From: Burkholderia sp. PAMC 26561
GTDB lineage: Bacteria; Actinomycetota; Thermoleophilia; Solirubrobacterales; Solirubrobacteraceae
Assembly (NCBI GenBank): GCA_964657595.1
Contig: CAZZVR010000001.1
Coordinates: 17,580-81,579 of the forward strand
Length of the DNA: 64,000 bases
Direction of reading: 5' to 3'
In this document: in pieces, positions 1 to 64,000 of the stretch
How the letters are laid out: each line of letters starts with the position of its first letter
Numbering within the stretch: position 1 is the first letter of the stretch
Program-made: the position numbers and the translations under genes
The notes under the pieces: generated by a model
What the model was told of the DNA's origin: nothing
What the model saw: the letters and a program-made list of their open reading frames with translations, nothing else
Database searches by the model: none

Positions 1-1119
1 GTAGCCCGCCATGACAACGTCGCCGCGCGCGACGATCTCGCCCACCTCACCGGGTGCGACTTCGCGGTCGTCGGCGTCGACGATCCGGGCCTCGACGTCC
101 GTGCGGATGGTGCCGGCTGAGCCGATGCGGTCATCGCCCGCGGCCAGCAGCTCGGCGTGGGCGGTGGTCGAGAGTCCGGCGATGGTGATCGGCGCCTCGC
201 CCTGGCCGTAGATCTGTGCGAACACCGGCCCGAAGGTCGCCAGCGCCTGCTTGAGCTGCTCGACGAGGATCGGAGCGCCGCCGTAGCAGATGGCCTCGAG
301 ACTGCTGAGGTCGTACTCGCCGGGCACATACTCGTCGAGCATCCGCACGATCTGCGTCGGCGCCAGGAACGCGATGTGGCCGGCCTTGTGGGTCTCGATC
401 AGCCGGAACAGCGCCTTGGGCTCGAAGCTGGCGGTGTCGAGGATGATCTGCTCAGCGCCCCGGGCCACCGCGGGCATGCTGACGATGCCGCCGCCATGGG
501 ACAGCGGGGCGGCGTGCAGCACGACCTCACCGCCGCGGATGTTGTGGACGTCGGCGAGGTAGTTCATCGCCATCGTGCGGATCGTTCGGTGCGTCCACGT
601 CGCGCCCTTGGGCCGACCGGTCGTGCCAGAGGTGTAGAACAACCACGAGTTGTCGGTCTCGGACACGTCGACCGGACCGGGCAGCGCATGGCCGTCGTCG
701 AGAAGCGCGGCGTAGAGATCGGCTCCGGCGACCTCCTCGGTGCAGAAGCGCAGCTCGAGGTCACGCAGCTCGGGGATCTCCTGGATACCGGCCTGATACT
801 CCGGTCCGTGGATGAACGCGCGCGCCCCGGAGTTGGTGACGATGTAGGCCATCTCCTTCGGGTGCAGACGCGCGTTGATCGGCACCACGGTGAGGCCGGC
901 GGCGAAGCAGCCGTAGAGGATCTCGAGGATCGCCGGCTGATTCGCCAGGGCGAAGGCCACGCGATCGCCGTGCCGGAGGCCGCGGGCGCGCAGGGTCCCG
1001 CCGAGCATCAGGGCGCGTCGGTAGAACTCTGAGTAGGTCTCGGATTCCGCGCCATAGCGGATCGCCACCTGGTCCGGGCGCTGACGCGCGACCTTGGCCA
1101 GGAAGGCTGCGGTGTTCAT
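1..1119 (-). CDS. AMP-dependent acyl-CoA synthetase (5' part; runs off the window)
   Basis: Not in the ORF track. Manual translation from ATG 1119 (ATGA overlap with upstream gene) gives MNTAAFLAKVARQRPDQVAI... and the AMP-binding motif WLFYTSGTTGRPKG near 600-645. Confidence 0.9.
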   Translation of the reverse strand, partial: MNTAAFLAKVARQRPDQVAIRYGAESETYSEFYRRALMLGGTLRARGLRHGDRVAFALANQPAILEILYGCFAAGLTVVPINARLHPKEMAYIVTNSGARAFIHGPEYQAGIQEIPELRDLELRFCTEEVAGADLYAALLDDGHALPGPVDVSETDNSWLFYTSGTTGRPKGATWTHRTIRTMAMNYLADVHNIRGGEVVLHAAPLSHGGGIVSMPAVARGAEQIILDTASFEPKALFRLIETHKAGHIAFLAPTQIVRMLDEYVPGEYDLSSLEAICYGGAPILVEQLKQALATFGPVFAQIYGQGEAPITIAGLSTTAHAELLAAGDDRIGSAGTIRTDVEARIVDADDREVAPGEVGEIVARGDVVMAGY

Positions 1120-1532
1120 GCCGTCTCCGCGAGACGGAACCACGCCACCCGGCGTCCGTGGCGGTCATGGTCCGGAACGAATCCGACGAGGGCGTCGCAC
1201 GCGTATCCGTCCCAGCTGCCGCTCGCATCGGGTTCCAGGCGCACGGTGAGCTGCACGCCCTCCTCGAGCTTGACCACCCCGAGCGCGTAGGGAAGATCGT
1301 CCACGAAGTCCTTTGGCGGGACGGCCCGCACGACGGTGTAGCTGTGCAGGACGCCGACACCCCCAGACTGCTCGAAGCTCAGGTCCTCGGAACCGCAGAA
1401 GGGACAGCGGTAGCGCGGATACATGTTCGGCTTGGAGCAGCTGCCACACACCTGGATCAACAGCTCCCCGCGGTCCAGCCCCTCCCCCCACTCCTCAGCG
1501 AGGGTCGTCTCGGTGTGCTGTGCATCGGTCAT
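1116..1532 (-). CDS. DUF35 Zn-ribbon/OB-fold protein (thiolase partner)
   Basis: CxxC...YPRxxCPxC plus OB-fold; coupled to the thiolase-fold gene. Confidence 0.9.
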   Translation of the reverse strand: MTDAQHTETTLAEEWGEGLDRGELLIQVCGSCSKPNMYPRYRCPFCGSEDLSFEQSGGVGVLHSYTVVRAVPPKDFVDDLPYALGVVKLEEGVQLTVRLEPDASGSWDGYACDALVGFVPDHDRHGRRVAWFRLAETA

Positions 1533-2773
1533 CGCGTGGCTCCTAGCTCGACCCGCTCGAGCAGCAGAACCTGGGAGTCCATGTAGCTGCCGCCCGTGCC
1601 CCCGATCACCGCCCGCTTGGGTGTTTCGATCTGGCGTTCGGGCTCGGCCTTCCAGAGCAGCTGGCGGACGCCCTCGATCAGCAGCGCGGTGCCACCACCG
1701 ACCCCCGTGTGCCCCGCCGAGAGCAGGCCACCGTTGGTGTTGAGCGGGAAGTTTCCCCCGGGGGAGGTGGCGCCGGAGGCGATCCAGCGGGCGCCCTCAC
1801 CGGGTGGGCACAGGCCCAGGCCCTCACAGGCGATCGTCGTCACCGCGGCGTAGGAGTCATACACCTCGCCGAACTCCGCGTCCTCGGGCCCCCAGCCGGA
1901 CTGGGCGTAGGCGCGTTCTGCCGCAGTTGTCCAGCCGAGCCGGCTGAGGTTCTTCTCCTGCCCGATGCTGTAGTGGCTGACACAGCCACCCGAGCCGGCG
2001 ACGCGCACGGCTGAGCTGACGCGGCCCCGGGCGTTCTCGGCGCTCGTCATGACGAAGGCGGCGGCACCGTCGGCCAGCGGCGGGCACTCCATCGCGTGCA
2101 GCGGGTCCGAGACCATCTTCGAGCCGATCACCTTCTCGACGGTGAGCTCGCGGTCCTTGTACATCGCGTTCGGGTTCAGCTGTGCCCACTTGCGGAACGA
2201 CACGCAGACGGCCGCCATCTCCTCCGGCGTCGACCCGGTGTCATGCATGTAACGCTGGTGGATGAGCGCCCCGATGGCGTTGAAGCTCATGCCGCTGGGC
2301 CGCTCCCACTCCTGGGGAATGCCGTTCAGCGTCAGCATGGTGACCATCTCATTGAGGTCGGCCGAGCCCCAGCGCTCGCACTGCAGCACGAGCACCGTGC
2401 GGGCGTGGCCGGAGGCGATCAGGCCGGAGGCGACGCGGACGGCGTTGTCGCTGGTCGACCCGCCGGAGTGGACCATGAAGCTGGACTTGGCCTTGCCGTT
2501 GCGGCCCAGCTCCTCCACCATGCGGCTGAACACCAGGTCCGCCTGATCGTCGAAGGAGTGCAGGCACGGGATGAGCATGATCGTGTCGACGTCGTCCGGG
2601 GTGACGTTCGCGTCCTGCATCGCCCGGTAGGCGACGTCGGTCAGGGCGCCGATGAAGGTCCGGTGCGGGAACTTGCCCGAGGGCAGCTCGCCCACTCCGA
2701 TGAAGAGCGGATCGTTGTCTGCTCCGGCTTCGATCGTCAGTGGCCTGATCTCAGCAACATCAGCATCAGCCAT
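1529..2773 (-). CDS. SCP-x-type thiolase-fold protein lacking the nucleophilic Cys (Ltp2-like aldolase candidate)
   Basis: ECPPLADGAAAFV, EVYDSY and NTNGGLLSAGH motifs; VHSGGSTS where active thiolases have Cys. Confidence 0.85.
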   Translation of the reverse strand: MADADVAEIRPLTIEAGADNDPLFIGVGELPSGKFPHRTFIGALTDVAYRAMQDANVTPDDVDTIMLIPCLHSFDDQADLVFSRMVEELGRNGKAKSSFMVHSGGSTSDNAVRVASGLIASGHARTVLVLQCERWGSADLNEMVTMLTLNGIPQEWERPSGMSFNAIGALIHQRYMHDTGSTPEEMAAVCVSFRKWAQLNPNAMYKDRELTVEKVIGSKMVSDPLHAMECPPLADGAAAFVMTSAENARGRVSSAVRVAGSGGCVSHYSIGQEKNLSRLGWTTAAERAYAQSGWGPEDAEFGEVYDSYAAVTTIACEGLGLCPPGEGARWIASGATSPGGNFPLNTNGGLLSAGHTGVGGGTALLIEGVRQLLWKAEPERQIETPKRAVIGGTGGSYMDSQVLLLERVELGATR

Positions 2774-3260
2774 CTGTTCTCTCCTCTCCGGATGCTCGCC
2801 GGGCGAGCATCACCTGTGTGAATCGCATGACCTCGTCGTCTCTCTGATTGCGCACCGAGTAGTCGACGCTCAGGGTCCCGTACTTCGGGTTGTCGCCTGC
2901 CTCGTGACCGACGACCTCCGCCCGCACCGACAGGGTGTCCCCTGCCAGCACGGGAGCCAGGGCCCGCAGACTGGTGATCTCCAAGAGCGCGACGATCGCG
3001 TCGCCGTAGTAACCGGTCATCCCCACGAGACCGACCGCGATGCTGAAGGTCAGCGGGCCGTGACCGATCCGCTCACCGAAGCGCGTGGCACCGGCCACCT
3101 CAGCATCCATGTGCAGCGGGTAGTAGTCGCCCGTCAGTCCTGCGAAGGCGATGAAATCCGCCGTCTCGACGGTGCGTCCTCGCGTGAGGATGATGTCGCC
3201 GAGTCGCAGGTCTTCGAACGTCCTGGGGGTTGGATCTCTGAAAGTCCGAGGATCAGTCAT
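2766..3260 (-). CDS. MaoC-family dehydratase
   Basis: FAGLTGDYYPLHMD...FGERIGHG hydratase-2 motif. Confidence 0.9.
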   Translation of the reverse strand: MTDPRTFRDPTPRTFEDLRLGDIILTRGRTVETADFIAFAGLTGDYYPLHMDAEVAGATRFGERIGHGPLTFSIAVGLVGMTGYYGDAIVALLEITSLRALAPVLAGDTLSVRAEVVGHEAGDNPKYGTLSVDYSVRNQRDDEVMRFTQVMLARRASGEERTDG

Positions 3261-3442
3261 GACGAAACAATCATTTGTTCGAGCCTACGTTCTGGCTGAT
3301 CCGTTTGTCAAGGTTGCCGTGGACACGAGACGTCCCTGCGACGCTGCCCCGGGCCGCTGAAACGGGTTCCTCGGGACCGCAGGAACCCGGAGCAAGTTTA
3401 GCTGCACTAACGCTTGTTTGCCGTGCGATATACGCTTGCGCC

Positions 3443-4342
3443 ATGTCGACGAGCACGCCCACCGTCCTCTCCACTGGCCATCGCTTCCTCGAGGCGCCGC
3501 GCTGGCACGAGGGCGCCCTGTACGCCTCCGATTTCTTCAGCCAGCAGGTCCTGCGCTGGGACCCCGAGACCCACGTCACGACGGAGGTCTGCCACGTCGA
3601 GCAAATGCCCGCCGGCCTCGCCTGGGACCCCGAGGGCCGGTTGCACGTCGTCTCGATGCTCGACCGCCGCCTGCTTCGGCTCGGCCCAGATGGACTGACC
3701 GAGGTGGCCAATCTGTTCGAACACATGGACTGGCATGCCAACGATCTGGTCATCGACGCATCGGGACGAGCGTACGTGGGCAACTTCGGCTGGGACGAGG
3801 GCAGTGACCCGAAGATCCAGATGACCAGTCTGCTGCGGGTTGATCCTGACGGATCGATCCATGTGGCCGCCGAGGACCTCGTGTGTCCCAACGGCATGTC
3901 AATCCTGCCCGACGGGCGCACGCTCCTGGTCAACGAGACGTTCGCCGCGCGCGTGACAGCGTTTGACATCGACCCCGCCGACGGAAGCCTCAGCGGGCGG
4001 CGGGTGTGGGCGAGGTTCGCCGACGACCCCCCGGAGACACTGCCCGACGTCCTCGCGCTCGGCGTCATCCTTCCCGACGGGATGGCCCTCGACGCCGAGG
4101 GCGCGCTGTGGCTCGGCGACTGCCGTGGAGCTGGCTCGGCTCGGGTCGCCGAGGGGGGCGAGATCCTCGACTTCGTGTCGACGGGCGAACATGCGGCCTT
4201 CGCCGTCGCGCTGAGCGACGAACCGACTCCGGCCCTGTACCTGTGCGGGAACATCCCCTACGGCAAGGGCGACTGGACGACTCACAGCGAGGGCACGATG
4301 TACCGCCGCGAGGTCGAGGTGCCGCGCGCCGGGCGCCCCTGA
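3443..4342 (+). CDS. SMP-30/gluconolactonase-family lactonase
   Basis: FLEAPRWH, ANDLVID, PNGM and PDGMALD motifs; start reassigned to ATG 3443. Confidence 0.88.
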   Translation: MSTSTPTVLSTGHRFLEAPRWHEGALYASDFFSQQVLRWDPETHVTTEVCHVEQMPAGLAWDPEGRLHVVSMLDRRLLRLGPDGLTEVANLFEHMDWHANDLVIDASGRAYVGNFGWDEGSDPKIQMTSLLRVDPDGSIHVAAEDLVCPNGMSILPDGRTLLVNETFAARVTAFDIDPADGSLSGRRVWARFADDPPETLPDVLALGVILPDGMALDAEGALWLGDCRGAGSARVAEGGEILDFVSTGEHAAFAVALSDEPTPALYLCGNIPYGKGDWTTHSEGTMYRREVEVPRAGRP

Positions 4343-4427
4343 ACGCGAGCGCAAACCTCCTCCCCCTCAGCACCGCAGTTCAGGTAGGGTATTTGCACTA
4401 ACGTTTGTTTTATTGAGGAGAGAAACC

Positions 4428-5261
4428 ATGGGTCGTCTTGAGGGCAAAGTCGCTTTCATCACCGGAGCAGCTCGCGGTCAGGGACGGTCGCACGCCGTTC
4501 GCATGGCCGAAGAGGGCGCCGACATCATCGGTGTCGACATCTGCGAGCAGATCGACAGCGTTCCCTACGAGCTGGGGACGATGGAGGAGCTCGAGGAGAC
4601 CCAGAGTCTCGTGGAGAAGCTCGACCGCCGGATGGTCATCGCCAAGGCTGATGTCCGCAGCTTTGATCAGCTGAAGTCAGCCGTCGATACGGGCGTCAGC
4701 GAACTCGGCCGCCTCGACATCGTCAGCGCGAACGCGGGCATCTGGTCCGCCGCCCCCTTCATGGACATGACGCGTGAGATGTACGACGACATGATCGACG
4801 TGCAGATGAACGGTCCCTACAACACCTGCCAGGCCGTGGTCCCCGTGCTCGTCGACCAGGGCCAGGGCGGGTCGATCGTGATCACCAGTTCCACCGCCGG
4901 TCTGAAGGGCTTCCCCAACCAGGTCCACTACAACATGGCCAAGCACGCCGTGGTCGGCCTGATGCGGTCCCTCGCCAACGAGCTGGCCCCGCACATGATC
5001 CGCTGCAACAGCATCCATCCCAGCTCGACGTTCACCAAGATGATCGACAACGCCGCGATCTGGGCCGCGTTCGCGCCAGGTGTGGAGAACCCGACGGTGG
5101 CCGACTTCGGCGACACCTTCCAGGCGATGAACCTCCTCCCCGTGATGTGGGCCGAGGCGATCGACATCTCCAACGCTCTGGTCTATCTGGCCTCTGACGA
5201 ATCGCGCTACGTCACCGGGGTGACGCTTCCGGTCGACTCCGGCTTCATGGTCAAGGTCTGA
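4428..5261 (+). CDS. Mycofactocin-coupled SDR oxidoreductase
   Basis: ITGAARGQGRSHAV...DIC...VPY insertion; YxxxKH; RBS GAGGAG. Confidence 0.92.
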   Translation: MGRLEGKVAFITGAARGQGRSHAVRMAEEGADIIGVDICEQIDSVPYELGTMEELEETQSLVEKLDRRMVIAKADVRSFDQLKSAVDTGVSELGRLDIVSANAGIWSAAPFMDMTREMYDDMIDVQMNGPYNTCQAVVPVLVDQGQGGSIVITSSTAGLKGFPNQVHYNMAKHAVVGLMRSLANELAPHMIRCNSIHPSSTFTKMIDNAAIWAAFAPGVENPTVADFGDTFQAMNLLPVMWAEAIDISNALVYLASDESRYVTGVTLPVDSGFMVKV

Positions 5262-5265
5262 TCAG

Positions 5266-5312
5266 ACGCAATGGCCTGCACCTCCGTTTGACGGCTAAGC
5301 AGGCCATTGCGT
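5266..5312 (+). terminator. Stem-loop after the SDR gene
   Basis: 14-bp inverted repeat ACGCAATGGCCTGC / GCAGGCCATTGCGT. Confidence 0.65.
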
Positions 5313-5355
5313 TCCGGCCCGCGTGGAGGCGGTCTAGAACTTATCCAGCGTGACC

Positions 5356-5404
5356 TTGACAGTCAGTAGGAGCAGGTCTACGTTTCGTAAAACTAACGAT
5401 AGTT
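5356..5404 (+). promoter_or_regulatory. SigA-like promoter with downstream palindromic operator
   Basis: TTGACA-17 bp-TACGTT, then AACTA-acga-TAGTT at 5391-5404. Confidence 0.65.
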
Positions 5405-5614
5405 TTTTCCGCTGAGGGTTGCGGAGAGGATCTGTCAAAAGTAACATTGACGGGAAGCTTGCACGTAGTCCGAGCACCGAGTGGAACCGGTATGTGGAGG
5501 GCTCGCTCAGACCTCGGGTCGCCGAAGCATCAGCGGTCCGCAGGGCCCGTTCGAGTGCTCCGCCAACGGTGATCTGTTCGTCTGCGCGGTCGGCGAAGCC
5601 GGAGAGAGGGAAGA

Positions 5615-7204
5615 GTGAGTTCGTTAGAGGGCGTTTCGCCGGCGGCTGAGGTCGTCGGCGGCAGCAATGAGAGGGTCGCGCTCCGTGTCCGCGGGGTGTC
5701 GAAGACTTTTCCGGGTGTCCGCGCGTTGTCCGACTTCGATTTGGATGTGCGCGCGGGTACCGTCCACGCGCTGCTCGGGCACAACGGCTGCGGAAAATCG
5801 ACCTTGATCAAGGCGCTCGCGGGGGTTCATGCTCCCGATCCAGGCGGACAGGCTTGGATCGATGGTGAGGAGTTGGAGCTCGGCGATGCGAAGGACGCGA
5901 TCGCGAAGGGTCTGCGCTTTGTCCACCAGGAGTTGGGCATCATTCCCGAGCTCGGGGCTGCCGACAACATCGGGTTCACCTTGGGCTATGAGCGCAACCG
6001 TTTTGGTCAGATTGACTGGTCCCGGCAGGGCCGGCGGACCACTGAACTGCTGGAGCAGTTCGGCTTTGAGATGGATCCGTGGCGGCCGCTGTCGGAGGCG
6101 TCACCGCCTGAGCGGGCGGCCGTGGCGATCGTACGGGCGGTCGCCGGCTGGCAGCACGGGAGTGGTGTGCTCATTCTTGATGAGCCGACCGCGGCGCTGG
6201 CCAAGCACGAGGTCGAGCAGCTGTTTCGTCTCATCCGGGAGGTCAAGGCCACCGGGACGGCGGTGCTTCTGGTGTCTCACCGCCTCGACGAGGTCATGAC
6301 GGTCGCTGACCACGTGACGGTGATGCGTGGTGGTGTGACGGTATGGGACGGCGACCTCAAGGACACGTCGATGAGTCGGCTCGTTCACCTCATCGCGAAC
6401 ACCGCGGCGGATGAGGCGGCCGCGACTGCACCGACGGCTCAGGCGGTCGCTGCGTCGTTCACTTCCGCGCCGGTGGTGGCCCAGGTGCGGGGGCTCAAGA
6501 GTCGCTATCTCCACGGGATTGACCTGGCCGTGCGAGCTGGCGAGGTCGTCGGGGTGTGCGGGCTGCTTGGGTCAGGCCGTGAGGAGCTTCCGTACATCAT
6601 GGCGGGAGATCTCACCGACGGTGTCGAGGGCTTGTTCACCATCGACGGACATGAGTACACCGAGCTCGATGTCGATATGGCGCGCGAAGCCGGGATCGCC
6701 CTGGTCCCGGCTGACCGAGCGCGTGAGGGAATCTTCGATCTCTTCACCGTCGGTGAGAACGTCTCGATCGCTGCGCTGCCATCGCTGCGCCAAGCACGGG
6801 TCGTGCCCAAGGGAGCGGAGAAGAAGTTCGTCCGTCGCTGGCTGGAGTCGGTGCACGCCGACGCGGCGACCTCGGCGAGACCGATCACCACACTGTCTGG
6901 CGGGAACCAGCAGAAGGCTGTGCTTGCTCGCTGGCTTTCGGTGTCTCCCAAGCTGCTCGTGCTCTCTGAGCCGACGGCTGGGGTGGATATCGGAGCGCGG
7001 ATGATCTTGTACGAGGAGATCAAGCGTCGCGCGAAGGAAGGTCTCGGGGTCTTGATGGCCTCATCGGACGTCGAGGATCTTCTGGCGTCGTGTGACCGAG
7101 TGGTGGTGCTGCGTGACGGCCACATCTCTGGAGAATTTGTTGGAGCTCAGATGACAAAAGCATCGATTCTTAGCGCTGTGGAGGGAGTTGGAGTTGACCA
7201 GTAA
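5615..7204 (+). CDS. CUT2-family ABC transporter ATP-binding protein (two NBDs)
   Basis: GHNGCGKST Walker A, LILDEPT, LSGGNQQK. Confidence 0.93.
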   Translation: MSSLEGVSPAAEVVGGSNERVALRVRGVSKTFPGVRALSDFDLDVRAGTVHALLGHNGCGKSTLIKALAGVHAPDPGGQAWIDGEELELGDAKDAIAKGLRFVHQELGIIPELGAADNIGFTLGYERNRFGQIDWSRQGRRTTELLEQFGFEMDPWRPLSEASPPERAAVAIVRAVAGWQHGSGVLILDEPTAALAKHEVEQLFRLIREVKATGTAVLLVSHRLDEVMTVADHVTVMRGGVTVWDGDLKDTSMSRLVHLIANTAADEAAATAPTAQAVAASFTSAPVVAQVRGLKSRYLHGIDLAVRAGEVVGVCGLLGSGREELPYIMAGDLTDGVEGLFTIDGHEYTELDVDMAREAGIALVPADRAREGIFDLFTVGENVSIAALPSLRQARVVPKGAEKKFVRRWLESVHADAATSARPITTLSGGNQQKAVLARWLSVSPKLLVLSEPTAGVDIGARMILYEEIKRRAKEGLGVLMASSDVEDLLASCDRVVVLRDGHISGEFVGAQMTKASILSAVEGVGVDQ

Positions 7205-8321
7205 AGTTGAACCGCCTGTGACGCCCGTCGAGCCTGTGTCTGGAGAGGCACTGGCCGGCGCGGCTGCCCAGCGCGGCACTGCAACAACAAGTCCGAGGCC
7301 GGAGAAGCCGGCTTGGCGTCGCTTCTTTGCGTTCTCGAACATCGGGATCGTGTACGTCGAGATCGCGATCATCATCCTGTTTTCGCTCTGGGCTCCCCAT
7401 ACGTTCCCGACGGTCACGACGATCAAGTCGATCCTGAACCAGAACGCCATCTCGGGACTTATCGCTCTCGCACTGGTCGTACCGCTTTCAGCTGGGGTGT
7501 TTGACCTGTCGGTCGGTAATCTCATGGGTCTCGCCAACGTCTTGGTGGCGTGGCTGCTCATCAACAAGGGCATGGCGATCCTGCCGGCGATCCTGATCAC
7601 CGTGGCCGCTGGCCTCGCTTTGGGCATCTTCAACGCGATCGTCGTGGTGAACGCCAAGATCGATTCGTTCATCGGAACCCTGGCCACCGGCTCGCTGTTC
7701 GCTGCCGTGGTCTCGCTCCTGTCGAACAATCAGTCGATCATCGGTAACAAGCTGAACGGCTCGTTCGGGAACATCGCCACGACGAACATCGGCGGAATTC
7801 AGTTGCCCGTGATCCTCATGGTCGTCGTTGCGTTGGTTCTCTGGTTCCTGCTCAAGTACACCGTGATCGGTCGGCGCCTGTACGCCGTCGGGTTCAACGA
7901 ACGCGGCGCCAGCCTCACCGGTATCCGCGTGAATCGCGTGAAGTTCATGTCGTTGATCGTGTCCGGGGTCGTCTGCGGTATCGCCGGTGTTCTGCTGGCC
8001 TCACAGGTCAGCTCCGGTTCCCCCGACATCGGTCCGCCGTATCTGCTTAACGCGTTCGCTGCGGCGTTCCTCGGCGCCACCCAGTTCGGCGGGCGCTTCA
8101 ACGCCTGGGGGACGATCCTCGCGGTCATCCTGCTCGGAACCGGCACCACTGGTCTCGTGCTTGTCGGCGCCCAGCCCTGGGCCCAGAGCATGTTCAGCGG
8201 AGTGGTGCTGCTGGTCGCACTCGGCGCGAGCAACCTCGAACGCGCAATCGAAGCACGGGCATGGGTCCGAGCACGCGCACGCGGCGCCGCAGCCGCAGAA
8301 ACACCCGCGCCGGCAACCTGA
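7188..8321 (+). CDS. CUT2-family ABC transporter permease (RbsC-like)
   Basis: Multiple TM helices, FDLSVG, GRRLYAVGFN; start uncertain. Confidence 0.92.
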   Translation: MELTSKVEPPVTPVEPVSGEALAGAAAQRGTATTSPRPEKPAWRRFFAFSNIGIVYVEIAIIILFSLWAPHTFPTVTTIKSILNQNAISGLIALALVVPLSAGVFDLSVGNLMGLANVLVAWLLINKGMAILPAILITVAAGLALGIFNAIVVVNAKIDSFIGTLATGSLFAAVVSLLSNNQSIIGNKLNGSFGNIATTNIGGIQLPVILMVVVALVLWFLLKYTVIGRRLYAVGFNERGASLTGIRVNRVKFMSLIVSGVVCGIAGVLLASQVSSGSPDIGPPYLLNAFAAAFLGATQFGGRFNAWGTILAVILLGTGTTGLVLVGAQPWAQSMFSGVVLLVALGASNLERAIEARAWVRARARGAAAAETPAPAT

Positions 8322-8382
8322 GCCGCGACGGCTCACTCCTGGGAGCGGCGGCGAGGATCTGGCGCTCGATAAAAGGTGAACC

Positions 8383-8411
8383 GGGGCCCCTCGCGTGTGT
8401 CGAGGGGCCCC
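8383..8411. terminator. Hairpin between convergent genes
   Basis: GGGGCCCCTCG-7 nt-CGAGGGGCCCC perfect stem. Confidence 0.7.
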
Positions 8412-8437
8412 ATCTGCTTCCGGTGGGCGTTCGCTCG

Positions 8438-9136
8438 CTACTTCTGGCGGGGCTTCGGGGCCGCTAGCCCATTGAGAATGAGGTCGGCAAAGCCGTCCCC
8501 GGCTTCGTCAGCGCTCAGATCACCATCGGGCTGATACCAGCGGTAGGTCCAGTTCACCATCCCGATGACACTGTGGGCGAGAAACCACGCCGGCTTGTCG
8601 GAGACGAGCGTCCCGTCCCCCAGTCCGTCGCTGATGATCTCGCGGATGCTGCGGTAGTAGTCGCGGCTCCATTTCGTCATGCGCGCGGTCCACTCAGGCG
8701 TCGTTCCCTCGAGGCGCGCGGGATCCTCTTGAAGGAAGACGAACATGTGGGGATAGTTCGCGTCATAGGAGCGCATCAGCAGCTTGAGGATGGCTCGTAG
8801 CTTCTCAGCCGGCGGCAACTCACCACGCCTCACGTTCACTGCGTCGGCGACGTTGGCCGTCACCACGCGCTCGACCACGGCTTGGAAGAGCTCCTGCTTG
8901 CTGGCGTAGTAGTAGTAGATGGTGGCCGGGTTCCGGTCGAGTTCGAGCGCGACGTCTTTGAGCTTTGCGCCGTGATACCCCTTCGCACGGAACACGGTCG
9001 CGGCGGCGTCGAGCAGTTCCTTGCGTCGCTCTTCGTAAACCTCGCCCGACTCCTTACGCGCACTCATGCGCCGGAGCCCCAGATTGGTCCCCGTGTCGCT
9101 CGACGGCTTGTCGTGCTTCCCGTTCTTGTCGCTCAT
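8438..9136 (-). CDS. TetR-family regulator, KstR2-like
   Basis: HTH FRAKGYHGAKLKDVA...IYYYYASKQEL; C-terminal GMVNWTYRWYQPDG typical of KstR2/PaaR-like TetRs. Confidence 0.88.
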   Translation of the reverse strand: MSDKNGKHDKPSSDTGTNLGLRRMSARKESGEVYEERRKELLDAAATVFRAKGYHGAKLKDVALELDRNPATIYYYYASKQELFQAVVERVVTANVADAVNVRRGELPPAEKLRAILKLLMRSYDANYPHMFVFLQEDPARLEGTTPEWTARMTKWSRDYYRSIREIISDGLGDGTLVSDKPAWFLAHSVIGMVNWTYRWYQPDGDLSADEAGDGFADLILNGLAAPKPRQK

Positions 9137-9198
9137 CGTCGCACCACTCGAATCGCATCCTATCTGGCGGGGCTGTCGCCAGACATTGATCGCCACCG

Positions 9199-9819
9199 GT
9201 GCTGAGTAGCATGGCGCCCATGGCTCAGGGGGATCCTCCCAGCCGACGCAAGCGCGAGTCCGAGGTCCTCAGCGCCGCCGTCGAGGTGTTTCGCAACAAG
9301 GGCTACGCTGCCGCCACGATCCAGGACATCGCCGAGCATGTCGGCGTCCTGAAGGGCAGCCTCTACTACTACATCCGCTCCAAGGAAGAGCTCCTGTCGC
9401 GGATCTTCGACGAGATCAACGCCGAAGCTCGGGCCATCCTCGTCGACGTGACCCAGATGCACGACGTACCCGCGCTTGAGCGACTTCGGGTGTACATCGA
9501 GCGCTACACGTACTGGTACCTCACCCACCTCGAGCGAGTCGGCCTGTACTTCAGCGAGTGGCGTCACCTTACGGGAGATCTGCTCGACAAAGAGCTCGCG
9601 CGCCGGGCGGAATTCGAGACGTTCATCAGCGGGTTGATCGACGAAGCGAAGTCCGACGGATGCGTGCCCTCGGAGCTCCCGTCGCGTCATGCCACCTTTT
9701 TCCTGCTTGGCGGGGTGAACTCGGCGGCGACCTGGTACGACCCGGACGGGGTTGATTCGCCTACCTTGATCGCCGAATCCTTCGCACGCATGGCGGTGGG
9801 GCTCCTCACCCAGCCGTGA
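9199..9819 (+). CDS. TetR-family regulator, KstR2-like (divergent partner)
   Basis: HTH KGYAAATIQDIA...LYYYIRSKEEL; GGVNSAATWYDPDG. Confidence 0.88.
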   Translation: MLSSMAPMAQGDPPSRRKRESEVLSAAVEVFRNKGYAAATIQDIAEHVGVLKGSLYYYIRSKEELLSRIFDEINAEARAILVDVTQMHDVPALERLRVYIERYTYWYLTHLERVGLYFSEWRHLTGDLLDKELARRAEFETFISGLIDEAKSDGCVPSELPSRHATFFLLGGVNSAATWYDPDGVDSPTLIAESFARMAVGLLTQP

Positions 9820-9860
9820 GCGCGCACGGCTCGCTGAACTTCGAGCTTGGTGTCTGCCCG

Positions 9861-9911
9861 TTGACAGTCATCGCGGCTGGCGGTACCTTGAATTCAAACG
9901 TCGTTTGAATT
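9861..9911 (+). promoter_or_regulatory. SigA-like promoter with 21-bp palindromic operator
   Basis: TTGACA-17 bp-TACCTT followed by AATTCAAACG-T-CGTTTGAATT (9891-9911). Confidence 0.7.
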
Positions 9912-9930
9912 TGAGGCTGGGAGAGTTCGT

Positions 9931-11583
9931 TTGTCGGGCAAGCACTCTGATGTGGACGTGGTCGTCGTCGGCGCCGGGTTCGCGGGTCTGCGGGCGCTGC
10001 ACTCACTTCGTGCGCAGGGCCTGCACGTTGTTGTTCTCGAGGGCGCTCGGGGTATCGGCGGGGTGTGGTACTGGAACCGATATCCCGGCGCCCGCTGCGA
10101 CATCGAGAGCTACGACTACTCCTACGGATTCTCCCCGGAACTCGACCAGGAGTGGCGATGGACCGAGCGCTACGCCCGGCAGCCCGAGATCCTGCGTTAC
10201 ATCGAGTACGTCGCCGATCGCTTTGACCTGCGGCGTGACGTGCATCTGGATCGTCGGGTGTCGCGCGCTTCATGGGAGCAGAGTGGCCAGCGCTGGAACG
10301 TCGAGACCGAGCAGGGCGACACATACTTCGGCCGCTTTCTCGTCTGGGCGGTGGGGAACCTGTCAGCGACCAAGCGCCCCGAGCTTCCAGGGCTCGCCGA
10401 ATTTCCCGGACGCGTTCTGCACACCGCGCAATGGCCGCACGAAGCGGTGGATGTCAATGGGCTGGCCGTCGGTGTCATCGGCACCGGTTCCTCAGGCATG
10501 CAGTCCATCCCCATCCTCGCCCAGAGCGCTGCTCATCTCACCGTGTTCCAGAGGACACCCAACTTCAGCGTTCCGGCTCGACACCGGCTGATCAGCGACG
10601 CGGACGACGCGAAGATCAAGGCCGATTACGCCGCCCGCCGCCAGCGGATTCTGGCGTCTCCCACCGGTCTCGGATTTCGGCCCCGCCCGGAATTGGCCCT
10701 CGATGTGTCGCCGGCTGAACGCAACGCGGCTTTCGAGACGGCCTGGGACGGGGCCGGCTTTGGCTTCGCGCTGACTTTCCGCGACCTGCTCATCGACGAG
10801 CGGGCCAACGACACCGCAGCAGACTTCATCCGTGCCAAGATCGCCTCCGCTGTTCGCGATCCGGAGACCCGTAAACAGCTCACCCCGGAGGGGTATCCGT
10901 TCGGCGCTAAACGCCCAGTCGTCGATGACGGCTACTTCGAAACCTTCAATCGCGACAACGTGTCGCTCGTTGACATCCACGACGACCCGCTCCTCCGGAT
11001 CACCCCCACCGGCATCGAACTCGCCAGCGGTGCGAGCCATCCGCTCGACGTCATCGTGCTGGCGACCGGATTCGACGCGCTGACGGGGTCACTGCTCAAC
11101 CCCGAGATCGTCGGCCGTGACGGCGTGACCCTGGCCGAGAAGTGGGCAAACGGACCGGTGACGCACATGGGTCTTGGCATGCGCGGGTTCCCGAACATGT
11201 TCGTGATCGCCGGCCCAGGCAGCCCTGCCCTTCTCATCAACGTGCTCGTCGGGATCGAGTTGCACGTCGACTGGCTCGCGCGACTGATCCGGAACATGGA
11301 GCACACGGGCGCGTCAGTCGTCGAGGTCGAGGAGCCGGCCGAGCAGATGTGGGGCGAGCACATCAGCGAGCTCGCCTCACAGACTCTGTACACGCGCGCG
11401 CGTAGCTACTACATGGGAGATGAGGTTCCGGGCAAGCCCCGGGGTTTCATGATGTACAGCGGCGGCTTGCGCCGGTATCGAGCGTTGCTGGAGAAGTGCG
11501 CCGACGACGGTTATGAGGGCTTTACCTTCGACGTCCGAAACTCGTCAACCACCACCGATGACCGGAGCCTCCAGACACGATGA
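9931..11583 (+). CDS. Type I Baeyer-Villiger monooxygenase (CHMO/PAMO/OTEMO-like)
   Basis: GAGFAG, GGVWYWNRYPGARCD, fingerprint FPGRVLHTAQWP, IGTGSSG. Confidence 0.93.
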   Translation: MSGKHSDVDVVVVGAGFAGLRALHSLRAQGLHVVVLEGARGIGGVWYWNRYPGARCDIESYDYSYGFSPELDQEWRWTERYARQPEILRYIEYVADRFDLRRDVHLDRRVSRASWEQSGQRWNVETEQGDTYFGRFLVWAVGNLSATKRPELPGLAEFPGRVLHTAQWPHEAVDVNGLAVGVIGTGSSGMQSIPILAQSAAHLTVFQRTPNFSVPARHRLISDADDAKIKADYAARRQRILASPTGLGFRPRPELALDVSPAERNAAFETAWDGAGFGFALTFRDLLIDERANDTAADFIRAKIASAVRDPETRKQLTPEGYPFGAKRPVVDDGYFETFNRDNVSLVDIHDDPLLRITPTGIELASGASHPLDVIVLATGFDALTGSLLNPEIVGRDGVTLAEKWANGPVTHMGLGMRGFPNMFVIAGPGSPALLINVLVGIELHVDWLARLIRNMEHTGASVVEVEEPAEQMWGEHISELASQTLYTRARSYYMGDEVPGKPRGFMMYSGGLRRYRALLEKCADDGYEGFTFDVRNSSTTTDDRSLQTR

Positions 11584-12029
11584 GCACCGTCTCCAACGGG
11601 GCGCCTCCGGCGTCCGGCACCATCACCACCGATACGCCGATCGGGTTTGAACTCATCGGCGTCAAGAAGCGCGCTGTCGTCCAGCTGATGGGCTCACGGG
11701 TATGGGGTCGTTTCAACCCCAATCACTGGGATCCGGTCTACGCCCATAAAACCGGACTGCCCGCGCCCATTCAGACCGGTGAGATGTCAAGCGCGTACAT
11801 CTCGGAGATGTGCGTCAACCACTTCGGCGCAAACTTCTTCCGCGGATCGCGGGTCATGTGCAAGTACGTGGCCTCGACCATCGCGGACGAGGTGATCTCC
11901 ACCCACGGCGTGGTCACTGACAAGGTGCCCAAAGGCTGTGGTTATCGATTCACCGTCGAGGTCTGGGCGAGCAACGAGGCGGGAGAGAAGAAGACCGTGG
12001 GTACCGTGGAGGTCGACGTCGATGTCTGA
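11580..12029 (+). CDS. MaoC-like hotdog-fold protein
   Basis: FNPNHWD...GLPAPIQTG hydratase-like segment. Confidence 0.75.
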   Translation: MSTVSNGAPPASGTITTDTPIGFELIGVKKRAVVQLMGSRVWGRFNPNHWDPVYAHKTGLPAPIQTGEMSSAYISEMCVNHFGANFFRGSRVMCKYVASTIADEVISTHGVVTDKVPKGCGYRFTVEVWASNEAGEKKTVGTVEVDVDV

Positions 12030-12558
12030 GCAACCGCCGAGGACGGATGCGTTGAGGCCGATGACCTCGATCCAGATCCAGCAGACCGAGGAGTTCGTGA
12101 CGAGCCTCGCCGAAGCCTCCGAGCCCTACTGGGACATGGTGCAGATCGGCGATGAACTCTCACGTGACCTGCATCTCTCTCCGGAGCTGGTGATCCTCTA
12201 CGCGGATGGGGTCGAGGACTTCAACCCATGGTACGAGGGATGGCGCATGAACACCTGGAAGTCTGATGGCGCCTCGCCGTTCGGCCCCGCGATCGTTCCG
12301 CCGCTGCTGATCTCTCACTTCGTGCTGTCGGTGCAATTCGATCACACCAAGCCTTTCGCCGTGGGCTCGATCCACACGTTCCACGATACGACCCTGCATG
12401 CGCCGATCTCTGTCGGTGCAACGGTGCGGATTCTCACGCGCGCGACGGATAAGTTCGTCAAGCGCGACCGACGCTACGTCCGCCACGAGGTCACAGTCAC
12501 CGACGTGGAGAGTGGTCAGCTGTACCTCACCGAACTCCGGGACATCCTGTCGCGATGA
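12022..12558 (+). CDS. MaoC-like hotdog-fold protein (probable partner subunit)
   Basis: YADGVEDFNPWY...FGPAIVPP...DKFVKRDRRYV; ATG 12022. Confidence 0.7.
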   Translation: MSEQPPRTDALRPMTSIQIQQTEEFVTSLAEASEPYWDMVQIGDELSRDLHLSPELVILYADGVEDFNPWYEGWRMNTWKSDGASPFGPAIVPPLLISHFVLSVQFDHTKPFAVGSIHTFHDTTLHAPISVGATVRILTRATDKFVKRDRRYVRHEVTVTDVESGQLYLTELRDILSR

Positions 12559-12598
12559 TCGTCTCCGACGGTCGCGAGATCCCGCTCTCCCTAGCCAG

Positions 12599-13600
12599 GT
12601 GAACACGCTGCAGATCGATTCAGACGCGGCCGTGCTGGCGGCCCGGTTTGCCAGGCTCGGCATCCCCCGCCACGATCAGCTGGGGGTACTCAGGGCTCGA
12701 GCGACGCTGGAGCGCGTGACCCGACTGCAGCCACCCCCGGTAGCCGTGGCTGAGGTCCGCGACTGTCTACTCCCAGGTGCGACCGGTCGCCTACCCGCAC
12801 GGGTCTACGAGTCCGCCCCAGACCCCGATGGACCGCTGGTTATGTATATCCACGGCGGAGGCTGGGCGCTGGGATCGATCGCCGTTGCGGACGGGCCCTG
12901 TCGACAACTCGCCGTGGCCAGCGGCTGCCGCGTGGTCTCGCTCGGCTACCGCCTGGCCCCGGAGACGCCCTTCCCAGGACCGCTCGAGGACTGCCTCGCG
13001 GCCGCCCGCGCGCTCATCGACGATCCGACGATCGCTGGAGCGCCAGCGTTTTCGGGCCTTGCGCTCGTCGGTGACAGCGCCGGGGGCAATCTTGCCGCCG
13101 CCACGACGCTCGTCCTGCGCGATGACCGGCCTGGCGCGGTGAGCGCACAGGTGCTTCTCTACCCATGCCTGGCGCCGGCCGATGGCAGTCCCTTTGCCTC
13201 TTATTCCCAGCACGCAGAGGCACCGCTGATGACTGCCCGCGAGCTTGCCTGGTTCTGGGAGCTGTACGTGCCGGATTCACACGCGCTCACCGATCCTCGC
13301 GCCGCCCCCCTGCTGGCTGAGGATTTCTCGGGGCTGCCCCCGACGACGATTCTGCTTGCGGGTCAGGATCCCCTGCATGACGAGGGCGTGGCGTACGCCG
13401 AGCGGCTGCGCGAAGTGGGGGTGCGCACCGAGCTGCGAACGTGGCCGGGGCAACCGCACGGTTTCTGGTGGATGGGTGCCGCGCTGTCTCGCGCGACGGA
13501 GGCCACCGAGTCGATCGCCGCTGCGCTACGGGAATGTCCGTCGGTCGCACTGGCCGATGAAACGGTCGGAGGAGGATGGAATGACCTTGCAGGCGCCTGA
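12599..13600 (+). CDS. HSL-family esterase / lactone hydrolase
   Basis: HGGGW, GDSAGG, DPLHDEG, HGF; start uncertain. Confidence 0.88.
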   Translation: MNTLQIDSDAAVLAARFARLGIPRHDQLGVLRARATLERVTRLQPPPVAVAEVRDCLLPGATGRLPARVYESAPDPDGPLVMYIHGGGWALGSIAVADGPCRQLAVASGCRVVSLGYRLAPETPFPGPLEDCLAAARALIDDPTIAGAPAFSGLALVGDSAGGNLAAATTLVLRDDRPGAVSAQVLLYPCLAPADGSPFASYSQHAEAPLMTARELAWFWELYVPDSHALTDPRAAPLLAEDFSGLPPTTILLAGQDPLHDEGVAYAERLREVGVRTELRTWPGQPHGFWWMGAALSRATEATESIAAALRECPSVALADETVGGGWNDLAGA

Positions 13601-15350
13601 GGCGCGTCGCGCGGCACTCGAGGCTCACTACACGCCGTGGACGGGCGCGACGATCTGGGGTGCCCTGGACCGAGCGGTCGAGCGGTACGCGGATCAGCCG
13701 TTGGTGATGACCGACGAGTCGGAAGTGACCTACCGCGAGGTGCAGGAGCGTTCACGACGGATTGCAGCCGGACTCGTCGCGCTCGGCATCGAGCCGGGCG
13801 AGCACGTTGCGCTTGTGATGGCCAACTATCCAGATTTTGCCGCGGTGAAGTTCGGGATCGCCCGGGCCGGAGCGGTGTGTATACCAATCAACTTCCTCTA
13901 TCGAGCCCGGGAACTGGCCTACGTGCTGAACCAGTCAGACGCCAAGCTGCTCATCACGATGGATCACTTTCGCGATCTCGACTACGCGGCGGCGCTGGAT
14001 GAGCTGTCCCCGGGCTGGGAGTTCGGGGATGTCAGCGACGGGCTGCCCGCACTCGAGCGCGTTGTCGTGTTCGACCCTGAGGGCGACGTGCGCAGTGACG
14101 CGATGAGCCTCGCCGACCTCGAATCGCTGGCATCTGAGTCGACACTGACCGAGGTCGCCCGACGCGAGGCCGAATCAGATCCCAGCCGTCTGTCCGACAT
14201 CCTCTATACCTCGGGGACGACCGGTGAGCCCAAGGGGGTGATGATCACCCACGACCAGGTCGTCCGGGTTTCTTACGGAGCCGCGTATGACCGTGCGCTC
14301 GAGGAGGGCCGACGCCTCATCTACCCCATGCCCATGTACCACGTGTTCGGCTACATGGAATGTCTGATGGCCGTGCTGTTCGTCGGTGGAGCGGTGCTGC
14401 CCCAAGTCGTCTTCGATGCACCGACAATGCTGCGCACTATCGAGCGACGAAGGGTCAACGAGGTGGTTGCCGTGCCCGCCGTTACCCTGCCGCTGCTGGC
14501 CGAGGCGCGGCGCGGCGCGTACGACATCTCGTCTGTGCACACCGTCTTCTCATCGGGTGGGGTGGCTCCGCAATCGATCTGGTCCCAGATCCGAGACGTG
14601 TTCGGCGAGTCGGTCGCGATCACCACCGGCTACGGAATGACCGAGACGACCGCGACGACCTTCTGCACTCGGCCCGAGGACGACCCGCGACTCCTCGTCG
14701 AGACCAACGGGCATCTGCGCCGGGCCGGGGTAGCCGGAGCACCGGAGCTCGACAGCCTGCTGGTCGTCTACAAGGCTGTGGACCTGGTCACCGGCGAGGA
14801 GGTCGCGTCGGGGGAGCCGGGCGAGCTGCTCGCAAAGGGGCCGATTGTCACCTCCGGCTACTACCGCAAACCCGAGGAGACCGAGCGCGCCTTCACCCCC
14901 GACGGCTGGCTGCGGACCGGTGACGTGGGCACCCTGGACGACGCCGGCAACCTGCGGCTGACCGGCCGGGTCAAGGAGACGCTCAGGGTCGGAGGCGAGA
15001 TGGTGATGCCGCGCGAGATCGAGGCTGTGCTCGAGCAGCATCCGGGAGTGCTGCAGGCCTATGTCTGCGGCATCCCACACGAGCGCATGGGTGAGGTGGC
15101 ATGTGCGTTCGTGATCGCCGCCGACCCTGACCAGCTTCCTGATCTCGACGAGCTCCAGGCGATATGCCGCGTCGAGCTCGCGTCGTTCAAGGTTCCGCGG
15201 AACATCTTCGTGGTGAGCGTTGACGAGCTGCCGACCACGGTGACCGGTCGGGTGCAGAAGTTTCGCTTGTCTGAGCTCGGCGCGCGACGGGTGGAGCAGC
15301 TCTCCCGCGGGACGGCCGTCGACCGGGCCGCAGGGCTCGGAGCGAGCTGA
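13581..15350 (+). CDS. Acyl-CoA synthetase
   Basis: YTSGTTGEPKG, GYGMTE, WLRTGD; RBS GGAGGA. Confidence 0.92.
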   Translation: MTLQAPEARRAALEAHYTPWTGATIWGALDRAVERYADQPLVMTDESEVTYREVQERSRRIAAGLVALGIEPGEHVALVMANYPDFAAVKFGIARAGAVCIPINFLYRARELAYVLNQSDAKLLITMDHFRDLDYAAALDELSPGWEFGDVSDGLPALERVVVFDPEGDVRSDAMSLADLESLASESTLTEVARREAESDPSRLSDILYTSGTTGEPKGVMITHDQVVRVSYGAAYDRALEEGRRLIYPMPMYHVFGYMECLMAVLFVGGAVLPQVVFDAPTMLRTIERRRVNEVVAVPAVTLPLLAEARRGAYDISSVHTVFSSGGVAPQSIWSQIRDVFGESVAITTGYGMTETTATTFCTRPEDDPRLLVETNGHLRRAGVAGAPELDSLLVVYKAVDLVTGEEVASGEPGELLAKGPIVTSGYYRKPEETERAFTPDGWLRTGDVGTLDDAGNLRLTGRVKETLRVGGEMVMPREIEAVLEQHPGVLQAYVCGIPHERMGEVACAFVIAADPDQLPDLDELQAICRVELASFKVPRNIFVVSVDELPTTVTGRVQKFRLSELGARRVEQLSRGTAVDRAAGLGAS

Positions 15351-16093
15351 TGACCCGAATTGCGATGGTGACGGGCGCCGCGCGTGGGATCGGACGGGCC
15401 GTCGCGGAGCGACTGGCCGCCGACGGATTTGACGTCGTGGCCGTCGACCTGGATGCCACGGCCTGCGAGCAGACAGTCTCCGCCGTACGCGCCGGCGGCC
15501 AACGAGGGACAGCGATTGCCGGCGATGTGTCCGATGCAGCCGTCGTCGCGACAGTCGTCGGCCAGGCCGTCGCGGAGCTCGGGCCACCGACCATTCTGGT
15601 CAACAACGCAGGAATCCTCCGTGAGGGGCTCGTCGCCAAGACCGAGCTGTGCGATTGGCAGACGCTGCTCGACGTGAATCTAACCGGCACCTTCCTCATG
15701 TCCCGCGCCGTGGCCCCGCACATGCGCGAGGCGGGATGGGGTCGGATCGTCAACCTGTCCTCGATCGGCGCCCGCGGGTTGATTGGCCTCGGCGGCTACG
15801 GCGCCGCCAAGGCCGGCGTTGAGGCGCTCACCAAGACCCTTGCGATCGAGCTCGGCCGTCACGGGGTCACGGTGAACGCCGTGGCTCCCGGGTTCATTGC
15901 GACCGAGATGAACCGCGGTCTCGCGGAGCGCTCGGGCCGGACCTACGACGCACTGGAGGCGCAGATGGTCGTTGACGTCCCGGTCGGCCGGCCCGGGACC
16001 CCGGAGGACATCGCCCACGTTGTTTCGTTCTTCGTCGACGAGCGATCCAGCTTCATCAGCGGTCAGGTGCTTTCCGCCAGCGGGGGCGCCTGA
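15350..16093 (+). CDS. FabG-like SDR
   Basis: TGAARGIG, NNAG, YGAAK. Confidence 0.88.
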   Translation: MTRIAMVTGAARGIGRAVAERLAADGFDVVAVDLDATACEQTVSAVRAGGQRGTAIAGDVSDAAVVATVVGQAVAELGPPTILVNNAGILREGLVAKTELCDWQTLLDVNLTGTFLMSRAVAPHMREAGWGRIVNLSSIGARGLIGLGGYGAAKAGVEALTKTLAIELGRHGVTVNAVAPGFIATEMNRGLAERSGRTYDALEAQMVVDVPVGRPGTPEDIAHVVSFFVDERSSFISGQVLSASGGA

Positions 16094-16126
16094 CCCGTTC
16101 GCGTCGCGGTCTGCGGCGCACCGGGC

Positions 16127-17680
16127 TCAGATCGGAATGCTCTTCACCGCCCGGAGGTCGATCTTACCCGTCGGTGTCATCGGCAGCGACGAGACGAAGC
16201 TCACGATGCGTGGCTTTCGGTAGGAGCCGAGCTCCTTCTCGACCGCCGTCCTGATCATCTCGGTGGTCACCGAGGACTCAGCTGAGGTAACTACGACCGC
16301 CCGGACCGATTCGCCCCAGACCTCATCCGGCGATCCGACAACGGCGACCTCGGCCACTCCGGGCATATTGGCGATGACGCGCTCGATCTCGGCCGGGAAG
16401 ATGTTCTCTCCCCCGGAGATGATCATGTTCTTGATCCGGTCCACGATGTAGACGTAGCCGAGGTCGTCCCAGACCGCTCCATCTCCGCTGTGCACCCAGC
16501 CGTCGCGGAGCAGAGTCTGGGTTTCTTCGGGCTTATTCCAGTAACTCAGCATGTTGTTGGAGCCGCGATGGCAGAGTTCCCCCGGCGTGACCCCGTCGCG
16601 CGGCACCAGCGCGCCTGACGGATCGATGATCTTGATCTCGCTCTCAAGAGCAGGACGGCCACACGAGCGCAGCAGCTCCGGTCTCTCGCCGGCGAGCGCC
16701 GCACGGTGGGCCGCAGGCCCGAGCGTCGTACCGGTGCCGAACTCGGACATCCCCCAGATTTGAAGCAGCTCCGCATTGAACAGGTCAGCCGCACTGCGGA
16801 TGACCTCCTCGCCCATCCGGGCCCCGCCGTAACCGACGAGGCGAACGGAGGGCGTCTTGGTGCCGGTGGTGCGTAGGACCTCAAGGAGCCGTGGGAGCAT
16901 CGTCGCGATACAGAAGAATCCGGTGACCCCCCAGTCGTTGATTACCCGCACGGTCTCCTCGGCGTCGAAGTTGGTGACGACGACCGGCCGACCGAGACAG
17001 AGATGGGCCAGCGGCATGTACCCGGTGACATGGAAGAACTGACCCAACATCATGAAGACATCGTCCTCGGTGATGCGCTGAGCCGCCATGTAGTTGAGCA
17101 TGTTCCCGGCGTAGGAGGCCTGGCTGTGCACCGCACACTTCGGGACGCCCGTCGTACCACCGGTGGAAACCGCCAGATAGGGTTCGCTCAGCAGCGAATC
17201 CGGGGCCGGCAGCGGTGAGAGTATCCCCATATCCGCGCTATTGACCTCTTCGAGAAGCGCTTCGTACGCCGAGCTCGTACCCGTGTGCCACTCGATCCAG
17301 CGGGCGTCTGGCGCTCCCTCGCGCAACCGCTGCGCGTCCTCGGCGAAGTCTGTGTCGTAGAAGACCACCGAGGGGCTTGCCGCCTGCAGGGCGAGGATGT
17401 TCAAGGCGTGCGCCTGACGCCAGTTGAGCGGGAAGAGCAGCGTCCCGCTGGCCGCGCAGGCCAGATAGATCTCGATGTACTCGAGCCGGTTCTGACTGAG
17501 CACGGCGATGCGCTCGCCGCGACCTGCACCAAGAAGGTCCTGGAGGCCGTGGGCGAGGTGCCGAGTCCGCGTCGCCAGCTCTGCGAACGTGCGCGATATC
17601 CCCAGATGTGGGTCGATCAGGGCGACTGCGTCGGGCTGTGACCAGCTCGTCTTGGTGGCCCATTCGGCGAAGTTCTTCAC
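16127..17680 (-). CDS. Acyl-CoA synthetase
   Basis: STGGTTGVPK, WGMSE, WVHSGD, TGKI; GTG 17680 with AAGGAG RBS. Confidence 0.9.
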   Translation of the reverse strand: MKNFAEWATKTSWSQPDAVALIDPHLGISRTFAELATRTRHLAHGLQDLLGAGRGERIAVLSQNRLEYIEIYLACAASGTLLFPLNWRQAHALNILALQAASPSVVFYDTDFAEDAQRLREGAPDARWIEWHTGTSSAYEALLEEVNSADMGILSPLPAPDSLLSEPYLAVSTGGTTGVPKCAVHSQASYAGNMLNYMAAQRITEDDVFMMLGQFFHVTGYMPLAHLCLGRPVVVTNFDAEETVRVINDWGVTGFFCIATMLPRLLEVLRTTGTKTPSVRLVGYGGARMGEEVIRSAADLFNAELLQIWGMSEFGTGTTLGPAAHRAALAGERPELLRSCGRPALESEIKIIDPSGALVPRDGVTPGELCHRGSNNMLSYWNKPEETQTLLRDGWVHSGDGAVWDDLGYVYIVDRIKNMIISGGENIFPAEIERVIANMPGVAEVAVVGSPDEVWGESVRAVVVTSAESSVTTEMIRTAVEKELGSYRKPRIVSFVSSLPMTPTGKIDLRAVKSIPI

Positions 17681-17859
17681 CGTGCTGTCTCTCCTTATGG
17701 ACGGTAAGAGACGGCGAATGCTGTCGTCTCCTCTCCCGTTCGAGAACATACTCCTTGCTCGCCAACTCGTCAACGTTCAATTTGACGACGGATCGAACAT
17801 CTGCCACCCTGAGCTCTCCAGGGCATACGCCTGCAGCCCACCAACCCGGAGTCACCACC

Positions 17860-19509
17860 TTGAAGGTGTACGAAGCGATGGCGCACGCATTTGAGGCAGA
17901 GCGCGTTGAAACGCTCTTCTCTCTGATGGGCGACGCCAACATGTATTGGATGTCATCCCTGACGGCGCTCGGTGTTCGGAACGTCCACGCTCGTCACGAG
18001 AACGCCGCGGTGGCGATGGCCGACGGGTACGCCCGCGCCACCGGCAACGTCGGGGTCGCCACCGTCACCAGCGGGCCCGGGCTGATGCATGCCGGGAATG
18101 CGCTGACCGCGGCTGCCCGCTACGGAACCCCGATGGTTCTGTTCGCTGGGGACACGGTCCCGGGAGATACCTCGGCGTTGCAGTATCTGGATCACCGAGC
18201 CCTGGCCAACACCTGCGGAATCCATTGTGAGGCCGTCGTCTCCGCCGGGCGCGCCCTGGACTCGGTGCGGGCTGCGTTTGATCGTGCCCGAAGCCTCCGC
18301 GAGCCGGTCCTGTTGAGCGTTCCGATGAACATCCAGGACGAGACCCTTCCGTTCGAGTACAGCTATCAGCCCTCACCCGTCCGCGGCGACCTCGAAGCGA
18401 CGGTGCCGACCGCCGACGCGCTCCACGACGCGGCTGAGCTGATCGCCTGTTCAAGCCGCCCGATCATCCTGGTTGGCGATGGCGCGCTGACGGGTGGCGC
18501 GCTTGATGCAGTTGTTCAGCTAGGCGACCGCATCGGAGCGCTCTACGCGACGACGCTTCGGGCCAAGGGGGCGCTCGGCGACTCGGAGTGGAGCATCGGA
18601 GTCGCTGGTGGGTTCTCCCGTCCGGGAGCGGAGGCTGTGTTCGGAGAGGCAGATCTGGTGATCGGGGTCGGCGCGAGCATGAACCACTTCACGCGCCGAG
18701 AGGGGCATCTGTTCTCGCAGGCGCGGACGATCCAGATAGCGGACCGGCCAGCTGCGGCCGTTCGCGGAGCCGAGCCGGTGAACCGTTTCCTTCATGGAGA
18801 TGCCCGTCACACCGTCGAGCTGCTGGATGAGCTGCTTGCCGCGGCCGATGTGCAGAACAGCGGATTCAGGTCCTCCTTCACGCCGCAAGCCTGGGACCCC
18901 TACGCCGACGCGGTCAGAGCGAGTGATCCGGCTAACGGAATGGATCCCCGCGAGCTGATCGAACAGCTCGAGGCGGTCATCCCCGATGGGGCCATGATTG
19001 TGAGTGGCGCGGGCCATTTCTGGTCATTCGTGGCTCGCGGTCTGACCGGCCGTGGCGGGCGGCGCTACATGTACTGCCTCGGCTTCGGCTCCATCGGGCA
19101 GGCGCTGCCGGTTGCCATCGGGGCGCAGATAGGACGGCCTGATTCCCCGATCGTGGTGATCGACGGCGACTCCAGCATTCTCATGCATCTTGTGGAACTC
19201 GACACCGCGGTTCGTTCGGGCTGCCACCTACTGACCGTCGTGATGGACGACGACGCTATGGGAGCCGAGTTGCACAAACTTAATCTCAAGGGCGTGCCCT
19301 CAGAAGATGCGCTGGTGCTGACCCCGGACCTGGCGCGAATCGCCGAGGGCCTCGGTGCGGTCGGCCGGCTCGCTCGGACCAGCGAGGATCTCGTGAGCCA
19401 ACTTGACGCCTTCGATTGGCGGTCGGTCTGTCTGATCGACGCCAAGGTAACGCGTGAGATCGTCGACGTGTCAGCGGTGATGGGGAATGAGGTTGCGCTC
19501 ACCGCCTGA
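17860..19509 (+). CDS. Thiamine-diphosphate-dependent enzyme (ALS/HACL superfamily)
   Basis: ARHENAAVAMADGYAR, TSGPG, GFGSIGQALP; variant ThDP motif GDSS...MDD. Confidence 0.88.
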   Translation: MKVYEAMAHAFEAERVETLFSLMGDANMYWMSSLTALGVRNVHARHENAAVAMADGYARATGNVGVATVTSGPGLMHAGNALTAAARYGTPMVLFAGDTVPGDTSALQYLDHRALANTCGIHCEAVVSAGRALDSVRAAFDRARSLREPVLLSVPMNIQDETLPFEYSYQPSPVRGDLEATVPTADALHDAAELIACSSRPIILVGDGALTGGALDAVVQLGDRIGALYATTLRAKGALGDSEWSIGVAGGFSRPGAEAVFGEADLVIGVGASMNHFTRREGHLFSQARTIQIADRPAAAVRGAEPVNRFLHGDARHTVELLDELLAAADVQNSGFRSSFTPQAWDPYADAVRASDPANGMDPRELIEQLEAVIPDGAMIVSGAGHFWSFVARGLTGRGGRRYMYCLGFGSIGQALPVAIGAQIGRPDSPIVVIDGDSSILMHLVELDTAVRSGCHLLTVVMDDDAMGAELHKLNLKGVPSEDALVLTPDLARIAEGLGAVGRLARTSEDLVSQLDAFDWRSVCLIDAKVTREIVDVSAVMGNEVALTA

Positions 19510-19526
19510 CGCCGCCTTGCGGCCAT

Positions 19527-20774
19527 TTACGGGGCGAAGAGGTCCGGGCCGAGCTCGTCAATCCCGGCGCGCCCGGAGAGTGCGAGGGCGATGTCTAACT
19601 CTCGACGCAGGATCTCGAGCACGTCAGCGACACCCGCCCGGCCGTCAACGGCCAGTCCCCACCAGTAGGGTCGTCCGATCAACACGGCCCGAGCACCAAG
19701 CGCGAGCGCTCTGAGCACGTCGACCCCGCGGCGGACACCACCGTCCAACAGGATCTCCAGATGGTTTGGCGATCCAGCGATGACCTTGGGAAGTGCCCTG
19801 ATCGACGCCTCGACCCCGTCCAGCTGCCGGCCGCCATGGTTCGAGACGATGATGCCGTCGGCGCCGGCATCGGCGGCCCGGGTCGCGTCAGCTGCCGTCA
19901 GGATGCCCTTGACCACCAGCTTGTGGGGCCAGATTTGGCGCAGCCACGACAGCTCTGACCAGGTTTGGGCGGGATTCGTCAGCTTCGTGTTCGCATAGGT
20001 CATCAGCGCCATCCCGTTCCCGTCCGGGATGACACCCTCGAAGTTCTTGAATGTGATCTCGGGACCCGAGAACAGATGCGCGACCCACCACGGATGCCGC
20101 GCCCCCTCATACAGGTTGCGCAGCGTGTACTGCGGAGGCACCCCCATCCCATTGGCCAGATCGCGCTCCCGGACGCCGACGAGCGGAACGTCGACGGTGA
20201 TGACGAGAGTCGTGTATCCGGCCACCCGGGCCCGGTCCACGAGCCGCTCGACGACGTTGCGGTCGCTCCAGAGATACAGCTGAAACCACAGCGGGCCAGA
20301 CGCCGCACGAGCGATCTCCTCGACGGAGAACGCTGACGCGGAGCTGGCGACGTAGACCGTGCCGGCGTCACCCGCACCGGCCGCGGCCTCGAGGTCGCCA
20401 GCCCGATGAACCAGTCGCTGCATCCCGGTGGGTGCCAAGATCACCGGCAGACTCAGCTCGTCACCCAGAACCGTCCTCGCGGTGTTGCGCTGACTGACAT
20501 CGACGAGGGTTCTCGGGTAGATCGGACGCTCGCGGAACGCCGCTTCGTTCTCCTGCATTGTCACTTCGTCGCCCGCCGCGCCGGCGACGAAGTCATAGAT
20601 GAACCGCGGAAGACGCCGCCGTGCCAGCCGCTCATAGGCTCGAACCGACTGAGGCGGCGTCGGTTTCAGGCCCGCGACCCGGTCAGACAACTGCACGGCG
20701 AGACCGTATCGCCGAACCAGGTGGATGTCAATGCTGTCGTTGACGCTGCGACGGTCCTCGCAAAGTTGCGTCAA
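19527..20774 (-). CDS. FMN-dependent alpha-hydroxy acid oxidase/dehydrogenase
   Basis: WFQLY, TVD...R, SNHGGRQLD, DGGVRRG; true start probably 20-30 codons downstream. Confidence 0.9.
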   Translation of the reverse strand: MTQLCEDRRSVNDSIDIHLVRRYGLAVQLSDRVAGLKPTPPQSVRAYERLARRRLPRFIYDFVAGAAGDEVTMQENEAAFRERPIYPRTLVDVSQRNTARTVLGDELSLPVILAPTGMQRLVHRAGDLEAAAGAGDAGTVYVASSASAFSVEEIARAASGPLWFQLYLWSDRNVVERLVDRARVAGYTTLVITVDVPLVGVRERDLANGMGVPPQYTLRNLYEGARHPWWVAHLFSGPEITFKNFEGVIPDGNGMALMTYANTKLTNPAQTWSELSWLRQIWPHKLVVKGILTAADATRAADAGADGIIVSNHGGRQLDGVEASIRALPKVIAGSPNHLEILLDGGVRRGVDVLRALALGARAVLIGRPYWWGLAVDGRAGVADVLEILRRELDIALALSGRAGIDELGPDLFAP

Positions 20775-21014
20775 TGATCAATTTGACAAGCGCGCGCAGC
20801 TGCGTCAAGCTCGCGTCAACGAGCGTGTGGATGAGCCGCCCGGGTCGTGTTGGGGCTCCGTTCGGCGACACTGTCGACGCTCAAAGCTAACGTTTGTTTT
20901 TGCGGGAGAAGTGAGATATTCTGCCCACCCGAGGTCGTCGGATTAGGGACCCGGCGAAATGGTTAATCGCACCGTCCGGCCCATCGGGGCGACGGATGAG
21001 GAGAGAGGTTTTTC

Positions 21015-22169
21015 GTGAAAATTTCGACGCAATGGCAGCGCTGTACGCTCGCCGTGCTGGTGGCCGTGGGTGCCGCGGTCATGCTGGCCGCCTGTGGCTC
21101 CAGTTCCAGCTCCCCCGCAAGCAGCTCCAGCTCAGGGGGCTCAACCAGCGCCAGTGGCACGTCCAAGGTCGTCTCCACAGCCAAGGCGGCGATCGCGTCC
21201 TACACCAAGGCACCGACGGCCATCGCGCCAACCGTGCCGATCACCAAGGCGATTCCAAAAGGCAAGACGATCGTCTACGTGAACTGCGGGGCGACGGCAT
21301 GCACGACCGCCGGGGACGCCCTCACCGCTGCCGCGAAGTACCTCGGCTGGAACGTGAAGGACATCGAAGCCGTCCCGACCCCGCAGGGGATCCAGAACGC
21401 ATTCGCTGCAGCCATCAGGATCCATCCTGCCGCCGTCCTCTCCGCTGGATTTGGAAGTACGCAATACCCCGAGCAGCTCAAGCAGCTCAACGCATTGAAG
21501 ATCCCGGTGCTGTCGGAGACCGGCACTGACAACACGGGCCAGAACGGCATTACATTGCAGATTCTGCCCGTCAGCGCAACTGAGAAGGCCGGCCGGATCC
21601 TCGCGAATCAGGCAATCGTCACCAGCGGCGGCTCGGGCACCATCGGGGTCGTTCAGCTCTCGGGCTACCCGAGTCAGACGTTCCTGGCCAACGCCTTCAC
21701 CAGCGAGATCAAGAGCAAGTGCCCAGCCTGCACCACCAAGACCCTGCCCGTGACTCCCTCCGACATCGGGACCACGGCAGCGTCGAAGATCTCCAGCTGG
21801 CTGGTGGCGAACCCGACCATCAAGCAGGTGTTTTTCACCTACGACGCGCTGGCCGTTGGCTTGCCAGCCGCGGTCAAGGGCACCGGGGGCGCCTACCCTG
21901 ACACGTACTCCTGGGCGCCCGACCAGACCGGCGTCGAGGCGCTTCAAATCGGGCAGCGTACCGCCTCAATCCCGCTCTGTTACAACGAGGTCGGCTACCA
22001 GTGGGCTGACGCTCTGGCCCGCATCTTCACGGGCATGCCGATCACCCCGGACGAGGGCTTCCAGCACTTCGTGATCTGGGGAAAGCAATACAACAACGTT
22101 CCAACGTCGACGGCCGACCCGGCCTGTGACGCGAACTATCAGAAGCAGTTCGAGGCGCTCTGGAAGTAG
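21015..22169 (+). CDS. CUT2-type ABC substrate-binding lipoprotein 1
   Basis: Lipobox LAAC, Ser-rich linker, periplasmic-binding-protein-like body. Confidence 0.85.
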   Translation: MKISTQWQRCTLAVLVAVGAAVMLAACGSSSSSPASSSSSGGSTSASGTSKVVSTAKAAIASYTKAPTAIAPTVPITKAIPKGKTIVYVNCGATACTTAGDALTAAAKYLGWNVKDIEAVPTPQGIQNAFAAAIRIHPAAVLSAGFGSTQYPEQLKQLNALKIPVLSETGTDNTGQNGITLQILPVSATEKAGRILANQAIVTSGGSGTIGVVQLSGYPSQTFLANAFTSEIKSKCPACTTKTLPVTPSDIGTTAASKISSWLVANPTIKQVFFTYDALAVGLPAAVKGTGGAYPDTYSWAPDQTGVEALQIGQRTASIPLCYNEVGYQWADALARIFTGMPITPDEGFQHFVIWGKQYNNVPTSTADPACDANYQKQFEALWK

Positions 22170-22304
22170 CCACGGGCGTGAACATCGGTCGCGGTACGCG
22201 ACCGAGTCATTTTCTCCGCAGGCACGCTCCTGCACTTGTGGTGACTCCGGGCCCAGCCCGCCCTGGCACCACACACAACACAGAGGAAGAGGAGCAGGTA
22301 CCCA

Positions 22305-23489
22305 ATGTCGCATTTCTCGTTCATGTCATGGCGCCGCCCCGCGGTGCTGATCACGGCGGTGATAGCCGCCGTAGCCATCGCTGCGTGCGGGAGCAGTTCA
22401 AAGAGTTCGGGTAGCTCGAGCACCTCAGGCGGCTCGAGCGGCACAAGCAGCTCAGCGTCGTCCCCGGGCCTGGCCCAGGCCAAGGCACTGCTTGCTCCGG
22501 ACCTCAAGGATCCGACTTCAGTCGGCATCACCAAGCCGATCGGCAAGTCGATTCCCACCGGGAAGAAGATCGTCATCGTCAGCTGCGGCCAGGAGGGCTG
22601 CGTCGACGCGATCAACGCGTTCAAGTCGGCCGCGACGCTGCTTGGCTGGAGCGTGACGGTGCTGACACCGGCGCAGCCGACGCCCCAGCTGATCCAGGCC
22701 GACTTCACCCAGGCAGTCAATCTGCATCCGGACGCCGTCGTGGATACGGCACTCCCCTTGGTCACTTTCCAGCGGCAGGCAAACGAACTCAAGGCCAAGG
22801 GCATCCCGCTGATCTCACTGTACGGCCCTGACCCGACCGGCGGTCCGATCACCATCCAGATCTTCGGGACCGACGGGAACAGCGAAGACGCCAAGGCAGC
22901 GGCCGTGAAGACTGTCCTCGACATCGGGGACAAGGGCACCGTCGGTACGGTCATTCTCAGCGGCTACACCGTGATCGCCGACTTCGTCGGTGTGTACAGC
23001 GCCGAGGTGAAGAAGCTCTGCCCGGACTGCAACATCAAATCGATCACGATCCTGCCGTCCTCCATCGGGTCAACCGACGGAACATCCATCGTCAACTTCG
23101 TCCGAGCGAACCCCAGCATGAGTGCTCTGCTCCTCGGCTACGACGGCGTCGGCGGAGACCTACTCACGGCGGCCAAATCGGCCGGTCTGACACTGCCGAA
23201 GACCTACTCGATCGCAACGACGATCCCCGGTCTCGCATTGACAAAAGCCGGCGAACGTACAGCCACGGTACCTACCGACTACGACGAGAACGGGTGGCTG
23301 CTCGCCGACGCTCTGGCCCGGATCTTCACCGGGCAGACGGCGAGCGCGCTCGCAGTCGACCGGACCTACCCCCATCCGGTGGTCTGGTCGGCCGCGTACC
23401 ACAACATCCCCGCCAGCGCAGCGAACGTCTTCCCGCCGACGGTGGCGACTTACCAGGCCCAGTTCAAAAAGCTGTGGGGCAAGGGCTGA
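22305..23489 (+). CDS. CUT2-type ABC substrate-binding lipoprotein 2
   Basis: Lipobox IAAC; paralog of 21015. Confidence 0.85.
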   Translation: MSHFSFMSWRRPAVLITAVIAAVAIAACGSSSKSSGSSSTSGGSSGTSSSASSPGLAQAKALLAPDLKDPTSVGITKPIGKSIPTGKKIVIVSCGQEGCVDAINAFKSAATLLGWSVTVLTPAQPTPQLIQADFTQAVNLHPDAVVDTALPLVTFQRQANELKAKGIPLISLYGPDPTGGPITIQIFGTDGNSEDAKAAAVKTVLDIGDKGTVGTVILSGYTVIADFVGVYSAEVKKLCPDCNIKSITILPSSIGSTDGTSIVNFVRANPSMSALLLGYDGVGGDLLTAAKSAGLTLPKTYSIATTIPGLALTKAGERTATVPTDYDENGWLLADALARIFTGQTASALAVDRTYPHPVVWSAAYHNIPASAANVFPPTVATYQAQFKKLWGKG

Positions 23490-23598
23490 CGGATCGGGCA
23501 CGACGAATGACGCGTCTTCATCCGAGACCGACTGCAGCATCGAAGAGGACGCGGGCATCACAGCCCGCGCCCTTCGGAGTCGAGGGGAGGTATCCGCA

Positions 23599-24687
23599 AT
23601 GAGCACGACAGGTAGAGCCGCGGTTCTGGTTGAGCCGAACCGATTGGAGACGTGGGAGGTGCCAGTCACAGATCCCGAGCCTGGCGGCGTTCTCGTCAGG
23701 GTGGTCATCGGTGGCGTGTGTGGCAGCGACAAGCACATCCTCACCGGCGAGGCGGGGATCATGCCCTTCCCCATCATCCTCGGGCATGAGGGCATCGGCC
23801 GCATCGAGAAGCTGGGATCAGGAGTGTTCAGGGACTACGCCAGCGTCGAGGTCAGCGAGGGTGATCTTGTCTACTGGGCCCCCAGCGCACTCTGTGGTCA
23901 CTGTTACAACTGCACGATTCTCGACGCACCGCCGTGTGAGAACTCAGAGTTCTTCGAGCATGCTGAGCGACCCAACTGGGGAAGTTACGCGGACTACGCC
24001 TGGCTGCCTCGTGGAATGGCGTTCTTTCGCCTACCGGATCACGCCCGACCCGAGGCTCTGGCCGCGCTGGGTTGCGCCCTCCCCACCGCCCTGGGCGGCT
24101 ATGAACAGGTCGCCCCGATTCAGGTCGGCGACACGGTAGTCGTGCAGGGGGCCGGACCCGTGGGACTCTCGGCAGTCCTGATCGCCGCGGTCGCGGGCGC
24201 CGCCGAGATCATCGTGATCGACCGCCGTGAACAGCGGCGGGAGGTGGCCATGGCGCTGGGCGCCACGCACACGATCTCCCGAGCTCAGTTCGATGAACCG
24301 CAACGGCGCGAGATGATCTACGACATCGTCGGGCCACACGGCCCGAACATCGTCGTCGAAGCTGCGGGCGCGCTGTCGGCCTTTCCCGAGGGCGTGGCGC
24401 TCACCGGCGAATACGGTCGGTACGTCGTGCTGGGACTCTGGGGGGAGATCGGCACCTCGACGCTGTCACCGCGGGATCTCACGACGCGGAACGTCACGAT
24501 CGGCGGCGCCACGTTCGCCAAGCACAAGCACTACTACCGAGCGATGAAGCTCGCGGCACAGGTACAGGACCGGTATCCGCTCGCTGACCTGATCACACAT
24601 CGGTTTGCTGTCACCGACGCGGCGGAGGCGTTGGAGACGATCGGAACGCCCGACGCCATCAAGGCGATCATCGATCCCACCCTCTGA
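23599..24687 (+). CDS. camD: Zn-dependent alcohol dehydrogenase, 5-exo-hydroxycamphor dehydrogenase (CamD)-like
   Basis: CGSD, GHE, GAGPVG; long stretches (MPFPIILGHEGIGRIEKLG, PNWGSYAD, PEALAALGCALPT, SPRDLT, QDRYPLADLIT) match P. putida CamD as recalled. Confidence 0.8.
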   Translation: MSTTGRAAVLVEPNRLETWEVPVTDPEPGGVLVRVVIGGVCGSDKHILTGEAGIMPFPIILGHEGIGRIEKLGSGVFRDYASVEVSEGDLVYWAPSALCGHCYNCTILDAPPCENSEFFEHAERPNWGSYADYAWLPRGMAFFRLPDHARPEALAALGCALPTALGGYEQVAPIQVGDTVVVQGAGPVGLSAVLIAAVAGAAEIIVIDRREQRREVAMALGATHTISRAQFDEPQRREMIYDIVGPHGPNIVVEAAGALSAFPEGVALTGEYGRYVVLGLWGEIGTSTLSPRDLTTRNVTIGGATFAKHKHYYRAMKLAAQVQDRYPLADLITHRFAVTDAAEALETIGTPDAIKAIIDPTL

Positions 24688-24719
24688 ACCGTGGGCCGTG
24701 GTACTTGAGCACCACCAGC

Positions 24720-26120
24720 TCAGGCGAAGATCTTGCCCGGGTTGAGGATGCCGTTTGGATCGAGCTGCTGCTTGATTCCGCGCATGATCGGGAGTGCGTC
24801 GCCATGTTCCCACTCCAGGTACTTCGTCTTCCCCATCCCGATCCCGTGCTCGCCGCTGCAGGTTCCACCGCGAGCCAGACAGTCGGCCACGATCTCATCG
24901 TTAGCGGCGCGGTAGCGGGCAACGTCCTCAGGATCATCGTCGTCGATGGCGAACAGCACGTGGTAGTTGCCGTCGCCGACGTGCCCAAGCACCTGTGGTT
25001 CGAGGCCGAGGTTCTGCATGATCGCTCGCGCAGCTCGGACGGCGCCCGGTAGCTGTGATAGCGGCACACAGGTATCGGTGCTCTTGATCGTCTTTCCCTT
25101 GTTCGCCTCAATGACGGCAAAGGTGACGTCGTGCCGAGCTGCCCATAGGCGCGTGCGCTGGGTCGGGTTGCTTGACTCGTCAAACGACACGAGTCCAAAG
25201 CCCTCCGCGATCTCGCGCGTCGACTCCAGATCTCCCTCGACCCCCGCCCGGGTGCCGGCGAGCTCGATGAACAGATGGGGACACTCGGGCAGCGCCGTGT
25301 GCTTGAAGGTGTTGACCGCAACGATCGTGGCCCGATCGAGCAGCTCGACGCGGACAGCCTGAACGCCGGCTCCAACGATCGCCGCCGCGCAGGCGCAAGC
25401 ACCATCGAGATCCTTGAACGCGCATCGAATTGCCAACTGGTGGTCGGGAATCCCGTAGAGCCGCAGCGTTGCCTCGGTGATGACGCCGAGCGTGCCCTCC
25501 GAGCCGATCAGCAACTGGGCGAGGTTGTAGCCGGCCGAGGACTTCATCGTCCGAGACCCGAACCGCACGATGCTGCCGTCCGCAAGGACGGCTTCCAGCT
25601 CGAGCACGTTCTGGCGCATCGAGCCGTAGCGGACCGTCGTCGTCCCGCTTGCATTGGTGGCGGCCATTCCGCCGATCGTCGCGTCAGCCCCGGGGTCAAC
25701 GGGGAACCAGAGGCCGTGCTTGGCCGCCGCGCGCTCGAGCGTCATCCGGAGGACGCCAGCACCAACCGTCGCCTGCAGATCCCCGGGACGGATCTCGATA
25801 TCGGTCAACCCCGAGAGGTCCAGGCAGATTCCGCCGGCCAGCGGCACGGTATGGCCCTCGTTGCTCGAACCCGCGCCAAAAGCGACCACCGGGATGAGAT
25901 GCTCATTGGCGTACGCGAGCACCGCACTGACCTCCTCTCGTGTGTGCACGTAGACGACGACATCAGGCAGGTGGCCCAGGAAGTGGCCCATGTAGGGCTC
26001 GCCGTGCAACCGTCGGTCGGAATCGCCGACAGTGAGCTTTCCCCCATCAGTCAGGAGCTCACCCAACTCGTCGGCGAGCCTTGCGAGGGCAGTGTCGCTC
26101 AGCACGGCTTCGCGGCTCAT
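24720..26120 (-). CDS. FAD-linked oxidase, D-2-hydroxyacid dehydrogenase/GlcD-like
   Basis: [38 protein letters not shown]. Confidence 0.9.
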
Positions 26121-26893
26121 GGCGTGACCGGGGACATCATGTCGATGGCGGCCAAGGCCTGGTGGGGGAAGCCGAGGATCTGGTTCTCGTGCACGAGACG
26201 ATCGATCTCCCGCTTCATCAAGATGCGCGTGTACCGAATGGCGAGATCGGTCTTTCCAGCGATCTGCCGGGCGAAATGACGCGCACGCTCGAGCACCTGT
26301 TCGGGCGGCAGAACCTCGTTGACGACCCCGAGCGCGAGCGCCTGCTCCGCATCGAGCGTCTGGCCTGTGAGCAGGAAGAAGCGTCCCCGATTCATCCCCA
26401 ACAGCAAGGGCCAGATGAACTGCACGCCGTCCCCGGGAACGATGCCGGACGGGAAGTGAGGGCCGTCCTGGAAGGAGGCGGTGGTCGAGGCGATGGTGAT
26501 ATCCGACAGGATCGGGATCTCCGGATGGATGGTCGCCGGACCGTTGATGGCAGCGATCACGGGAACCTCGATGTCGAGCAGATTGCGAACCAGCCGGCGA
26601 CCCTCGAAGGCGATGTGCGCCCAGTCCCGCGGCGACGACAGACCGAAGCTCGTGAAGTCGATCTCGTCGCAGAAGTTGGCCCCAGTGCCCGCGAGTACGA
26701 CAACCCGGTTCTGTCGGTCAGCGGCGACATCGGCGAACGCATAGGCCAGCTCGTCGTGCGCGTTGGCGGTCCAGATCAGGCTGTCGCCGTCAGTGTGGAA
26801 GGTCATCTCGAGAATGCCCTCGTCATCTCTTTGAAAGCGGATGTTCTGATACTTCTGCCGGTACTCCTCCAATGGGGGGGCCAGAATCTCCAT
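26117..26893 (-). CDS. Crotonase-fold beta-diketone hydrolase, 6-oxocamphor hydrolase (CamK)-like
   Basis: AHDELAY, EIDFTSF, HPEIP and [16 protein letters not shown] match Rhodococcus CamK as recalled. Confidence 0.82.
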
Positions 26894-26911
26894 ATCACTC
26901 TCTCCGTTGGT

Positions 26912-27991
26912 CTAGTTTCGGCCTGCGCCGACGGCTGAATCAAGTTGTGCGGCGAGGAGCCGTTCGTGGTCGATGCCGTCCCCGAAGCGGCGTTCGCACT
27001 CGAGCACGCGCCGCTGAAGCAGGTGCGCGTCATGCAGCCATGTGAATCCGATGCCCCCGAACACCTGCAGTGCACCTTCGACGATCTCCCGTGCCGAGCG
27101 GCATGCGTAGGCCTTGGCCACCGACGCGGCCAGCGGCCCGTCCTCCAGATCCTCCTCGAGCGCGGCCGAGGCGTACAGGACCGTCGACCAGCTCGTCTCC
27201 CGGCGAACGAGCATGTCGGCAAGCAGATGTTGCAACGCCTGGTTGGAGCCGATGGACCTCCCGAACTGCTGTCGCTCCTTCGCGTAGTCGACCGCCATCT
27301 CGAGCGCACGAGTCGCCGCTCCTAAAGCCTCGGCCGCGGTGGCCACCGCACCGATTGCAAAGGCCCGGGCGAGCACGGTTGGATCGCGCGTGAGGACGCT
27401 GTCGACCGGGGTTCGATCGAACGTCACCACACACGCACCGGCGCTCGGATCCAGACCGGGGGACGCCGTGATGGCGCATCCCTCGGCGTGGGGGGAAAGC
27501 AGAACCACCGCCGGTTCCGCATCCAGCATCGCGTACACGGCGAGGCGGTCACACGCGGCGGCTTGATGGACGGCCAGCTTTGTGCCGGTCACGCGCAGCA
27601 GAGCTCCATCGGCGACCGCCTGGGTGTCACAAGCGTCCGACATCCACCCCGCGTTTGACTCCAGCACGGCGAGCGCACAGCTCACCTCCGCTTCCTCCCC
27701 TGTCATCCCAGAGGCGAGCCGCAGGCTGACCGCAGAGTCGACGAGCAGCGTGGGTGCTGCGTGATATCCGACTTCCGCGGCGAGGAGACAGAGCCCGGGC
27801 AGCCCGAACGGATCATCCCGGTCGATCCCGACGCTGTGCCAGCCGAGTTCGGCGATCTCGCGGATCAGCGGGGCGGGGTCACCGACGCCATCAAGCTGCG
27901 CCCGGGCGCTGCCAAGGTCGCCACGCCCGCCGAGCAGCTTGCGCGCCTCGGCCTTCAGAGCAGACTGCTGGCGGTTGAGCTCGAGATCCAT
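26912..27991 (-). CDS. Acyl-CoA dehydrogenase, short (beta-type) subunit
   Basis: YAKERQQFGRSIGSNQALQH, QVFGGIGFTW. Confidence 0.88.
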   Translation of the reverse strand: MDLELNRQQSALKAEARKLLGGRGDLGSARAQLDGVGDPAPLIREIAELGWHSVGIDRDDPFGLPGLCLLAAEVGYHAAPTLLVDSAVSLRLASGMTGEEAEVSCALAVLESNAGWMSDACDTQAVADGALLRVTGTKLAVHQAAACDRLAVYAMLDAEPAVVLLSPHAEGCAITASPGLDPSAGACVVTFDRTPVDSVLTRDPTVLARAFAIGAVATAAEALGAATRALEMAVDYAKERQQFGRSIGSNQALQHLLADMLVRRETSWSTVLYASAALEEDLEDGPLAASVAKAYACRSAREIVEGALQVFGGIGFTWLHDAHLLQRRVLECERRFGDGIDHERLLAAQLDSAVGAGRN

Positions 27992-29169
27992 TAGGCACTC
28001 CGGGGTAGGTTCAGGATGCGCTGAGCGATGATGTTCTTCTGGATCTGACGGCTGCCGCCATAGACAGATGCAGCGCGTCCGTAGAGGTAGATCTGCTGCC
28101 AGACGGCGAGGTCACCGACGGACTCGTGCTCGGGCGCAGCGGCGTAGGGGCCGAGGACGTCGAGAATCGTCTCGGCAAGAACATGCTCGGTTTCACCGAG
28201 CATCACCTTGTCGATCGAGCTGTCGAAGCCGACGGTCCCCGAGGTGATCGTCCGGCCGACACTGTGGTAGGTCTGATGCTTGAGAACTTCCAGCTTGACC
28301 CGGGCTCGGGTGAGCGCCTGGCGAATCTCGGGCGACTCGATGGCCGGGAGTCCGTCACGGGGAATCGTCCTCGCGACATCAACCAGCCGATCGAGCATGA
28401 CGCTCAAGGTCGCCTGCCGCGTCACGGCGTAGGGACCGCGCTCATGAGCCAGGGTGTGCATGGCCAGACCCCAGCCTCCATTCAGATCCCCGAGGACGTT
28501 CTCACGGGGGACGAGGACGTCCTTGAAGAACACCTCGCCGAACTCGGCTTCGCCGGTGCTCATCACCAGCGGCCGGACCTCGACGCCCGGTGAGGTCATG
28601 TCGACAAGCAGGTAGGTGATGCCCTTGTGAGCCGGGGCATCGGGCGCGGTGCGGGCGAGGACTGCGCACCACTGTGCGTACTGCGCGTACGAGGTCCACA
28701 CCTTCTGCCCGCTGAGGCGGAAGTGATCGCCCTCATCCACCGCTCTCGTCCTCAGGGACGCCAGATCAGACCCGGCGTCCGGCTCTGAGAAACCCTGGCA
28801 CCAGATGTCCTCCGCGGTGAGGATGCGATGCAGGTAGGCGTCCTTCTGAGCCGCGGTTCCGTGCTGGATGATCGTCGGCCCGACGACGTCGACCCCGACG
28901 TAGCCCACCAGCTGGGGAACACGAGCGCGTGCCATCTCCGCGCCGGCGATGATCTGCTCGCTCAGCCCCAGGCCTCCGCCGTCGTACTCCGCCGGCCACG
29001 AGAGCCCAATCAGGCCCGCCCGATGGGCGTGGCGCTGCCATTCGCGCATATAGGCGACGTGGCCATCGAGATTGGTCGGTATCTCGCCGGGTTGTGGCGC
29101 ATGGTCGGCCAGGTAGGAGCGAATCCTCTCCTGTAACGCACGCTCGCTGTCGGTCAGGGACAGTCTCAT
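27991..29169 (-). CDS. Acyl-CoA dehydrogenase, long (alpha-type) subunit
   Basis: WCQGFSEPDAGSDLA, GQKVWTS, VYGGS; ATG 29169. Confidence 0.9.
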   Translation of the reverse strand: MRLSLTDSERALQERIRSYLADHAPQPGEIPTNLDGHVAYMREWQRHAHRAGLIGLSWPAEYDGGGLGLSEQIIAGAEMARARVPQLVGYVGVDVVGPTIIQHGTAAQKDAYLHRILTAEDIWCQGFSEPDAGSDLASLRTRAVDEGDHFRLSGQKVWTSYAQYAQWCAVLARTAPDAPAHKGITYLLVDMTSPGVEVRPLVMSTGEAEFGEVFFKDVLVPRENVLGDLNGGWGLAMHTLAHERGPYAVTRQATLSVMLDRLVDVARTIPRDGLPAIESPEIRQALTRARVKLEVLKHQTYHSVGRTITSGTVGFDSSIDKVMLGETEHVLAETILDVLGPYAAAPEHESVGDLAVWQQIYLYGRAASVYGGSRQIQKNIIAQRILNLPRSA

Positions 29170-30305
29170 GCTCGCTGCATGATCAACGTGGAGCAGTTCC
29201 CGCCGGCACCGAGGGCAAGGCTCATACCGGTTCGCGCCCCTGGGACCTGACGCGCCCCACAACGGCCTCGGAGCTGCTGGACGATCTCATACACCTGGCC
29301 CAGCGCAGAGGCGCCGACCGGCTCCCCTTTGGACAGCAGGCCGCCCGACGGGTTGACGGGGATCCGCCCGCCCAGACTGGTGGCACCGCTCTGCACGAGC
29401 TCTCCACCCGCCCCAACCTCACAGAGTCCGACCTGCTCGGTGGCAATGATCTCGCTGGACGAGTCGGTGTCCTGAAGCTCGAGCACATCGAGATCGCCTG
29501 GGCCGACGCCTGCCGACGCGTAGGCCTGATCGGCCGCGCGTTTCATCACGTGGGGAAGCGTCACCTCGCGAATCGGCGAGAAGGTCGGCATGTGCTCGCC
29601 GATCGCCTGATCGATAGCGGCCGTACCGAGACCCTGCCCCAACAGCTTCACCTCACCCTTCGCGGCGGGCCGGCCGGTGATCAGTGCGGCCGCGGCCCCC
29701 TCGTTCGGGCTACATAGCATGAGCAGTCGCAGCGGGTCGACGACCATCGGACTGGCGAGAATCTCCTCCAGCGACAGTTCCTTGCGATACATGGCCTTCT
29801 CGTTGTGCACCGAGTGGCGGTGGTTCTTGACCGCAACGAGCGCGAGCTGACGCTCGGTCGTACCGTGCTCATAGATGTGGCGCTGGGCACCCATGGCGAA
29901 CTGCGCGGGGTTCAGCGCGTGCCCGATCTGCTGGCGCCAGGGCTCGAAGAAATCCATGCGCATCGCCCCGCGCGGCATCTTCTCGATGCCGATTGCCATG
30001 ACCGTTCCGTAGGCGCCCGAGTCGACTGCCTGGCGGGCCATCTGGAGTGCCGCCCCCCCGGACGAGCACGCGTTCTCCACGTTGATGACGGGAATCCCCG
30101 TCCGGCCCATCAGGCTGGTCAGGCGTTGACCCGCCCCGGTGTGTGCATACATGTGGCCACAGAAGAGCGCATCCACGTGCTGCCAGGTCTCACCCGCGTC
30201 ACCGAGCGCCTCTTCGATCGCCTCGGCTCCGAGTTCCAGAGTGGACTTGTCGGCGAACCGGCCGAACGGGTGCATCCCGACTCCGCGAATGACGATGTCG
30301 CTCAT
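29166..30305 (-). CDS. SCP-x-type thiolase
   Basis: VENACSSG nucleophile, CSPNEGAAA, NPSGGLLSKGEP. Confidence 0.88.
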   Translation of the reverse strand: MSDIVIRGVGMHPFGRFADKSTLELGAEAIEEALGDAGETWQHVDALFCGHMYAHTGAGQRLTSLMGRTGIPVINVENACSSGGAALQMARQAVDSGAYGTVMAIGIEKMPRGAMRMDFFEPWRQQIGHALNPAQFAMGAQRHIYEHGTTERQLALVAVKNHRHSVHNEKAMYRKELSLEEILASPMVVDPLRLLMLCSPNEGAAAALITGRPAAKGEVKLLGQGLGTAAIDQAIGEHMPTFSPIREVTLPHVMKRAADQAYASAGVGPGDLDVLELQDTDSSSEIIATEQVGLCEVGAGGELVQSGATSLGGRIPVNPSGGLLSKGEPVGASALGQVYEIVQQLRGRCGARQVPGARTGMSLALGAGGNCSTLIMQRA

Positions 30306-30709
30306 GCGTCCTCCATCACATAGGCGTAGGAGAGCACCGGGCCCTCCTCGGTGTTCACCTCAAGCAGCTCAAAGTGCACGGGCGCACCGATGGACAGCGC
30401 CTCGATCGGGCTGGCCAGCAGGGTGCTGGCGACGCGGATACCGTCAGGGAGGTCGACGAGACCGATGCCGAAGGGAACCTCCCCGCTGTACCCAGGCGGG
30501 GGGAAACGGGCAATCGCAAAGCTGTAGATCGTGCCCGTCGTCGCCAGGTGGACCACCTCCGGGCCCTTCGTCCCGCAGAACGGACAGTAGGACTCTGCCG
30601 GGAAGGAGAGGGAGGTACACGACAGACAGCGACCACCAAGAAGGGCGGGAGGGGCCACGCTGATCAGCTGGTCGCGGACAGCCGCCAGCCTGCTCACTTC
30701 GGTGTTCAT
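30302..30709 (-). CDS. DUF35 Zn-ribbon/OB-fold protein
   Basis: CxxC...FP...CPxC plus OB-fold. Confidence 0.88.
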   Translation of the reverse strand: MNTEVSRLAAVRDQLISVAPPALLGGRCLSCTSLSFPAESYCPFCGTKGPEVVHLATTGTIYSFAIARFPPPGYSGEVPFGIGLVDLPDGIRVASTLLASPIEALSIGAPVHFELLEVNTEEGPVLSYAYVMEDA

Positions 30710-31596
30710 CGGACTCCCTCGGGGACCGCGTTGGGGACCTGCCAGGGGTCATCCCAGCGATCCCGGACCTTCACGGGTGCGTGGTAACGCATCCCGGGAA
30801 TGGTTCCGCCATCCACCCGGATGTCGGTCCCGGTGATGTAGCCGCCGCCGGCTCCGATGAGAAATTCGACCGTGGCGGCGATCTCCATCGGGTCACCAAC
30901 GCGGCCGAGCGGCGTGTTGCGCAGAGCCTTCACAGCACCGGTGCCATCACCACTCTCGCGCCGACCCATCTCGGTGTCGATCACCCCGGGAGACACCGAG
31001 ACGATGCGGGTTCCGCGCTCAGCGAAGTCCCGCACCTTTCGCTCACAGAGGACGATGACGCCGCGCTTGGACAGCGCATAGGCTGCGCGCTGCTGGCCCT
31101 CACTGGCATCCACCAATTGATCCAGTACGCCCTCACCCAGCGGCTCAGCGAGAAGCTCGTCGTAGCGCTCGGCGCGACGACGATGTCCGGACATCGACGC
31201 GATGCACACCGCGGCCCCGCCCGGCGCGAGCAGCGGGCCGAGTTGCTCGATGATGCGGGCTGTCCCGAGCAGGTTCACCTCGAGAATCGTGCGGGCGTCG
31301 CCCATCGAGGCGGAGACACCTGCAGAGTGGACGAGCGCCCCCACCGAGCCATGCTCGCCGGCGCGCTGAGCCAGCTCTGCGACGGATCCGGAGTCGGCGA
31401 TGTCGCAGGCCTGCAGCGTGACGTCTGCGCCGTCGTGCAGAAGCATGGCCTGGACATCCTCCAGTGCGGCAGCGTTACGGTCGGCCAGCAACAGGCGGTA
31501 GCGAGGTGCCAGACGCTCGGCCACGGCTCGGCCGATGCCGCTGCCGGCACCCGTGATCACCGCCACTCGGGTCTCAACTGAATCCGCCATCTCCAT
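30706..31596 (-). CDS. SDR oxidoreductase (3alpha-HSD/carbonyl reductase-like)
   Basis: TGAGSGIG, HSAGVS, YALSK; start reassigned. Confidence 0.85.
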   Translation of the reverse strand: MEMADSVETRVAVITGAGSGIGRAVAERLAPRYRLLLADRNAAALEDVQAMLLHDGADVTLQACDIADSGSVAELAQRAGEHGSVGALVHSAGVSASMGDARTILEVNLLGTARIIEQLGPLLAPGGAAVCIASMSGHRRRAERYDELLAEPLGEGVLDQLVDASEGQQRAAYALSKRGVIVLCERKVRDFAERGTRIVSVSPGVIDTEMGRRESGDGTGAVKALRNTPLGRVGDPMEIAATVEFLIGAGGGYITGTDIRVDGGTIPGMRYHAPVKVRDRWDDPWQVPNAVPEGVR

Positions 31597-32054
31597 CACC
31601 GCTCCGATCCTGCCGTTGGTGTGCTGAGACCGAGGCGCCGGCGGCGTTCTTGCGCCACGGCATCGACTCGGGTGATCAGAGTGTCCAGCGGTGTCCCGCC
31701 GGGAAAGACATCGGCCACGCCGAGATCCAGCAGGGCTTGACGCTCGGCGTCGGTGGCCACGGTTCCCCCGACGACGATCGCAACCTCGTGGCGCATGCCG
31801 CGGCGCTCCAGTTCGGTCAACAGCGTCTCCGTGAGAGCGATGTGGGCGCCCGAGAGGATGCTCAGCCCGATCACGTCGACGTCCTCCTCGATCGCGGTGC
31901 CGACGATGACCTCGACCGGGACGTGCCGGCCCGTGTAGACGACCTCCATCCCGCCGTCGCGTAGTGCGCGGGCCACGATCCGGGCGCCGCGGTCGTGCCC
32001 ATCCATCCCGATCTTCGCGACGAGCACGCGTACTGGCCAATCCATGGAGCTCAC
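31596..32054 (-). CDS. Acyl-CoA mutase cobalamin-binding small subunit
   Basis: GMDGHDRG, GLSILSG, VGG. Confidence 0.93.
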   Translation of the reverse strand: MSSMDWPVRVLVAKIGMDGHDRGARIVARALRDGGMEVVYTGRHVPVEVIVGTAIEEDVDVIGLSILSGAHIALTETLLTELERRGMRHEVAIVVGGTVATDAERQALLDLGVADVFPGGTPLDTLITRVDAVAQERRRRLGLSTPTAGSER

Positions 32055-33682
32055 AGTCGTCCGCCTTCTTGATAGCGGCCGAAGACGTCAGCGAGCACCC
32101 GGACGCACTCGCCAACGGTGGCGCCCGCGGTGACGGCCGTCTCGAGCGGCCAACAGACGTTGCGCTCCTCTCGAGCAGCTGCGCTCACGTCCGCCAAGGC
32201 GGTGCTGACGGCGCCGGAATCGCGCCGCGCCCGATGGGCCTGCAGCGCCTCGACCTGACGGCGAGCGATAGCGTCGTCGGTCTCGTGCAGATGGGCAACC
32301 TCGAACGCGTCCGCCTCCCCACTGCCCTCGCGAACGAAGGCATTGACGCCGACCACCGGGATCTCACCGCTGGCGATGCCCTTCTCAAGTTCGTAGGCAC
32401 GGTCGTAGAGGACGCTGATGAGCCATCCGTCCTCGACGGCGCGAACCACGCCTCCGTGTTCATCGATCTCCTCGATGAACTGACGCATCCGGCTCTCGCA
32501 TTCATCGGTCAGCGCCTCAACGTAGTAGGACCCGGCGAGGGGATCCACAGTGGAGGGAACTGCCGTTTCGTAGGCGATGATCTGCTGGGTTCGCAGAGCG
32601 ATCCTCTGGGCATCTTCGGTCGGGATGTCGTAGGCCTCGTCGAACCCGATGATGGTGATCGCCTGAGCTCCGCCGAGCACTCCGCCGAGGCAGGCGAGGG
32701 TGCCTCGGACGATGTTGTTGTAGGGCTCCTGACGAGTGAACATCTGGTTGTTCGATGAGTTGAACAGTCGAAACTTCAGGGCGTTCTCGTCGTCGATGCC
32801 GTACCGCTCGTTCAGGAGTCGCGCCCAGAGACGGCGCCCAGCACGGATCTGAGCTGCCTCGAACAGCGGATCCTGGCGCGCCGCGAACAGGAAGCTGAAG
32901 CGGGAAGCGATCTGACAGACATCGAGCCCCCGGGCAACCGCCTGTCCGAGATACAGCAGAGCGTTGCTGAGCACGATCGCCAGGGCCTGTACTCCCGTCG
33001 CCCCGGTGTCGCGGATGTGACTGCCCGACACGCTGATCGGATAGACCGACGGCATCTCGCTCGCGCAGAACTCGATCACGTCTCCCGCAAGTCGTACGGA
33101 CTCGGTCGGCGGGAAGATGAACGCTCCGCGCGAGAGGAACTCCTTCATCATGTCGTTCTGGAACGTGCCGCGGATCACCGAGGGCTCGATGCCCTGTTTG
33201 CGAGCCAGCGCCGACAGCATCGCGGCGATCACGGGTGCGGTTGCGTTGATCGTGAAGCTCGGATTGGCCTCCTGGAGCGAAATCCCGTCGAACAGAGCTT
33301 CGAAGTCGTCGAGCGTATCCACGGCGACCCCGACACGACCAACCTCCGGGTACGCCACCGGGTCGTCGGAGTCATACCCAAGCTGGGTGGGCAGATCAAA
33401 CGCGACGCTGAGCCCGGTCTGACCGGCGCTCATCAGCGAGCGGAAGCGCTCATTCGTCGCACGCGCGTCACCAAACCCTGAGTATTGGCGCATGGTCCAG
33501 AGCCGCTTGCGGTACATCTCCGCGTGGATGCCTCGTGTGAACGGGAACTTTCCGGGCTCACCGATGTTCGGGTCGATAATGCCGTCGCGCGGGCCATAGA
33601 CCACGTCTACGGGAATGCCCGACTCCGTCTCGGTAGGCGGCATGAGCTTCCTATCTCTCACCTCCGGTGTCATGTCCCTCAC
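32051..33682 (-). CDS. B12-dependent acyl-CoA mutase large subunit (MCM family, atypical active site)
   Basis: PFTRG, WTMRQYSGF, AFDLPTQ, QND, DPLAGSYYVE. Confidence 0.92.
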   Translation of the reverse strand: MRDMTPEVRDRKLMPPTETESGIPVDVVYGPRDGIIDPNIGEPGKFPFTRGIHAEMYRKRLWTMRQYSGFGDARATNERFRSLMSAGQTGLSVAFDLPTQLGYDSDDPVAYPEVGRVGVAVDTLDDFEALFDGISLQEANPSFTINATAPVIAAMLSALARKQGIEPSVIRGTFQNDMMKEFLSRGAFIFPPTESVRLAGDVIEFCASEMPSVYPISVSGSHIRDTGATGVQALAIVLSNALLYLGQAVARGLDVCQIASRFSFLFAARQDPLFEAAQIRAGRRLWARLLNERYGIDDENALKFRLFNSSNNQMFTRQEPYNNIVRGTLACLGGVLGGAQAITIIGFDEAYDIPTEDAQRIALRTQQIIAYETAVPSTVDPLAGSYYVEALTDECESRMRQFIEEIDEHGGVVRAVEDGWLISVLYDRAYELEKGIASGEIPVVGVNAFVREGSGEADAFEVAHLHETDDAIARRQVEALQAHRARRDSGAVSTALADVSAAAREERNVCWPLETAVTAGATVGECVRVLADVFGRYQEGGRL

Positions 33683-34686
33683 GTCCTTTCTGTCGTCTGC
33701 AGTGAGCGCAACAGGGCGGTCTGTCTGTCGCGAACGAAGGTGAAGATGTTGGACAGAACCTCGGGGCGCACTCGGCCCGCCTCCAAGTCTTGCGCCGCCT
33801 GCACCAGCACCGCGCGCCCGCGCGGGTCGGCCAGGCGCTTGCGAACGGTCGCGATCGCGTCCTCAAGCAGCCGCCGCTGGCTGCGATCCCGATCGATCTC
33901 AACGCCGCTGGCCGTCAGCCATTTGACGCGCTGTTCGACTGCCTGCACGACCTCATCGATGCTCTCGCGATGCAGGGAGTCGGTCTTGATGATCGGGACA
34001 CGCCACGCGTCCGGGTCGTGGCTGGCACCGATCGCGAGCATCTGACGCAGATCCCCGACGGTCTTGGCGGCGTCGGGAAGATCGGCCTTGTTGACGACGA
34101 ATACATCCGCCAACTCGTTCAGCCCGGCCTTGTCTGCTTGTACGCCGTCGCCCATTCCGGGTGCGGTGACCACCACCGTCACGTCAGCCAGGTTGCAGAC
34201 GTCGACCTCCGATTGTCCGACACCGACCGTCTCGATCAACAGCCAGTCAAATGGCGCTGCAGCCAAGATCGCGATGCACGCCGGAAGCGCCGCCGACAGG
34301 CCGCCCAGATGGCCGCGGGAGGCGAACGAGCGAATGAACACTCCGTTGTCGTCGTTGTGAGCAATCATGCGCAATCGGTCCCCCAGCAGGGCGCCACCGC
34401 CCCGAGGAGATGAGGGGTCAACCGCCACCACCGCGACTCGGGAACCGTGCCGACGGAGCTCACCAGTCACTGCATTGACCAGCGTGGATTTTCCGACGCC
34501 GGGCGCGCCGGTGAAACCGACCACGACCCGCGAACTGCGGAGACCCGCCAGTTCTCGACTCAGTTCCTCACCGGCCGCGGAACCGTTCTCGACCAGCGTC
34601 AGCACTCGAGCGAGCGAGCGACGATCGCCGTCACGTGCGCCCGCCGCGAGCGCGGACAGGTCAGCCTGCATGGTCTGGTTCATCAC
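33679..34686 (-). CDS. meaB: MeaB/ArgK GTPase mutase chaperone
   Basis: GAPGVGKST, DPSS...GALLGDR, ETVGVGQSE, NKAD. Confidence 0.92.
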   Translation of the reverse strand: MMNQTMQADLSALAAGARDGDRRSLARVLTLVENGSAAGEELSRELAGLRSSRVVVGFTGAPGVGKSTLVNAVTGELRRHGSRVAVVAVDPSSPRGGGALLGDRLRMIAHNDDNGVFIRSFASRGHLGGLSAALPACIAILAAAPFDWLLIETVGVGQSEVDVCNLADVTVVVTAPGMGDGVQADKAGLNELADVFVVNKADLPDAAKTVGDLRQMLAIGASHDPDAWRVPIIKTDSLHRESIDEVVQAVEQRVKWLTASGVEIDRDRSQRRLLEDAIATVRKRLADPRGRAVLVQAAQDLEAGRVRPEVLSNIFTFVRDRQTALLRSLQTTERT

Positions 34687-35365
34687 GCTGCAGCACCCTC
34701 AGTCCGCGCAGACTCGCTCGCATCCCACTCACCGCAGTGGGATCGCCTTGGAGCAGCCGCTCGGTCCAATCAATGACCAGCGCATCGAGGGCCACGGCGT
34801 CGGCTGCGACTGCGTGCACCAGGCCCCACGTCGCTGCGTCTGCTGCCTCGATCTTCTCGCCCAGCAGAGCGATTCGTGTCGTTGCCGTCAGTCCGATGGC
34901 GTCCACATAGCGAGCGAGCCCCTGCCGCGGGTAGTCGATCCCCAAGCGTGCGGCAGGCAGACGGAACACACTGCCGGCAGAGCAGACCCGGAGGTCGGCC
35001 GCCAGGACCAATTCGATGGCCGCACCGATGCACAGGCCGTCGATGCTCGCGATCGTCGGCGCTGGGCAGGACTCCACGGCTGCCACCACGCAAGACACGG
35101 CTTCTCGCATGGCCGCAACACTCTCGGAATCCGTGATCGCTCTGAGATCAGCACCAGAGGAGAACGCCCCCGAGCCATCGCCGGTCAGGACGACGACCCG
35201 CGTGCCGTTGGGCAGGTGGAGCAGCGCATCCGTGAGCGTCTGCAGCATCGCCGCCGTCAATGCGTTTCGCGCCCGAGGGTGAACGATCGTGAGACGCAGC
35301 ACGCCGGCAGACGATTCTGAGCGAATGTGCGCCGGGTCCGACGGCACGGCGAGCGCGCTATCCAC
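34661..35365 (-). CDS. Enoyl-CoA hydratase/isomerase family protein
   Basis: RNAL, FSSGADL, CIGAAIEL...DLR; GTG start with a GGAGAGAGG RBS-like sequence. Confidence 0.85.
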   Translation of the reverse strand: MDSALAVPSDPAHIRSESSAGVLRLTIVHPRARNALTAAMLQTLTDALLHLPNGTRVVVLTGDGSGAFSSGADLRAITDSESVAAMREAVSCVVAAVESCPAPTIASIDGLCIGAAIELVLAADLRVCSAGSVFRLPAARLGIDYPRQGLARYVDAIGLTATTRIALLGEKIEAADAATWGLVHAVAADAVALDALVIDWTERLLQGDPTAVSGMRASLRGLRVLQRDEPDHAG

Positions 35366-35392
35366 CTGGGCTATGCCTCTCTCCACTCCGCA

Positions 35393-35421
35393 AGTGTAAG
35401 TAACGTCCAGAGTCTTGTCAA
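35393..35421 (-). promoter_or_regulatory. SigA-like promoter of the 11-gene mutase operon
   Basis: Minus strand TTGACA-17 bp-TACACT. Confidence 0.65.
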
Positions 35422-35455
35422 CGTTTGATTTGACGACCTTTAACGGGAGCTCGAC

Positions 35456-36325
35456 ATGATCTTGATGAAGCAGATCGATGGTCTCGGAGTGGCCGAAGCT
35501 CCTCGCTTTCATCCCCGATGGGGCTTTCTCTTCTCCGACATGACCCACGGCGGTGTGCACACGTTCTCGCATCTGGACGACTCGGTGACCGTCACGACGC
35601 TGATCCCCCACCGTCGAGCCATCGGGGGGATAGCGGTGCACGCCGCGGGGGGACTCGTCGTGACGGGACGCGCGGTCACCTGGCGGCACGGAGCAGGCCT
35701 GGAGGGACGGACGGATCTGCTGACGCCCCAGCCGGATGAGGAGTTCTTCAACGACATGTGGACCGACCGAGCCGGACAAATCTACGTCGGCTCACTCGGC
35801 CGGCTCGACGACACGGGGCGCCGGCCACCTGGCCGCTTCTACCGAATCGCGCTCGATGGGACACCGGAGGTGATCGCCGACGACATCGAGGTCTCCAACG
35901 GCATTACCGGGTCACCCGACGGTCGCTGGGTCTACCACGCCGACACCGGTGCTCAGGTGATCTGGCGGTACCGCGCCAGCGGTGGCGGACTAGCGGAACG
36001 CACTGAGTTCTGCGACCTCAGGGGCAGAGAAGGCGCGCCCGATGGGCTTTCCATCGCTGCCGACGCCACACTCTGGGTGGCCATGGCAGGTGCCGGCGTC
36101 ATCCTGCATCTTGACGAGCGCGGCCGAGCGATCGGAGAACTCCGGGTGGGACAGCCGTTGGTGACGGGGCTGTGCTTCGGGGGCGACGATCTCACGACGT
36201 TCGCCGTGACAACCGGTGTCCTCGATGATGGTGACGAGGGGTCGGGCAGTGTCTACCTGGCCACTGCCGTCGCCCCTGGTGCCCCAGCCCACGAGTCCCG
36301 AGTGCGACCCCCTCAGGCACCCTGA
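35456..36325 (+). CDS. SMP-30/gluconolactonase-family lactonase
   Basis: AEAPRF, FNDM, SNGI, PDGL. Confidence 0.87.
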   Translation: MILMKQIDGLGVAEAPRFHPRWGFLFSDMTHGGVHTFSHLDDSVTVTTLIPHRRAIGGIAVHAAGGLVVTGRAVTWRHGAGLEGRTDLLTPQPDEEFFNDMWTDRAGQIYVGSLGRLDDTGRRPPGRFYRIALDGTPEVIADDIEVSNGITGSPDGRWVYHADTGAQVIWRYRASGGGLAERTEFCDLRGREGAPDGLSIAADATLWVAMAGAGVILHLDERGRAIGELRVGQPLVTGLCFGGDDLTTFAVTTGVLDDGDEGSGSVYLATAVAPGAPAHESRVRPPQAP

Positions 36326-36377
36326 AAGCAAGTGCTTGTTTGTTAGCATCCCGCCGCCCGTTCGAATCAGGAGAGAG

Positions 36378-36950
36378 ATGCCAATGGACAAGATCCGCCG
36401 CGTGATCGCCGCAGTTGATGCGCAGGGAAAGTCGGTGTTCGTCAGCGATGAAGAGGTACCCGCCATCGCTCCACCGATCCTCGGAGGGGCGCAGCTGATC
36501 GATCTGTTCGGTCAGGATGAGACACCGACGGTCCCCTTCGACGGCTCCCACGACGAGGCCCGTCGCTACTTTCCTCCGTCGGGCGGCTATCGATACACGC
36601 TGTTCAGCTATCCCCCACAGGCTCAGATGGTCGTGCCGGACGACCTCGAGGCAGCGATCGCCGAGAGCGCCCAGCTCGCTCCCGGGCTCGAGGATGCCGT
36701 GTCTCAGCCCGACGGATGGCACTACACCGCGACGGTCGACCTCGAATACGTCATCGAGGGCGAGTTCACCCTCTACCTCGACGACGGCGCGAAGAAGCTG
36801 TTGAAGGCTGGCGACTGCATCGTGCACTGCGGCGAGAAGCACTCGTGGGTCAATGAAGGCACCGAGCAGGCGACGATGCTGCTGATCTTCATCGGCGCCA
36901 ACCAAGAGGAAGCGCGCTTTCAGACCTACCGCATCCAGCCAACCGCCTGA
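36378..36950 (+). CDS. Cupin-domain protein
   Basis: HYTATVDLEYVIEG...LKAGDCIVHCGEKHSW. Confidence 0.85.
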   Translation: MPMDKIRRVIAAVDAQGKSVFVSDEEVPAIAPPILGGAQLIDLFGQDETPTVPFDGSHDEARRYFPPSGGYRYTLFSYPPQAQMVVPDDLEAAIAESAQLAPGLEDAVSQPDGWHYTATVDLEYVIEGEFTLYLDDGAKKLLKAGDCIVHCGEKHSWVNEGTEQATMLLIFIGANQEEARFQTYRIQPTA

Positions 36951-36997
36951 GCCTGTGACTGCAGGCCGAATCAGCTGACCCGGGTCCTCAAGCGGTT

Positions 36998-37837
36998 TCA
37001 CCTCACGGCGACACCCCCATCAATCGGAACGGATATGCCCGTCACGAACGCGGCGTCATCCGAGGCGAGCCACGCAACCACGCTGGCGATCTTCTCCGGA
37101 GGGATCATTCCTGGATCGGGCAACGGCAGGATCGGTTGAAACGACGTCAGAAACAGCCGTGAATCCGCCGTCTCCGCGCCACCGCTCAGCGCGACGGGAC
37201 CCGTCGGATCGTTGGCCATGATCGTGTTTACGGGGCCGGGGTCGATGGTGTTGACCCGGATGCCGAACTCACCGAGTTCCTGGGCCCAGACCTTCATCAG
37301 CCCGTGCACCCCGTGCTTTGCCGCGGCATAGGCGCCGCAGAACGGAAGCCCCTTGATGCCCGCAGTCGACCCCGTCATCACGATCGAGCCGCCGCGGCCG
37401 CCCTCGACCATTCGGCGACCGAACACCGAGACGGTGTTGAAGACGCCGGAGAGATTGGTGTCGATCAGACGCGACCAGCTCTCCCAGTCCGTGTCGAGGA
37501 GCTTTGCGTACGAGCAAATGGCGGCATTCGCCACGATCACGTCGATGGCGTCAAATCCGGCCGTCGACGCCTCGCTGAGCACCGTCTCCAACGAGCTGGC
37601 GTCCGTCACGTCGCCCACCATGGCGAAGCACCTCCGGTCGGCCTCCTCGACGAGGCGCACCGTCTCGTCCAGATCCTCTCGGCTACTGAGCGGGTATCCA
37701 ATCCCCGGGGCGTTGGCGCATATGTCGATCGCCACGATGTCGGCGCCCTCCTGTGCGAGACGGACAGCATGGGCCCTGCCCTGGCCACGTGCCGCACCGG
37801 TGATCACTGCCGTCTTTCCAGCAAGTCTCATGGTCAC
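36998..37837 (-). CDS. Mycofactocin-coupled SDR oxidoreductase
   Basis: ITGAARGQGRAHAV, DIC insertion, YAAAKHG. Confidence 0.9.
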   Translation of the reverse strand: MTMRLAGKTAVITGAARGQGRAHAVRLAQEGADIVAIDICANAPGIGYPLSSREDLDETVRLVEEADRRCFAMVGDVTDASSLETVLSEASTAGFDAIDVIVANAAICSYAKLLDTDWESWSRLIDTNLSGVFNTVSVFGRRMVEGGRGGSIVMTGSTAGIKGLPFCGAYAAAKHGVHGLMKVWAQELGEFGIRVNTIDPGPVNTIMANDPTGPVALSGGAETADSRLFLTSFQPILPLPDPGMIPPEKIASVVAWLASDDAAFVTGISVPIDGGVAVR

Positions 37838-38255
37838 GTTGACTCCCTCTGTTGCATGCGATCGCACGCCCACAACAAGCGCTTGGTCAGATTTGCCCGC
37901 GGCCGTCCCGCGCTTCGTCATCACCGAGAATGCCGGCAGAGCAGGCCGGATCAGCCACCGGACCGGGCCCTCATCTGACACTAACGAGAGCGACCCCCTC
38001 TGAGACTTGAACAATCATTTGTTTCTGTGGTACGGTGCCGTTTGCCAGAGGAGAGGCAACGTGTAGGGATAGGTCACCGTTCCGTGCGCGGAGCCGGTGA
38101 CGGGCCGGAGGTCGTGCGTGTGAGTGGTGCCCCTGGGGCATTGGGTCGCTCTACGAGACTGGCCCTCGCGGTCGGAAGGGGCGTTCGCGAACTCACCCTC
38201 ACGGGCAACCTTGAGCCTGGCGCGTCCGAGGGAATCTGAGGGAAGGAGCTGTTTA

Positions 38256-39431
38256 ATGTTTGTTTTTCGGTCTCGCGTGCGGTCGTCGTTGACGCTGCTC
38301 TGCGGGCTCGCGCTGGTGGCCTTGGTCGCCGCCGGATGCGGATCCAGTTCGAGCAAATCCACGAGCACCCCGGCCAGTTCGTCAACGCCGGCGTCATCAT
38401 CATCGTCATCGAGTGGAAGCAGCTCCACGGCCGCTCTCGCCGCGAGCGTCAAGGCGTTCACGACGAACCCGTCCACGATCTTTCCGACCAAGCCGGTCGG
38501 CAAGACGATTCCGACCGGGAAGACGATCGTCTACGTCAACTGCGGACAGCCTGCCTGCACCGCAGAAGGCGCGTCGGTCACGGCTGCGGCAGCCGTCCTG
38601 GGCTGGAAGGTCACGACCATCAACGCCTCGCCCACGCCGGCGGGCATCCAGAACGCGTTCCAGCAGGCCATTCGCGACAAGCCCGATGCAGTCGCTTCGG
38701 CGGGCTTTGCGGCCAACCAGTACCCGAAGCAGGTTGCCGCGCTGAACGCGGCCAAGATCCCGGTCCTCTCCTCCGCAGGCACCGACGCCACCGGCGCCAA
38801 CGGCATTGCGCTGCAGCTGGCGGGTCCGAGCTCTGAAGCCGCAGCGGCCAAGATCCTGGCTGACCAGGCGTTGGTGGACGCGGGCGGCAAGGGTGAGTTC
38901 GCCAGCGTACTGCTCACCGGATATCCGATCCTGGTCGCCCAGCAACAGGGCTGGGTCAACGAGATCAAGGCCAAGTGCCCGTCGTGCACGCAGAAGTCGC
39001 TGACCCTGGCGCCAACGACCATCGGCACCACCGCAGCCGGGACGATCGCCAACTTTTTGCGGGCGAACCCCAATGTCAAGGGCATGCTGCTCACCTACGA
39101 CCTGCTCGGTGAGGGCCTCAAGCAGGCCGTCGCGGGTGCGGGTGGCACCTACCCGGACACCTACTCCTGGGCGCCGGATGAGCCAGGCCGCCAGGCCCTC
39201 GCCGACGGTGAGCGCACGGCGTCCATCCCGCTCGACTACATCAACGAGGGCTGGGAGACGGTGGACGCGATGGCGCGTATCTTCACCGGCCAGTCACCCG
39301 CACCCGATGAGAACCTGGAGCGGTTCGTCCTGTGGTCCAGCAAATACAACAACGTCCCGACCCCGGCCAGCGTAACGCCGGTCATCGTCAAGGGCTACGA
39401 GGCGCAGTACAAGAAGCTCTGGGGCAAGTGA
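38256..39431 (+). CDS. CUT2-type ABC substrate-binding lipoprotein 3
   Basis: Lipobox AAGC; close paralog of 21015 (GKTIVYVNCG, YPDTYSWAPD); AAGGAG RBS. Confidence 0.87.
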   Translation: MFVFRSRVRSSLTLLCGLALVALVAAGCGSSSSKSTSTPASSSTPASSSSSSSGSSSTAALAASVKAFTTNPSTIFPTKPVGKTIPTGKTIVYVNCGQPACTAEGASVTAAAAVLGWKVTTINASPTPAGIQNAFQQAIRDKPDAVASAGFAANQYPKQVAALNAAKIPVLSSAGTDATGANGIALQLAGPSSEAAAAKILADQALVDAGGKGEFASVLLTGYPILVAQQQGWVNEIKAKCPSCTQKSLTLAPTTIGTTAAGTIANFLRANPNVKGMLLTYDLLGEGLKQAVAGAGGTYPDTYSWAPDEPGRQALADGERTASIPLDYINEGWETVDAMARIFTGQSPAPDENLERFVLWSSKYNNVPTPASVTPVIVKGYEAQYKKLWGK

Positions 39432-39509
39432 GTCAGCCTCAGGTCTGAAGCATCGGTCCGTCGTCACGCCTCCGGGCGTGGCGACGGTCACGGCGCAGCG
39501 GAACGACAG

Positions 39510-40478
39510 ATGACCAGAAGTCACCCACCACTCGACCCAGAGCTTGCCGCAGTTCTCCCGACCGTGCACCAGGTGCTGCCGCCGGGCATTGCCCCTGACG
39601 ACATCGCCGCCCTGCGAGCCCACCCGATGTTCACGATCGCGGACGAGAGCCTGCGGCGCAACGAGACCGTCGAGCTGGCAAACCTCTCTGTACCAGGGCC
39701 GCTGGGCGCTCCCGATATCTCGCTGCTCGTCCTCACTCCCGTGGGGGTGGGACCGGGGGCCGCGGTGTTCTACTACATGCACGGCGGGGGCATGATCATG
39801 GGTGATCGTCGCACCGGCGTCGACAGGGTGCTCGACTGGGCCCTGGACAACGACGCCGTCGTGGTGTCGGTCGAGTACCGCCTGGCACCCGAGCACCCCG
39901 ACCCAGCGCCCGTCGAAGATTGTTACGCGGGCCTTCGCTGGGTCCATGATCATGCGGCCGAACTTGGCGTCGACGCAGACCGGATCATTCTCGCCGGCCG
40001 AAGCGCAGGCGCCGGTCTCGCCGCTGGGGTGGCCCTGCTCGCACGCGACCGCGACGGACCCGGGATCCGTGGTCAGGTCCTCCTGTGCCCGATGCTCGAC
40101 GACCGGTTCATCACGCCGAGCAGCCACGAGCTCGACGATGAGGGCATCTGGGACGCCACCAGCAACATGACCGGCTGGAACGCACTTCTGGCCGAGCGTC
40201 GGGGCGGCAGGGACGTGAGTATCTACGCGGCGCCAGCGCGGGCCACCGACTTGCACGGTCTGCCCACCGCTTTCATCGACGTCGGTTCGGTCGAGACGTT
40301 TCGCGACGAGGCCATTGACTACGCCACTCGGCTGCTGCGGGCGGGCGTCCAGTGCGAGTTGCACGTCTGGCCGGGCGGGTTTCACGGCTTCGACGGCATG
40401 GCCCCACAGACCTCGCTGTCACAGGCCGCGATTGCAGCTCAAGCCGCATGGGTCCGCAGGCTCATGGCGGCGAGCTGA
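39510..40478 (+). CDS. HSL-family esterase / lactone hydrolase
   Basis: HGGG, GRSAG, HGF. Confidence 0.88.
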   Translation: MTRSHPPLDPELAAVLPTVHQVLPPGIAPDDIAALRAHPMFTIADESLRRNETVELANLSVPGPLGAPDISLLVLTPVGVGPGAAVFYYMHGGGMIMGDRRTGVDRVLDWALDNDAVVVSVEYRLAPEHPDPAPVEDCYAGLRWVHDHAAELGVDADRIILAGRSAGAGLAAGVALLARDRDGPGIRGQVLLCPMLDDRFITPSSHELDDEGIWDATSNMTGWNALLAERRGGRDVSIYAAPARATDLHGLPTAFIDVGSVETFRDEAIDYATRLLRAGVQCELHVWPGGFHGFDGMAPQTSLSQAAIAAQAAWVRRLMAAS

Positions 40479-40535
40479 CCGGTGGGCCAGACCCCACCCA
40501 TCGCTTACGCACATCAACCAGGTCAAAGGAGAGAT

Positions 40536-41276
40536 ATGTCTGAACATCTAGCAGGCAAGGTCGCCGTCGTCACCGGAGCAGGATCGGGAATCGGACGCGC
40601 CACCGTGCAAGCCTTCCACCGCGAAGGCGCCGAGGTGATTGCGGCCGACATCTCGGGCAAGCAGTTCGAGCTGTCCGAGGAACTCGGAGACGGCGTGCTC
40701 GGCGTCCAGGCCGACGTGACCAAGGGGGAAGACGTCCGCAAGTTTCTGCAGACCGCCGTCGACACCTTCGGCCGGCTCGACATCCTGCATAACAACGCCG
40801 GCATCGACGGGCCGGTGTCGAGTACCGGGGAATACAGCGAAGAGGACTTTGACGCCGTCTGGGCGATCAATGGTCGCGGCGTGTTTCTCGGCATGCGCTA
40901 CGCCATCCCGATCATGCTCGAGCAGGGGAGCGGTTCGATCATCAATACGGCATCAATGGCCTCGCTCCTGGCGTTTCCGGGTATGCCGGCCTACTGCGCG
41001 TCCAAGGGTGCGGTTCTCGCGCTGACCAAGACCGCGGCAGCGGAACTTGCCCCAAAGGGCATTCGGGTCAACGCCGTCCTGCCAGGGGCAATCCGCACTG
41101 CCATCAGCGACAGCCTCCCACCGGAGCTGATCAAGGGTGTCGTCGACGCGACGCCGATGGGGCGCTTCGCGGACCCGTCGGAGGTGGCGAACCTCGTCGT
41201 CTTCCTGGCGAGTGACGAATCGTCGTACATCACCGGCGACGGCATCCTCGTCGACGGTGGCTACTCGCTCGTCTGA
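40536..41276 (+). CDS. Classical NAD-dependent SDR
   Basis: TGAGSGIG, NNAG, YCASK. Confidence 0.9.
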   Translation: MSEHLAGKVAVVTGAGSGIGRATVQAFHREGAEVIAADISGKQFELSEELGDGVLGVQADVTKGEDVRKFLQTAVDTFGRLDILHNNAGIDGPVSSTGEYSEEDFDAVWAINGRGVFLGMRYAIPIMLEQGSGSIINTASMASLLAFPGMPAYCASKGAVLALTKTAAAELAPKGIRVNAVLPGAIRTAISDSLPPELIKGVVDATPMGRFADPSEVANLVVFLASDESSYITGDGILVDGGYSLV

Positions 41277-41291
41277 GCATCCCGCCAACCG

Positions 41292-41329
41292 GCCGGTTCG
41301 ATCTCGATAGCCACGGGGATCGAACCGGC
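41292..41329. terminator. Hairpin between convergent genes
   Basis: GCCGGTTCGATC / GATCGAACCGGC inverted repeat. Confidence 0.7.
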
Positions 41330-41345
41330 TGATGACGCGGGGCGG

Positions 41346-42179
41346 CTAGACCTTTTCGTGAAAACCGGCGTCCACGGGCAACTGAATGCCAGTGACATAC
41401 CGTGACTCGTCAGAGGCGAGGTACACGACGGCGTGCGAGATATCGACGGGATCGACCCAGGGAACGGGAATGAGGTTCAGCGACGTAAACGTCGCTCCAA
41501 AATCGTCGTAGGTCGGGTTCTCGACGCCCGGTGCGAACAGCTCCCACATCGCCTCGTTCTGATTCATCTTGGTGTAGACGGAACTCGGGTGGATCGTGTT
41601 CACGCGGATGAAATGTGGCGCGAGCTCATTGGCGAGTGAGCGCATCAGTCCGACCACGGCATGCTTGGCAGAGCTGTAGTGCGTGTGGTTGGCAAACCCC
41701 TTGCGTCCCGCCGTCGAGCTGGTGATGATGATCGAGCCACCAGTCCCTTGTTCGATGAGGTGCGGCACCGTCGCCTTGGCGGTGCGGTAGGGGCCATGCT
41801 GGTTGACGTCGATCATGTCCAAGTACTTCTCGTCAGTCATGTCGATGAACGGTGCTTGCGACCAGATCCCAGCGTTGGCGACGACGATGTCAAGGCGACC
41901 GAGTTCGCCGATGCCGTCCGCGACGGCTTGATCGAGCTGCGCCTGATCGCGGACATCCGCCTTGGCGATGATCATGCGGCGGTCGAGTTTCTCGACCAGG
42001 CTCTGGGTCTCCTCGAGCTCGGCCGACGTGCCGAGCTCATAGGGCACCGAACCGATCTGCTCGCAGATGTCGACTCCAATGATGTCCGCGCCCTCCTCGG
42101 CCATCCGCACGGCATGCGATCGGCCCTGACCACGCGCCGCGCCGGTAATGAACGCAACCTTGCCATCCAGTCTTCCCAT
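41346..42179 (-). CDS. Mycofactocin-coupled SDR oxidoreductase (close paralog of 4428)
   Basis: N-terminal 80 aa nearly identical to 4428..5261. Confidence 0.92.
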   Translation of the reverse strand: MGRLDGKVAFITGAARGQGRSHAVRMAEEGADIIGVDICEQIGSVPYELGTSAELEETQSLVEKLDRRMIIAKADVRDQAQLDQAVADGIGELGRLDIVVANAGIWSQAPFIDMTDEKYLDMIDVNQHGPYRTAKATVPHLIEQGTGGSIIITSSTAGRKGFANHTHYSSAKHAVVGLMRSLANELAPHFIRVNTIHPSSVYTKMNQNEAMWELFAPGVENPTYDDFGATFTSLNLIPVPWVDPVDISHAVVYLASDESRYVTGIQLPVDAGFHEKV

Positions 42180-42222
42180 GCTTCTGCTCTCCTTGGATTG
42201 AACGAGTGTTGGCTGCTCGGAA

Positions 42223-42522
42223 TCAGAGGGCGCCCTGGCCCGGCGATCCCACGGGGTGAGCGTGCAGCTCCTTGACGTCGACCGTCAGACCCGTGAGAAC
42301 GCGACCGAGTTGCTTGAGGGCGGCACCCTGGCGATGCGCGTCCAGGGCGTCCTGGTCAGCCCACTTCTCGATCATGACCACGCAGTCCGCATTTTCGTGG
42401 AGCGCGTACAGCTCGCACCCCGGTTCGGAATGCACGGCGCTGATCGCTGCTTCAAAGGCTCGTACGAGCTCGGCACGGGACTCAGGGTCGGGGACGATGG
42501 TTGCGACGAGAATGATGCTCAT
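42223..42522 (-). CDS. ABM-family putative quinol monooxygenase
   Basis: EPGCELYALHE...IEKW...H. Confidence 0.85.
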   Translation of the reverse strand: MSIILVATIVPDPESRAELVRAFEAAISAVHSEPGCELYALHENADCVVMIEKWADQDALDAHRQGAALKQLGRVLTGLTVDVKELHAHPVGSPGQGAL

Positions 42523-42619
42523 GGGTTCTCTCCTCGGTTGACGCGGGTTCTGGCGATCCCGTAGGCTCGCACAAAACAAACTGTTGTTTTGCCGTTCGCT
42601 GCCAAGGGAGGAGAACCCT

Positions 42620-43210
42620 GTGAGCATGACTTCTGAGGAACTGGAAGCAGCCGTGCGCGTGCTTCAGGATCGCCAGGCCATCCAGGATTGCCTCATGACC
42701 TACTCTCGCGCCGTCGACCGTCTCGATCGCGAGTTGCTGCTCTCGGTCTACCACGCAGACGCGACCGACGACCACGGCGTGTTCGTCGGGTCACCGGAGG
42801 AGTTCGCCGACTGGGCGATCGCGATGCACACCGCGACCCACCTCTCCCACCAACATTGCATCTTCAACTACACGGTCGACCTGCAGGGCGATGTCGCGCA
42901 CACCGAGGCGTACTACATGTTCGTCGGACTCAACCGCACCGGTCGCCCCTACACGATGACCGGCGGGCGCTATCTGGACCGGTTCGAGCGGCGCGATGGG
43001 CGCTGGGCGATCGCCGCCCGCATCTGCGTGCGCGACTGGACCCAGCTGACGGAAATCCCGGCGCACCTCGACCAGGCCGCGATGACCGCGGCGCCCCTGA
43101 CGCCGGAGATCACCGCCCTCATCCGTGCCGGCGCCCAGATCTCCCGCGACCGGGACGACGTGTCCTACCAGCGCCCCCTGCCGGCGCGGACGACGTCCGC
43201 GGCGCACTGA
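42620..43210 (+). CDS. SnoaL/NTF2-like protein
   Basis: YSRAVDRLD...DDHG...[17 protein letters not shown]. Confidence 0.85.
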
Positions 43211-43278
43211 CCTCGTCTCAGCGCAAGCCCGGGACGCACAGCAACTACCCAGCAACGCAGGACCAGAGGAGAGAGACC

Positions 43279-44064
43279 ATGCCGCGAGTGACGCCGAAGT
43301 TCAGCGACTACGAGAACGCCTACGACAACATCAAGCTTGAACGCTCCGATACCGGGGTACTGACCGTCCGATTCCACACCGGCGGTGGGAGCCTGGTGTG
43401 GAGCGGCCCCTCCCACGAGGAGGCCGCCTACTGCTTCGGGGACATCGCCGCGGACCGGGAGAACAGCGTGGTCATCCTCACCGGGACCGGCGACGATTAC
43501 TGCGGCGCCATCGACCCCGGCAGCTTCGCCCTGGCCAACGCCCACGAATGGGACGCGACGGTGTTCGAGGGGCGCAAACTGCTGATGAATCTGCTCGACA
43601 TCGAGGTCCCCGTCATCGCCGCGGTCAACGGTCCGGCGATCTTCCACCCGGAGATCCCAATCATCTCCGACATCGTCATCGCCTCCGACACCGCCGTCTT
43701 CCAGGACGCGCCGCACTTCGTGTCCGGCATCGTTCCCGGTGACGGCGCCCACATCGTCTGGCCGCTTGTGCTGGGATCGAACCGCGGCCGGGCCTTCCTG
43801 CTCACGGGCCAGGTGCTCGATGCCAAGACCGCCCAGGAGTACGGAGCCGTCTTCGAGGTTCTGTCCGGCGAGGCATTGATGCCGCGGGCCCACGAATTGG
43901 CCGACGCCATCGCCGCGCAGCCGTTTCTGACCCGCCGGATGGCGCGCCTCGCCTTGATCCACACCATCAAGACGTCCATGCTCGCGGGCCTGGGCTTCGG
44001 GCTGGTCAGCGAGGCGCTCGCAGCCGTCGACGAGTGGCCCGAGGGCGGCACGATGGCCCGCTAA
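43279..44064 (+). CDS. Second CamK-like beta-diketone hydrolase
   Basis: SLVW...[34 protein letters not shown]; ATG 43279. Confidence 0.82.
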
Positions 44065-44113
44065 CGGTGCCGCGGGTCGCGCCATCGGCAACCCGGTGGT
44101 GCGACCCCACCCG

Positions 44114-44168
44114 TTGACAGGCTGTCCCCATATCTCTAACCTCCGCTAGGTAAAAACAAGTAGTTGTT
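44114..44168 (+). promoter_or_regulatory. SigA-like P450 promoter with KstR2-like operator
   Basis: TTGACA-17 bp-TAACCT; AACAA-gtag-TTGTT at 44155-44168. Confidence 0.7.
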
Positions 44169-44224
44169 TTGGTGCAGGATCGACCTGAAAACCGTCTGGA
44201 ACCGTCTGAGGAGAGGTAATACAG

Positions 44225-45499
44225 ATGAGCGTTGGAGAAGACACGTCCGCTGATGTGCAGACAGGTGGCCATGACGGCATGGCGTCCGAGGGCCGGTTCA
44301 GCCCCGAGGAGCTGACCAAGCGCTACGGCCGGGACATGTTCCGTGACTTCGATCTGGACGACCCGGCGTTCAACAAGCACTTCTTCGACATCCTCGACGA
44401 CATGGTCGAGGGATGTCCGGTTGCGCGCAGCAACAAGGGCGACGGCTATTGGATGGTTACGCGCCAGGAGGACATCCGTCAGGTCGGGCAGGACTGGAAG
44501 ACGTTCTCCAGCGCCAAGGGCTACATGCCCAACCGGCCTGAGGGGTACCCGTATCTGTTCCCGGAGGAGTCCGACCCGCCGATGCATACGGCGTGGCGCC
44601 GGGCCTTGAACCCGCACCTCACCCCGAAGGCGATCGCGGGGTACGACGCGCCGATCCGGGCCGACGCGAACACGCTGATCGACCGGTTCGTCGATCGCGG
44701 TGAATGTGAGTTCGTCAGTGAATTCGCCGCCAAGCTGCCCGGCTGGGCGTTTTTCAAGAACGTCATGGGTGTGCCGGTCGAGGATCTCGACAAGCTCGTG
44801 GCTGGCGTGGAGAACGGCACCTTCGCCCCGGTCGAGGAGCGGGCGGCCCACATGGGTGGCGTGTTCGAGTACCTCGGCACCTACGCGGAGAAGCGTCGTG
44901 ACGAGCCATCCCGCGGCGACATGGTCGACACGATCATCGCCGGCGTCGAGTACGGAGACGGCGTCATGTCCCCCTGGGAGGACCGCGTCAGCGTGCTCGT
45001 CGACCTGACCTTCGGTGGCATCGCCACGACCACGTTCGTGATGGCCGGCGGTATCCATTACCTGGCCACCCATCCGGACGCCCAGCAGTGGCTGGTCGAC
45101 CACCCCGAGGCGATTCCGCGGGCGGTCGAGGAGTTCATCCGCTTCTACCCGCCGGTCGTGGCGCTGGGGCGCACCTGCACGCGCGACGTCGAGGTCGCCG
45201 GTACGCAGATGAAGAAGGACGACTTCGTCATGCTGGGCTACGGAGCCGCGAACCGTGACCCGCGCGTCGTCGACAAGCCGACGGAGATGGACCTCAACCG
45301 TGAGAGCGTGCTGCACTCCGCCTTCGGGGTCGGCGTGCACCGCTGCATCGGCTCGAACCTCGCCCGCCAGGAACTGAAAGTGACCTTCGAGGAGTTCCTG
45401 CGGCGGGTCCCGAAGTTCAGCCTCAAGTCCGGCACCGAGCCGGTCTACGACACCGGCTTCCTCCGCACGATGAAGGACCTCCACCTGGTCTTCAGCTAG
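44225..45499 (+). CDS. Cytochrome P450
   Basis: EFIR (ExxR), FGVGVHRCIG heme ligand. Confidence 0.95.
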   Translation: MSVGEDTSADVQTGGHDGMASEGRFSPEELTKRYGRDMFRDFDLDDPAFNKHFFDILDDMVEGCPVARSNKGDGYWMVTRQEDIRQVGQDWKTFSSAKGYMPNRPEGYPYLFPEESDPPMHTAWRRALNPHLTPKAIAGYDAPIRADANTLIDRFVDRGECEFVSEFAAKLPGWAFFKNVMGVPVEDLDKLVAGVENGTFAPVEERAAHMGGVFEYLGTYAEKRRDEPSRGDMVDTIIAGVEYGDGVMSPWEDRVSVLVDLTFGGIATTTFVMAGGIHYLATHPDAQQWLVDHPEAIPRAVEEFIRFYPPVVALGRTCTRDVEVAGTQMKKDDFVMLGYGAANRDPRVVDKPTEMDLNRESVLHSAFGVGVHRCIGSNLARQELKVTFEEFLRRVPKFSLKSGTEPVYDTGFLRTMKDLHLVFS

Positions 45500-45603
45500 C
45501 CACAGTCTCTCTCCAGACGCCGCGGATCGTCGGTCTGAGCCTGCGCGGCCCAGACCGACGGTCCGTTGTGCGTTCTACCCAACCCCAGCGAGCGGAAGTG
45601 AAC

Positions 45604-45810
45604 ATGACGACGATCAAAGTCAGCTCCCTGTGTTCCGGTCACGGGCGCTGCTACACGCTGTACCCCGATGTCTATGAGTCCGACGACGATGGCTACAACG
45701 CGCACATGAACGGTGAGTTCGAGGTCCCGGCTGAGCTGATCGAGACCGCGCGGGCCGGCGCCAAGGCCTGCCCCGAGCGGGCCATCACGGTCGAGGAGGG
45801 TGAGGGTTAG
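45604..45810 (+). CDS. [3Fe-4S]-type ferredoxin (CxxHxxC...CP)
   Basis: CSGHGRC...CPERAI; directly after the P450. Confidence 0.9.
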   Translation: MTTIKVSSLCSGHGRCYTLYPDVYESDDDGYNAHMNGEFEVPAELIETARAGAKACPERAITVEEGEG

Positions 45811-46409
45811 GCCTCCGGGCGAAAGCCGGAGCCGAGCAGGACGTAGGCGGCTCTCAGGTGATCCTCGAGGTCGCCGCCGGTCCGCGCCCAAGCGGTGAAC
45901 GCGGCGATTGAGGCACCAAGCGCCGCGTACCCGAGCGTCTGAGGTTCGAGTGCGTCGGGCTCGAACCCCCACCGTCGGGCGGCATACTCGGCCACCACGG
46001 CTCGCCAGGCGGAGTAGCGCAGCATCGAATGGGCCTGCAGGGCGGGAACCGTGGTGATGAGCGTCAGGCGCAGCCGCAGCTCCGGCAGCTGCTCTTTCGG
46101 GTACCGGTTCGAGGACATGGCGGCGGCGGCGACGGCCTCGACGACCGGAACGTCATTGCCGTAACGGTCCAGGTCGGCGCGGATCCGCTCGAGCACGCGG
46201 TCGAAGTCGCCCCAGACAATGTCGTTCTTGGACGCGTAGTAGCGGAAGACCGTCCGTCGGCCCACCCCGAGGGCCGCGGCGATGTCGTCGACGGTGGTCT
46301 CCTCGAAGCCCCGCTGGACGAACAGGTCCAGGGCGACCGCGCCGACCGATTCCCGCGAGGTAATCGGCGGGCGTCCGCGCGACGCTGCGCCGACGGCTTC
46401 ATCACTCAT
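45807..46409 (-). CDS. mftR: Mycofactocin system TetR regulator
   Basis: RRTVFRYYASKNDIVWGDFD, PALQAHSMLRY; divergent from mftA. Confidence 0.92.
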   Translation of the reverse strand: MSDEAVGAASRGRPPITSRESVGAVALDLFVQRGFEETTVDDIAAALGVGRRTVFRYYASKNDIVWGDFDRVLERIRADLDRYGNDVPVVEAVAAAAMSSNRYPKEQLPELRLRLTLITTVPALQAHSMLRYSAWRAVVAEYAARRWGFEPDALEPQTLGYAALGASIAAFTAWARTGGDLEDHLRAAYVLLGSGFRPEA

Positions 46410-46431
46410 CGACACATTCTTACTTGCGAGA

Positions 46432-46450
46432 TCTGGCACCCGGTGTTATA
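46432..46450. promoter_or_regulatory. Probable MftR operator
   Basis: T-CT-GGCA-CCCGG-TGTT-AT-A resembles the T-N2-GGCA-N5-TGCC-N2-A MftR site as recalled. Confidence 0.55.
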
Positions 46451-46491
46451 AGTCTGTGTGATCCCCGTCACTGTCATAAGGAGGGTATGCC

Positions 46492-46629
46492 GTGTCTGAA
46501 GTCATCACCGAGGATGTCGAGTCCACCGAGCCGCAGGAGACAATCGTCGCGGAAGCTCCGGAGCGACTGGTCGAGGACGACCTCCTCGTCGAGGACGTCT
46601 CCATCGACGGCATGTGCGGCGTCTATTAG
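46492..46629 (+). CDS. mftA: Mycofactocin precursor peptide (45 aa)
   Basis: Manual translation MSEVITEDVESTEPQETIVAEAPERLVEDDLLVEDVSIDGMCGVY; AAGGAGG RBS. Confidence 0.97.
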   Translation: MSEVITEDVESTEPQETIVAEAPERLVEDDLLVEDVSIDGMCGVY

Positions 46630-46636
46630 ACCGACC

Positions 46637-46915
46637 ATGACCGAGTTCGACCTCGACCGCCCCTGGCAGGTCAGCAGCGGCGTCTCCCTGCGTCCCGAGC
46701 GCTTCGGCGCGCTCGCGTACAGCTTCGACACCCGGCGGCTCTCGTTCTTGAAGAGCCGTCGTCTGTTCGAGGTCGTGCGCACGCTCGAGCAGCATCCCAG
46801 CGGACGTGAGGCCTGTGAGGCGGCCGGGGTGCAGGGCGTCGAACTCTCACAGGTCACGGCAGCACTGACCACGCTGGCCGACACCGGAATGATCATCGAG
46901 AGGAGCATGGCGTGA
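46637..46915 (+). CDS. mftB: Mycofactocin RRE chaperone
   Basis: LRPERFGALAYSFDTRRLSFLK. Confidence 0.95.
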   Translation: MTEFDLDRPWQVSSGVSLRPERFGALAYSFDTRRLSFLKSRRLFEVVRTLEQHPSGREACEAAGVQGVELSQVTAALTTLADTGMIIERSMA

Positions 46916-48138
46916 GCACACTGACGGTGAATCCGGCCCCACGGGCGCGGACATTGATCGACCACTTCGAGGAGGGCCTCGACGCCCCGATCTGTCTGAC
47001 CTGGGAGCTCACCTACGCCTGCAACCTCGCCTGCGTGCACTGCCTGTCCAGCTCCGGGCGGCGCGATCCCAACGAGCTGAGCACTGCGGAGGCGCGCGCG
47101 ATCATCGACGAGCTCGAGCGGATGCAGGTGTTCTACGTGAACATCGGCGGCGGTGAGCCGACCGTCCGCAAGGACTTCTGGGACCTGCTGGACTACGCCA
47201 CCGCCCACCACGTCGGCGTGAAATTCTCCACCAACGGCAGCCGTATCACCCCGGAGATCGCCACGCGCCTCGCCGCCAACAGCTACGTCGACGTGCAGAT
47301 CTCCCTGGACGGCGCCACGCCCGAGATCAACGACAAGGTCCGCGGCGTCGGGTCCTATGACACAGCGATCGCGGCGATGGAGAACCTGGCCGCGGCCGGC
47401 ATGAAGAACTTCAAGATCTCCGTCGTGGTCACCCGGGAGAACGTCTCCCAGCTCGACGACTTCAAGGCGATCGCCGATCGCTACGAGGCCCAGCTCCGCA
47501 TCACCCGCCTGCGCCCCTCCGGCCGCGGCGCCGATGTGTGGGATGACCTGCACCCCACCGCCGATCAGCAGCGCGAGCTCTATGAGTGGCTGATGTCCCA
47601 TGGCGAGAACGTGCTCACCGGGGACTCGTTCTTCCATCTGTCCGCCTTCGGTGAGGCGCTGCCGGGTCTCAACCTGTGCGGCGCCGGACGCGTCGTCTGT
47701 CTGATCGACCCGGTCGGCGACGTCTACGCCTGCCCGTTCGCCATCCACGACGCCTTCCTGGCCGGCAACGTCCGCTCACCGGGCGGCTTCACCGGCGTGT
47801 GGCGCGAGTCCGAGCTGTTCCAGGACCTGCGCAAGCCCCAGAGTGCGGGCCTGTGTGGCAGCTGCACCTTCTACGACAGCTGTCGCGGTGGCTGCATGGC
47901 CGCCAAGTTCTTCACCGGGTTGCCGCTGGACGGCCCCGACCCCGAGTGCGCGCTCGGTCACGGCGAGAAGCTGCTGGCCGCCCGTGAGCCTGGGGCCCGG
48001 TTCCCCCAGGCCAGCCAGGACCACTCCAAGCCGAAGGCCACACGCCTCCAGCTCAACCCGCTGCCGGTGGTGGACCACGCCCCCGACCGGGCATGCGACG
48101 AGAACCCCCTCGCGGGTTTCACCCCCGACCAGAGTTAA
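46912..48138 (+). CDS. mftC: Mycofactocin radical SAM maturase
   Basis: WELTYACNLACVHC; SPASM-domain cysteines; CMAAKFFTG. Confidence 0.97.
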   Translation: MSTLTVNPAPRARTLIDHFEEGLDAPICLTWELTYACNLACVHCLSSSGRRDPNELSTAEARAIIDELERMQVFYVNIGGGEPTVRKDFWDLLDYATAHHVGVKFSTNGSRITPEIATRLAANSYVDVQISLDGATPEINDKVRGVGSYDTAIAAMENLAAAGMKNFKISVVVTRENVSQLDDFKAIADRYEAQLRITRLRPSGRGADVWDDLHPTADQQRELYEWLMSHGENVLTGDSFFHLSAFGEALPGLNLCGAGRVVCLIDPVGDVYACPFAIHDAFLAGNVRSPGGFTGVWRESELFQDLRKPQSAGLCGSCTFYDSCRGGCMAAKFFTGLPLDGPDPECALGHGEKLLAAREPGARFPQASQDHSKPKATRLQLNPLPVVDHAPDRACDENPLAGFTPDQS

Positions 48139-48154
48139 CGAAGAAGGCACAGAC

Positions 48155-49345
48155 ATGACTGATGCATGGTTCGAAACCGTCGCCGAAGCCCAGCGCCGCG
48201 CGAAGCGGCGCCTCCCGCGCTCGGTCTACAAGGCGCTGATCGGCGGCTCCGAGCGCGGCCTGACCCTGCACGACAACCAGCGGGGGTTCGCCGAGCTCGG
48301 CTTCGCCCCGCACATGGCGGACCTGCCCACCGAGCGTGACCTGAGTACCACGGTGATGGGCCAGGAGCTGTCCATGCCGGTGATGATCTCTCCTACCGGC
48401 GTCCAGGCCGTCCACTCCTCCGCCGAGATCGGGGTCGCCGCCGCCGCCGCTAACCGCGGTATCACGATGGGCCTGAGCGGCTTCGCCTCCAAGCCGATCG
48501 AGGAGGTCGTCGCGGCCAATCCGGCTACGTTCTTCCAGAGCTACTGGATCGGCACCCACGACGAGATCCTGGCCCGGATCAATCGCGCGAAGGATGCTGG
48601 CGCGGTCGGCCTCATCGCCACGCTCGACTGGTCGTTCTCCAACGGCCGTGACTGGGGCAGCCCGTTCATCCCCTCCGACATCAACTTCGAGGCGGTGCGC
48701 AAGCTCGGCGTCGACGTGGCGTTGCACCCGCGCTGGCTGATGGACTTCGCCAAGACCGGCGCCCTGCCGGATCTCGGCGCGCCGAACATGGTCCCGCTCG
48801 GTCAGACTGCGCCGAAGTTCTTCGAGGCCTACGGCCAGTGGATGGCAACTCCGTCACCCACCTTCGAGGACATCGCCTGGCTGCGTGACGCGTGGGACGG
48901 ACCGTTGATGATCAAGGGCATTACCCGCGTCGACGATGCGCGCCGAGTCGCCGACATCGGCGTCACCGCGATCTCGGTGTCCAACCACGGCGGCAACAAC
49001 CTCGACGGGACTCCGGCGACGATCCGCTGCCTCGCGGCGATCGTCGACGCGGTGGGTGACGAGGTCGAGGTCATACTCGACGGCGGGATCCGCCGGGGCG
49101 GCGACGTCGTCAAGGCGCTCGCCCTCGGCGCACGCGCGGTGATGATCGGCCGCGCCTACCTGTGGGGCTTGGCCGCCAACGGCCAGCCCGGCGTGGAGAA
49201 CGTGCTCGACATCATCCGTGGTGGCATCGACTCGGCGCTGATCGGCACCGGACGCGCCTCGGTGCACGATCTCAGGCGTGAGGACATCGTCATCCCGCCC
49301 GGCTTCGAGCTCGCGCTCGGCGCCGAGACGGTCACCGCCGAGTGA
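48155..49345 (+). CDS. mftD: Pre-mycofactocin synthase (FMN oxidase)
   Basis: WFETVAEAQRRAKRRLP, SNHGGNNLD. Confidence 0.95.
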   Translation: MTDAWFETVAEAQRRAKRRLPRSVYKALIGGSERGLTLHDNQRGFAELGFAPHMADLPTERDLSTTVMGQELSMPVMISPTGVQAVHSSAEIGVAAAAANRGITMGLSGFASKPIEEVVAANPATFFQSYWIGTHDEILARINRAKDAGAVGLIATLDWSFSNGRDWGSPFIPSDINFEAVRKLGVDVALHPRWLMDFAKTGALPDLGAPNMVPLGQTAPKFFEAYGQWMATPSPTFEDIAWLRDAWDGPLMIKGITRVDDARRVADIGVTAISVSNHGGNNLDGTPATIRCLAAIVDAVGDEVEVILDGGIRRGGDVVKALALGARAVMIGRAYLWGLAANGQPGVENVLDIIRGGIDSALIGTGRASVHDLRREDIVIPPGFELALGAETVTAE

Positions 49346-50046
49346 ACCGACTCGGGTCACTGGCCTCGGCGCAGCTCGCCAACGCCGAAGCGCTGCTGGT
49401 CATCCCCTGCGGGGCGACCGAGCAGCACGGCCCGCACCTGCCACTGGACACCGACACGACGATCGCCGTCGCACTCGGCGACCGACTCGCCGCCGTGCGT
49501 GAGGAGGTCGTCGTCGCCCCGGCGATCCCGTACGGCTCCAGCGGTGAACATCAGAGCTTTCCCGGCACCCTGTCTGTGGGACAGGGTGTGACTGAGCTGC
49601 TGATCCTCGAGCTCGTCCGCTCGGCCGCCGAGACGTTTGACCGCATCCTGTTGCTCAACGCCCACGGCGGCAACGCCGCCCCGCTGACCCGCGCCGTGCG
49701 GCGCCTGCGCGACGAGGGACGTGACGTGCGCGCCTGGAATCCCGCGGCGACCTGGACGGGTGACGCCCACGCCGGTCTGACCGAGACCTCGGTGATGCTT
49801 GCGCTCGCGCCCCAATCCGTCGACATGACCCGGGCGGAGCCGGGGGCTACCCAGCCGTTGGGCGAGCTGTTCCTCGAGCTCGAGCGAGGGGGCGTGGCCG
49901 CGGTGAGTCCCAACGGCGTGCTCGGTGACCCCTCCGGCGCATCCGCCGCCTACGGTGAGAAGCTCATGACCGAGGCCGTGGTGCAGCTGGCGCGATTTGT
50001 GACGGAGTGGCCGATCCGGTCCGGGGCCGCGGCGATGACGCGATGA
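49342..50046 (+). CDS. mftE: Mycofactocin peptidase (creatininase family)
   Basis: EQHGPHLPLDTD, GEH, NAHGGN, DAHAG..ETS. Confidence 0.95.
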   Translation: MNRLGSLASAQLANAEALLVIPCGATEQHGPHLPLDTDTTIAVALGDRLAAVREEVVVAPAIPYGSSGEHQSFPGTLSVGQGVTELLILELVRSAAETFDRILLLNAHGGNAAPLTRAVRRLRDEGRDVRAWNPAATWTGDAHAGLTETSVMLALAPQSVDMTRAEPGATQPLGELFLELERGGVAAVSPNGVLGDPSGASAAYGEKLMTEAVVQLARFVTEWPIRSGAAAMTR

Positions 50047-50822
50047 GCCGCGTCGCCCTGGTCACCGGCGCCGCCCGCGGCATCGGGGCTGCGACGGTGG
50101 CCCAGCTCAACGCCGAGGGCTGGTCGATCGTGGCCGTCGACCGGGCCGCCGACGACCCCCGTCTGCCCTACGCGATGGGCACCCCCATGCAGCTCGACGC
50201 CGTCGTCGACGCCTGCACCGACGCCGTCGCGGTGCATGCCGACGTGGCCGACCGCGTGGGCATGACCGCCGCCGTCGCGCTCGCCGAGACCCGCTTCGGC
50301 GGACTCGACGCCGTCCTCGCCTGCGCCGGGGTGATCGCCGGAGGCGTCCCGCTGTGGGAGATGCCCGTCGACCAGGAGGAGGCGGTCCTGGAGACCGACC
50401 TCATCGGCGTGATGACCGCCGCCCGGGTGGGGATTCCCGCGCTGCTGCGCCGCCCCGAGCCGCGGACCGGTCGCTTTGTGGCCATCGCCTCCGCCGCAGC
50501 GACCCGCGGGCTACCGATGCTCGCCGCCTACTGCGCCGCCAAGGCGGGCGTGGTCGGACTGGTGCATGCCCTGGCCATGGAGCTGCGCGGCACCGGCGTC
50601 ACCGCCAACGCGGTGGCGCCCGGCTCGACCGACACGCCGATCCTCGCCGAGAGTGCCCGCCTTTATGACCTGCACAGCGGCGAGTCCTTCGCCTCCCAGC
50701 AGCCGATCGAGCGGCTGCTCGAGCCCGCAGAGATCGCCGCCATGCTCGTCTGGCTCGCCGGTGAGCGCGCCGGTGGCGTCACCGGGGCGCTGATCCCGGT
50801 CGACGGCGGCCTCACCGTGTGA
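50043..50822 (+). CDS. Mycofactocin-locus SDR oxidoreductase
   Basis: TGAARGIG, DDPRLPY insertion, YCAAK; lies between mftE and mftF. Confidence 0.88.
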   Translation: MSRVALVTGAARGIGAATVAQLNAEGWSIVAVDRAADDPRLPYAMGTPMQLDAVVDACTDAVAVHADVADRVGMTAAVALAETRFGGLDAVLACAGVIAGGVPLWEMPVDQEEAVLETDLIGVMTAARVGIPALLRRPEPRTGRFVAIASAAATRGLPMLAAYCAAKAGVVGLVHALAMELRGTGVTANAVAPGSTDTPILAESARLYDLHSGESFASQQPIERLLEPAEIAAMLVWLAGERAGGVTGALIPVDGGLTV

Positions 50823-52264
50823 GCCAGCCGCTCCAGCTTGACCTCGATCACCTCACGCGCGTCTTCAACGACGGGCGGACCATCCTGGGTGGCGATCCCC
50901 CACGGGTTCTCCGTCTGACCGCGGGAGGCGCGGAGGCCGTCCGCGAGATGCTTGCGGGAGGCGCGGCGAACACGCCGACGCTCCAGGCGCTCACCCGGCG
51001 GCTCATCGACGCCGGCATCGCCCATCCCCGCCCGGTCAGGGCCCCCGTCACCGATGTCACGGTGATCATCCCGGTGCATGACCGGCCCGAGGAGCTGAAT
51101 CGCTGCCTCGCCGCACTCGGCGAAGTGCCGACACTCGTGGTCGATGACGGCTCCGCGGACGTCGAGGCGGTCGCCGCGGTGTGTCGTCGTCACGGTGCTG
51201 GGTTGCTGCGCCGGGACACCGCGGGTGGCCCAGCCACGGCTCGCAACACCGGACTGCTGCACGCCGGCACTGAGCTCGTCGCCTTCCTCGACTCCGATTG
51301 CGTGCCCGCGGCCGGTTGGCTGGCCATCCTGTGCGGCGTCCTCCGCGATCCGACGGTCGGCGCGGCAGCTCCGCGTATTCGCCCGCTGAACCGCGATGGC
51401 GACGACGGCGGCGGGGCCCTCGCTCGGTACGCCGCCGACCGCTCTCCGCTCGACCTCGGCGCCCACCCAGCGACGGTACTGCCCGGTGGGCGGGTCGCCT
51501 ACGTGCCGACCGCTGCTCTGCTGGCGCGTCGGGCCGCGCTTGGCGACGGCTTTGACCCGGCCCTGCGCTACGGCGAGGACGTCGATCTCGTCTGGCGCAT
51601 CCACGACCGCGGCTGGCGCGTGGTCTATGAGCCCGCCGCGACGGTCCGCCATGCCGAACCGGCACGCGCCGGCCAGCTTTTGCGCCGCCGCTTTGCCTAC
51701 GGCACCTCGGCCGGCCCGCTCGCCCGGCGTCACCCTGAGCGGCTCGCGCCCGTGCGTTTGCATCCCCGCCCCGCGGCGATCACCGCCCTGGCGCTTGCGC
51801 GCCGCCCGCGCGCAGCCGCTCTGTTGACCGGCGCCCATGTCGCTCTCACCGCCCGGGCACTGGGCCGGGTCGACGTGCCCGCCGGTGCCGCGGCCAGCCT
51901 GGCGTTGCGCGGTCTGGCCGACAGCGCCGTGGCAATCGGCCGGGCGACCACGATGCTGCTTCCCGGCGTGCTCGCCGTGGGCCTGACTCGACGAGCGACC
52001 GCACCGTCGGCCCTGGCGCTCCTGCTCGCCGAGCCGGCCCGCGGCTGGGTGCGCCCCACCCGCAGCCTCGACCCGGTCCGCTGGACTGGCCTCGCGGTCG
52101 CCGACGACGTCGCCTACGGGGCGGGCGTGTGGCTCGGCGCGTTACGCGCCCGCACCACCGCTCCCCTCCGCCCAGCGGTGGCAAGCCAGCTGAAACCCAG
52201 GGATCAGAGCGAGGCCGAGACGAGCCTCAGACACTGCCTACGGGGCTGGTGGGCTGCGCGGTAG
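50819..52264 (+). CDS. mftF: Mycofactocin glycosyltransferase
   Basis: GT2 motifs VDDGS, FLDSD, SPLDLG, GEDVD. Confidence 0.92.
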   Translation: MSQPLQLDLDHLTRVFNDGRTILGGDPPRVLRLTAGGAEAVREMLAGGAANTPTLQALTRRLIDAGIAHPRPVRAPVTDVTVIIPVHDRPEELNRCLAALGEVPTLVVDDGSADVEAVAAVCRRHGAGLLRRDTAGGPATARNTGLLHAGTELVAFLDSDCVPAAGWLAILCGVLRDPTVGAAAPRIRPLNRDGDDGGGALARYAADRSPLDLGAHPATVLPGGRVAYVPTAALLARRAALGDGFDPALRYGEDVDLVWRIHDRGWRVVYEPAATVRHAEPARAGQLLRRRFAYGTSAGPLARRHPERLAPVRLHPRPAAITALALARRPRAAALLTGAHVALTARALGRVDVPAGAAASLALRGLADSAVAIGRATTMLLPGVLAVGLTRRATAPSALALLLAEPARGWVRPTRSLDPVRWTGLAVADDVAYGAGVWLGALRARTTAPLRPAVASQLKPRDQSEAETSLRHCLRGWWAAR

Positions 52265-54287
52265 CCGCCTGCGCATCAGCCATTGCGATCGACGGTGTAC
52301 TGCCCAGGACTTTCTCGCCTGATATGACGGTGCCGTCCGCGTAGCGGAACGTGTAGTTCTCGTAGTCGGGCCGGCGGGTGAACTCCCAATACTCGAGGTT
52401 GAGAAAAGGCATCACAAAAGTGACGCGGCCCTTGGAGTTGCGGTAGTAGGTGCCAAAGCCGGGATGTGTCCACACCGTGGTGGCGTGGATCTCGTCCACA
52501 AGCTGGTTGTACCGCTCAGTCACATCCTCACGAGCATCCACTGCGGTGACGCCCATCTCGAGCATCCCGGTGATCAGATCCCGCAGGTAACGCATCTGCA
52601 CCTCCATGAAGTACATGAAGCTCCCGCTGCCGGGGAACGAGTGCGGGCCGCCCAGCATGAAGAAGTTCGGGAAGCCAGGGATGGTGACCCCCAGGTACGC
52701 TTTCGGGTCGTCCTCCTCCCACACCTCACGCAGATGCGCACCCTGTACTCCGTAGACGTCGAGCGAGTCGAGGAAGTAGGACGCGTCGAACCCGGTCGCC
52801 CAGATGATCACGTCGACTGGGTATTCCTGGCCCGTCTGGCTGACAGGACCGGCCGCTGTGACCGACGAGACTCCCTCGGTGACGAGTGAGACGTTGTCGC
52901 GCCGGAGCATCTTGAACCAGCCATTGTCCATGAGGATGCGTTTGCCGAAGGGCGGATAGTCGGGCACCGACTTCTCGATGAGGTCGGGACGGCCTTCCAG
53001 CTGTTCCAGGATGTACCGGGTGTAAAAGCGACGGTGCCCGTCGTTGCGGGCGTTGACGGAACGCTCTGGATGGTCCCACTCGGGATCGACGCGAAGGGCT
53101 TCGATGACCTTGTCCCCGAACTGCCAGAACATGCGCAACCAGTACCAGGCGTGGTAGAGGCGCACAGTACGCAGCAGCATGCGCTGCTCTCCAACAATCT
53201 CCTTGCGGAACATCGGGAATGGCGCGATCCACTGCGGGGAGCGTTGGAAGATCGTCAGGTGTTCGACATCGGTCGCGATCTTGGGCGAGATCTGCTGGGA
53301 GCTTGCTCCGACGCCGATGACTGCAACGCGCTTTCCCTTCAGGTCAAGCCCTTCGGGCCAGCGCGACGAGTGGAACTGAGTGCCGCTGAAGCTCTCGATA
53401 CCCGGGATTTTGGGGAGCTTTGGCTTGTTGAGCGATCCCACCGCAGTGATGACAACGTTCGCGGTGTGCTCCTCGACGCTTCCGTCAGCCGATCGCACCG
53501 CCACGGTCCAAAGACTCGTGCTGTCGTCGAAAGTTGCACTGAGCACTTCTGTATCGAAGCGGACGTGCGGCCGAATGCCGAGCTCCTCCACCGCGTCCGC
53601 GAAGTACTGATGGAGCTCGTCGCGCAACTCGAAGTGCTGTTTCCAGTCACGATCAAAAAACGAGAACGAGTAGAGGTGGCTCGGGGTATCGACGCCGGCG
53701 CCCGGGTACGTGTTGTCGTGCCAGACGCCGCCGGCGGCCGACCGCCGTTCGAAGACCGTGTAATCCGCGCCCATCTGCTCCAGGTAGTGTGCGCCGGCGA
53801 TCCCGGCGATGCCCAACCCGATCATGATGAACTTGAATCCCTCGGGCGCCTGAAGCGGCTTTGTTTCGATTACGGCTTCCCCGGTCGCAGAGCGGCGGTG
53901 TATCTCCCCCGCAAGCAACGGGCCGTATCGGCCGTCGATCTCTTCCCCGAGGAAGATGCTCGTGAGCTTGACCGCCGCCTCCGGGGACAGAGTTGCGATG
54001 GCGGGGACGCCGCCGTTTTGAAGGTGCAGCAGAGCCTGGGCGCCGGCGACACGGATTTCGTCTTGGACCTCCTCGGGCAACCCACCCGAGTCATGTGCCG
54101 TCAGGCCCTTTCCTCGGGTCGGCCGGTAGCGTTCCTCGAGCCACCTCTCGTCGCCTGTCACCTGGTAGACGACCATCAACAGCGTGGGGATGTTCGCCAC
54201 GCGCACCGCATCCCACACGTTCGTCTCGTCCAAGACCGGGACGTGGCCGCTGCCGTCAGCTGACCTTTGCGCTCTGTGCTCCGTCAT
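52227..54287 (-). CDS. Baeyer-Villiger monooxygenase with N-terminal extension (HAPMO-like)
   Basis: GGVWHDNTYPG, FSGTQFHSSRWP, IGVGAS, ATGF. Confidence 0.88.
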   Translation of the reverse strand: MTEHRAQRSADGSGHVPVLDETNVWDAVRVANIPTLLMVVYQVTGDERWLEERYRPTRGKGLTAHDSGGLPEEVQDEIRVAGAQALLHLQNGGVPAIATLSPEAAVKLTSIFLGEEIDGRYGPLLAGEIHRRSATGEAVIETKPLQAPEGFKFIMIGLGIAGIAGAHYLEQMGADYTVFERRSAAGGVWHDNTYPGAGVDTPSHLYSFSFFDRDWKQHFELRDELHQYFADAVEELGIRPHVRFDTEVLSATFDDSTSLWTVAVRSADGSVEEHTANVVITAVGSLNKPKLPKIPGIESFSGTQFHSSRWPEGLDLKGKRVAVIGVGASSQQISPKIATDVEHLTIFQRSPQWIAPFPMFRKEIVGEQRMLLRTVRLYHAWYWLRMFWQFGDKVIEALRVDPEWDHPERSVNARNDGHRRFYTRYILEQLEGRPDLIEKSVPDYPPFGKRILMDNGWFKMLRRDNVSLVTEGVSSVTAAGPVSQTGQEYPVDVIIWATGFDASYFLDSLDVYGVQGAHLREVWEEDDPKAYLGVTIPGFPNFFMLGGPHSFPGSGSFMYFMEVQMRYLRDLITGMLEMGVTAVDAREDVTERYNQLVDEIHATTVWTHPGFGTYYRNSKGRVTFVMPFLNLEYWEFTRRPDYENYTFRYADGTVISGEKVLGSTPSIAMADAQAATAQPTSPVGSV

Positions 54288-54683
54288 TTGTCGCTTCACT
54301 ATCCGATCTACGCTCAACGGCGTCCGTCTCTCATGGCCCGCCGTCTTTCACGGCTTCAGGACCCCTCTCGGGGAGAAGTCGTCTACGTTAATGTTGACGG
54401 TTACCCCGACTCCTGTCAACTTGACCGTTGACGTCGAGCCATGAACGTCATCCAGCACCACGATGCAGTGAGTTGAACGACCGAGCCCCCCGCGGATCTC
54501 GCAGACGGCTCAATGTCATATCCGGCTGATCTCAGGTTGCTGGTCTGGGTGTTTCTGCGGCCGCGTCGCGTGCGCGTGCGCGTGCTCGGACCCACGCCCG
54601 TGCTTCGATCGCGCGTTCGCGGTTGCTCGCGCCGAGTGCGACCGGCAGCACCGCCCGGGATATGAACTTTGGACCGGCCTGGT

Positions 54684-55190
54684 TCAGCTGCCGACGAGAC
54701 GATCTCGGAGCCGGCGCAATGAGGCTGCGTCAGCCGCTTCGATCACGATCTCCCCGTCCTGGAGGGCAATCGACAGCTTGCGCGAGACGCGCGCACCAAC
54801 GATCCACGCGTTCCGCACTGACGAGCGCGGGTGCGCCAGTACTGCGGCAGGCCCTTGCCCGCCCTGTGAGACGAAGATGAGGCGATCGCGGGTCAACGCG
54901 AGGAAGCCGTTCCGGCGATCGATCTCGCCGGCGAGGAACTCGACCACGAACTCGCCATCGGCAAGCTCGACACCCCAGCCCATGAGCAACTCGGGAACTG
55001 TCAGCGCTTCGCGATCGGCGCGCTGCCGTCCACCCCGCCAGCGATTGGCGGACCGAATGACCTTCCGATCGGGAAACGCGACCGGAGCCGGCGCGAGCAG
55101 CAACGAGCCGTCAGGTCGCTCCTCGACGACGAGATAATCGCCGGACCGGTCGCCGGTCAGACTCACGTGTACCGCTTGCGGTCTGGCCAC
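54684..55190 (-). CDS. Hypothetical protein, possible C-terminal bacterial PH-like domain
   Basis: GFLALTRDRLIFV...VRN...KLSI pattern. Confidence 0.55.
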   Translation of the reverse strand: MARPQAVHVSLTGDRSGDYLVVEERPDGSLLLAPAPVAFPDRKVIRSANRWRGGRQRADREALTVPELLMGWGVELADGEFVVEFLAGEIDRRNGFLALTRDRLIFVSQGGQGPAAVLAHPRSSVRNAWIVGARVSRKLSIALQDGEIVIEAADAASLRRLRDRLVGS

Positions 55191-55255
55191 CGCGAGAGTC
55201 TCTCATGCCTGCCATGAGCCCGCTATTCCTGTCCGCTGCAGGCCCCGGTAAGCGC

Positions 55256-55567
55256 TCAGAGCGTCCCCTGCTCGGGCGTCCCCGCCGGATGGGGCGTCAG
55301 CCGCTGGACATCCATCGGGCTGACCAGCTTGCCCTCCAGGCGCACCAGCAAATCGTGCAGCGCCGGGCTCTTGGAGTGCGCCTGAATCGCCTCCAGACTG
55401 GCCCACTTCTCGATCATGACGACCCGGTCCTCGCTCTCCTGGAGGGCGTAGAGCTCACATCCCTCATCGTTGGCGTGGACGGGTGGAATTGCCTCCGCGA
55501 AGGCGGCGATCACCTCGTCGCGATGCTCCGGGATGGGAATGGCGGTGGCGACGATGATGACGCTCAT
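55256..55567 (-). CDS. ABM-family putative quinol monooxygenase (paralog of 42223)
   Basis: GCELYALQE...IEKW; GGAGG RBS. Confidence 0.87.
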   Translation of the reverse strand: MSVIIVATAIPIPEHRDEVIAAFAEAIPPVHANDEGCELYALQESEDRVVMIEKWASLEAIQAHSKSPALHDLLVRLEGKLVSPMDVQRLTPHPAGTPEQGTL

Positions 55568-55613
55568 GGGGGGCCTCCTGGCGCTGGGGTGTGATTGAGA
55601 AGAACGGTACGGG

Positions 55614-56567
55614 TCAACGGTCGAAGAAGCGCGAGAGCCCTGCCGCGACGTCTCGGTAGGTGCGCGCGGTCGCCAGACGTCCGCGGCCGAGGCGAGCCAG
55701 GTCGCGACCGAGCTCGGGATCGTTCTCACCGGTGACGTCAAGCAGGACGTCGAGGCGTCCCAGCGCCGCCGCGGCCTGGCGCGGGTCCGGCCCGGCGTTG
55801 TGCACGCAGTCCGACAGCAGGATGGCTCGGGTGTCCGTGCTGCGGGCACCGGCGAGCTCCCGCGCGGCCACCTCCAGCGGGAACGCGACATTGGTCAGCC
55901 CACGCGCAGGGATGCGCAGCATGTCCTCCAGCAGCTCCCTGGGATCACGGCGCTGGCCGAGGTGCGCCAGCACCGCGGCGTCTGACCAGAAGGCGACGAC
56001 GCCGAGGTCGTCGTCGACCAGCTCACCCGCGAGCGCTCCGACGGTCGCCGCGGCGGTGGCGATCCGCTCCCCCCGCATCGAGCCCGACACGTCGACGAGC
56101 AGCACGACCGCCCGCCGGGTGCGGATCCGTTCACGCACGAAGATGTCCTCATCCGTCGGTCGCGGGTGCTCGACCAGCGCCGCGAGGGTCGCGTCGAGAT
56201 CAACCTCATCCGACCCGCCGCGATAGCGCCGGCTGACCAGCTCACCCCCCGCACCGCGCGATGCGGTCTCCCGCCGCGGACGCGGCAGCGCGAGCCGGGC
56301 GGCGATCTCCTGGGCGCGACGCAGCGTCGCGGCGTCGACTGCCGCGTCCCGGTCGACCTCGGTCAGCGCACCCTGCTCATCGGTCGTGCCCGGCAGGCTG
56401 GCGCCGGGCGACTTGGGAACCGGGCCGCGCCGGTCGCCGTCCCCCGACAGCGCGTCGCCCCCACCGCCGGAGGCCGACGCGTCATGCAGCGTCGGCGCCT
56501 CATCCAGCTGCTTGGGACGCCGGCGCAACGGCCGCATTCCCGACTTCTGAGAACCCCGCCGGGTCAA
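55614..56567 (-). CDS. Linker + VWA domain protein (in frame with the upstream AAA+ ORF)
   Basis: MIDAS DVSGS, GLTN, LSD; own start codon doubtful. Confidence 0.85.
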   Translation of the reverse strand: MTRRGSQKSGMRPLRRRPKQLDEAPTLHDASASGGGGDALSGDGDRRGPVPKSPGASLPGTTDEQGALTEVDRDAAVDAATLRRAQEIAARLALPRPRRETASRGAGGELVSRRYRGGSDEVDLDATLAALVEHPRPTDEDIFVRERIRTRRAVVLLVDVSGSMRGERIATAAATVGALAGELVDDDLGVVAFWSDAAVLAHLGQRRDPRELLEDMLRIPARGLTNVAFPLEVAARELAGARSTDTRAILLSDCVHNAGPDPRQAAAALGRLDVLLDVTGENDPELGRDLARLGRGRLATARTYRDVAAGLSRFFDR

Positions 56568-56594
56568 CGGCGAATCGAGGCCCTCCAGAGCTCT

Positions 56595-57512
56595 TCAACC
56601 AGGGTCGGCCGCCGCCGGTTCCAGGATGAAGTGGTCCTCCCAGATCCGTCGCAGCACTTGCTCCGGAGTGATCTCAGCCGTCTCATCGAGATAGATGCGT
56701 CCGGATAGCGCGAGGACCATCCCGTCGAACACGACGTCTCTGTAACGGTCGTCGTCCGGGTCGCTCACCCCCGCCATCTCCAGCAGCTGCCCGGTCACCA
56801 GCGTCAGATCGATCGCCCCGCGCACACTCGAACCCTGCCGCAGATCATCCTGAGCCCGGGTCGCGCGCGTCAAGGCGACAGCGTCCTGCACGAGCCGGTC
56901 CCATAGACCGGCGCTCAACTCCGCCCGTCCGGTCCGTTGCGTGACGATGTCACGCTCAGCCCCGGCGTCCTGATAGCCGACCGCCAAACGGCACATCCGG
57001 TCATGCACCGAGGTCGACAACCGCGTCGTCCCCACGTTGTCGAACGGATTCATCGAGGCGATCACCCGAAAACTCTCCAGCGCGGTGATCACCCCGACGC
57101 GCGGGATCGCCACCTGACGCTCGGCCATCGCGGTCAACAACGTGTTCAACGTGTCCTCAGGGGCCCGGTTGAACTCCTCCATGTACAGGAAGCCACCCGT
57201 GCGCATCGCCTCGACCAGCGGCCCTTCCGTGAAGTTCTCAGCCGTGTAATCCTCGCGCAGCACCCGGGAGGGATCGTGATGGCCCAACAGCCGGGCCGGG
57301 GTCAGATCGGCGTTGCCCTCGACGAACAGCAGCGGCACCCCCCACTCACTGGTGATCGCCCGCAACAGCGTCGACTTGCTCGTCCCGGGCGGGCCCTCGA
57401 GCAGGATGTCGCACCCGGCCGCGACCGCGGCGAGCACGAGGTCGAGCTCGTGCTCGCGACCGACGACGTGACCCCGGATGCGCTCCCGGGCCGCCAGCAG
57501 CTCGGCATTCAC
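56595..57512 (-). CDS. MoxR-family AAA+ ATPase
   Basis: GPPGTSKS Walker A, YMEEFNR Walker B, ASMNP, DR; GTG overlaps the SDR stop (GTGA). Confidence 0.92.
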   Translation of the reverse strand: MNAELLAARERIRGHVVGREHELDLVLAAVAAGCDILLEGPPGTSKSTLLRAITSEWGVPLLFVEGNADLTPARLLGHHDPSRVLREDYTAENFTEGPLVEAMRTGGFLYMEEFNRAPEDTLNTLLTAMAERQVAIPRVGVITALESFRVIASMNPFDNVGTTRLSTSVHDRMCRLAVGYQDAGAERDIVTQRTGRAELSAGLWDRLVQDAVALTRATRAQDDLRQGSSVRGAIDLTLVTGQLLEMAGVSDPDDDRYRDVVFDGMVLALSGRIYLDETAEITPEQVLRRIWEDHFILEPAAADPG

Positions 57513-58351
57513 TTGACGGTGTACCCCGCGTCGACCTTCAGCTCGAGGCCGGTGATGTAGCGCGCCTCCTCGGAGGCGAGGAACAGCACCGCATTGGAGA
57601 TGTCCACCGGCTCCACCCAGGGAACCGGGAGGCTGTTGATCGCGGTGAAGATCGGCTCCGCATCCGCCTGGGTCGGTGCGTCGTGATCGGGCATGAACAG
57701 TTTGTACAGGGATTCGTTCTGGATCATCGGCGTGTTGACCGACGTCGGGTGCACCGAGTTGACCCGGATCCGATGTGGTGCCAGCTCGTTGGACAGCGTC
57801 CGCATGATGCCCACCACCGCGTGCTTGGATGCCGTGTAGGGCAGCACGTTGGGCGTCCCCTTCAGCCCGGCCGTCGAGCTGGTGAGGATGATCGAGCCGC
57901 CGCTGCCCTGCTCGACGAGCGCGGGGATGACCGCCTTGCATGTGTGCCAGACGCCCTTGGCGTTGATGTCGTTGACCTCGTCCCACTGGGCGTCGGTGAC
58001 GTTCTGGCTCTCCTGGCCGAACACGAAGATGCCGGCGTTGGCCGACACGATGTCGATCCGTCCCAGCTGGGCGAGTCCGTCCTCGAAGGCGCGCTTGAGC
58101 GCATCGAAGTCACGCACGTCGGCCTGGCTGGCCACGATGCGACGGTCGAGCGCCTCGACCTGGCGCACCGTCTCGGCGAGATCCTCCGGCGTGGCGCCGT
58201 CATAGAACGGAGCCACCTCTGGCAGGGTCTGACAGATGTCGACGGCGATGATGTCGGCACCCTCCTGCGCCAGGCGGATCGCATGGGAGCGACCCTGGCC
58301 ACGAGCCGCACCGGTGATGAAGGCGACCTTGCCCTCCACGCGGCCACTCAT
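57509..58351 (-). CDS. Mycofactocin-coupled SDR oxidoreductase
   Basis: TGAARGQGRSHA, DIC, YTASKH. Confidence 0.93.
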   Translation of the reverse strand: MSGRVEGKVAFITGAARGQGRSHAIRLAQEGADIIAVDICQTLPEVAPFYDGATPEDLAETVRQVEALDRRIVASQADVRDFDALKRAFEDGLAQLGRIDIVSANAGIFVFGQESQNVTDAQWDEVNDINAKGVWHTCKAVIPALVEQGSGGSIILTSSTAGLKGTPNVLPYTASKHAVVGIMRTLSNELAPHRIRVNSVHPTSVNTPMIQNESLYKLFMPDHDAPTQADAEPIFTAINSLPVPWVEPVDISNAVLFLASEEARYITGLELKVDAGYTVK

Positions 58352-59178
58352 TTGATCACCGCCCCGGCGTCGACGGGCAGTGCCACACCGGTGATGTATC
58401 GGCCCTCATCGGAGGCGAGGAACAGCAGCGCATTGGAGATGTCTCGCGGCTCCACCCAGGGGATGGGCAGGACGTTGAGCGACTGGGACGCCGGTGCGAA
58501 GTCCTCGCGCGTCGGGTTCTCCGCCGCCGGGTCGAACAACCGGTAGGTCGCCTCGTTCATGATCATCGGCGTGTCGACCTGCGTCGGGCACAGGGCGTTG
58601 ACGCGGATCATGTCGGGCCCGAGCTCGAGCGCGAGCGTCTTCATCAGTCCGATGACACCGTGTTTGGCCGCCACGTAGTGCGCGGTGTTCGCAAAGCCGA
58701 TCAGCCCCGCGGCTGAGCTGGTGAGGATCAGCGAGCCGCCGCGGCCACCGGCCCTGATGTGCGGGATGGCCGCCTTGGCGGCGTGCCACACCCCGGTGAG
58801 GTTCGTGTCGATCATGTCCTGCCACTGGCGCTCCTCCATGTCGAACGGCGCGGGACTCGAGATACCGGCGTTCGCCGAGACGACGTCGAGTCGGCCGAGC
58901 TCGGCCACGCCTGCGTCGACCGCGGCCTTGACGGCACCGTAGTCTCGGACGTCGGCCTGGGTCGCGATGATCCGGCGGTCGAGTGCCTCGACGGCCTCGA
59001 TCGTCTCGGCCAGGTCCTTCGGCGTCGCCATCCCGTAGGGCACCGAGTCGATCTGGGAGCAGATGTCGATGGCGATGATGTCCGCGCCCTCCTCGGCCAG
59101 GCGGATCGCGTGGCTGCGTCCCTGGCCGCGCGCGGCCCCGGTGACGAAGGCGACCTTGTCCTTCAAACGATCAGGCAT
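58348..59178 (-). CDS. Mycofactocin-coupled SDR (carveol dehydrogenase LimC-like)
   Basis: TGAARGQGRSHA, PTQVDTPMI, ENPTREDF, LPIPWVE. Confidence 0.93.
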   Translation of the reverse strand: MPDRLKDKVAFVTGAARGQGRSHAIRLAEEGADIIAIDICSQIDSVPYGMATPKDLAETIEAVEALDRRIIATQADVRDYGAVKAAVDAGVAELGRLDVVSANAGISSPAPFDMEERQWQDMIDTNLTGVWHAAKAAIPHIRAGGRGGSLILTSSAAGLIGFANTAHYVAAKHGVIGLMKTLALELGPDMIRVNALCPTQVDTPMIMNEATYRLFDPAAENPTREDFAPASQSLNVLPIPWVEPRDISNALLFLASDEGRYITGVALPVDAGAVIK

Positions 59179-59192
59179 CTCTCTCCTGGGGT

Positions 59193-60047
59193 TCAGCGGG
59201 TCGGCGACTGGTTGACCCCGGTGAGGATCAGGTGGCCCGCGTCGACGGGGATCGTCACGCCGGTGACCTTGGCGGCGAGGTCGGAGTTGAGGTACAGCGC
59301 CGTGTCGGCGATGACCTGGGGGTCCATGAACGTCGTGCCCTTCAGCGCGGCGAACCCGTAACCGCCCTCCAGCATGTCCGCCTCGGTCCCGCCTTCATGG
59401 CCGGCGAACATGTCCCAGGCGCCCTGGTGGTCGGTCATTGGGGTCTTGATCGCGCCGGGGTTGATCGAGTTGCAGCGGATCCCGTGGGGCGCCAGCTCGA
59501 GGGCGATGTTCTTCATCAGGCCGATGACCGCGTGCTTGGCCGCCACGTAGTGGGCGTAGTTGAGGCCGGCCTCGAGCCCGTTGGTGGAGGAGGTGATGAC
59601 GATCGAGCCGGTCTGGCGCTCGATCATGTGCGGGGCGACCGCCTTGGCCGCCTTCCACACCCCGGTGAGGTTGACGCCGATCATGTCGTCCCATTGCTCG
59701 TCGGTCAGCTCCCAGAATGGCGCCATGGTCCAGATCCCCGCGTTGGCGATGAGGATGTCGATCTGCCCGAACTCGGCGAGCCCGCGACTCACCGCCTCAT
59801 CCAGCTGGGCCTGGTCTCGCACGTCGACGGTCAGGGACACCGCACGCCGGTCGAGCGCCTCGACCTGGCGGACGGTCTCGGCGAGGTCGTCCGGGGCGGC
59901 CATCTTGTACGGGACGGTGGCGATCTGGTCGTTGATGTCGACCACGATCACATCTGCGCCCTCACGGGCACATGTCACTGCGTGAGCGCGGCCTTGGCCG
60001 CGTGCAGCGCCGGTGATCAGGGCGACCTTCCCGTCGAGCATTCCCAT
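59193..60047 (-). CDS. Mycofactocin-coupled SDR oxidoreductase
   Basis: TGAARGQGRAHA, VPY insertion, YVAAKH. Confidence 0.92.
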   Translation of the reverse strand: MGMLDGKVALITGAARGQGRAHAVTCAREGADVIVVDINDQIATVPYKMAAPDDLAETVRQVEALDRRAVSLTVDVRDQAQLDEAVSRGLAEFGQIDILIANAGIWTMAPFWELTDEQWDDMIGVNLTGVWKAAKAVAPHMIERQTGSIVITSSTNGLEAGLNYAHYVAAKHAVIGLMKNIALELAPHGIRCNSINPGAIKTPMTDHQGAWDMFAGHEGGTEADMLEGGYGFAALKGTTFMDPQVIADTALYLNSDLAAKVTGVTIPVDAGHLILTGVNQSPTR

Positions 60048-60252
60048 CGTCCACTCTCCTTGAGTCCATGATTCTCGGTGCCCTCGCTCAGCTCATTTAC
60101 ATCAGAAAGCAATGCTTTTGAGCTTAGCGCCTCGGGCACCTCGGTGTGTCCTCCGTCACTCACTCTTCACCGATACTTGGGCCCCAATTAGTTGACCCTC
60201 CTTGTATTCTTTCTCCCAGTAGGTTCGAGCCACGTCGGTCGAGGGAGAAGAG

Positions 60253-63200
60253 ATGGCGATCCAGGCCAGCAGTGCCGACGAAGTCGGCGAGAGCGGAGTC
60301 AGTCAGTCACCGTTGCGCTTCGTGACGGTGGCGTCCCTGTTCGACGGTCACGATGCGGCGATCAACGTGATGCGGCGCCTCATCCAGGACCGCGGCGTCG
60401 AGGTGATTCACCTCGGGCACAACCGCAGCGTCTCCGACGTGGTGCGTGCGGCGATCCAGGAGGACGCGGACGCGATCGCCATCACCTCCTACCAGGGCGG
60501 GCACCTGGAGTACTTCAAGTACGTCGTCGACATGCTCGCCGAGCGCGGGGCCTCCCACATCCGCGTGTTCGGTGGCGGTGGCGGCACGATCACGCCGGAG
60601 GAGATCGCCCAGCTCCAAGCCCAGGGCGTCGAGCGGATCTATCACCCCAATGACGGCATGGCCATGGGGCTCACCGGCATGATCGACGACGTCGTCGAGC
60701 GCACGACCGCCTACCGCGCCGCCCGCACGCAGGATCGGGCCAGCCTGCTCGTCGGCACGGAAGCGACCGACCAACAGGTCGCCCAGGCGCTGTCGGCCCT
60801 CGAGGACGAGACCTATGACCCCAGCGAGCTCGAGCCGATGCGCGCCGGCGCCCACCGCGTCCCGGTGATCGGCATCACGGGCACCGGCGGTGCGGGCAAG
60901 AGCACGGTGACCGACGAGCTGCTCAACCGCCTGACTCACCGCTTCGGCGACAAGCGGATCGCCGTGGTGGCGGTCGACCCGTCCCGGCGGCGCACCGGGG
61001 GGGCCCTGCTGGGCGACCGGATCCGCATGAACAGCCTGCGCGACCCCTCGATCTACATGCGCTCCCTGGCCACCCGGGCGGCCAACCGCTCCACCAGCGC
61101 GATCCTGGCCGACGCCCTCAGCCTGCTGCGCGGTGCCGGCTTCGACCTGATCATCGTGGAGACCGCCGGCATCGGCCAGAGCGACTCAGACATCGTCGAC
61201 CTCGTCGACATCCCGCTGTACGTGATGACGAGTGAGTTCGGCGCCGCCTCCCAGCTGGAGAAGATCGACATGCTCGACCTGGCCGAGGTGGTGGTCATCA
61301 ACAAGTTCGACCGGCGCGGCTCGCTCGACGCGCTGCGCGACGTGCGCAAGCAGTGGCGGCGCAACCACGTCGCCTTCGAGACGCCCGAGGCTGAGATTCC
61401 GGTCTACCCGACGATCGCCAGCCAGTTCAACGACCCGGGCGTCACCTGGATGTTCCACAACCTCTGTCGAGTGATCGGCGCGCGCTCCGAAGACGGACCC
61501 GGCGCCTGGGATCCGGGGGCTGAACCTGAGACCCGGGAGCCGAGCGCCAGCGTGCTCATCCCCTCCGAGCGCGTGCGCTATCTGGCCGAGATCTCCGACC
61601 AGGGTCGCGGCATCGGGGCCGACATCGAGCTCAAGGCCGGCCAGGCCTCCGACGCCCAGCACTTCTTCAACGCCCTCCGGGCCCTGGATGACTCCGAGCT
61701 GCCGGGCGAGCTCGAGCACTACCCGGCATCTCTTCTCAACGATTCCCATACCGATTCAGACGCGATCGGCGTGCTGCGTCAACGGTATGAACAGGCGTTG
61801 GAGGCGCTCGGGCCAGAGGCTGTCTCTCTCCTCCGGTCCTGGCCTGAGCGCCTCGCGGGGGTCACCGCCGAGACGTACTCCTACAAGGTGCGCGGCAGGG
61901 AGGTGACCGGTGAGAACTATCGCCGCTCCCTCAGCGGCCAGATGATTCCCAAGATCGCCGCGCCCCGACTCGAGGGCTGGGGCGATCAGCTGCGCTTCCT
62001 CATGAAGGAGAACCTGCCCGGCGCCTATCCCTACACCGGCGGGGTGTTCCCCTACCGGCGCGCCGGTGAGGACCCGGCCCGGATGTTCGCCGGTGAGGGC
62101 ACCCCGGAGCGGACCAACCGGCGCTTCCACTACGTCAGCCAGGGTCAGCCGGCGGCGCGACTGTCGACCGCCTTCGATTCGGTGACCCTGTACGGGGAGG
62201 ACCCCGCCGAACGGCCCGACATCTACGGCAAGGTCGGCAACTCCGGCGTGTCGATCGCCACGGTCGATGACGCCAAGAAGCTGTACTCGGGCTTTGACCT
62301 GTCGTCGCCGACCACCTCGGTGTCGATGACCATCAACGGCCCGGCGCCGATCATCCTCGCCTGCTTCATGAACGCGGCGATCGATCAGAACGTCGAGAAG
62401 CACCTGCGCGAGAGCGGCGGCTGGGACGCCGCCCAGGCCCGGATGGCCGAGTATTTCGCCGGCCGTGGGGCCGGCTCCCCGGCGTACGCGGGTGAGCTGC
62501 CGGACACGAACACGGGCCTCGGCCTGGGTCTGCTCGGCGTCTCCGGCGACATGCTCGTCGAGCCCGAGGTGTACGAGCGGATCAAGACCGAGACGCTGTC
62601 GGCCGTGCGCGGAACCGTCCAGGCCGACATCCTCAAGGAGGATCAGGCCCAGAACACCTGCATCTTCTCGACCGAGTTCGGCCTGAAGATGATGGGCGAC
62701 GTCCAGCAGTACTTCGTCGACCATGAGATCCGCAACTTCTACAGCGTGTCGATCAGCGGTTACCACATTGCCGAGGCGGGGGCCAACCCGATCTCCCAGC
62801 TCGCCTTCACGCTGTCCAACGGGTTCACCATCGTCGAGTACTACCTCGCCCGGGGCATGAAGATCGACGAGTTCGCCCCCAACCTCAGCTTCTTCTTCTC
62901 CAACGGCATGGACCCCGAGTACGCGGTAATCGGTCGCGTCGCCCGCCGCATCTGGGCCCGGGCGATGCGCGAGCGCTACGGCGCCGCGGCGCGGTCGCAG
63001 ATGCTCAAGTACCACATCCAGACGAGCGGCCGCTCTCTCCACGCCCAGGAGATCTCCTTCAACGACATCCGCACCACGCTGCAGGCGCTGTACGCGCTGT
63101 TCGACAACGCCAACAGCCTGCACACCAACGCCTATGACGAGGCGATCACCACCCCCACCGAGGAGTCAGTGCGCCGCGCGCTGGCCATCCAGCTCATCAT

Positions 63201-63711
63201 CAACCGCGAGCTGGGGCTCAACTTCAACGAGAACCCCTGGCAGGGCTCGTACGTCATCGAGGCGCTCACCGACCTCGTTGAGGCCGCCGTGTATGACGAG
63301 TTCGACCGCATCTCCGAGCGCGGCGGGGTGCTCGGCGCGATGGACACGATGTACCAGCGTTCCAAGATCCAGGAGGAGAGCCTGTACTACGAGCAGCTCA
63401 AGCACAGCGGCGAGCTGCCCCTCATCGGCGTCAACACGTTCCTCCCCAAGGACGGGCACGGGGAGCAGATCGACAAGCTCGAGCTGATGCGCTCCGACGA
63501 CACCGAGAAGCACGCCCAGATCGACAACGTCCACGCCTTCCAGGCCCGGGCCGCGGACCGCGCCCCGGCGGCGCTGGCCCGGCTGCGCGAGGTGGCCCGC
63601 GCCCGCGGGAACGTGTTCGCCGAGCTGATGGACACGGTCAAGGTCGCCTCCCTGGGTCAGATCTCCGGCGCGCTGTATGAGGTCGGCGGCGAGTACCGTC
63701 GCAACATGTGA
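60253..63711 (+). CDS. icmF: Fused isobutyryl-CoA mutase/GTPase
   Basis: B12 domain [14 protein letters not shown]-domain, mutase RMFAG (Phe) and EDQAQN (Gln) determinants, GGEYRRNM end. Confidence 0.95.
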
Positions 63712-64000
63712 GCGACGCCCGCATCGTCTCCCTCGTCCCCTCGATCACCGAACTGGTGTGCGACCTCGGGCTGGCCGATGGGCTCGTGGGACGCACCGGG
63801 TTCTGCATCCACCCCTGGGAGACCGTGCGCCACATCCCCAAGGTCGGCGGGACCAAGGACCTCAAGTTCGAGGCCATCCGGGAACTGGCGCCCACCCACG
63901 TGATCGTCAACATCGACGAGAACCGCCGCGAGGACGCCGAGGCGTTGGCCGAGTTCGTGCCCGAGGTGGTGGTCACCCACCCGCTCAGCCCCCACGACAA
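63708..64000 (+). CDS. Helical-backbone (BtuF-like) cobalamin/metal-binding protein, partial
   Basis: Manual translation [17 protein letters not shown]...[10 protein letters not shown]...VGGTK; GTGA overlap with icmF. Confidence 0.85.

Follow-up and report, generated by a model that had tools for sequence, protein, structure and literature searches.

Gene content of the locus

Between about 1 and 45.8 kb, the 64,000-nucleotide stretch analysed here (the window) carries catabolic genes, followed by genes for the biosynthesis of mycofactocin, a rare redox cofactor. A conserved core (module A) is P450-ferredoxin-SDR-OCH(Glu244)-CoA ligase-ACAD-MaoC-Cys-less SCPx-DUF35, where OCH stands for 6-oxocamphor hydrolase. 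Its genes include:

1–1164, minus: CoAlig_a, acyl-CoA ligase cut by the window edge (Pfam AMP-binding)
1116–1532, minus: DUF35_a, DUF35/ChsH2-type OB-fold partner (Pfam zf-ChsH2 and OB_ChsH2_C)
1529–2773, minus: SCPx_a, SCPx-type thiolase fold without the nucleophile Cys (Thiolase_C_1)
2766–3260, minus: MaoC_a hydratase (Pfam)
13668–15350, plus: CoAlig_b, acyl-CoA ligase, FadD3-like below cut-off
40482–41276, plus: classical NAD(P) SDR, conserved dehydrogenase partner of P450/OCH
43279–44064, plus: OCH2, OCH-family beta-diketone hydrolase, full catalytic set including Glu244
44225–45499, plus: P450 (operator at 44154)
45568–45810, plus: single-cluster ferredoxin

OCH2 thus lies directly upstream of the P450 and its ferredoxin, as an earlier note on this DNA had observed. 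Module A is common to Rhodococcus, Frankia, Acidimicrobiia, sphingomonads and other Proteobacteria, with ortholog identities of 55-66% for OCH (59-66% for OCH2 orthologs lying beside P450 orthologs), 66-78% for SCPx_a and 57-71% for MaoC_a. It forms a compact operon in an acidimicrobial contig (L118), CoAlig_a orthologs (54-69%) come after DUF35_a in related loci, CoAlig_b orthologs (49-57%) adjoin P450/OCH, and in Rhodococcus pR8L1 the ACAD immediately precedes MaoC. P450 orthologs are 60-74% identical, most with an adjoining OCH gene, and in L002 and Rhodococcus pR8L1 the P450 has an ortholog of SDR 40482 (59-64%) as a neighbour. The diketone had previously been attributed to mycofactocin-dependent SDRs or CamD; the conserved partner of P450 and OCH is instead this ordinary SDR.

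The second group, module B, is best explained as a sugar-type ABC importer acting with OCH1 (Gln244), TIGR03971 mycofactocin SDRs, SMP-30 lactonases and a SnoaL_4 protein:

3275–4342, plus: SMP-30/gluconolactonase-type lactonase (operators at 3265 and 3404)
4413–5261, plus: mycofactocin-coupled SDR (TIGR03971, 393 bits; operator at 4395)
5615–7204, plus: CUT2-type ABC importer, two-domain ATPase (operator at 5390)
7188–8321, plus: CUT2-type ABC importer, permease
21015–22169, plus: periplasmic-binding-protein paralog 1 (operator at 20884)
22305–23489, plus: periplasmic-binding-protein paralog 2
26117–26893, minus: OCH1, OCH-family beta-diketone hydrolase, Gln at the Glu244 position
35456–36325, plus: second SMP-30 lactonase
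36998–37825, minus: mycofactocin-coupled SDR (TIGR03971, 308 bits)
38124–39431, plus: third periplasmic binding protein (operator at 38009)
41346–42179, minus: mycofactocin-coupled SDR, carveol-dehydrogenase family (TIGR03971, 399 bits)
42626–43210, plus: SnoaL_4/NTF2-like protein (operator at 42574)

In all four contigs that extend past a Gln-type OCH (L109, L111, L119 and L120), ABC importer genes lie before it and a 279-aa SDR after it, the latter 66-68% identical to the window TIGR03971 SDRs (including 4413–5261); a fifth such contig ends just past the OCH, at the start of a truncated ORF. The binding protein at 21015 is 44-47% identical to those of genome G087 and L111, and the SnoaL_4 protein has an ortholog (60%) in an Aeromicrobium contig in which module B directly adjoins mftR-mftABCDEF. 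The sugar-type importer is more in keeping with a polar substrate than with free camphor, and module B could serve a different substrate from module A.

Lower-pathway and other genes are:

9931–11583, plus: BVMO_a, type I BVMO (best NCBIfam match PtlE-like, below cut-off)
52227: second type I BVMO-like gene
11580–12558, plus: MaoC-like pair MaoC_b and MaoC_c (68-74% orthologs in L007 and G074)
12839–13600, plus: Abhydrolase_3 esterase
15350–16093, plus: classical SDR
16127–17773, minus: CoAlig_c, acyl-CoA ligase
17860–19509, plus: ThDP enzyme, acetolactate-synthase type (below cut-off)
19527–20774, minus: FMN-dependent 2-hydroxy-acid dehydrogenase, LldD-like
23599–24687, plus: Zn-dependent MDR alcohol dehydrogenase, group often labelled CamD
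24720–26120, minus: FAD-linked oxidase, GlcD-like
26912–27991 and 27991–29262, minus: heteromeric acyl-CoA dehydrogenase pair (the latter PimC-like below cut-off)
29166–30709, minus: SCPx_b, true SCPx thiolase (Cys80 kept), and DUF35 partner
30706–31590, minus: SDR, PRK06940-like (below cut-off)
31596–32054 and 32051–33682, minus: split B12 acyl-CoA mutase, small and large subunits
33679–34686, minus: MeaB-like GTPase
34661–35398, minus: enoyl-CoA hydratase, first gene of the minus-strand operon
36378–36950, plus: cupin protein (operator at 36326)
39510–40478, plus: second Abhydrolase_3 esterase
42223–42522, minus: small ORF upstream of SDR 41346, labelled ABM-like in the earlier note

The stretch around 55256–55590 looks like the small ORF 42223–42522. 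All families that had been listed for 23599–45810 are present (two type I BVMO-like genes, two SMP-30 and two Abhydrolase_3 hydrolases, three CoA ligases, the split B12 mutase and IcmF), but that interval holds only two of the four hydrolases and neither the BVMOs nor the ligases nor IcmF. BVMO_a has an ortholog (54%) in a Caenibius locus. The closest solved relative of the B12 mutase is HcmA, yet equivalents of MCM Tyr89 and Arg207 are kept. SCPx_a reads MVHSGGSTS where SCPx_b has NACSSGG and is probably a retro-aldolase, judging from this one missing Cys and by analogy; its match to Ltp2 (6OK1) is at E 4e-28 only. Enzyme assignments finer than family level are all profile matches under curated cut-offs.

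A shared operator

The 16-bp palindrome AAACWA-N4-TWGTTT occurs nine times in the window, against 0.23 expected, and two regulators are candidates to bind it:

3265, 3404, 4395, 5390, 20884, 36326, 38009, 42574 and 44154: operator sites, marking promoters
8438–9196, minus: TetR regulator with TetR_C_24, candidate operator binder
9199–9819, plus: TetR regulator with TetR_C_24, divergent from the preceding, candidate operator binder

The sites span 3265–44169 (3.2 to 44.2 kb) and eight of the nine lie in promoter gaps, the exception being 3404; a variant at about 35425 lies upstream of the enoyl-CoA hydratase. The palindrome is also found in Rhodococcus, Frankia, Acidimicrobiia and sphingomonads, where it lies in related clusters upstream of P450, OCH or MaoC genes (L002, L004 with six copies, L005, L007-L009, L011, L109, L116-L118, Rhodococcus pR8L1, G074 and G087), and in L116-L118 the cluster likewise comes with TetR_C_24 regulators.

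A mosaic of catabolic operons with no common function, brought by chance beside the mft genes, in which module B handled a sugar- or cyclitol-like compound and module A another substrate, would agree with the separate occurrence of the two modules in other genomes, with a CUT2-type importer and SMP-30 lactonases typical of sugar and cyclitol pathways, and with the patchy distribution of the island, whose P450 has orthologs in 2 of 150 genomes of the family. Such a mosaic is nevertheless improbable: one rare palindrome marks the promoters of both modules in the window, and also loci of other phyla that have just module A or just module B, and in G087 importer orthologs (61-67%) adjoin the P450. 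We consider it likely that the window from about 1 to 45.8 kb is one TetR-type regulon with two conserved modules, for the catabolism of a methyl-branched (probably gem-dimethyl) terpenoid-type alicyclic ketone or acid.

The beta-diketone hydrolases and the camphor question

The CoA-independent crotonase-fold hydrolases OCH/CamK of Rhodococcus sp. NCIMB 9784 (PDB 1O8U, 1SZO) and ABDH of Anabaena (PDB 2J5G/2J5S) both cleave beta-diketones. The window hydrolases are homologous to them over their full length (E ~1e-100 to OCH, 1e-72 to ABDH). Against 1O8U, OCH1 scores 341 bits (E 4.9e-101) and OCH2 329 bits (E 2.5e-97), each at ~60% identity (a count over the first 103 aligned columns gave 62), and both keep the equivalents of Trp40, His45, His122, His145 and Asp154, bearing out the CamK resemblance first noticed. 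The catalytic residues of ABDH are D153/H144/E243/H43 (PMC3584854). The Glu244 equivalent is kept in OCH2 only; throughout the OCH1 clade it is replaced by Gln or Thr, in a setting of ABC importer and mycofactocin-SDR operons unlike that of OCH/CamK. At E<=1e-40 the family has 2,784 matches, many of its actinobacterial members show 59-65% identity, and even the Rhodococcus sp. 008 homolog scores just 370 bits against 1O8U. The likeness to CamK is therefore no closer than is usual across the family, and a camphor-specific substrate does not follow from it.

The enzyme classes and their logical order, including the adjacent P450 and OCH, resemble the Rhodococcus camphor route (6-endo-hydroxylation by P450camr, a dehydrogenase, OCH). 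Compared by enzyme class, a CoA ligase, ACAD, MaoC and Cys-less SCPx/DUF35 are extra in the conserved cluster; to our knowledge they are not described for that route. The CAM plasmid route of Pseudomonas putida comprises CamCAB, CamD, diketocamphane monooxygenases, CamF and CamG/OTEMO. The window shares with it a Zn-ADH of the CamD-labelled group, CoA ligases, type I BVMOs and a nearby IcmF, but lacks a CYP101 P450, a putidaredoxin-type 2Fe-2S ferredoxin and LLM monooxygenases, and its ring opening would be hydrolytic rather than Baeyer-Villiger alone. The earlier supposition that the two known upper routes are combined here is not supported, as no LLM-type diketocamphane monooxygenase is present.

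A pathway dedicated to camphor or to a closely related bicyclic monoterpenoid (borneol, fenchone, cineole, 2-MIB), the substrate favoured by the earlier note, would run through 6-hydroxylation, 6-oxocamphor and OCH cleavage to campholinic acid, and then to isobutyryl-CoA, which IcmF would handle. OCH is the sole characterised close relative of both hydrolases, carveol dehydrogenase belongs to TIGR03971, and the Zn-ADH at 23599, from a widespread orthologous group (65-77% identity) often auto-labelled CamD, has an ortholog (66%) in a camphor-type cluster on Sphingobium xenophagum pSH1, behind two LLM monooxygenases and near a CYP101D2 ortholog. The close resemblance of this Zn-ADH to P. putida CamD given in the earlier note has indirect support and is not confirmed in that form. 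The presence of two OCH paralogs would also make sense if hydratase and aldolase took C2 from campholinyl-CoA, since another cyclic 1,3-dione would result. Isobutanoyl-CoA is the end product of camphor degradation (PMC4097962). IcmF, however, has no operator site in the window scan and lies outside the operator-marked regulon; a volatile hydrophobic ketone would not be expected to need a binding-protein-dependent importer; and the P450 scores 154-179 bits against CYP101, P450cam, P450cin and CYP125, where a true CYP101D2 ortholog reaches 755 bits against CYP101D2 and 414 against P450cam, which places it far outside CYP101 and CYP176. Together with the family-wide OCH likeness, this makes a pathway specific for such a substrate unlikely, and camphor is no more than one candidate.

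Other ring substrates

The importer would suit a carboxylic acid, such as a polar trimethylcyclohexanone-type apocarotenoid or sesquiterpenoid acid, for example abscisic acid (ABA) or the compounds formed when it is degraded. The side chain would first be cut back by CoA ligase, hydratase and aldolase, and the gem-dimethyl ring then opened by P450, SDR and OCH. According to abstracts that, as we read them, name no ABA-degradation genes, Rhodococcus sp. P1Y shortens the ABA side chain, by way of dehydrovomifoliol, to 1-hydroxy-2,6,6-trimethyl-4-oxo-2-cyclohexene-1-acetic acid, and Novosphingobium sp. P6W also degrades ABA (PMC7996341, PMC9599779, PMC6938937). The core is present in both genera, and CoA ligase, MaoC and Cys-less SCPx/DUF35 suit retro-aldol loss of C2 at a methyl-branched or tertiary carbon. 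Since the proposal comes from chemical reasoning, with hypothetical ring chemistry to the beta-diketone, we regard it as quite improbable.

MaoC with a Cys-less thiolase fold and DUF35, a heteromeric ACAD pair and a TetR regulator with a palindromic operator also recall ChsH1-ChsH2-Ltp2 and the KstR2 regulon. A variant of steroid C/D-ring degradation, acting on a steroid or bile-acid remnant (HIP-like hydrindanedione), would account for these, for the FadD3-like ligase (below cut-off) and acyl-CoA-type TetR, and for carriers in known steroid-degrading genera (Caenibius, Novosphingobium, Sterolibacteriaceae). Yet the operator differs in sequence from the KstR2 consensus, which gave only two exact matches; the comparison with steroid systems revealed no steroid ring-opening genes, and no KshA C-terminal domain turned up in the window's genome (82% complete). 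The beta-diketone hydrolase known from anaerobic ring-A degradation belongs to amidohydrolase_2 and not to the crotonases (PMC11780191), and one angular methyl would not call for so many branch-bypass enzymes (B12 mutase, alpha-oxidation pair, two BVMO/esterase sets). A steroid substrate is very improbable.

Proposed route

For the terpenoid-type ketone or acid that we favour, the P450 and ferredoxin would hydroxylate the carbon beta to the ring ketone, SDR 40482 would yield a cyclic beta-diketone, and OCH2 would open the ring by retro-Claisen hydrolysis. The keto-acid, once activated by a CoA ligase, would lose C2 in the manner of ChsH/Ltp2, through hydration and a retro-aldol step that involve ACAD, MaoC hydratase and the Cys-less SCPx/DUF35 pair. 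Module B may deliver or convert a second beta-dicarbonyl intermediate, and its alcohol oxidation would be linked to mycofactocin, not free NAD. Branched dicarboxyl-CoA remnants might be dismantled by the BVMO/esterase pairs, the FMN 2-hydroxy-acid dehydrogenase with the ThDP enzyme (alpha-oxidation), the PimC-like ACAD pair, the true SCPx thiolase and the B12 mutase with its carboxylate-binding pocket. This general logic, from P450 to methyl-branched remnants, had been anticipated; the enzymes support it, and it is strengthened, like the link to mycofactocin-type SDRs, by the shared operator and the synteny conserved in other phyla.

The mycofactocin link

The mycofactocin genes and the remaining SDRs of this type are:

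45807–46439, minus: mftR
46492–46629: mftA (ends IDGMCGVY)
46637–46915: mftB
46912–48138: mftC
48155–49345: mftD
49342–50046: mftE
50007–50822: SDR subfamily 2 (mycofactocin-type), inside the mft cluster
50819–52264: mftF
57509–60047, minus: three tandem TIGR03971 SDRs (364-408 bits), downstream of mft, outside the operator-marked regulon

All seven mycofactocin-type SDRs exceed NCBIfam cut-offs, three of them at operator-bearing promoters; with the complete mftR-mftABCDEF, this matches the mycofactocin system that includes LimC and sustains the link drawn earlier. Co-clustering of such SDRs with mft genes was reportedly already known from Haft in 2011. The NAD of TIGR03971 enzymes is non-exchangeable, and LimC can reduce mycofactocin (PMC3023750, PMC7491314). 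Our literature search found no paper joining mycofactocin and camphor. In G087, a same-family genome (87% complete), mftC was not found though module A is present; this and the occurrence of module A in Proteobacteria indicate that mycofactocin is not intrinsic to the core. In two genus mates the mft clusters do not have this island as a neighbour, so its position here may be a recent or chance arrangement. On our best reading, the regulon abuts the mycofactocin biosynthesis genes and the mycofactocin SDRs are an addition in this lineage. New here are the shared operator, the conserved core and the importer-OCH(Gln244)-mycofactocin SDR module, whose pairing of mycofactocin SDRs with OCH-type C-C hydrolases and an importer, here and in Aeromicrobium, sets it apart from known mycofactocin systems.

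Gene content of the window

The assembly comprises 3.87 Mb in 311 contigs (82% complete, GC roughly 66%), and the GC content of the window itself is mostly about 0.63-0.70. Genes were called from GC3-rich ORFs and assigned to families with Pfam and NCBIfam. The enzyme inventory that an earlier note had drawn up for the region around two putative diketone hydrolases consists of real families, but their members are spread across the whole window: type I BVMO-like genes, SMP-30 lactonases and Abhydrolase_3 esterases (two of each), three CoA ligases, a split B12 mutase accompanied by a MeaB-like GTPase, and IcmF, a single chain of 1152 aa in which a domain search found the B12-binding, MeaB GTPase and mutase domains.

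Two members of the 6-oxocamphor hydrolase subfamily

26117-26893, minus strand: OCH1, crotonase-type homolog of 6-oxocamphor hydrolase
43279-44064, plus strand: OCH2, second homolog of this type

Both proteins match 6-oxocamphor hydrolase (OCH/CamK, PDB 1O8U) from end to end (OCH1, E 4.9e-101, 341 bits; OCH2, E 2.5e-97, 329 bits) with an identity of about 60% (62/103 of the first aligned columns), and they are 50% identical to each other. Their second-best relative is the Anabaena beta-diketone hydrolase (ABDH; E about 1e-72), and crotonases outside OCH and ABDH, that is, ordinary enoyl-CoA hydratases, reach at most 100 bits. The resemblance to CamK and the retention of His45, His122 and the His145/Asp154 dyad, both claimed by the earlier note, hold for the two full-length sequences; in our alignment these residues and the Trp40 equivalent are also kept in 18 homologs. 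Position 244 is Glu in OCH2 and Gln in OCH1, whose clade has Gln or Thr; the corresponding Glu243 of ABDH is listed as catalytic (PMC3584854). On this sequence evidence, OCH1 and OCH2 are members of the OCH/beta-diketone hydrolase subfamily of crotonases and are predicted to be hydrolases.

The likeness to CamK is nonetheless of family level, since proteins of this family are numerous (2,784 at E<=1e-40) and many of them, in Pseudonocardia, Frankia, Streptomyces and Amycolatopsis, are 59-65% identical to OCH1. A near-identical CamK on plasmid pR8L1 of Rhodococcus sp. 008 was considered as a link between these genes and camphor, but that homolog scores 370 bits against 1O8U, only slightly above OCH1 and OCH2, and is not decisive. 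Of 400 random genomes of the phylum, only two had OCH homologs, too few for adjacency statistics.

A conserved core shared across phyla

1-3260, minus strand: MaoC hydratase (MaoC_a), thiolase-fold protein (SCPx_a), DUF35 protein (DUF35_a) and CoA ligase (CoAlig_a)
29166-30709, minus strand: SCPx_b, thiolase, with its DUF35 partner
start 9931: BVMO_a
start 13668: CoAlig_b
start 40482: classical SDR

As the earlier note had read the gene order, OCH2 lies directly upstream of a P450 and a single-cluster ferredoxin. When relatives of OCH2 were located in public genomes and all window proteins were run by tblastn against their flanks, a recurrent set emerged (module A), in which a P450 (60-65% identity) adjoins an OCH gene (59-64%), accompanied by a classical SDR like 40482, CoAlig_b, BVMO_a, MaoC_b/c and the block MaoC_a-SCPx_a-DUF35_a-CoAlig_a (54-75%). 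Its carriers are MAGs of Sterolibacteriaceae, Sediminihaliea, Caulobacterales and Caenibius, as well as Novosphingobium colocasiae, Novosphingobium sp. Fuku2-ISO-50 and Altererythrobacter xiamenensis. At 62-78% identity it is also present in two genomes from other genera of the window's own family, and one of these has ABC importer genes beside the P450. An Acidimicrobiia contig has a single operon of P450-ferredoxin-CoA ligase-OCH-MaoC-SCPx-DUF35-ECH-CoA ligase, plasmid pR8L1 has ACAD-MaoC-SCPx-DUF35-ECH-SDR-P450-ferredoxin divergent from OCH-CoA ligase, and OCH-MaoC-SCPx-DUF35 is present in Protofrankia coriariae and one further contig. All module A OCH genes encode Glu244.

OCH2 and the P450 are 59-74% identical to their orthologs in proteobacteria and other genera, against 40-48% for any OCH homolog in the window's genus, and among 150 genomes sampled from the family, just 2 have an ortholog of the P450. 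This distribution fits horizontal spread.

SCPx_a lacks the Cys of the thiolase nucleophile loop, which SCPx_b has. A MaoC hydratase, a thiolase-fold protein without nucleophile Cys and a DUF35 protein together make up the ChsH/Ltp2-type arrangement, and since the steroid side-chain hydratase-aldolase has this same architecture, MaoC_a, SCPx_a and DUF35_a would, by analogy, hydrate the CoA-activated ring-cleavage product and release a C2 unit from it by retro-aldol cleavage.

At three of the compared loci (L116, L117 and L118), the OCH-MaoC-SCPx-DUF35 operon has an Amidohydro_2 gene nearby, which at L116 and L117 is followed by a small FeS_assembly_P (DUF59) gene; the window has neither gene.

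A palindrome common to the promoters

3265, 3404, 4395, 5390, 20884, 36326, 38009, 42574, 44154: copies of the palindrome AAACWA-N4-TWGTTT
near 35425: variant copy
8438-9819: two TetR genes with TetR_C_24 domains

Reading the intergenic DNA revealed a palindrome, AAACWA-N4-TWGTTT, with nine matches in the window at up to two mismatches (0.23 expected; none of 100 shuffles had as many). Except for 3404, all sites lie in promoter gaps; among these are the gap that separates OCH2 from the P450 and the divergent gaps beside two mycofactocin SDRs. The obvious candidates for its binders are the two TetR proteins. The same palindrome stands 5' of P450, OCH or MaoC genes in nearly all module A loci (the Sediminihaliea locus has six copies), so that the regulator and its candidate operator travel with the pathway across phyla. 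No site occurs past 44169, and therefore the palindrome marks neither IcmF nor the second BVMO nor the three tandem SDRs at 57.5-60 kb.

The KstR2 consensus AnCAAGnnCTTGnT, from which the palindrome is distinct, was also tried as operator and dropped in favor of the palindrome because it gave only two exact and five one-mismatch sites. A second palindrome (TTCAAACGTCGTTTGAA) lies at 9880-9915, between the TetR gene 9199-9819 and BVMO_a, and is a possible target of the second TetR. At 55256-60047, a MoxR AAA+ ATPase, a VWA protein and a small ORF resembling 42223-42522 precede the three tandem TIGR03971 SDRs; this block contains no copy of the regulon's palindrome.

Mycofactocin genes and the Gln-type hydrolase

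The window encodes a complete mftR-mftA-F cluster, with an mftA C-terminus of IDGMCGVY; mftB and mftD were assigned by sequence reading and Pfam FMN_dh, not by specific models. GC climbs to 0.746 at 50001-52000, covering mftF and the end of an SDR gene. Mycofactocin-type (LimC-like) SDRs, as announced by the earlier note, are indeed present: seven exceed the curated cut-offs of TIGR03971 or TIGR04504, six of them at 308-408 bits (cut-off 300) and the SDR at 50007 at 345 bits (cut-off 250). TIGR03971 enzymes hold a non-exchangeable NAD, and LimC reduces mycofactocin in vitro (PMC3023750, PMC7491314).

The nearest relatives of OCH1 (69-79% identity) all have Gln or Thr at position 244. Genes of an ABC importer lie 5' of this Gln/Thr-type OCH in five of five contigs, with the full binding protein-ATPase-permease set in two (L109 and L119), and a 279-aa SDR, 66-68% identical to the TIGR03971 SDRs 4413 and 41346, follows the OCH gene in all four contigs that reach far enough. 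In an Aeromicrobium contig, mftR-mftABCDEF and a GMC oxidoreductase are the immediate neighbors of this operon (module B), which there includes SnoaL_4, an SMP-30 lactonase and a BVMO and has the palindrome just 5' of its OCH gene. Because the order of Gln/Thr-type OCH and SDR recurs in other contigs, in Aeromicrobium even adjacent to the mft genes, the pairing of the Gln-type OCH with a mycofactocin SDR is, as far as gene order and sequence go, conserved and no accident of the window.

Mycofactocin is not intrinsic to module A, where the conserved dehydrogenase beside P450 and OCH is the ordinary SDR 40482, a non-member of TIGR03971 (182 bits, cut-off 300). No mftC turned up in one carrier genome (87% complete), another has it on a separate contig, and the island is not alongside the mft clusters of two genus mates.

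Candidate genes of a lower pathway

35398 to 24720, minus strand: operon of eleven genes, in the order ECH, MeaB-like GTPase, mutase large subunit, mutase small subunit, SDR, DUF35, SCPx thiolase, ACAD pair, OCH1, GlcD-like oxidase
31596-33682: B12 mutase

The closest solved relative of the B12 mutase is 2-hydroxyisobutyryl-CoA mutase (E 1e-126). It keeps the equivalents of the carboxylate-binding Tyr89 and Arg207 of methylmalonyl-CoA mutase (MCM), with changes in the pocket motifs (SGYH to SGSH, RTHSQTSG to RLFNSSNN, QSLHTN to QAITII), and probably has a specificity undescribed so far. Together with the ACAD large subunit, which is PimC-like below the cut-off, the retained Tyr89 and Arg207 point to dicarboxyl-CoA substrates. 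An FMN 2-hydroxy-acid dehydrogenase and the ThDP enzyme beside it hint at alpha-oxidation. Blocked beta-oxidation would thus be bypassed in several ways, by the mutase, this alpha-oxidation pair, the proposed aldolase, the BVMO/esterase pairs and the beta-diketone hydrolases, which fits a heavily methyl-branched skeleton.

Nature of the substrate

23599-24687, plus strand: Zn-dependent alcohol dehydrogenase (Zn-ADH)

Membership of a P450 family conventionally requires an identity above 40%. Against its best solved relatives (CYP125 ancestor, CYP101D, P450cam and P450cin), the P450 of the window scores 154-179 bits throughout, compared with 755 bits against CYP101D2 and 414 against P450cam for an ortholog of CYP101D2; a placement in the CYP101 or CYP176 families, with which the earlier note had proposed a comparison, is not borne out. 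A protein-atlas search with it returned generic P450 clusters only. According to a first sequence reading, its I-helix is without the acid of the acid-alcohol pair, and the window has no ferredoxin reductase gene.

The Zn-ADH (ADH_N and ADH_zinc_N domains, 362 aa) agrees with CamD (EC 1.1.1.327) in its Zn-dependent MDR fold and length (about 361 aa). Its orthologous group is large and spans Proteobacteria and Rhodococcus at 65-77% identity; members often bear the label 5-exo-hydroxycamphor dehydrogenase, a name taken from source labels on homologs of 65-69% identity, not from comparison with CamD itself. No exact copy was found among public contigs, and in the window the gene is preceded by two binding-protein genes, not by a camphor 5-monooxygenase operon. 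A 66% ortholog on plasmid pSH1 of Sphingobium xenophagum lies directly 3' of two LLM monooxygenase genes and about 8 kb from the CYP101D2 ortholog, which adjoins a 2Fe-2S ferredoxin; this context supports a hydroxycamphor-type role for the group and says nothing measured on likeness to CamD. The locus (L085, pSH1 44402-69472) appears to be a camphor-type cluster, with an SDR, an adenylate-forming enzyme, a flavin reductase, a dodecin and riboflavin genes in addition to those named; its two LLM monooxygenases have no PDB match at E<=1e-20.

With an OCH likeness of family level and a P450 outside CYP101/CYP176, the sequences leave the camphor reading not established, and our literature search found no paper covering both 'mycofactocin' and 'camphor'. 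The CUT2-type importer with its three binding proteins suggests a polar substrate. The same chemistry would serve abscisic-acid-type trimethylcyclohexanone acids, an alternative for which bacterial side-chain shortening has been documented (PMC7996341, PMC9599779, PMC6938937). It would equally serve HIP-like steroid remnants, but the known ring-A beta-diketone hydrolase, from anaerobic steroid degradation, is an unrelated enzyme of the Amidohydro_2 family (PMC11780191), and we rejected it as a counterpart of the crotonase-type OCH; the window's own genome (82% complete) gave no hit to the KshA C-terminal domain, in a search in which no control genome scored above the cut-off and one scored below it.

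Implications for OCH-type hydrolases and mycofactocin

Much of the earlier note's first observation was borne out (the OCH homologs, the P450 and ferredoxin, the inventory and the mft cluster), and the general mechanism that it outlined, from hydroxylation through diketone cleavage to CoA-dependent breakdown, is supported and sharpened by the shared palindrome and the conserved synteny. The pathway is best read as a previously undescribed variant of a retro-Claisen terpenoid-type route; the regulon around it is conserved, is defined by its putative operator and includes a mycofactocin module specific to this lineage. A wider and distinctly tentative reading, possible rather than probable, is that of a cross-phylum, horizontally mobile OCH regulon under one TetR operator (AAACAA-N4-TTGTTT), by which a widespread gem-dimethyl alicyclic terpenoid would be degraded via two successive retro-Claisen ring openings; in mycofactocin-bearing actinobacteria, the Gln244 hydrolase subtype and mycofactocin-dependent SDRs would act on an imported polar intermediate.

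So far, OCH-type C-C hydrolases have drawn attention chiefly as biocatalysts and have, to our knowledge, one known natural substrate. If the wider reading is true, they would gain a defined and widespread physiological context with testable partners (P450, SDR and hydratase-aldolase), and the conserved operator would provide a handle to locate the regulon in any genome and to identify its inducer. The substrate question would be directly testable in the carriers that can be cultivated, among them Novosphingobium colocasiae KCTC 32255, Rhodococcus sp. 008 and Protofrankia coriariae. Mycofactocin SDRs, for which we know of few substrates, would acquire a concrete pathway role, and, leaving aside simple alcohols and carveol, a complete catabolic pathway would for the first time have been shown to be mycofactocin-dependent.

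Follow-up and report, generated by a model that had tools for sequence, protein, structure and literature searches.

An eleven-gene operon with a split acyl-CoA mutase

The window, that is, the whole stretch of 64,000 nucleotides analysed, carries on its minus strand an operon of 11 overlap-coupled genes, most of them sharing 1-4 nt with their neighbours. In the order of transcription, its features are the following.

35393..35421, minus strand: sigma-70-like promoter (TTGACA, 17 nt, TACACT; 10/12 positions), upstream of the operon
34661..35365, minus strand: crotonase-fold protein ECH-1, first operon gene (PF00378)
33679..34686, minus strand: MeaB-type G-protein chaperone (TIGR00750 + PF03308)
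32051..33682, minus strand: acyl-CoA mutase large subunit (substrate-binding TIM-barrel), 543 aa (PF01642, full length)
31596..32054, minus strand: mutase small subunit, cobalamin-binding, 152 aa (PF02310 + TIGR00640)
30706..31596, minus strand: short-chain dehydrogenase/reductase, SDR (PF13561/PF00106)
30302..30709, minus strand: DUF35/ChsH2-type OB-fold and zinc-ribbon protein, thiolase partner (PF01796 + PF12172)
29166..30305, minus strand: Ltp/SCP-x-type thiolase-fold protein (PF22691 + PF00108)
27991..29169, minus strand: acyl-CoA dehydrogenase large subunit, PimC-like (TIGR03204 pimC_large, 232.8 bits)
26912..27991, minus strand: acyl-CoA dehydrogenase small/partner subunit, PimD/IpdE2-like (matches IpdE2 and pimD_small)
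26117..26893, minus strand: 6-oxocamphor hydrolase (CamK) homologue, a crotonase-fold beta-diketone hydrolase (1o8u match)
24720..26120, minus strand: GlcD-like FAD-linked oxidase/dehydrogenase, final operon gene (PF01565 + PF02913)

The promoter-like site, the sole one between positions 24000 and 36000, lies within the 90-nt gap preceding the first gene, ECH-1, which starts with GTG at 35365 behind a GGAGAGAGG ribosome site. Overlaps of 4 nt join the MeaB stop to the large-subunit start, the large to the small subunit, and the DUF35 gene to both its neighbours; the SDR start meets the small-subunit stop in a TGATG overlap, and the PimC-like gene and the thiolase stop share ATGA. Two junctions depart from this pattern: the CamK gene is preceded by a gap of 18 nt, and the end of ECH-1 overlaps the annotated MeaB start by 26 nt.

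The three mutase genes gave the following results. First, the large subunit matches PF01642 over its whole length (571.8 bits, model positions 1-512/512) and TIGR00641 above its cut-off (534.9 against 303.8 bits). Its closest solved structure is HcmA (4r3u, E 1e-126), and its AlphaFold model (pLDDT 94.9) superimposes with a TM score of 0.90 on both 4r3u, a 2-hydroxyisobutyryl-CoA mutase (HCM), and 2xiq, a methylmalonyl-CoA mutase (MCM). Second, the small subunit matches PF02310 (88 bits) and TIGR00640 (120 bits, cut-off 57), with its cobalamin motifs intact, namely, DGHDRG (DxHxxG), SILSG (SxL) and VVGG (GG). Third, MeaB exceeds the TIGR00750 cut-off (280 against 240.75 bits), scores 277 bits with PF03308, and carries the GTPase motifs GAPGVGKST (P-loop) and NKAD. 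By these features the three genes encode an intact AdoCbl acyl-CoA mutase of the split (HcmAB/IcmAB-like) type, predicted to be active, and the MeaB dedicated to it; a PduO-type adenosyltransferase is encoded in the same genome. The sequence-only reading had proposed a B12 acyl-CoA mutase with a dedicated MeaB and suggested a structure model; full-length Pfam and NCBIfam matches, intact motifs and the modelled fold bear it out.

That reading also placed the mutase in a CoA-ester/beta-oxidation operon with a CamK-like gene, in agreement with the gene coupling and with true homology to CamK (341 bits, E 5e-101 to 1o8u; 247 bits to the Anabaena beta-diketone hydrolase 2j5g). Among the remaining neighbours, the thiolase-fold protein scores 310 bits with the lipid-transfer protein model NF006102 and 186 bits with BbsB, the PimD/IpdE2-like protein shows a C-terminal ACAD domain alone, and the GlcD-like protein reaches 308 bits with TIGR00387, under its cut-off. 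ECH-1 has the first catalytic Glu (AIEL) and LPAARLG where hydratases have PE; because its second catalytic Glu is replaced, ECH-1 is, by its residues, not a canonical hydratase. The flanking island encodes a second CamK, a P450, a Baeyer-Villiger monooxygenase (BVMO), lactonases, an esterase and CoA ligases. Judged by gene content, the operon that hosts the mutase is probably one of camphor-type terpenoid breakdown, a linkage seen in this one genome; the best 120 homologues each of the operon thiolase and the CamK gene come from contigs that differ in length from those of the mutase's relatives.

Active-site residues and characterised mutases

Residues were mapped from the translations and from HMMER alignments to solved structures and real reference sequences, using Propionibacterium shermanii MCM numbering as counted along the 1req_A alignment (chain index + 1). 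The sequence-only reading had reported that Tyr89 and Arg207 are kept and that three pocket motifs are changed, and all of these recur in the alignments. Tyr67 of the large subunit (WTMRQYSG) corresponds to Tyr89 and Arg185 (EFLSRG) to Arg207. In SVSGSHI, Ser221 takes the place of Tyr243, and His222 is the conserved His244. FRLFNSSNN stands in place of LRTHSQTSG, such that Phe307, Ser309 and Asn312 occupy positions 328 (His), 330 (Gln) and 333 (Gly), and QAITIIGFDE in place of QSLHTNSLDE, such that Ala341, Thr343, Ile344 and Ile345 occupy 362 (Ser), 364 (His), 365 (Thr) and 366 (Asn), with Asp348 and Glu349 (Asp369 and Glu370) unchanged. The catalytic and cofactor-side set, His222, Gln175, Arg261, Ser263, Asp348 and Glu349 (His244, Gln197, Arg283, Ser285, Asp369 and Glu370), is therefore retained. 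Since Tyr89, Arg207, His244, Gln197 and Glu370 are kept, the mutase would belong to the carboxylate-recognising group, like MCM and ethylmalonyl-CoA mutase (ECM). The retained Tyr89 and Arg207 are also compatible with plain methylmalonyl- or ethylmalonyl-CoA activity.

The sequence-only reading held that this pocket fits no MCM, ECM, HCM, isobutyryl-CoA (ICM) or pivalyl-CoA (PCM) mutase signature, and comparison with real reference sequences led to the same result. First, MCM (P. shermanii 1req, human 2xiq and the genome's own MutB, at 37% identity) shares the fold, Tyr89, Arg207, His244, Gln197, Arg283, Ser285 and Glu370, but Ser221, Phe307/Ser309/Asn312 and Ala-Ile-Thr-Ile-Ile replace MCM residues here, the NF006944 score of 459.5 bits stays below the cut-off of 876, and the protein falls outside the MutB clade. 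Second, ECM, for which Ruegeria sp. TM1040 MeaA (adjoining ccrA; 37% identity) served as reference, shares Tyr89, Arg207, His244 and Glu370, and its segments 328-333 and 361-366 are rewritten as well. However, these read G-V-Q-V-N-S and R-A-V-Q-L-P in MeaA, with Tyr243 and Gln330, and F-N-S-S-N-N and Q-A-I-T-I-I here, with Ser at 243; apart from Ala362, the two differ at Tyr243, Gly328, Gln330, Ser333, Arg361-Ala-Val-Gln-Leu-Pro366 and Asn369. ECM is moreover a fused single chain and the present mutase consists of two subunits, in a separate clade and with no ccr in the island. Third, the ICM/IcmF signature is Phe89 and Gln207, as in the IcmF encoded within the window, and here Tyr and Arg are found.

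Fourth, HcmAB (4r3u and the Methylibium petroleiphilum PM1 plasmid copy; 41-42% identity) has the same split architecture and an adjacent MeaB-like gene, but its Ile90, Asp117 and Gln208, which serve a hydroxylated, non-carboxylated substrate, align here with Tyr, Ala and Arg, and it retains Tyr243, His328, Gln330 and SLHTN, all of which are gone from the present enzyme. Fifth, PCM (Xanthobacter autotrophicus Xaut_5043/5044; 35% identity, a distant branch) is split, has its own MeaB and, like the proposed function here, serves the catabolism of a quaternary-carbon compound; it is also the only characterised type that likewise has no Tyr243 (Gln in PCM). However, the Xaut_5043 alignment shows Leu89, no Arg207 and retained His328, Gln330, Gly333 and SMHTD, and its substrate is neutral.

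These comparisons separate two ways of changing specificity. In ICM, HCM and PCM, segments 328-333 and 361-366 are retained and positions 89 and 207 altered, whereas ECM keeps Tyr89, Arg207, Tyr243 and His244 and rewrites both segments. Since the other carboxylate-type mutase, ECM, remodels the same two segments, they suggest a wall around the alkyl group. The roles given here to positions 243, 328-333 and 362-366 derive from comparison with enzymes of known substrate and from the structural literature; by their strand positions in the AlphaFold model, 328-333 and 362-366 lie at the barrel top, which in MCM structures is close to the cofactor. By analogy, the present mutase most likely works like ECM, by thioester migration in an alkylmalonyl-CoA, because the same four residues are kept and the same two segments are rewritten relative to MCM.

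A substrate outside the malonyl/succinyl type seems decidedly unlikely to us; an example would be an acyl-CoA that bears a ring or a keto or hydroxy group, with a different polar group bound by Arg207. Such a substrate would accord with the great diversity of pocket signatures among 50%-identity representatives, with HCM rather than MCM as closest solved relative, and with the oxo-substituted intermediates expected from the operon's beta-diketone hydrolase homologue, but the characterised non-carboxylate mutases (ICM, HCM and PCM) have replaced Tyr89 and Arg207, both of which are kept throughout the clade described below.

Conservation and phylogenetic position

The pattern is shared by 19 sequence clusters at 61-100% identity, with the next relatives at 52% or less, and at 50% identity these merge into a single cluster out of 1.84 billion representatives. 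On its long stem the clade receives 100% support, and the MCM, ECM, IcmF, HCM and PCM references lie outside the 34-row group surrounding it; its placement outside all five characterised clades, which answers the sequence-only reading's call for a phylogeny, rests on two trees. Searches of 60 related genomes and of 400 genomes drawn from the phylum gave no orthologue, and therefore the clade's function cannot be generalised. By these criteria the clade is a rare, conserved and uncharacterised mutase branch. It is also one of many orphan lineages in the family, because the HxQ..G and SLHTN segments are commonly replaced there: dozens of uncharacterised 50%-identity clusters rewrite both, as does ECM, so that by sequence this is a common route of diversification and not unique to the present enzyme. 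Relatives at 47% identity on Marinobacter and Paraburkholderia plasmids have Tyr89, Arg207 and a small residue at 243, and are encoded directly behind a one-glutamate crotonase, together with a CoA transferase.

Within the clade, the Tyr89 and Arg207 equivalents are invariant, as is the catalytic and cofactor-side set, save for Ser263 (Thr in one member), and the clade-specific invariant positions concentrate at the barrel-strand ends 221-233, 260-276 and 303-312 (AlphaFold strands). Another 18 full-length relatives (61-84% identity) carry the same pocket substitutions, and on sequence grounds this rules out chance or decay as the source of the pattern; relaxed selection, which the sequence-only reading had set against its own proposal, gives way here to a conserved pattern in full-length frames. 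A dead enzyme, or a cobalamin-binding or regulatory remnant, could be imagined from the loss of His328, Gln330, Gly333, His364 and Asn366, given that MCM, ICM, HCM and PCM all retain His328, Gln330, His364, Thr365 and Asn/Asp366. However, ECM is active without His328, His364, Thr365 and Asn366, the clade maintains His244 and Glu370 along with its own substitutions across 61-100% identity, and the dedicated small subunit and MeaB have intact motifs in genes translationally coupled within a catabolic operon, all of which makes this reading very improbable.

Somewhat less remote, although still unlikely, is an isozyme of known activity, that is, an MCM or ECM for the propionyl-CoA or C5 units of the pathway, whose pocket would have drifted neutrally or been tuned. 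Tyr89, Arg207, His244 and Gln197 are all retained, methyl-branched terpenoid breakdown releases propionyl-CoA, and ECM changed both segments while its substrate stayed a small alkylmalonyl-CoA. Against this, canonical MutAB, a MeaA-type ECM and IcmF are already encoded in the genome, and no carboxylase, epimerase or crotonyl-CoA carboxylase/reductase was found in the operon or the 46-kb island. Moreover, Tyr243, kept in MCM and ECM, is lost, both segments are unlike either enzyme, the MCM equivalog score stays far below its cut-off, and the clade lies outside those of MCM and ECM.

Proposed role in terpenoid breakdown

We favour, with a probability of roughly 0.55, a working mutase of alkyl-substituted malonyl/succinyl-CoA with a new substrate, acting in a terpenoid breakdown operon. 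Its substrate is probably a branched carboxy-acyl-CoA outside the range of all known mutases. The pocket wall at 328-333 and 361-366, which sets methyl apart from ethyl between MCM and ECM, would have been rebuilt in a third way, with Tyr243 shrunk to Ser. The enzyme would interconvert an alkyl-substituted malonyl-CoA, which is probably branched or 2,2-disubstituted, with its substituted succinyl-CoA counterpart. We infer, besides the activity and the carboxylated substrate class, the terpenoid source and the direction of flux: the substrate would be formed once the ring of a camphor-like terpenoid ketone has been cleaved, and its rearrangement would unblock further breakdown by enzymes of the same message, namely, the one-glutamate crotonase, the PimCD-like dehydrogenase, the SDR and the thiolase/DUF35 pair.

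In the E. coli Sbm (ScpA)-ArgK-ScpB-ScpC operon the crotonase-fold member is methylmalonyl-CoA decarboxylase, and by analogy the one-glutamate crotonase ECH-1 may decarboxylate as well. Both operons follow the same logic, bringing together a mutase, a MeaB-type GTPase and a crotonase-fold enzyme. However, ECH-1 scores 91.8 bits with the methylmalonyl-CoA decarboxylase model (cut-off 257), Sbm is a canonical fused MCM, and the present operon has no CoA transferase.

MatB/MatQ and ActD of matlystatin and actinonin biosynthesis, split-type enzymes proposed to convert hexylmalonyl-CoA to 2-pentylsuccinyl-CoA (PMC5719088), provide a precedent for novel alkyl specificities in this region of the family. 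These actinomycete mutases of the HCM subclass are likened to the present one by their description (PMC5719088), but they are biosynthetic and clustered with a carboxylase/reductase and an epimerase, whereas the present gene sits in a catabolic operon without those partners.

More tentatively, and with considerable doubt, the clade could add a sixth to the natural specificities of acyl-CoA mutases, by which gem-dimethyl or quaternary carbons would be resolved in the aerobic catabolism of camphor-type terpenoids. The sequence-only reading had put forward, from context, that the enzyme would rearrange a bulky, branched dicarboxyl-CoA and so remove a quaternary or branched carbon block. Candidate reactions would be 2,2-dimethylsuccinyl-CoA to isopropylmalonyl-CoA and 2-alkyl-2-methylmalonyl-CoA to 2-alkylsuccinyl-CoA, after which the one-glutamate crotonase would decarboxylate the product, or the Bbs-like set of dehydrogenase, SDR and thiolase would cleave it. 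If this holds, the gap in the lower part of the actinobacterial camphor pathway would be closed by B12 radical chemistry.

Mutase genes and pocket residues

The orphan mutase, whose large subunit is referred to here as P0001, is encoded with a MeaB-type GTPase and a cobalamin-binding small subunit. Family matches are full-length and high-scoring for all three proteins, and adjacent genes share 4 nt at both junctions:

33679-34686, minus strand: MeaB-type GTPase (PF03308 and TIGR00750 above cut-off; motifs GAPGVGKST and NKAD)
32051-33682, minus strand: acyl-CoA mutase large subunit, 543 aa (PF01642, 571.8 bits; TIGR00641 above cut-off)
31596-32054, minus strand: cobalamin-binding small subunit, 152 aa (PF02310, TIGR00640; motifs DGHDRG, SILSG and VVGG)

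Residue equivalences were obtained from HMMER alignments to solved structures, with the numbers of P. shermanii methylmalonyl-CoA mutase (MCM) counted along the 1req_A alignment. These alignments reproduced in every detail the motifs listed in the sequence-only reading. First, Tyr67, Gln175, Arg185, His222, Arg261, Ser263, Asp348 and Glu349 of P0001 are the equivalents of Tyr89, Gln197, Arg207, His244, Arg283, Ser285, Asp369 and Glu370. Second, Ser221 stands at the position of Tyr243. Third, Phe307, Ser309 and Asn312 stand at His328, Gln330 and Gly333, and Ala341, Thr343, Ile344 and Ile345 at Ser362, His364, Thr365 and Asn366.

The 3.87-Mb metagenome-assembled genome, 82% complete, also encodes canonical MutAB, a MeaA-type ethylmalonyl-CoA mutase (ECM) with its own MeaB, a fused isobutyryl-CoA mutase (IcmF) and a PduO-type adenosyltransferase. 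Since canonical MutAB, ECM and IcmF are already present, the orphan gene is not the housekeeping mutase. The MeaA-type enzyme, the third own-genome paralogue, is 57-62% identical to the MeaA proteins of Paracoccus and Ruegeria, and is thus of ECM type. At least five mutase loci occur in this one genome, including:

Contig C128, L128:9797-11416, minus strand: MeaA-type ECM, with a second dedicated MeaB at L128:8838-9800
Window 60223-63711, plus strand: fused IcmF-type isobutyryl-CoA mutase, 1162-aa frame, with the canonical Phe/Gln pair

A malyl-CoA-lyase-like gene lies on the same contig as the MeaA-type ECM, and a fragment on contig C89 matches residues 58-191 of the orphan mutase at 52% identity. 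The IcmF of the window, 25 kb from the orphan mutase, has an intact HxQ/SLHTN pocket; camphor breakdown classically ends in isobutyryl-CoA.

Conservation and phylogenetic placement

A search of 5.8 billion proteins returned 19 clusters at 61-100% identity to P0001, after which the score drops from 698 to 553 bits and the next match has at most 52% identity. When 1.84 billion 50%-identity representatives were searched exhaustively with HMMER, a single one stood for the whole group, and the next match had 50% identity and 498 bits. P0001 and its 18 relatives (61-84% identity), whose named members are Pseudonocardiales and Actinophytocola, are hereafter called the clade. Tyr89, Arg207 and His244 are invariant within it; at position 243, 17 of 18 members carry Ser and one carries Ala. 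Segment 328-333 reads F/Y, N/A/S, S/A/G, S/T/V, S/N and an invariant N, and segment 362-366 reads A, I/A/V, T/N/H, I/V/C and I/T/L. Clade-invariant positions that are rare elsewhere cluster at 221-233, 260-276 and 303-312. An AlphaFold model from a 130-sequence alignment (pLDDT 94.9, pTM 0.94), which superseded a poor one from 19 sequences (pLDDT 65.6), places these clusters at the C-terminal ends of barrel strands 6, 7 and 8, at the barrel top, and superposes on the HCM (2-hydroxyisobutyryl-CoA mutase), MCM and IcmF structures with TM 0.88-0.90. A signature kept across the clade, together with positions invariant within it and rare elsewhere, is the pattern of a protein under selection and not of a decaying one.

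The clade is rare. No orthologue was found in 36 same-genus, 24 same-order and 400 phylum-drawn genomes. A search of genome contigs with patterns built on P0001 gave relatives of at most 52% identity, apart from one of 59% over a 108-residue fragment; a search of metagenome contigs with very general patterns from the clade alignment gave no clade member among the matches listed. A protein atlas gave generic mutase clusters only. In a search of sequencing runs the DNA occurs only in moss metagenomes of one study, with no RNA dataset listed, and Rfam gave no match within the window.

For phylogenetic placement, the reference set comprised MutB, IcmF and the third paralogue of the same genome, HcmA from an M. 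petroleiphilum plasmid, the pivalyl-CoA mutase (PCM) locus Xaut_5042-5044, and MeaA of Ruegeria sp. TM1040, encoded next to ccrA. The identity of P0001 is 41-42% with HcmA, 37% with own-genome MutB, 37% with MeaA, 35% with PCM and 33% with IcmF. The clade was recovered with 100% support and a long stem (0.35-0.49) both by FastTree (153 rows) and by IQ-TREE (LG+C20, 68 rows). In both trees it is nested in a well-supported group of uncharacterised split mutases, with all five characterised types outside that group. The clade is thus not placed within any characterised one, which agrees with the earlier proposal of a substrate class outside the characterised types.

The operon and its catabolic island

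The mutase genes belong to an operon of eleven genes (24720-35365), whose neighbours overlap by 1-4 nt except at two places: a gap of 18 nt precedes the gene for the CamK (6-oxocamphor hydrolase) homologue, and the annotated start of MeaB overlaps the gene before it by 26 nt. A sigma-70-like site just upstream of it is the only one in 12 kb. The gene order is as follows:

1. ECH-1, a crotonase-fold protein with the first catalytic Glu present and the second absent
2. MeaB, then the two mutase subunits
3. SDR
4. DUF35 protein and Ltp-type thiolase
5. PimC/PimD-like dehydrogenase pair
6. Close 6-oxocamphor hydrolase homologue (341 bits to the solved enzyme, 1o8u)
7. GlcD-like flavoprotein

The surrounding 46 kb hold a second CamK homologue adjoining a P450, SnoaL, several SDR genes, an HSL-type esterase, two SGL lactonases, a Baeyer-Villiger monooxygenase, three CoA ligases, a MaoC hydratase, a second Ltp thiolase, a TPP enzyme, an FMN dehydrogenase, transport genes and TetR regulators. 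The two CamK homologues, at 26117-26893 (minus strand) and 43279-44064 (plus strand), score 341 and 329 bits to 1o8u and are 52% identical to each other; they are the only ones in the genome, one lying in the CoA-ester operon and the other beside the P450. The CamK-like gene of the sequence-only reading was upheld by the 341-bit match to 1o8u.

As a set, the genes of the operon and island look like equipment for degrading a cyclic terpenoid ketone in the manner of the actinobacterial camphor route. In Rhodococcus sp. NCIMB 9784 this route consists of hydroxylation, oxidation to a beta-diketone, retro-Claisen ring opening and Baeyer-Villiger oxidation. Cyclic terpenoid ketones of the camphor type carry gem-dimethyl groups, and degradation in this pathway context has to cope with quaternary and gem-dimethyl carbons. 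A literature search found no report of a B12 mutase acting in the lower part of a camphor or terpenoid pathway. The link between the clade and terpenoid catabolism rests on this one operon, since the genomes searched held no orthologue, none of the best 120 thiolase or best 120 CamK homologues came from a contig matching that of a mutase relative in length (both families being far more abundant than the mutase clade), and the CamK-bearing loci of two congeners showed no synteny with the island.

Third-codon-position GC is about 0.79-0.83 across the island (3000-45000) against 0.84-0.92 further along the contig (44000-64000); for the distal genes 0.88-0.92 compares with about 0.79 for the island. 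Among named homologues, the island's best come from other actinobacterial orders, and together these features give a weak hint that it was acquired. A mycofactocin regulator (MftR-type TetR) and an MftC-like radical-SAM/SPASM gene at 45807-48138 directly follow a P450/ferredoxin pair, and many of the island SDRs could be mycofactocin-linked. At 17608-20774, a thiamine-diphosphate enzyme with weak 2-hydroxyacyl-CoA lyase similarity adjoins an FMN-dependent alpha-hydroxy-acid dehydrogenase; this pair could be an alpha-oxidation module of the same island.

The closest annotated relatives of P0001, at 47% identity, are on Marinobacter and Paraburkholderia plasmids. They have Tyr89/Arg207, with Ala as a small residue at 243 and wall segments that are likewise rewritten. 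They lie directly behind a crotonase that has no second Glu and are followed by a CoA transferase; both loci include an annotated TRAP-transporter binding protein. Crotonase genes of this kind directly precede orphan mutases of the Tyr89/Arg207 type in three unrelated hosts:

Window 34661-35365, minus strand: ECH-1, this genome
L129:8150-8926 and L130:8113-8916: the Marinobacter and Paraburkholderia plasmid loci

This adjacency could reflect a conserved pairing of mutase and decarboxylase-like protein. The plasmid loci resemble the logic of E. coli Sbm-ArgK-ScpB-ScpC, where a dicarboxylate is first activated, next rearranged and finally decarboxylated, and this likeness suggests that ECH-1 may decarboxylate the mutase product. 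However, ECH-1 shares only about 30% identity with the plasmid-locus crotonases and its score with the ScpB model is low, so that this step is a conjecture.

Two proposed specificity modules and the predicted substrate

The substrates of ICM (isobutyryl-CoA mutase), HCM and PCM are non-carboxylated, and that of ECM is carboxylated with an alkyl group one carbon longer. Our residue table shows that ICM, HCM and PCM have changed positions 89 and 207 and retained His328, Gln330, His364, Thr365 and Asn/Asp366, whereas ECM has retained Tyr89, Arg207, Tyr243 and His244 and rewritten exactly 328-333 (G-V-Q-V-N-S) and 361-366 (R-A-V-Q-L-P). From this comparison, in which residue roles are assigned by sequence, we infer two largely independent specificity modules in the mutase family. 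The first (89/207) would handle the carboxylate, H or OH substituent; the second (328-333 and 361-366) would wall in the alkyl carbon to which the thioester migrates. The two appear to vary independently.

In the clade, the carboxylate module is that of MCM and ECM, the alkyl wall takes a third form, and the Tyr243 ring is lost. PCM, the only characterised enzyme likewise without Tyr243 (Gln there), acts on a substrate bearing a quaternary carbon. These features support an ECM-like mode of action for P0001 on a different, probably bulkier or more branched alkylmalonyl- or alkylsuccinyl-CoA. Conservation, phylogeny and residue logic all sustain the general interpretation of a predicted functional carboxylate-type mutase with a pocket unlike that of any characterised enzyme, set in a catabolic operon beside a CamK homologue. 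The more specific prediction, in which a quaternary or branched block is taken out of a bulky dicarboxyl-CoA, is plausible and has gained in motivation.

To our knowledge, only five natural acyl-CoA mutase specificities are established (MCM, ICM, ECM, HCM and PCM), plus one proposed from genetics, and each addition has so far given access to a pathway or a route for biotechnology. Dozens of 50%-identity clusters in the family have other rewritten pockets, so the clade is one orphan among many, and the two-module comparison is useful for sorting them. The gene described here is a concrete, cloneable candidate with a testable hypothesis, namely, a carboxy-acyl-CoA substrate with a branched alkyl group.

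Follow-up and report, generated by a model that had tools for sequence, protein, structure and literature searches.

An in-frame UGA between AAA+ and VWA modules as a candidate site of programmed readthrough in Actinomycetota

Results

An ATPase module and a VWA domain lie in one reading frame split by a single UGA

The stretch of DNA analysed here (the window; 64,000 nucleotides) carries an AAA+ frame and a VWA frame that the original prediction had described as a single minus-strand reading frame interrupted by one UGA codon. The coordinates and both product lengths were confirmed, and the features of the locus are as follows.

57509..60047, minus strand: three tandem mycofactocin-coupled SDR genes, directly upstream of the AAA+ gene
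56598..57512, minus strand: MoxR-class AAA_5 ATPase module of the NorQ/CbbQ type, 305 codons; putative short product
56589..56603, minus strand: stop context CCT GGT TGA AGA GCT (consensus CCN GGU UGA AGR G)
56595..56597, minus strand: in-frame UGA, candidate readthrough codon (position 306 in the 632-aa product)
56505..56594, minus strand: linker 3' of the stop, R-A-L-E-G-L-D-S-P plus motif, seen in alignments and codon differences
56565..56567, minus strand: TTG, candidate independent VWA start, not conserved
56535..56537, minus strand: ATG, candidate independent VWA start, retained in the closest relatives only
56531-56505, minus strand: motif P328-L-R-R-R-P-K-Q-L336 within the linker
55617..56243, minus strand: VWA domain, residues ~424-632, with intact MIDAS (Pfam VWA_2 and VWA_CoxE)
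56093-56076, minus strand: DVSGSM of the MIDAS motif; GLTN and LLSDC are likewise present
55614..55616, minus strand: terminal TGA of the long frame
55256..55567, minus strand: small downstream ORF, 103 aa, ABM-type (antibiotic biosynthesis monooxygenase)-like, with its own GGAGG ribosome-binding site

The AAA+ frame starts at a GTG (57512) that shares nucleotides with the SDR stop just upstream (GTGA), and it ends with ...GAC CCT GGT TGA, the stop being at 56597-56595 of the minus strand. Beyond this UGA the frame reads AGA GCT CTG GAG GGC... and stays open until the TGA at 55616-55614. The predicted products are an AAA+ protein of 305 aa and an AAA+-linker-VWA protein of 632 aa.

The AAA+ part is a complete NorQ/CbbQ-like MoxR AAA_5 ATPase. 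It matched the Pfam profile AAA_5 (PF07728) with 83.7 bits (cut-off 22), contains both a Walker A (GPPGTSKS) and a Walker B (LYMEEF) motif, and its residues G40, P41, P42, G43, K46, E112 and E113 were invariant across 51 homologs. Foldseek matched the module to the whole NorQ chain in structures 9qh4-9qh9 with TM values of 0.82-0.84 (best-quoted match 9qh8_A, TM(target) 0.84, E = 2e-17), and also to the CbbQ structures 6l1q (TM 0.79) and 5c3c. The VWA domain had been predicted to be intact, and indeed it matched VWA_2 (PF13519) with 47.7 bits (cut-off 27) and has a complete MIDAS motif. In the homolog alignment, columns D474, S476, G477, T540 and D568 were invariant, while the MIDAS elements DVSGSM, GLTN and LLSDC were invariant or nearly so. 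Residues 1-300 of the AF2 model were of high confidence (pLDDT mostly >90; final helix 283-300), and pLDDT was about 86-96 for most of the VWA domain and about 75-84 for the PLRRxPKxL motif region. According to this model, the UGA position would fall in a disordered linker just past the last AAA+ helix.

The three upstream SDR genes scored 402, 408 and 364 bits against TIGR03971 (cut-off 300), and the last of them is translationally coupled to the AAA+ gene through the GTGA overlap. Of 47 orthologous loci, 31 had an SDR gene as the immediate upstream neighbour, and RefSeq names the same SDR neighbour on Rhodococcus plasmids. For the 103-aa downstream ORF there was no NCBIfam match; a homologous ORF lies directly downstream in 9/47 loci, and metagenomic proteins exist in which a VWA is fused to PF03992. 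Judging from these neighbours, the gene pair may act as a maturation or remodelling chaperone with mycofactocin-coupled SDR dehydrogenases as its clients. The original prediction had likened the locus to ChlD-type chelatases, and as a family assignment this had to be abandoned in favour of a NorQ/CbbQ-like MoxR AAA_5 ATPase that accompanies mycofactocin-coupled SDR genes. Membership of the ChlD/BchD or CobT chelatase medium subunits was rejected on profile scores (TIGR02031, 24.5 bits against a cut-off of 499.6; TIGR02442, 26-29 bits against a cut-off of 779), and the adjacent genes are SDR and ABM.

The UGA is conserved in type and position

Exactly one in-frame stop was found at the AAA+/VWA junction in 50/50 orthologous loci and it was always TGA, with the reservation that these 50 loci share phylogeny and that the counts overstate their independence. 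All 13 own-genus orthologs (50-90% identity) had the single in-frame TGA at the same position. It was present as well in another 34 distinct loci spread over many genera of actinobacteria (a count that excludes L036, the same record as L009), in one additional locus from an even phylum sample, and on two Rhodococcus megaplasmids. The sole fused locus in the wider actinobacterial set was L064. None of the conclusions depends on the unpublished genome G086 (L029). Carrier groups are Rhodococcus, Microbacterium, Geodermatophilus, Modestobacter, Kribbella, Leucobacter, Acidimicrobiaceae, Solirubrobacteraceae and others, and the 50 assemblies include isolate genomes and one complete chromosome. Culturable carriers include Rhodococcus qingshengii CS98, R. 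ruber MSA14, and Microbacterium, Modestobacter and Geodermatophilus type strains.

As had been predicted, the reading frame across the stop was kept in every orthologous locus examined, and the 320-340 codons 3' of the stop and the MIDAS residues were intact in all loci. The junction stop showed zero type changes on the tree, while the terminal VWA stop required at least 6 changes on the same tree (TGA 34, TAG 9 and TAA 2 among the orthologs). At a single locus the in-frame arrangement is a 1-in-3 event by chance; recurrence of the UGA at one and the same point of the linker in 50/50 loci is not chance.

The nucleotide context of the stop is constrained

The expectation that the stop would always be UGA following ...P-G was borne out for the UGA in 50/50 and for Pro-Gly in 47/50 loci. 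Pro-Gly cannot be a UGA-specific signal, because the fused homologs have it too. On the 3' side, the stop was followed by AG in all 50 loci and by AGA or AGG in 49 of them, and TGAAG was invariant (47/47 loci). The codon after the stop was AGA in 34, AGG in 12 and AGC in 1 of 47 loci, whereas AGR accounts for only 4.7% of the Arg codons in the rest of these genes. AGA and AGG were interchanged at least 10 times on the tree, while a change to CGN was never seen. Similarly, GGT occupied the -1 codon in 27/47 loci versus 11.6% elsewhere. Among the ordinary TGA stops of genome G000, U at -1 (4.7%), A at +4 (10.7%) and AG at +4/+5 (2.9%) are among the rarest contexts.

A conserved 3' RNA structure had also been proposed, and this part of the prediction failed: RNAalifold found no conserved pairing over 47 loci (-15 to +105 nt, and gap-free windows), returning 0 pairs or a trivial 3-bp upstream hairpin. 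Eight single-sequence folds gave z values from -0.6 to +1.75 and no stimulatory structure. The hairpin that the original prediction had drawn by eye does occur in the minimum-energy fold, but its z of -0.26 relative to shuffled sequences is unremarkable and it is lost in L008. A second candidate spotted by eye, a GUCG...CGAC mini-hairpin at codons +3 to +6, was discarded when RNAalifold gave it no support. With no 3' RNA pairing supported, the signal appears to be local context alone.

Frameshifting at the UGA locus was considered and rejected; the VWA is in frame, and the +1 and -1 frames close a few codons past the stop. A suppressor tRNA or an unusual tRNA-Trp was likewise rejected: the 52 tRNAs of G000 (82% complete) include none with a UCA anticodon, and the anticodon stem of its tRNA-Trp(CCA) is an ordinary one of 5 bp.

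The region after the stop evolves as coding sequence

On comparative grounds, the region 3' of the stop is translated, as judged from its homology to a fusion linker, its amino-acid conservation and its synonymous excess. The segment R-A-L-E-G-L-D-S-P aligns as a homolog of ..NAVxADSP.. in uninterrupted fusion proteins. In the 47-locus alignment the amino acids encoded after the stop are conserved, with variation at third positions. Close pairs showed 32 synonymous versus 28 nonsynonymous differences over codons +1 to +9, and 67 versus 33 in the PLRRxPKxL motif.

Uninterrupted fusions, which the original prediction had expected among the homologs, were found in large number, and the deeper-branching homologs are AAA+-VWA fusions of this kind. 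Sense-codon forms (e.g. TCA) are also nested among the UGA forms on the tree, which requires no fewer than 11 switches between TGA and a sense codon. An example is L086, with CCG ACC TCA AGA GAG, whose sister L057 reads CCG ACG TGA AGA GAG. From the tree topology, the fusion is the ancestral form and is evidently interchangeable with the UGA form. The residue aligned with the UGA in fused homologs varies (E, D, G, P, T or S, and Cys in P0005 only).

Does the VWA domain have a start of its own?

The main competitor of readthrough is gene fission, in which the UGA would always terminate and the VWA protein would be made by termination-reinitiation or by internal initiation soon after. RefSeq annotates two separate genes, and PGAP places the VWA start at codon 16 in one Rhodococcus and at codon 49 in another. 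An ATG, GTG or TTG is indeed present between the stop and the PLRRxPKxL motif in 25/47 loci, but it is absent in the other 22, and in L002 none of the three occurs for 75 codons after the stop. Where candidate starts exist their positions differ and 17/25 lack an SD match. For the window itself, the claim that the VWA frame has no convincing start held up: the TTG at 56567 lies 14 nt after a GGAGG, outside the scanned SD window, and is CTC in L008 (90% identity). The ATG at 56537 (codon 20), which is common to L001, L008 and L009 and can be counted in favour of fission, has no SD match and is absent in L015 and most loci. Scanning of 47 loci for a conserved independent VWA start with an SD sequence found none.

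Two further observations could be read in favour of fission. The purine-rich AGAG/AGGAG past the stop resembles a weak SD sequence, and same-genus members of the class-3 paralogs, a sister AAA_5 and VWA family, all show a CTGA overlap in which the CUG might serve for a restart. Against this, the amino acids encoded by codons +1 to +9 are conserved, and codons +1 (AGR), +2 (GCN/GAN) and +3 (mostly GTC) include no initiation codon. Fission also leaves unexplained why the stop is never TAG or TAA, why the Arg codon is always AGR, and why sense-codon fusions are nested among UGA forms. We therefore regard fission as unlikely.

Other non-standard readings of the junction

That ribosomes hop over the stop (short bypassing), or pass GGU-UGA-AGR by some further non-standard event instead of decoding the UGA, is more doubtful still and we give it little credence. 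The conserved -1 U, the Gly codon and the rare AGR do recall take-off contexts of bypassing and frameshift sites, but there is no conserved matching tRNA-Gly landing codon downstream, nearby structure was not found, and simple readthrough suffices since the frame is unchanged.

Insertion of selenocysteine directed by a downstream SECIS hairpin is effectively refuted. An in-frame UGA with a possible hairpin shortly after it in the window would fit this reading, and the relative G022 has selB and tRNA-Sec. However, selB was over the cut-off in just 1/5 carrier genomes tested, and it was not found in G000, G368 (98% complete) or G369 (94% complete), of which G368 and G369 both carry the UGA. ARAGORN detected neither a tRNA-Sec nor a UCA anticodon in G000 (52 tRNAs; genome 82% complete). 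Moreover, the hairpin is not conserved, and the residue aligned in the fusions lies in a disordered linker and is variable, with its only Cys in P0005.

Lastly, a pseudogene, a private nonsense mutation or a sequencing error, of which a lone in-frame stop within an otherwise fused family is the usual signature, is refuted by conservation: the same stop in 50 assemblies including isolate genomes and a complete chromosome excludes a sequencing error, downstream frame and MIDAS residues are intact everywhere, and synonymous changes are in excess.

Discussion

The comparative test of orthologous loci favours the readthrough interpretation of the original prediction. Neither of the comparative outcomes that it had named as contrary was seen: there was no varying stop or frame together with a conserved VWA start, and no sense codon shared by all homologs. 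We consider it probable that context-driven programmed UGA readthrough lets one gene yield a short AAA+ and a long AAA+-VWA product. [quoted passage not shown] This minority of ribosomes would stay in frame via the disordered linker into the VWA/MIDAS domain to give the 632-aa protein. The signal would be purely local, U-UGA-AG(A/G), probably aided by the nascent ...Pro-Gly end and independent of 3' RNA structure.

Such an arrangement would probably serve to mix a minority of subunits that bear a VWA with a majority of plain AAA+ ones. [quoted passage not shown] How efficient the readthrough might be is a separate matter. Without a stimulatory RNA structure, efficiency could be just the basal UGA leak, a percent or less, and this would weaken the stoichiometry rationale. 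That U-UGA-AGR after Pro-Gly acts as a dedicated structure-independent signal, working at roughly 5-20% and supplying ~1 adaptor per hexamer, is a tentative extension, which we hold to be rather less probable than readthrough as such. We know of no bacterial precedent for a UGA-AGR readthrough signal. In E. coli, UGA followed by A is reported to be leaky (PMC5289835, citing Engelberg-Kulka 1981); UGA-C, not UGA-A, is said there to be the weakest context. For wild-type B. subtilis, 6% UGA readthrough has been reported (PMC7918605).

[quoted passage not shown] These too are AAA+-linker-VWA genes that give short and long subunits by recoding at the domain boundary, are annotated as two adjacent genes, and have uninterrupted fusions in other taxa. 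They make their two subunits by frameshifting, with a measured efficiency of up to 63% (PMC3711429). In contrast to the UGA locus, however, fs-chlD shifts frame by -1 (or +1) on AT-rich slippery sites that come with a downstream structure, whereas here there is an in-frame UGA without structure and an AAA_5 module that is not of the ChlI/BchI type. The fs-chlD papers describe a chelatase-gene context while the UGA locus adjoins mycofactocin-coupled SDRs, and neither Antonov et al. 2013 (PMC3711429) nor Kuznetsov, Milenkin and Antonov 2022 (PMC9227772) mentions readthrough.

Also related are the chaperone pairs NorQ-NorD and CbbQ-CbbO, whose whole NorQ/CbbQ chains match the AAA+ module (TM 0.79-0.84) and whose partner has a VWA/MIDAS domain. 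Unlike the locus described here, each of these pairs is encoded by two genes, every gene having a start of its own, and the NorD and CbbO proteins are far larger; in the UGA locus a single frame connects the VWA to the AAA+, and an SDR is the probable client.

The class-3 paralogs have the same domain pair and a comparable boundary (..PGKA.. versus ..PG*RA.. of the UGA form), and in most loci their VWA frame is without a nearby canonical start; short and long products are expected from them as well. They differ in having the VWA in the -1 frame and a perfect X_XXY_YYZ site 10-49 nt before the 0-frame stop, which can be TGA, TAG or TAA. That slippery site, a G_GGA_AAA heptamer at the equivalent domain boundary, makes -1 frameshifting and not readthrough the probable route in these paralogs.

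Among UGA readthrough examples from bacteria and their phages is the A1 protein of phage Qbeta. If read through as proposed, the UGA locus would resemble it in combining a leaky UGA, a near-cognate tRNA, a set low frequency and a C-terminal extension. To our knowledge, programmed stop-codon readthrough is established in very few cellular bacterial genes, and we know of no case that is conserved phylum-wide, has a short defined context and is followed by an entire functional domain. Conserved in-frame stops with a downstream region under purifying selection, a combination that the UGA locus shares, were analysed by Belinky et al. 2021 (PMC7918605), who do not mention AAA, ATPase or VWA genes. 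Compared with these bacterial and phage cases, the UGA locus stands out as a cellular gene found in several actinobacterial orders and classes, with an invariant UGA-AG and a whole functional domain downstream. No published description of the AAA+/VWA UGA readthrough was found in the literature on readthrough and recoding, MoxR, VWA and Actinobacteria.

If our interpretation is true, UGA-AGR would represent a new bacterial readthrough signal that can be tested in simple reporters. Annotation would have to be corrected in the carrier actinobacterial genomes, in which the locus is now two genes with arbitrary VWA starts. The gene pair would also suggest that mycofactocin-coupled SDR dehydrogenases have a chaperone of their own and, should the signal be a dedicated one, its dependence on RF2 means that the subunit ratio could respond to growth state. 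More generally, AAA+/VWA machines would tune their motor-to-adaptor ratio by more than one recoding route. Paralogs would have solved the AAA/VWA boundary in three ways, namely by fusion, by -1 frameshifting at G_GGA_AAA and by UGA readthrough, and the superfamily would constitute a natural experiment in stoichiometry control by recoding.

A single in-frame UGA between the AAA+ and VWA parts

The sequence confirmed that the AAA+ and VWA open reading frames are separated by an in-frame UGA, within the following features:

57512 (GTG start), minus strand: AAA+ frame of 305 codons, ending ...GAC CCT GGT TGA
56597-56595, minus strand: junction stop TGA, in frame with the AAA+ and VWA parts
55616-55614, minus strand: terminal stop TGA of the long frame

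On the minus strand, the GTG and the upstream gene's TGA share bases as GTGA. Beyond the junction TGA, the same frame continues as AGA GCT CTG GAG GGC CTC GAT TCG CCG TTG ... and is stop-free to 55616-55614, and the product sizes of 305 and 632 residues given in the original prediction were correct. The AAA+ part belongs to the MoxR-class AAA_5 ATPases (83.7 bits against a cut-off of 22), and the VWA part matched VWA_2 (47.7 bits) and VWA_CoxE (38.8 bits).

Conservation of the junction UGA

With the read-through protein as query, 346 genomes of the window's own genus gave 13 orthologous loci (50-90% identity). Each of them had exactly one in-frame stop, TGA every time and at the same position, in the junction ...P-G TGA AG(A/G/C). 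A second scan with one genome per species, in which L036 was set aside as the same record as L009, yielded 34 more distinct loci with the same arrangement. Carriers were Leucobacter, Agromyces, Microbacterium, Compostimonas, Lacisediminihabitans, Kribbella, Granulicoccus, Georgenia, Gryllotalpicola, Modestobacter, Geodermatophilus, Herbiconiux, Rhodococcus, Pseudonocardiaceae, Streptosporangiaceae, Acidimicrobiaceae and Solirubrobacteraceae; L064 was the sole fused locus in this set. An even sample of the phylum (400 genomes) added one UGA locus (L088) and Rhodococcus megaplasmids two (L116 and L117), for a total of 50, with TGA and the frame kept at these 37 further loci as at the 13 of the same genus. 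The downstream frame was unbroken over 320-340 codons in full-length loci, with a C-terminal frameshift in one metagenome-assembled genome, and the MIDAS residues DxSGSM, GLTN and LLSDC were kept across loci.

Two loci had irregular frames. In L013 (genome G254) the VWA C-terminus was frameshifted and extended, and in L017 (G186) the AAA part was divided over two frames; the PG TGA AGA junction was still present in both. These defects are probably errors of metagenome-assembled genomes or real single-genome lesions.

Translation after the stop

In most loci, codons +1 to +9 after the UGA encode R-(A/E/D/T)-V-x-A-D-(S/T)-P, with first and second positions conserved and third positions free to vary. 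Among 16 close pairs, these codons had 32 synonymous versus 28 nonsynonymous differences and the conserved linker motif PLRRxPKxL had 67 versus 33, where the neutral expectation is about 3 nonsynonymous changes per synonymous change.

None of codons +1 to +3 (AGR, GCN/GAN, mostly GTC) is an initiation codon. No ATG, GTG or TTG was found from the stop to the conserved motif in 22 of 47 loci, and L002 had no canonical start over 75 codons after the stop. The remaining 25 loci had candidate starts at codons 3, 9, 10, 14, 19-24 and 53, with a Shine-Dalgarno-like match in only 8. In the window, TTG 56567 (minus strand) lies 14 nt from a GGAGG and ATG 56537 (minus strand) has no Shine-Dalgarno match, both as originally described. 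RefSeq splits the two Rhodococcus loci into a 'MoxR family ATPase' and a 'vWA domain-containing protein', with VWA starts that disagree: the ATG at codon 16 after the UGA in L116 (R. qingshengii CS98 plasmid RQCS_2) and codon 49 in L117 (R. ruber MSA14 pmega_1), the latter removing the conserved PLRRRPKEL motif. Taken together, these sequence patterns indicate that the stretch after the junction stop is translated, without another way to start. We regard reinitiation at a non-canonical start, the main rival explanation, as improbable. A private mutation, a sequencing error or a dead gene is ruled out by the conserved TGA and the intact downstream frame and MIDAS. Readthrough of the UGA is, in our judgement, the probable mode of expression.

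Nucleotide context and RNA structure

TGAAG was invariant over 47 loci. The codon after the stop was AGA in 34, AGG in 12 and AGC in 1; in the rest of these genes just 4.7% of Arg codons are AGA or AGG. The tree of these sequences requires at least 10 exchanges of AGA and AGG at this codon, and none to the preferred CGN. GGT was the Gly codon preceding the stop in 27 of 47 loci, versus 11.6% elsewhere. Stop type changed 0 times at the junction versus at least 6 times at the terminal stop (TGA 33, TAG 7 and TAA 2 among 42 tree rows). For ordinary stops we used a proxy set of 1914 genes of the window's genome, in which TGA accounted for 70% of stops. After these TGAs, A was the rarest base at +4 (10.7%) and AG occurred at +4/+5 in 2.9%; before them, U was the rarest base at -1 (4.7%). 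The junction thus sits in a context avoided at ordinary gene ends. For E. coli, a UGA with A as the next base is reported to leak (PMC5289835, which cites Engelberg-Kulka 1981).

The original prediction had also placed a hairpin 3' of the stop. Its z-score was -0.26 in the window, and it was lost in the 90%-identical L008. RNAalifold found no consensus pairing between -15 and +105 nt and none in gap-free windows around the stop, and eight single-sequence folds were no more stable than shuffled sequence. Selenocysteine decoding was not supported either: of five carrier genomes, a single one had selB above the cut-off, and G368 (98% complete) and G369 (94% complete) were among those that did not. 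ARAGORN found a UCA anticodon in none of the 52 tRNAs of the window's own genome (G000), where the tRNA-Trp anticodon stem was normal (5 bp).

Fused homologues and a sister family with a -1 frame

A protein search returned dozens of unbroken AAA_5-linker-VWA proteins of 613-670 residues, 35-62% identical to residues 200-632, the part used as query. In the segment ...EDHF.L.PA.A.PG-x-NAVxADSP..RR....PFRRKPKxLDEPP, the residue x aligned with the junction stop varies (E, D, G, P, T, S). In a 118-sequence tree all deepest branches were fused, and the UGA forms made up a 103-row clade with sense-codon forms nested inside. State changes between stop and sense numbered at least 11-12, a count that is approximate, as the tree is a quick LG+G4 one with some long branches. 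L086 (CCG ACC TCA AGA GAG GTC) has Ser for the stop of its sister L057 (CCG ACG TGA AGA GAG GTC), the Ser and stop codons differing by one base; in older fused lineages a sense codon often coincides with loss of AGR (e.g. T-H-A-V, D-H-A-V). By these sequences, the family is ancestrally a fusion.

In paralogous AAA_5 + VWA loci (class 3; AAA part 45-50% identical) the VWA part lies in the -1 frame, and most have no canonical start nearby. All 15 two-hit class-3 loci of the phylum sample (L096-L099, L101-L107, L109, L112-L114) carried a perfect G_GGA_AAA in X_XXY_YYZ register. A 0-frame stop of variable type follows 10-49 nt later, and the -1 frame becomes open just before the heptamer. The heptamer lies at ..PGKA.., which corresponds to the AAA/linker boundary ..PG*RA.. 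of the UGA locus. Class-3 copies also occurred in the window's genus (L004-L007, L028, L030, L031, L033), with the imperfect heptamers GGGGAGA, GGGAAGA and GGAAAGA; CTGA at their stop is invariant. Class-3 loci likely use programmed -1 frameshifting as in fs-chlD, where frameshifting of up to 63% was shown by experiment (PMC3711429). With plain AAA_5-VWA fusions as a third group, one AAA/linker junction would thus be expressed in three ways.

The nearest precedent, fs-chlD (PMC3711429, PMC9227772), shares its architecture and two-product logic with the UGA locus but differs in its frameshifting, ChlI-type AAA+ module and chelatase context. Conserved in-frame stops in bacteria have been surveyed (PMC7918605); the AAA_5-VWA family is absent from that survey, and our literature searches found no account of its UGA junction.

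Architecture and gene neighbourhood

The read-through protein was modelled with AlphaFold2 using 51 homologs (mean pLDDT 83.7). The model comprised:

Residues 1-300: confident AAA+ module, last helix 283-300
Residues 301-333: disordered stretch, with the stop as residue 306
PLRRRPKQL region: moderate confidence
Residues 424-632: VWA fold

By Foldseek the AAA+ module matched whole NorQ chains (TM 0.82-0.84) and also CbbQ, so the short product corresponds to a complete NorQ/CbbQ-like ATPase. Conservation, context and post-stop coding support the readthrough interpretation; the RNA structure and the chelatase (chlD-type) label found no support. In NorQ/NorD a single VWA-domain finger is inserted into the central pore of the hexamer (PMC13036017), and the CobT VWA domain is likewise located at the CobS pore (bioRxiv 10.64898/2026.10.09.757910). 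VWA-bearing subunits in the minority would fit this geometry.

Downstream, a small ABM-like ORF (55256-55567, minus strand) follows the VWA gene. VWA and ABM (PF03992) occur in one polypeptide in the metagenomic proteins P0041, P0070, P0077, P0104, P0106 and P0114, and the VWA frame of L035 spans ~610 codons, which may mean that the VWA domain and the ABM protein are functionally linked. Further downstream lies a 696-aa ORF (52227-54317, minus strand) that matches flavin monooxygenases of the Baeyer-Villiger type weakly and over part of its length (PtlE-like; 137.7 bits versus a cut-off of 1100). The upstream neighbours are:

57509-60047, minus strand: three mycofactocin-coupled SDR genes in tandem (TIGR03971, 364-408 bits, cut-off 300)

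The last of these is coupled to the AAA+ gene through the GTGA overlap. Of 47 orthologous loci, 31 have an SDR gene immediately upstream, and RefSeq annotates this neighbour on the Rhodococcus megaplasmids as well. This arrangement suggests that the AAA+/VWA chaperone serves mycofactocin-coupled SDR dehydrogenases.
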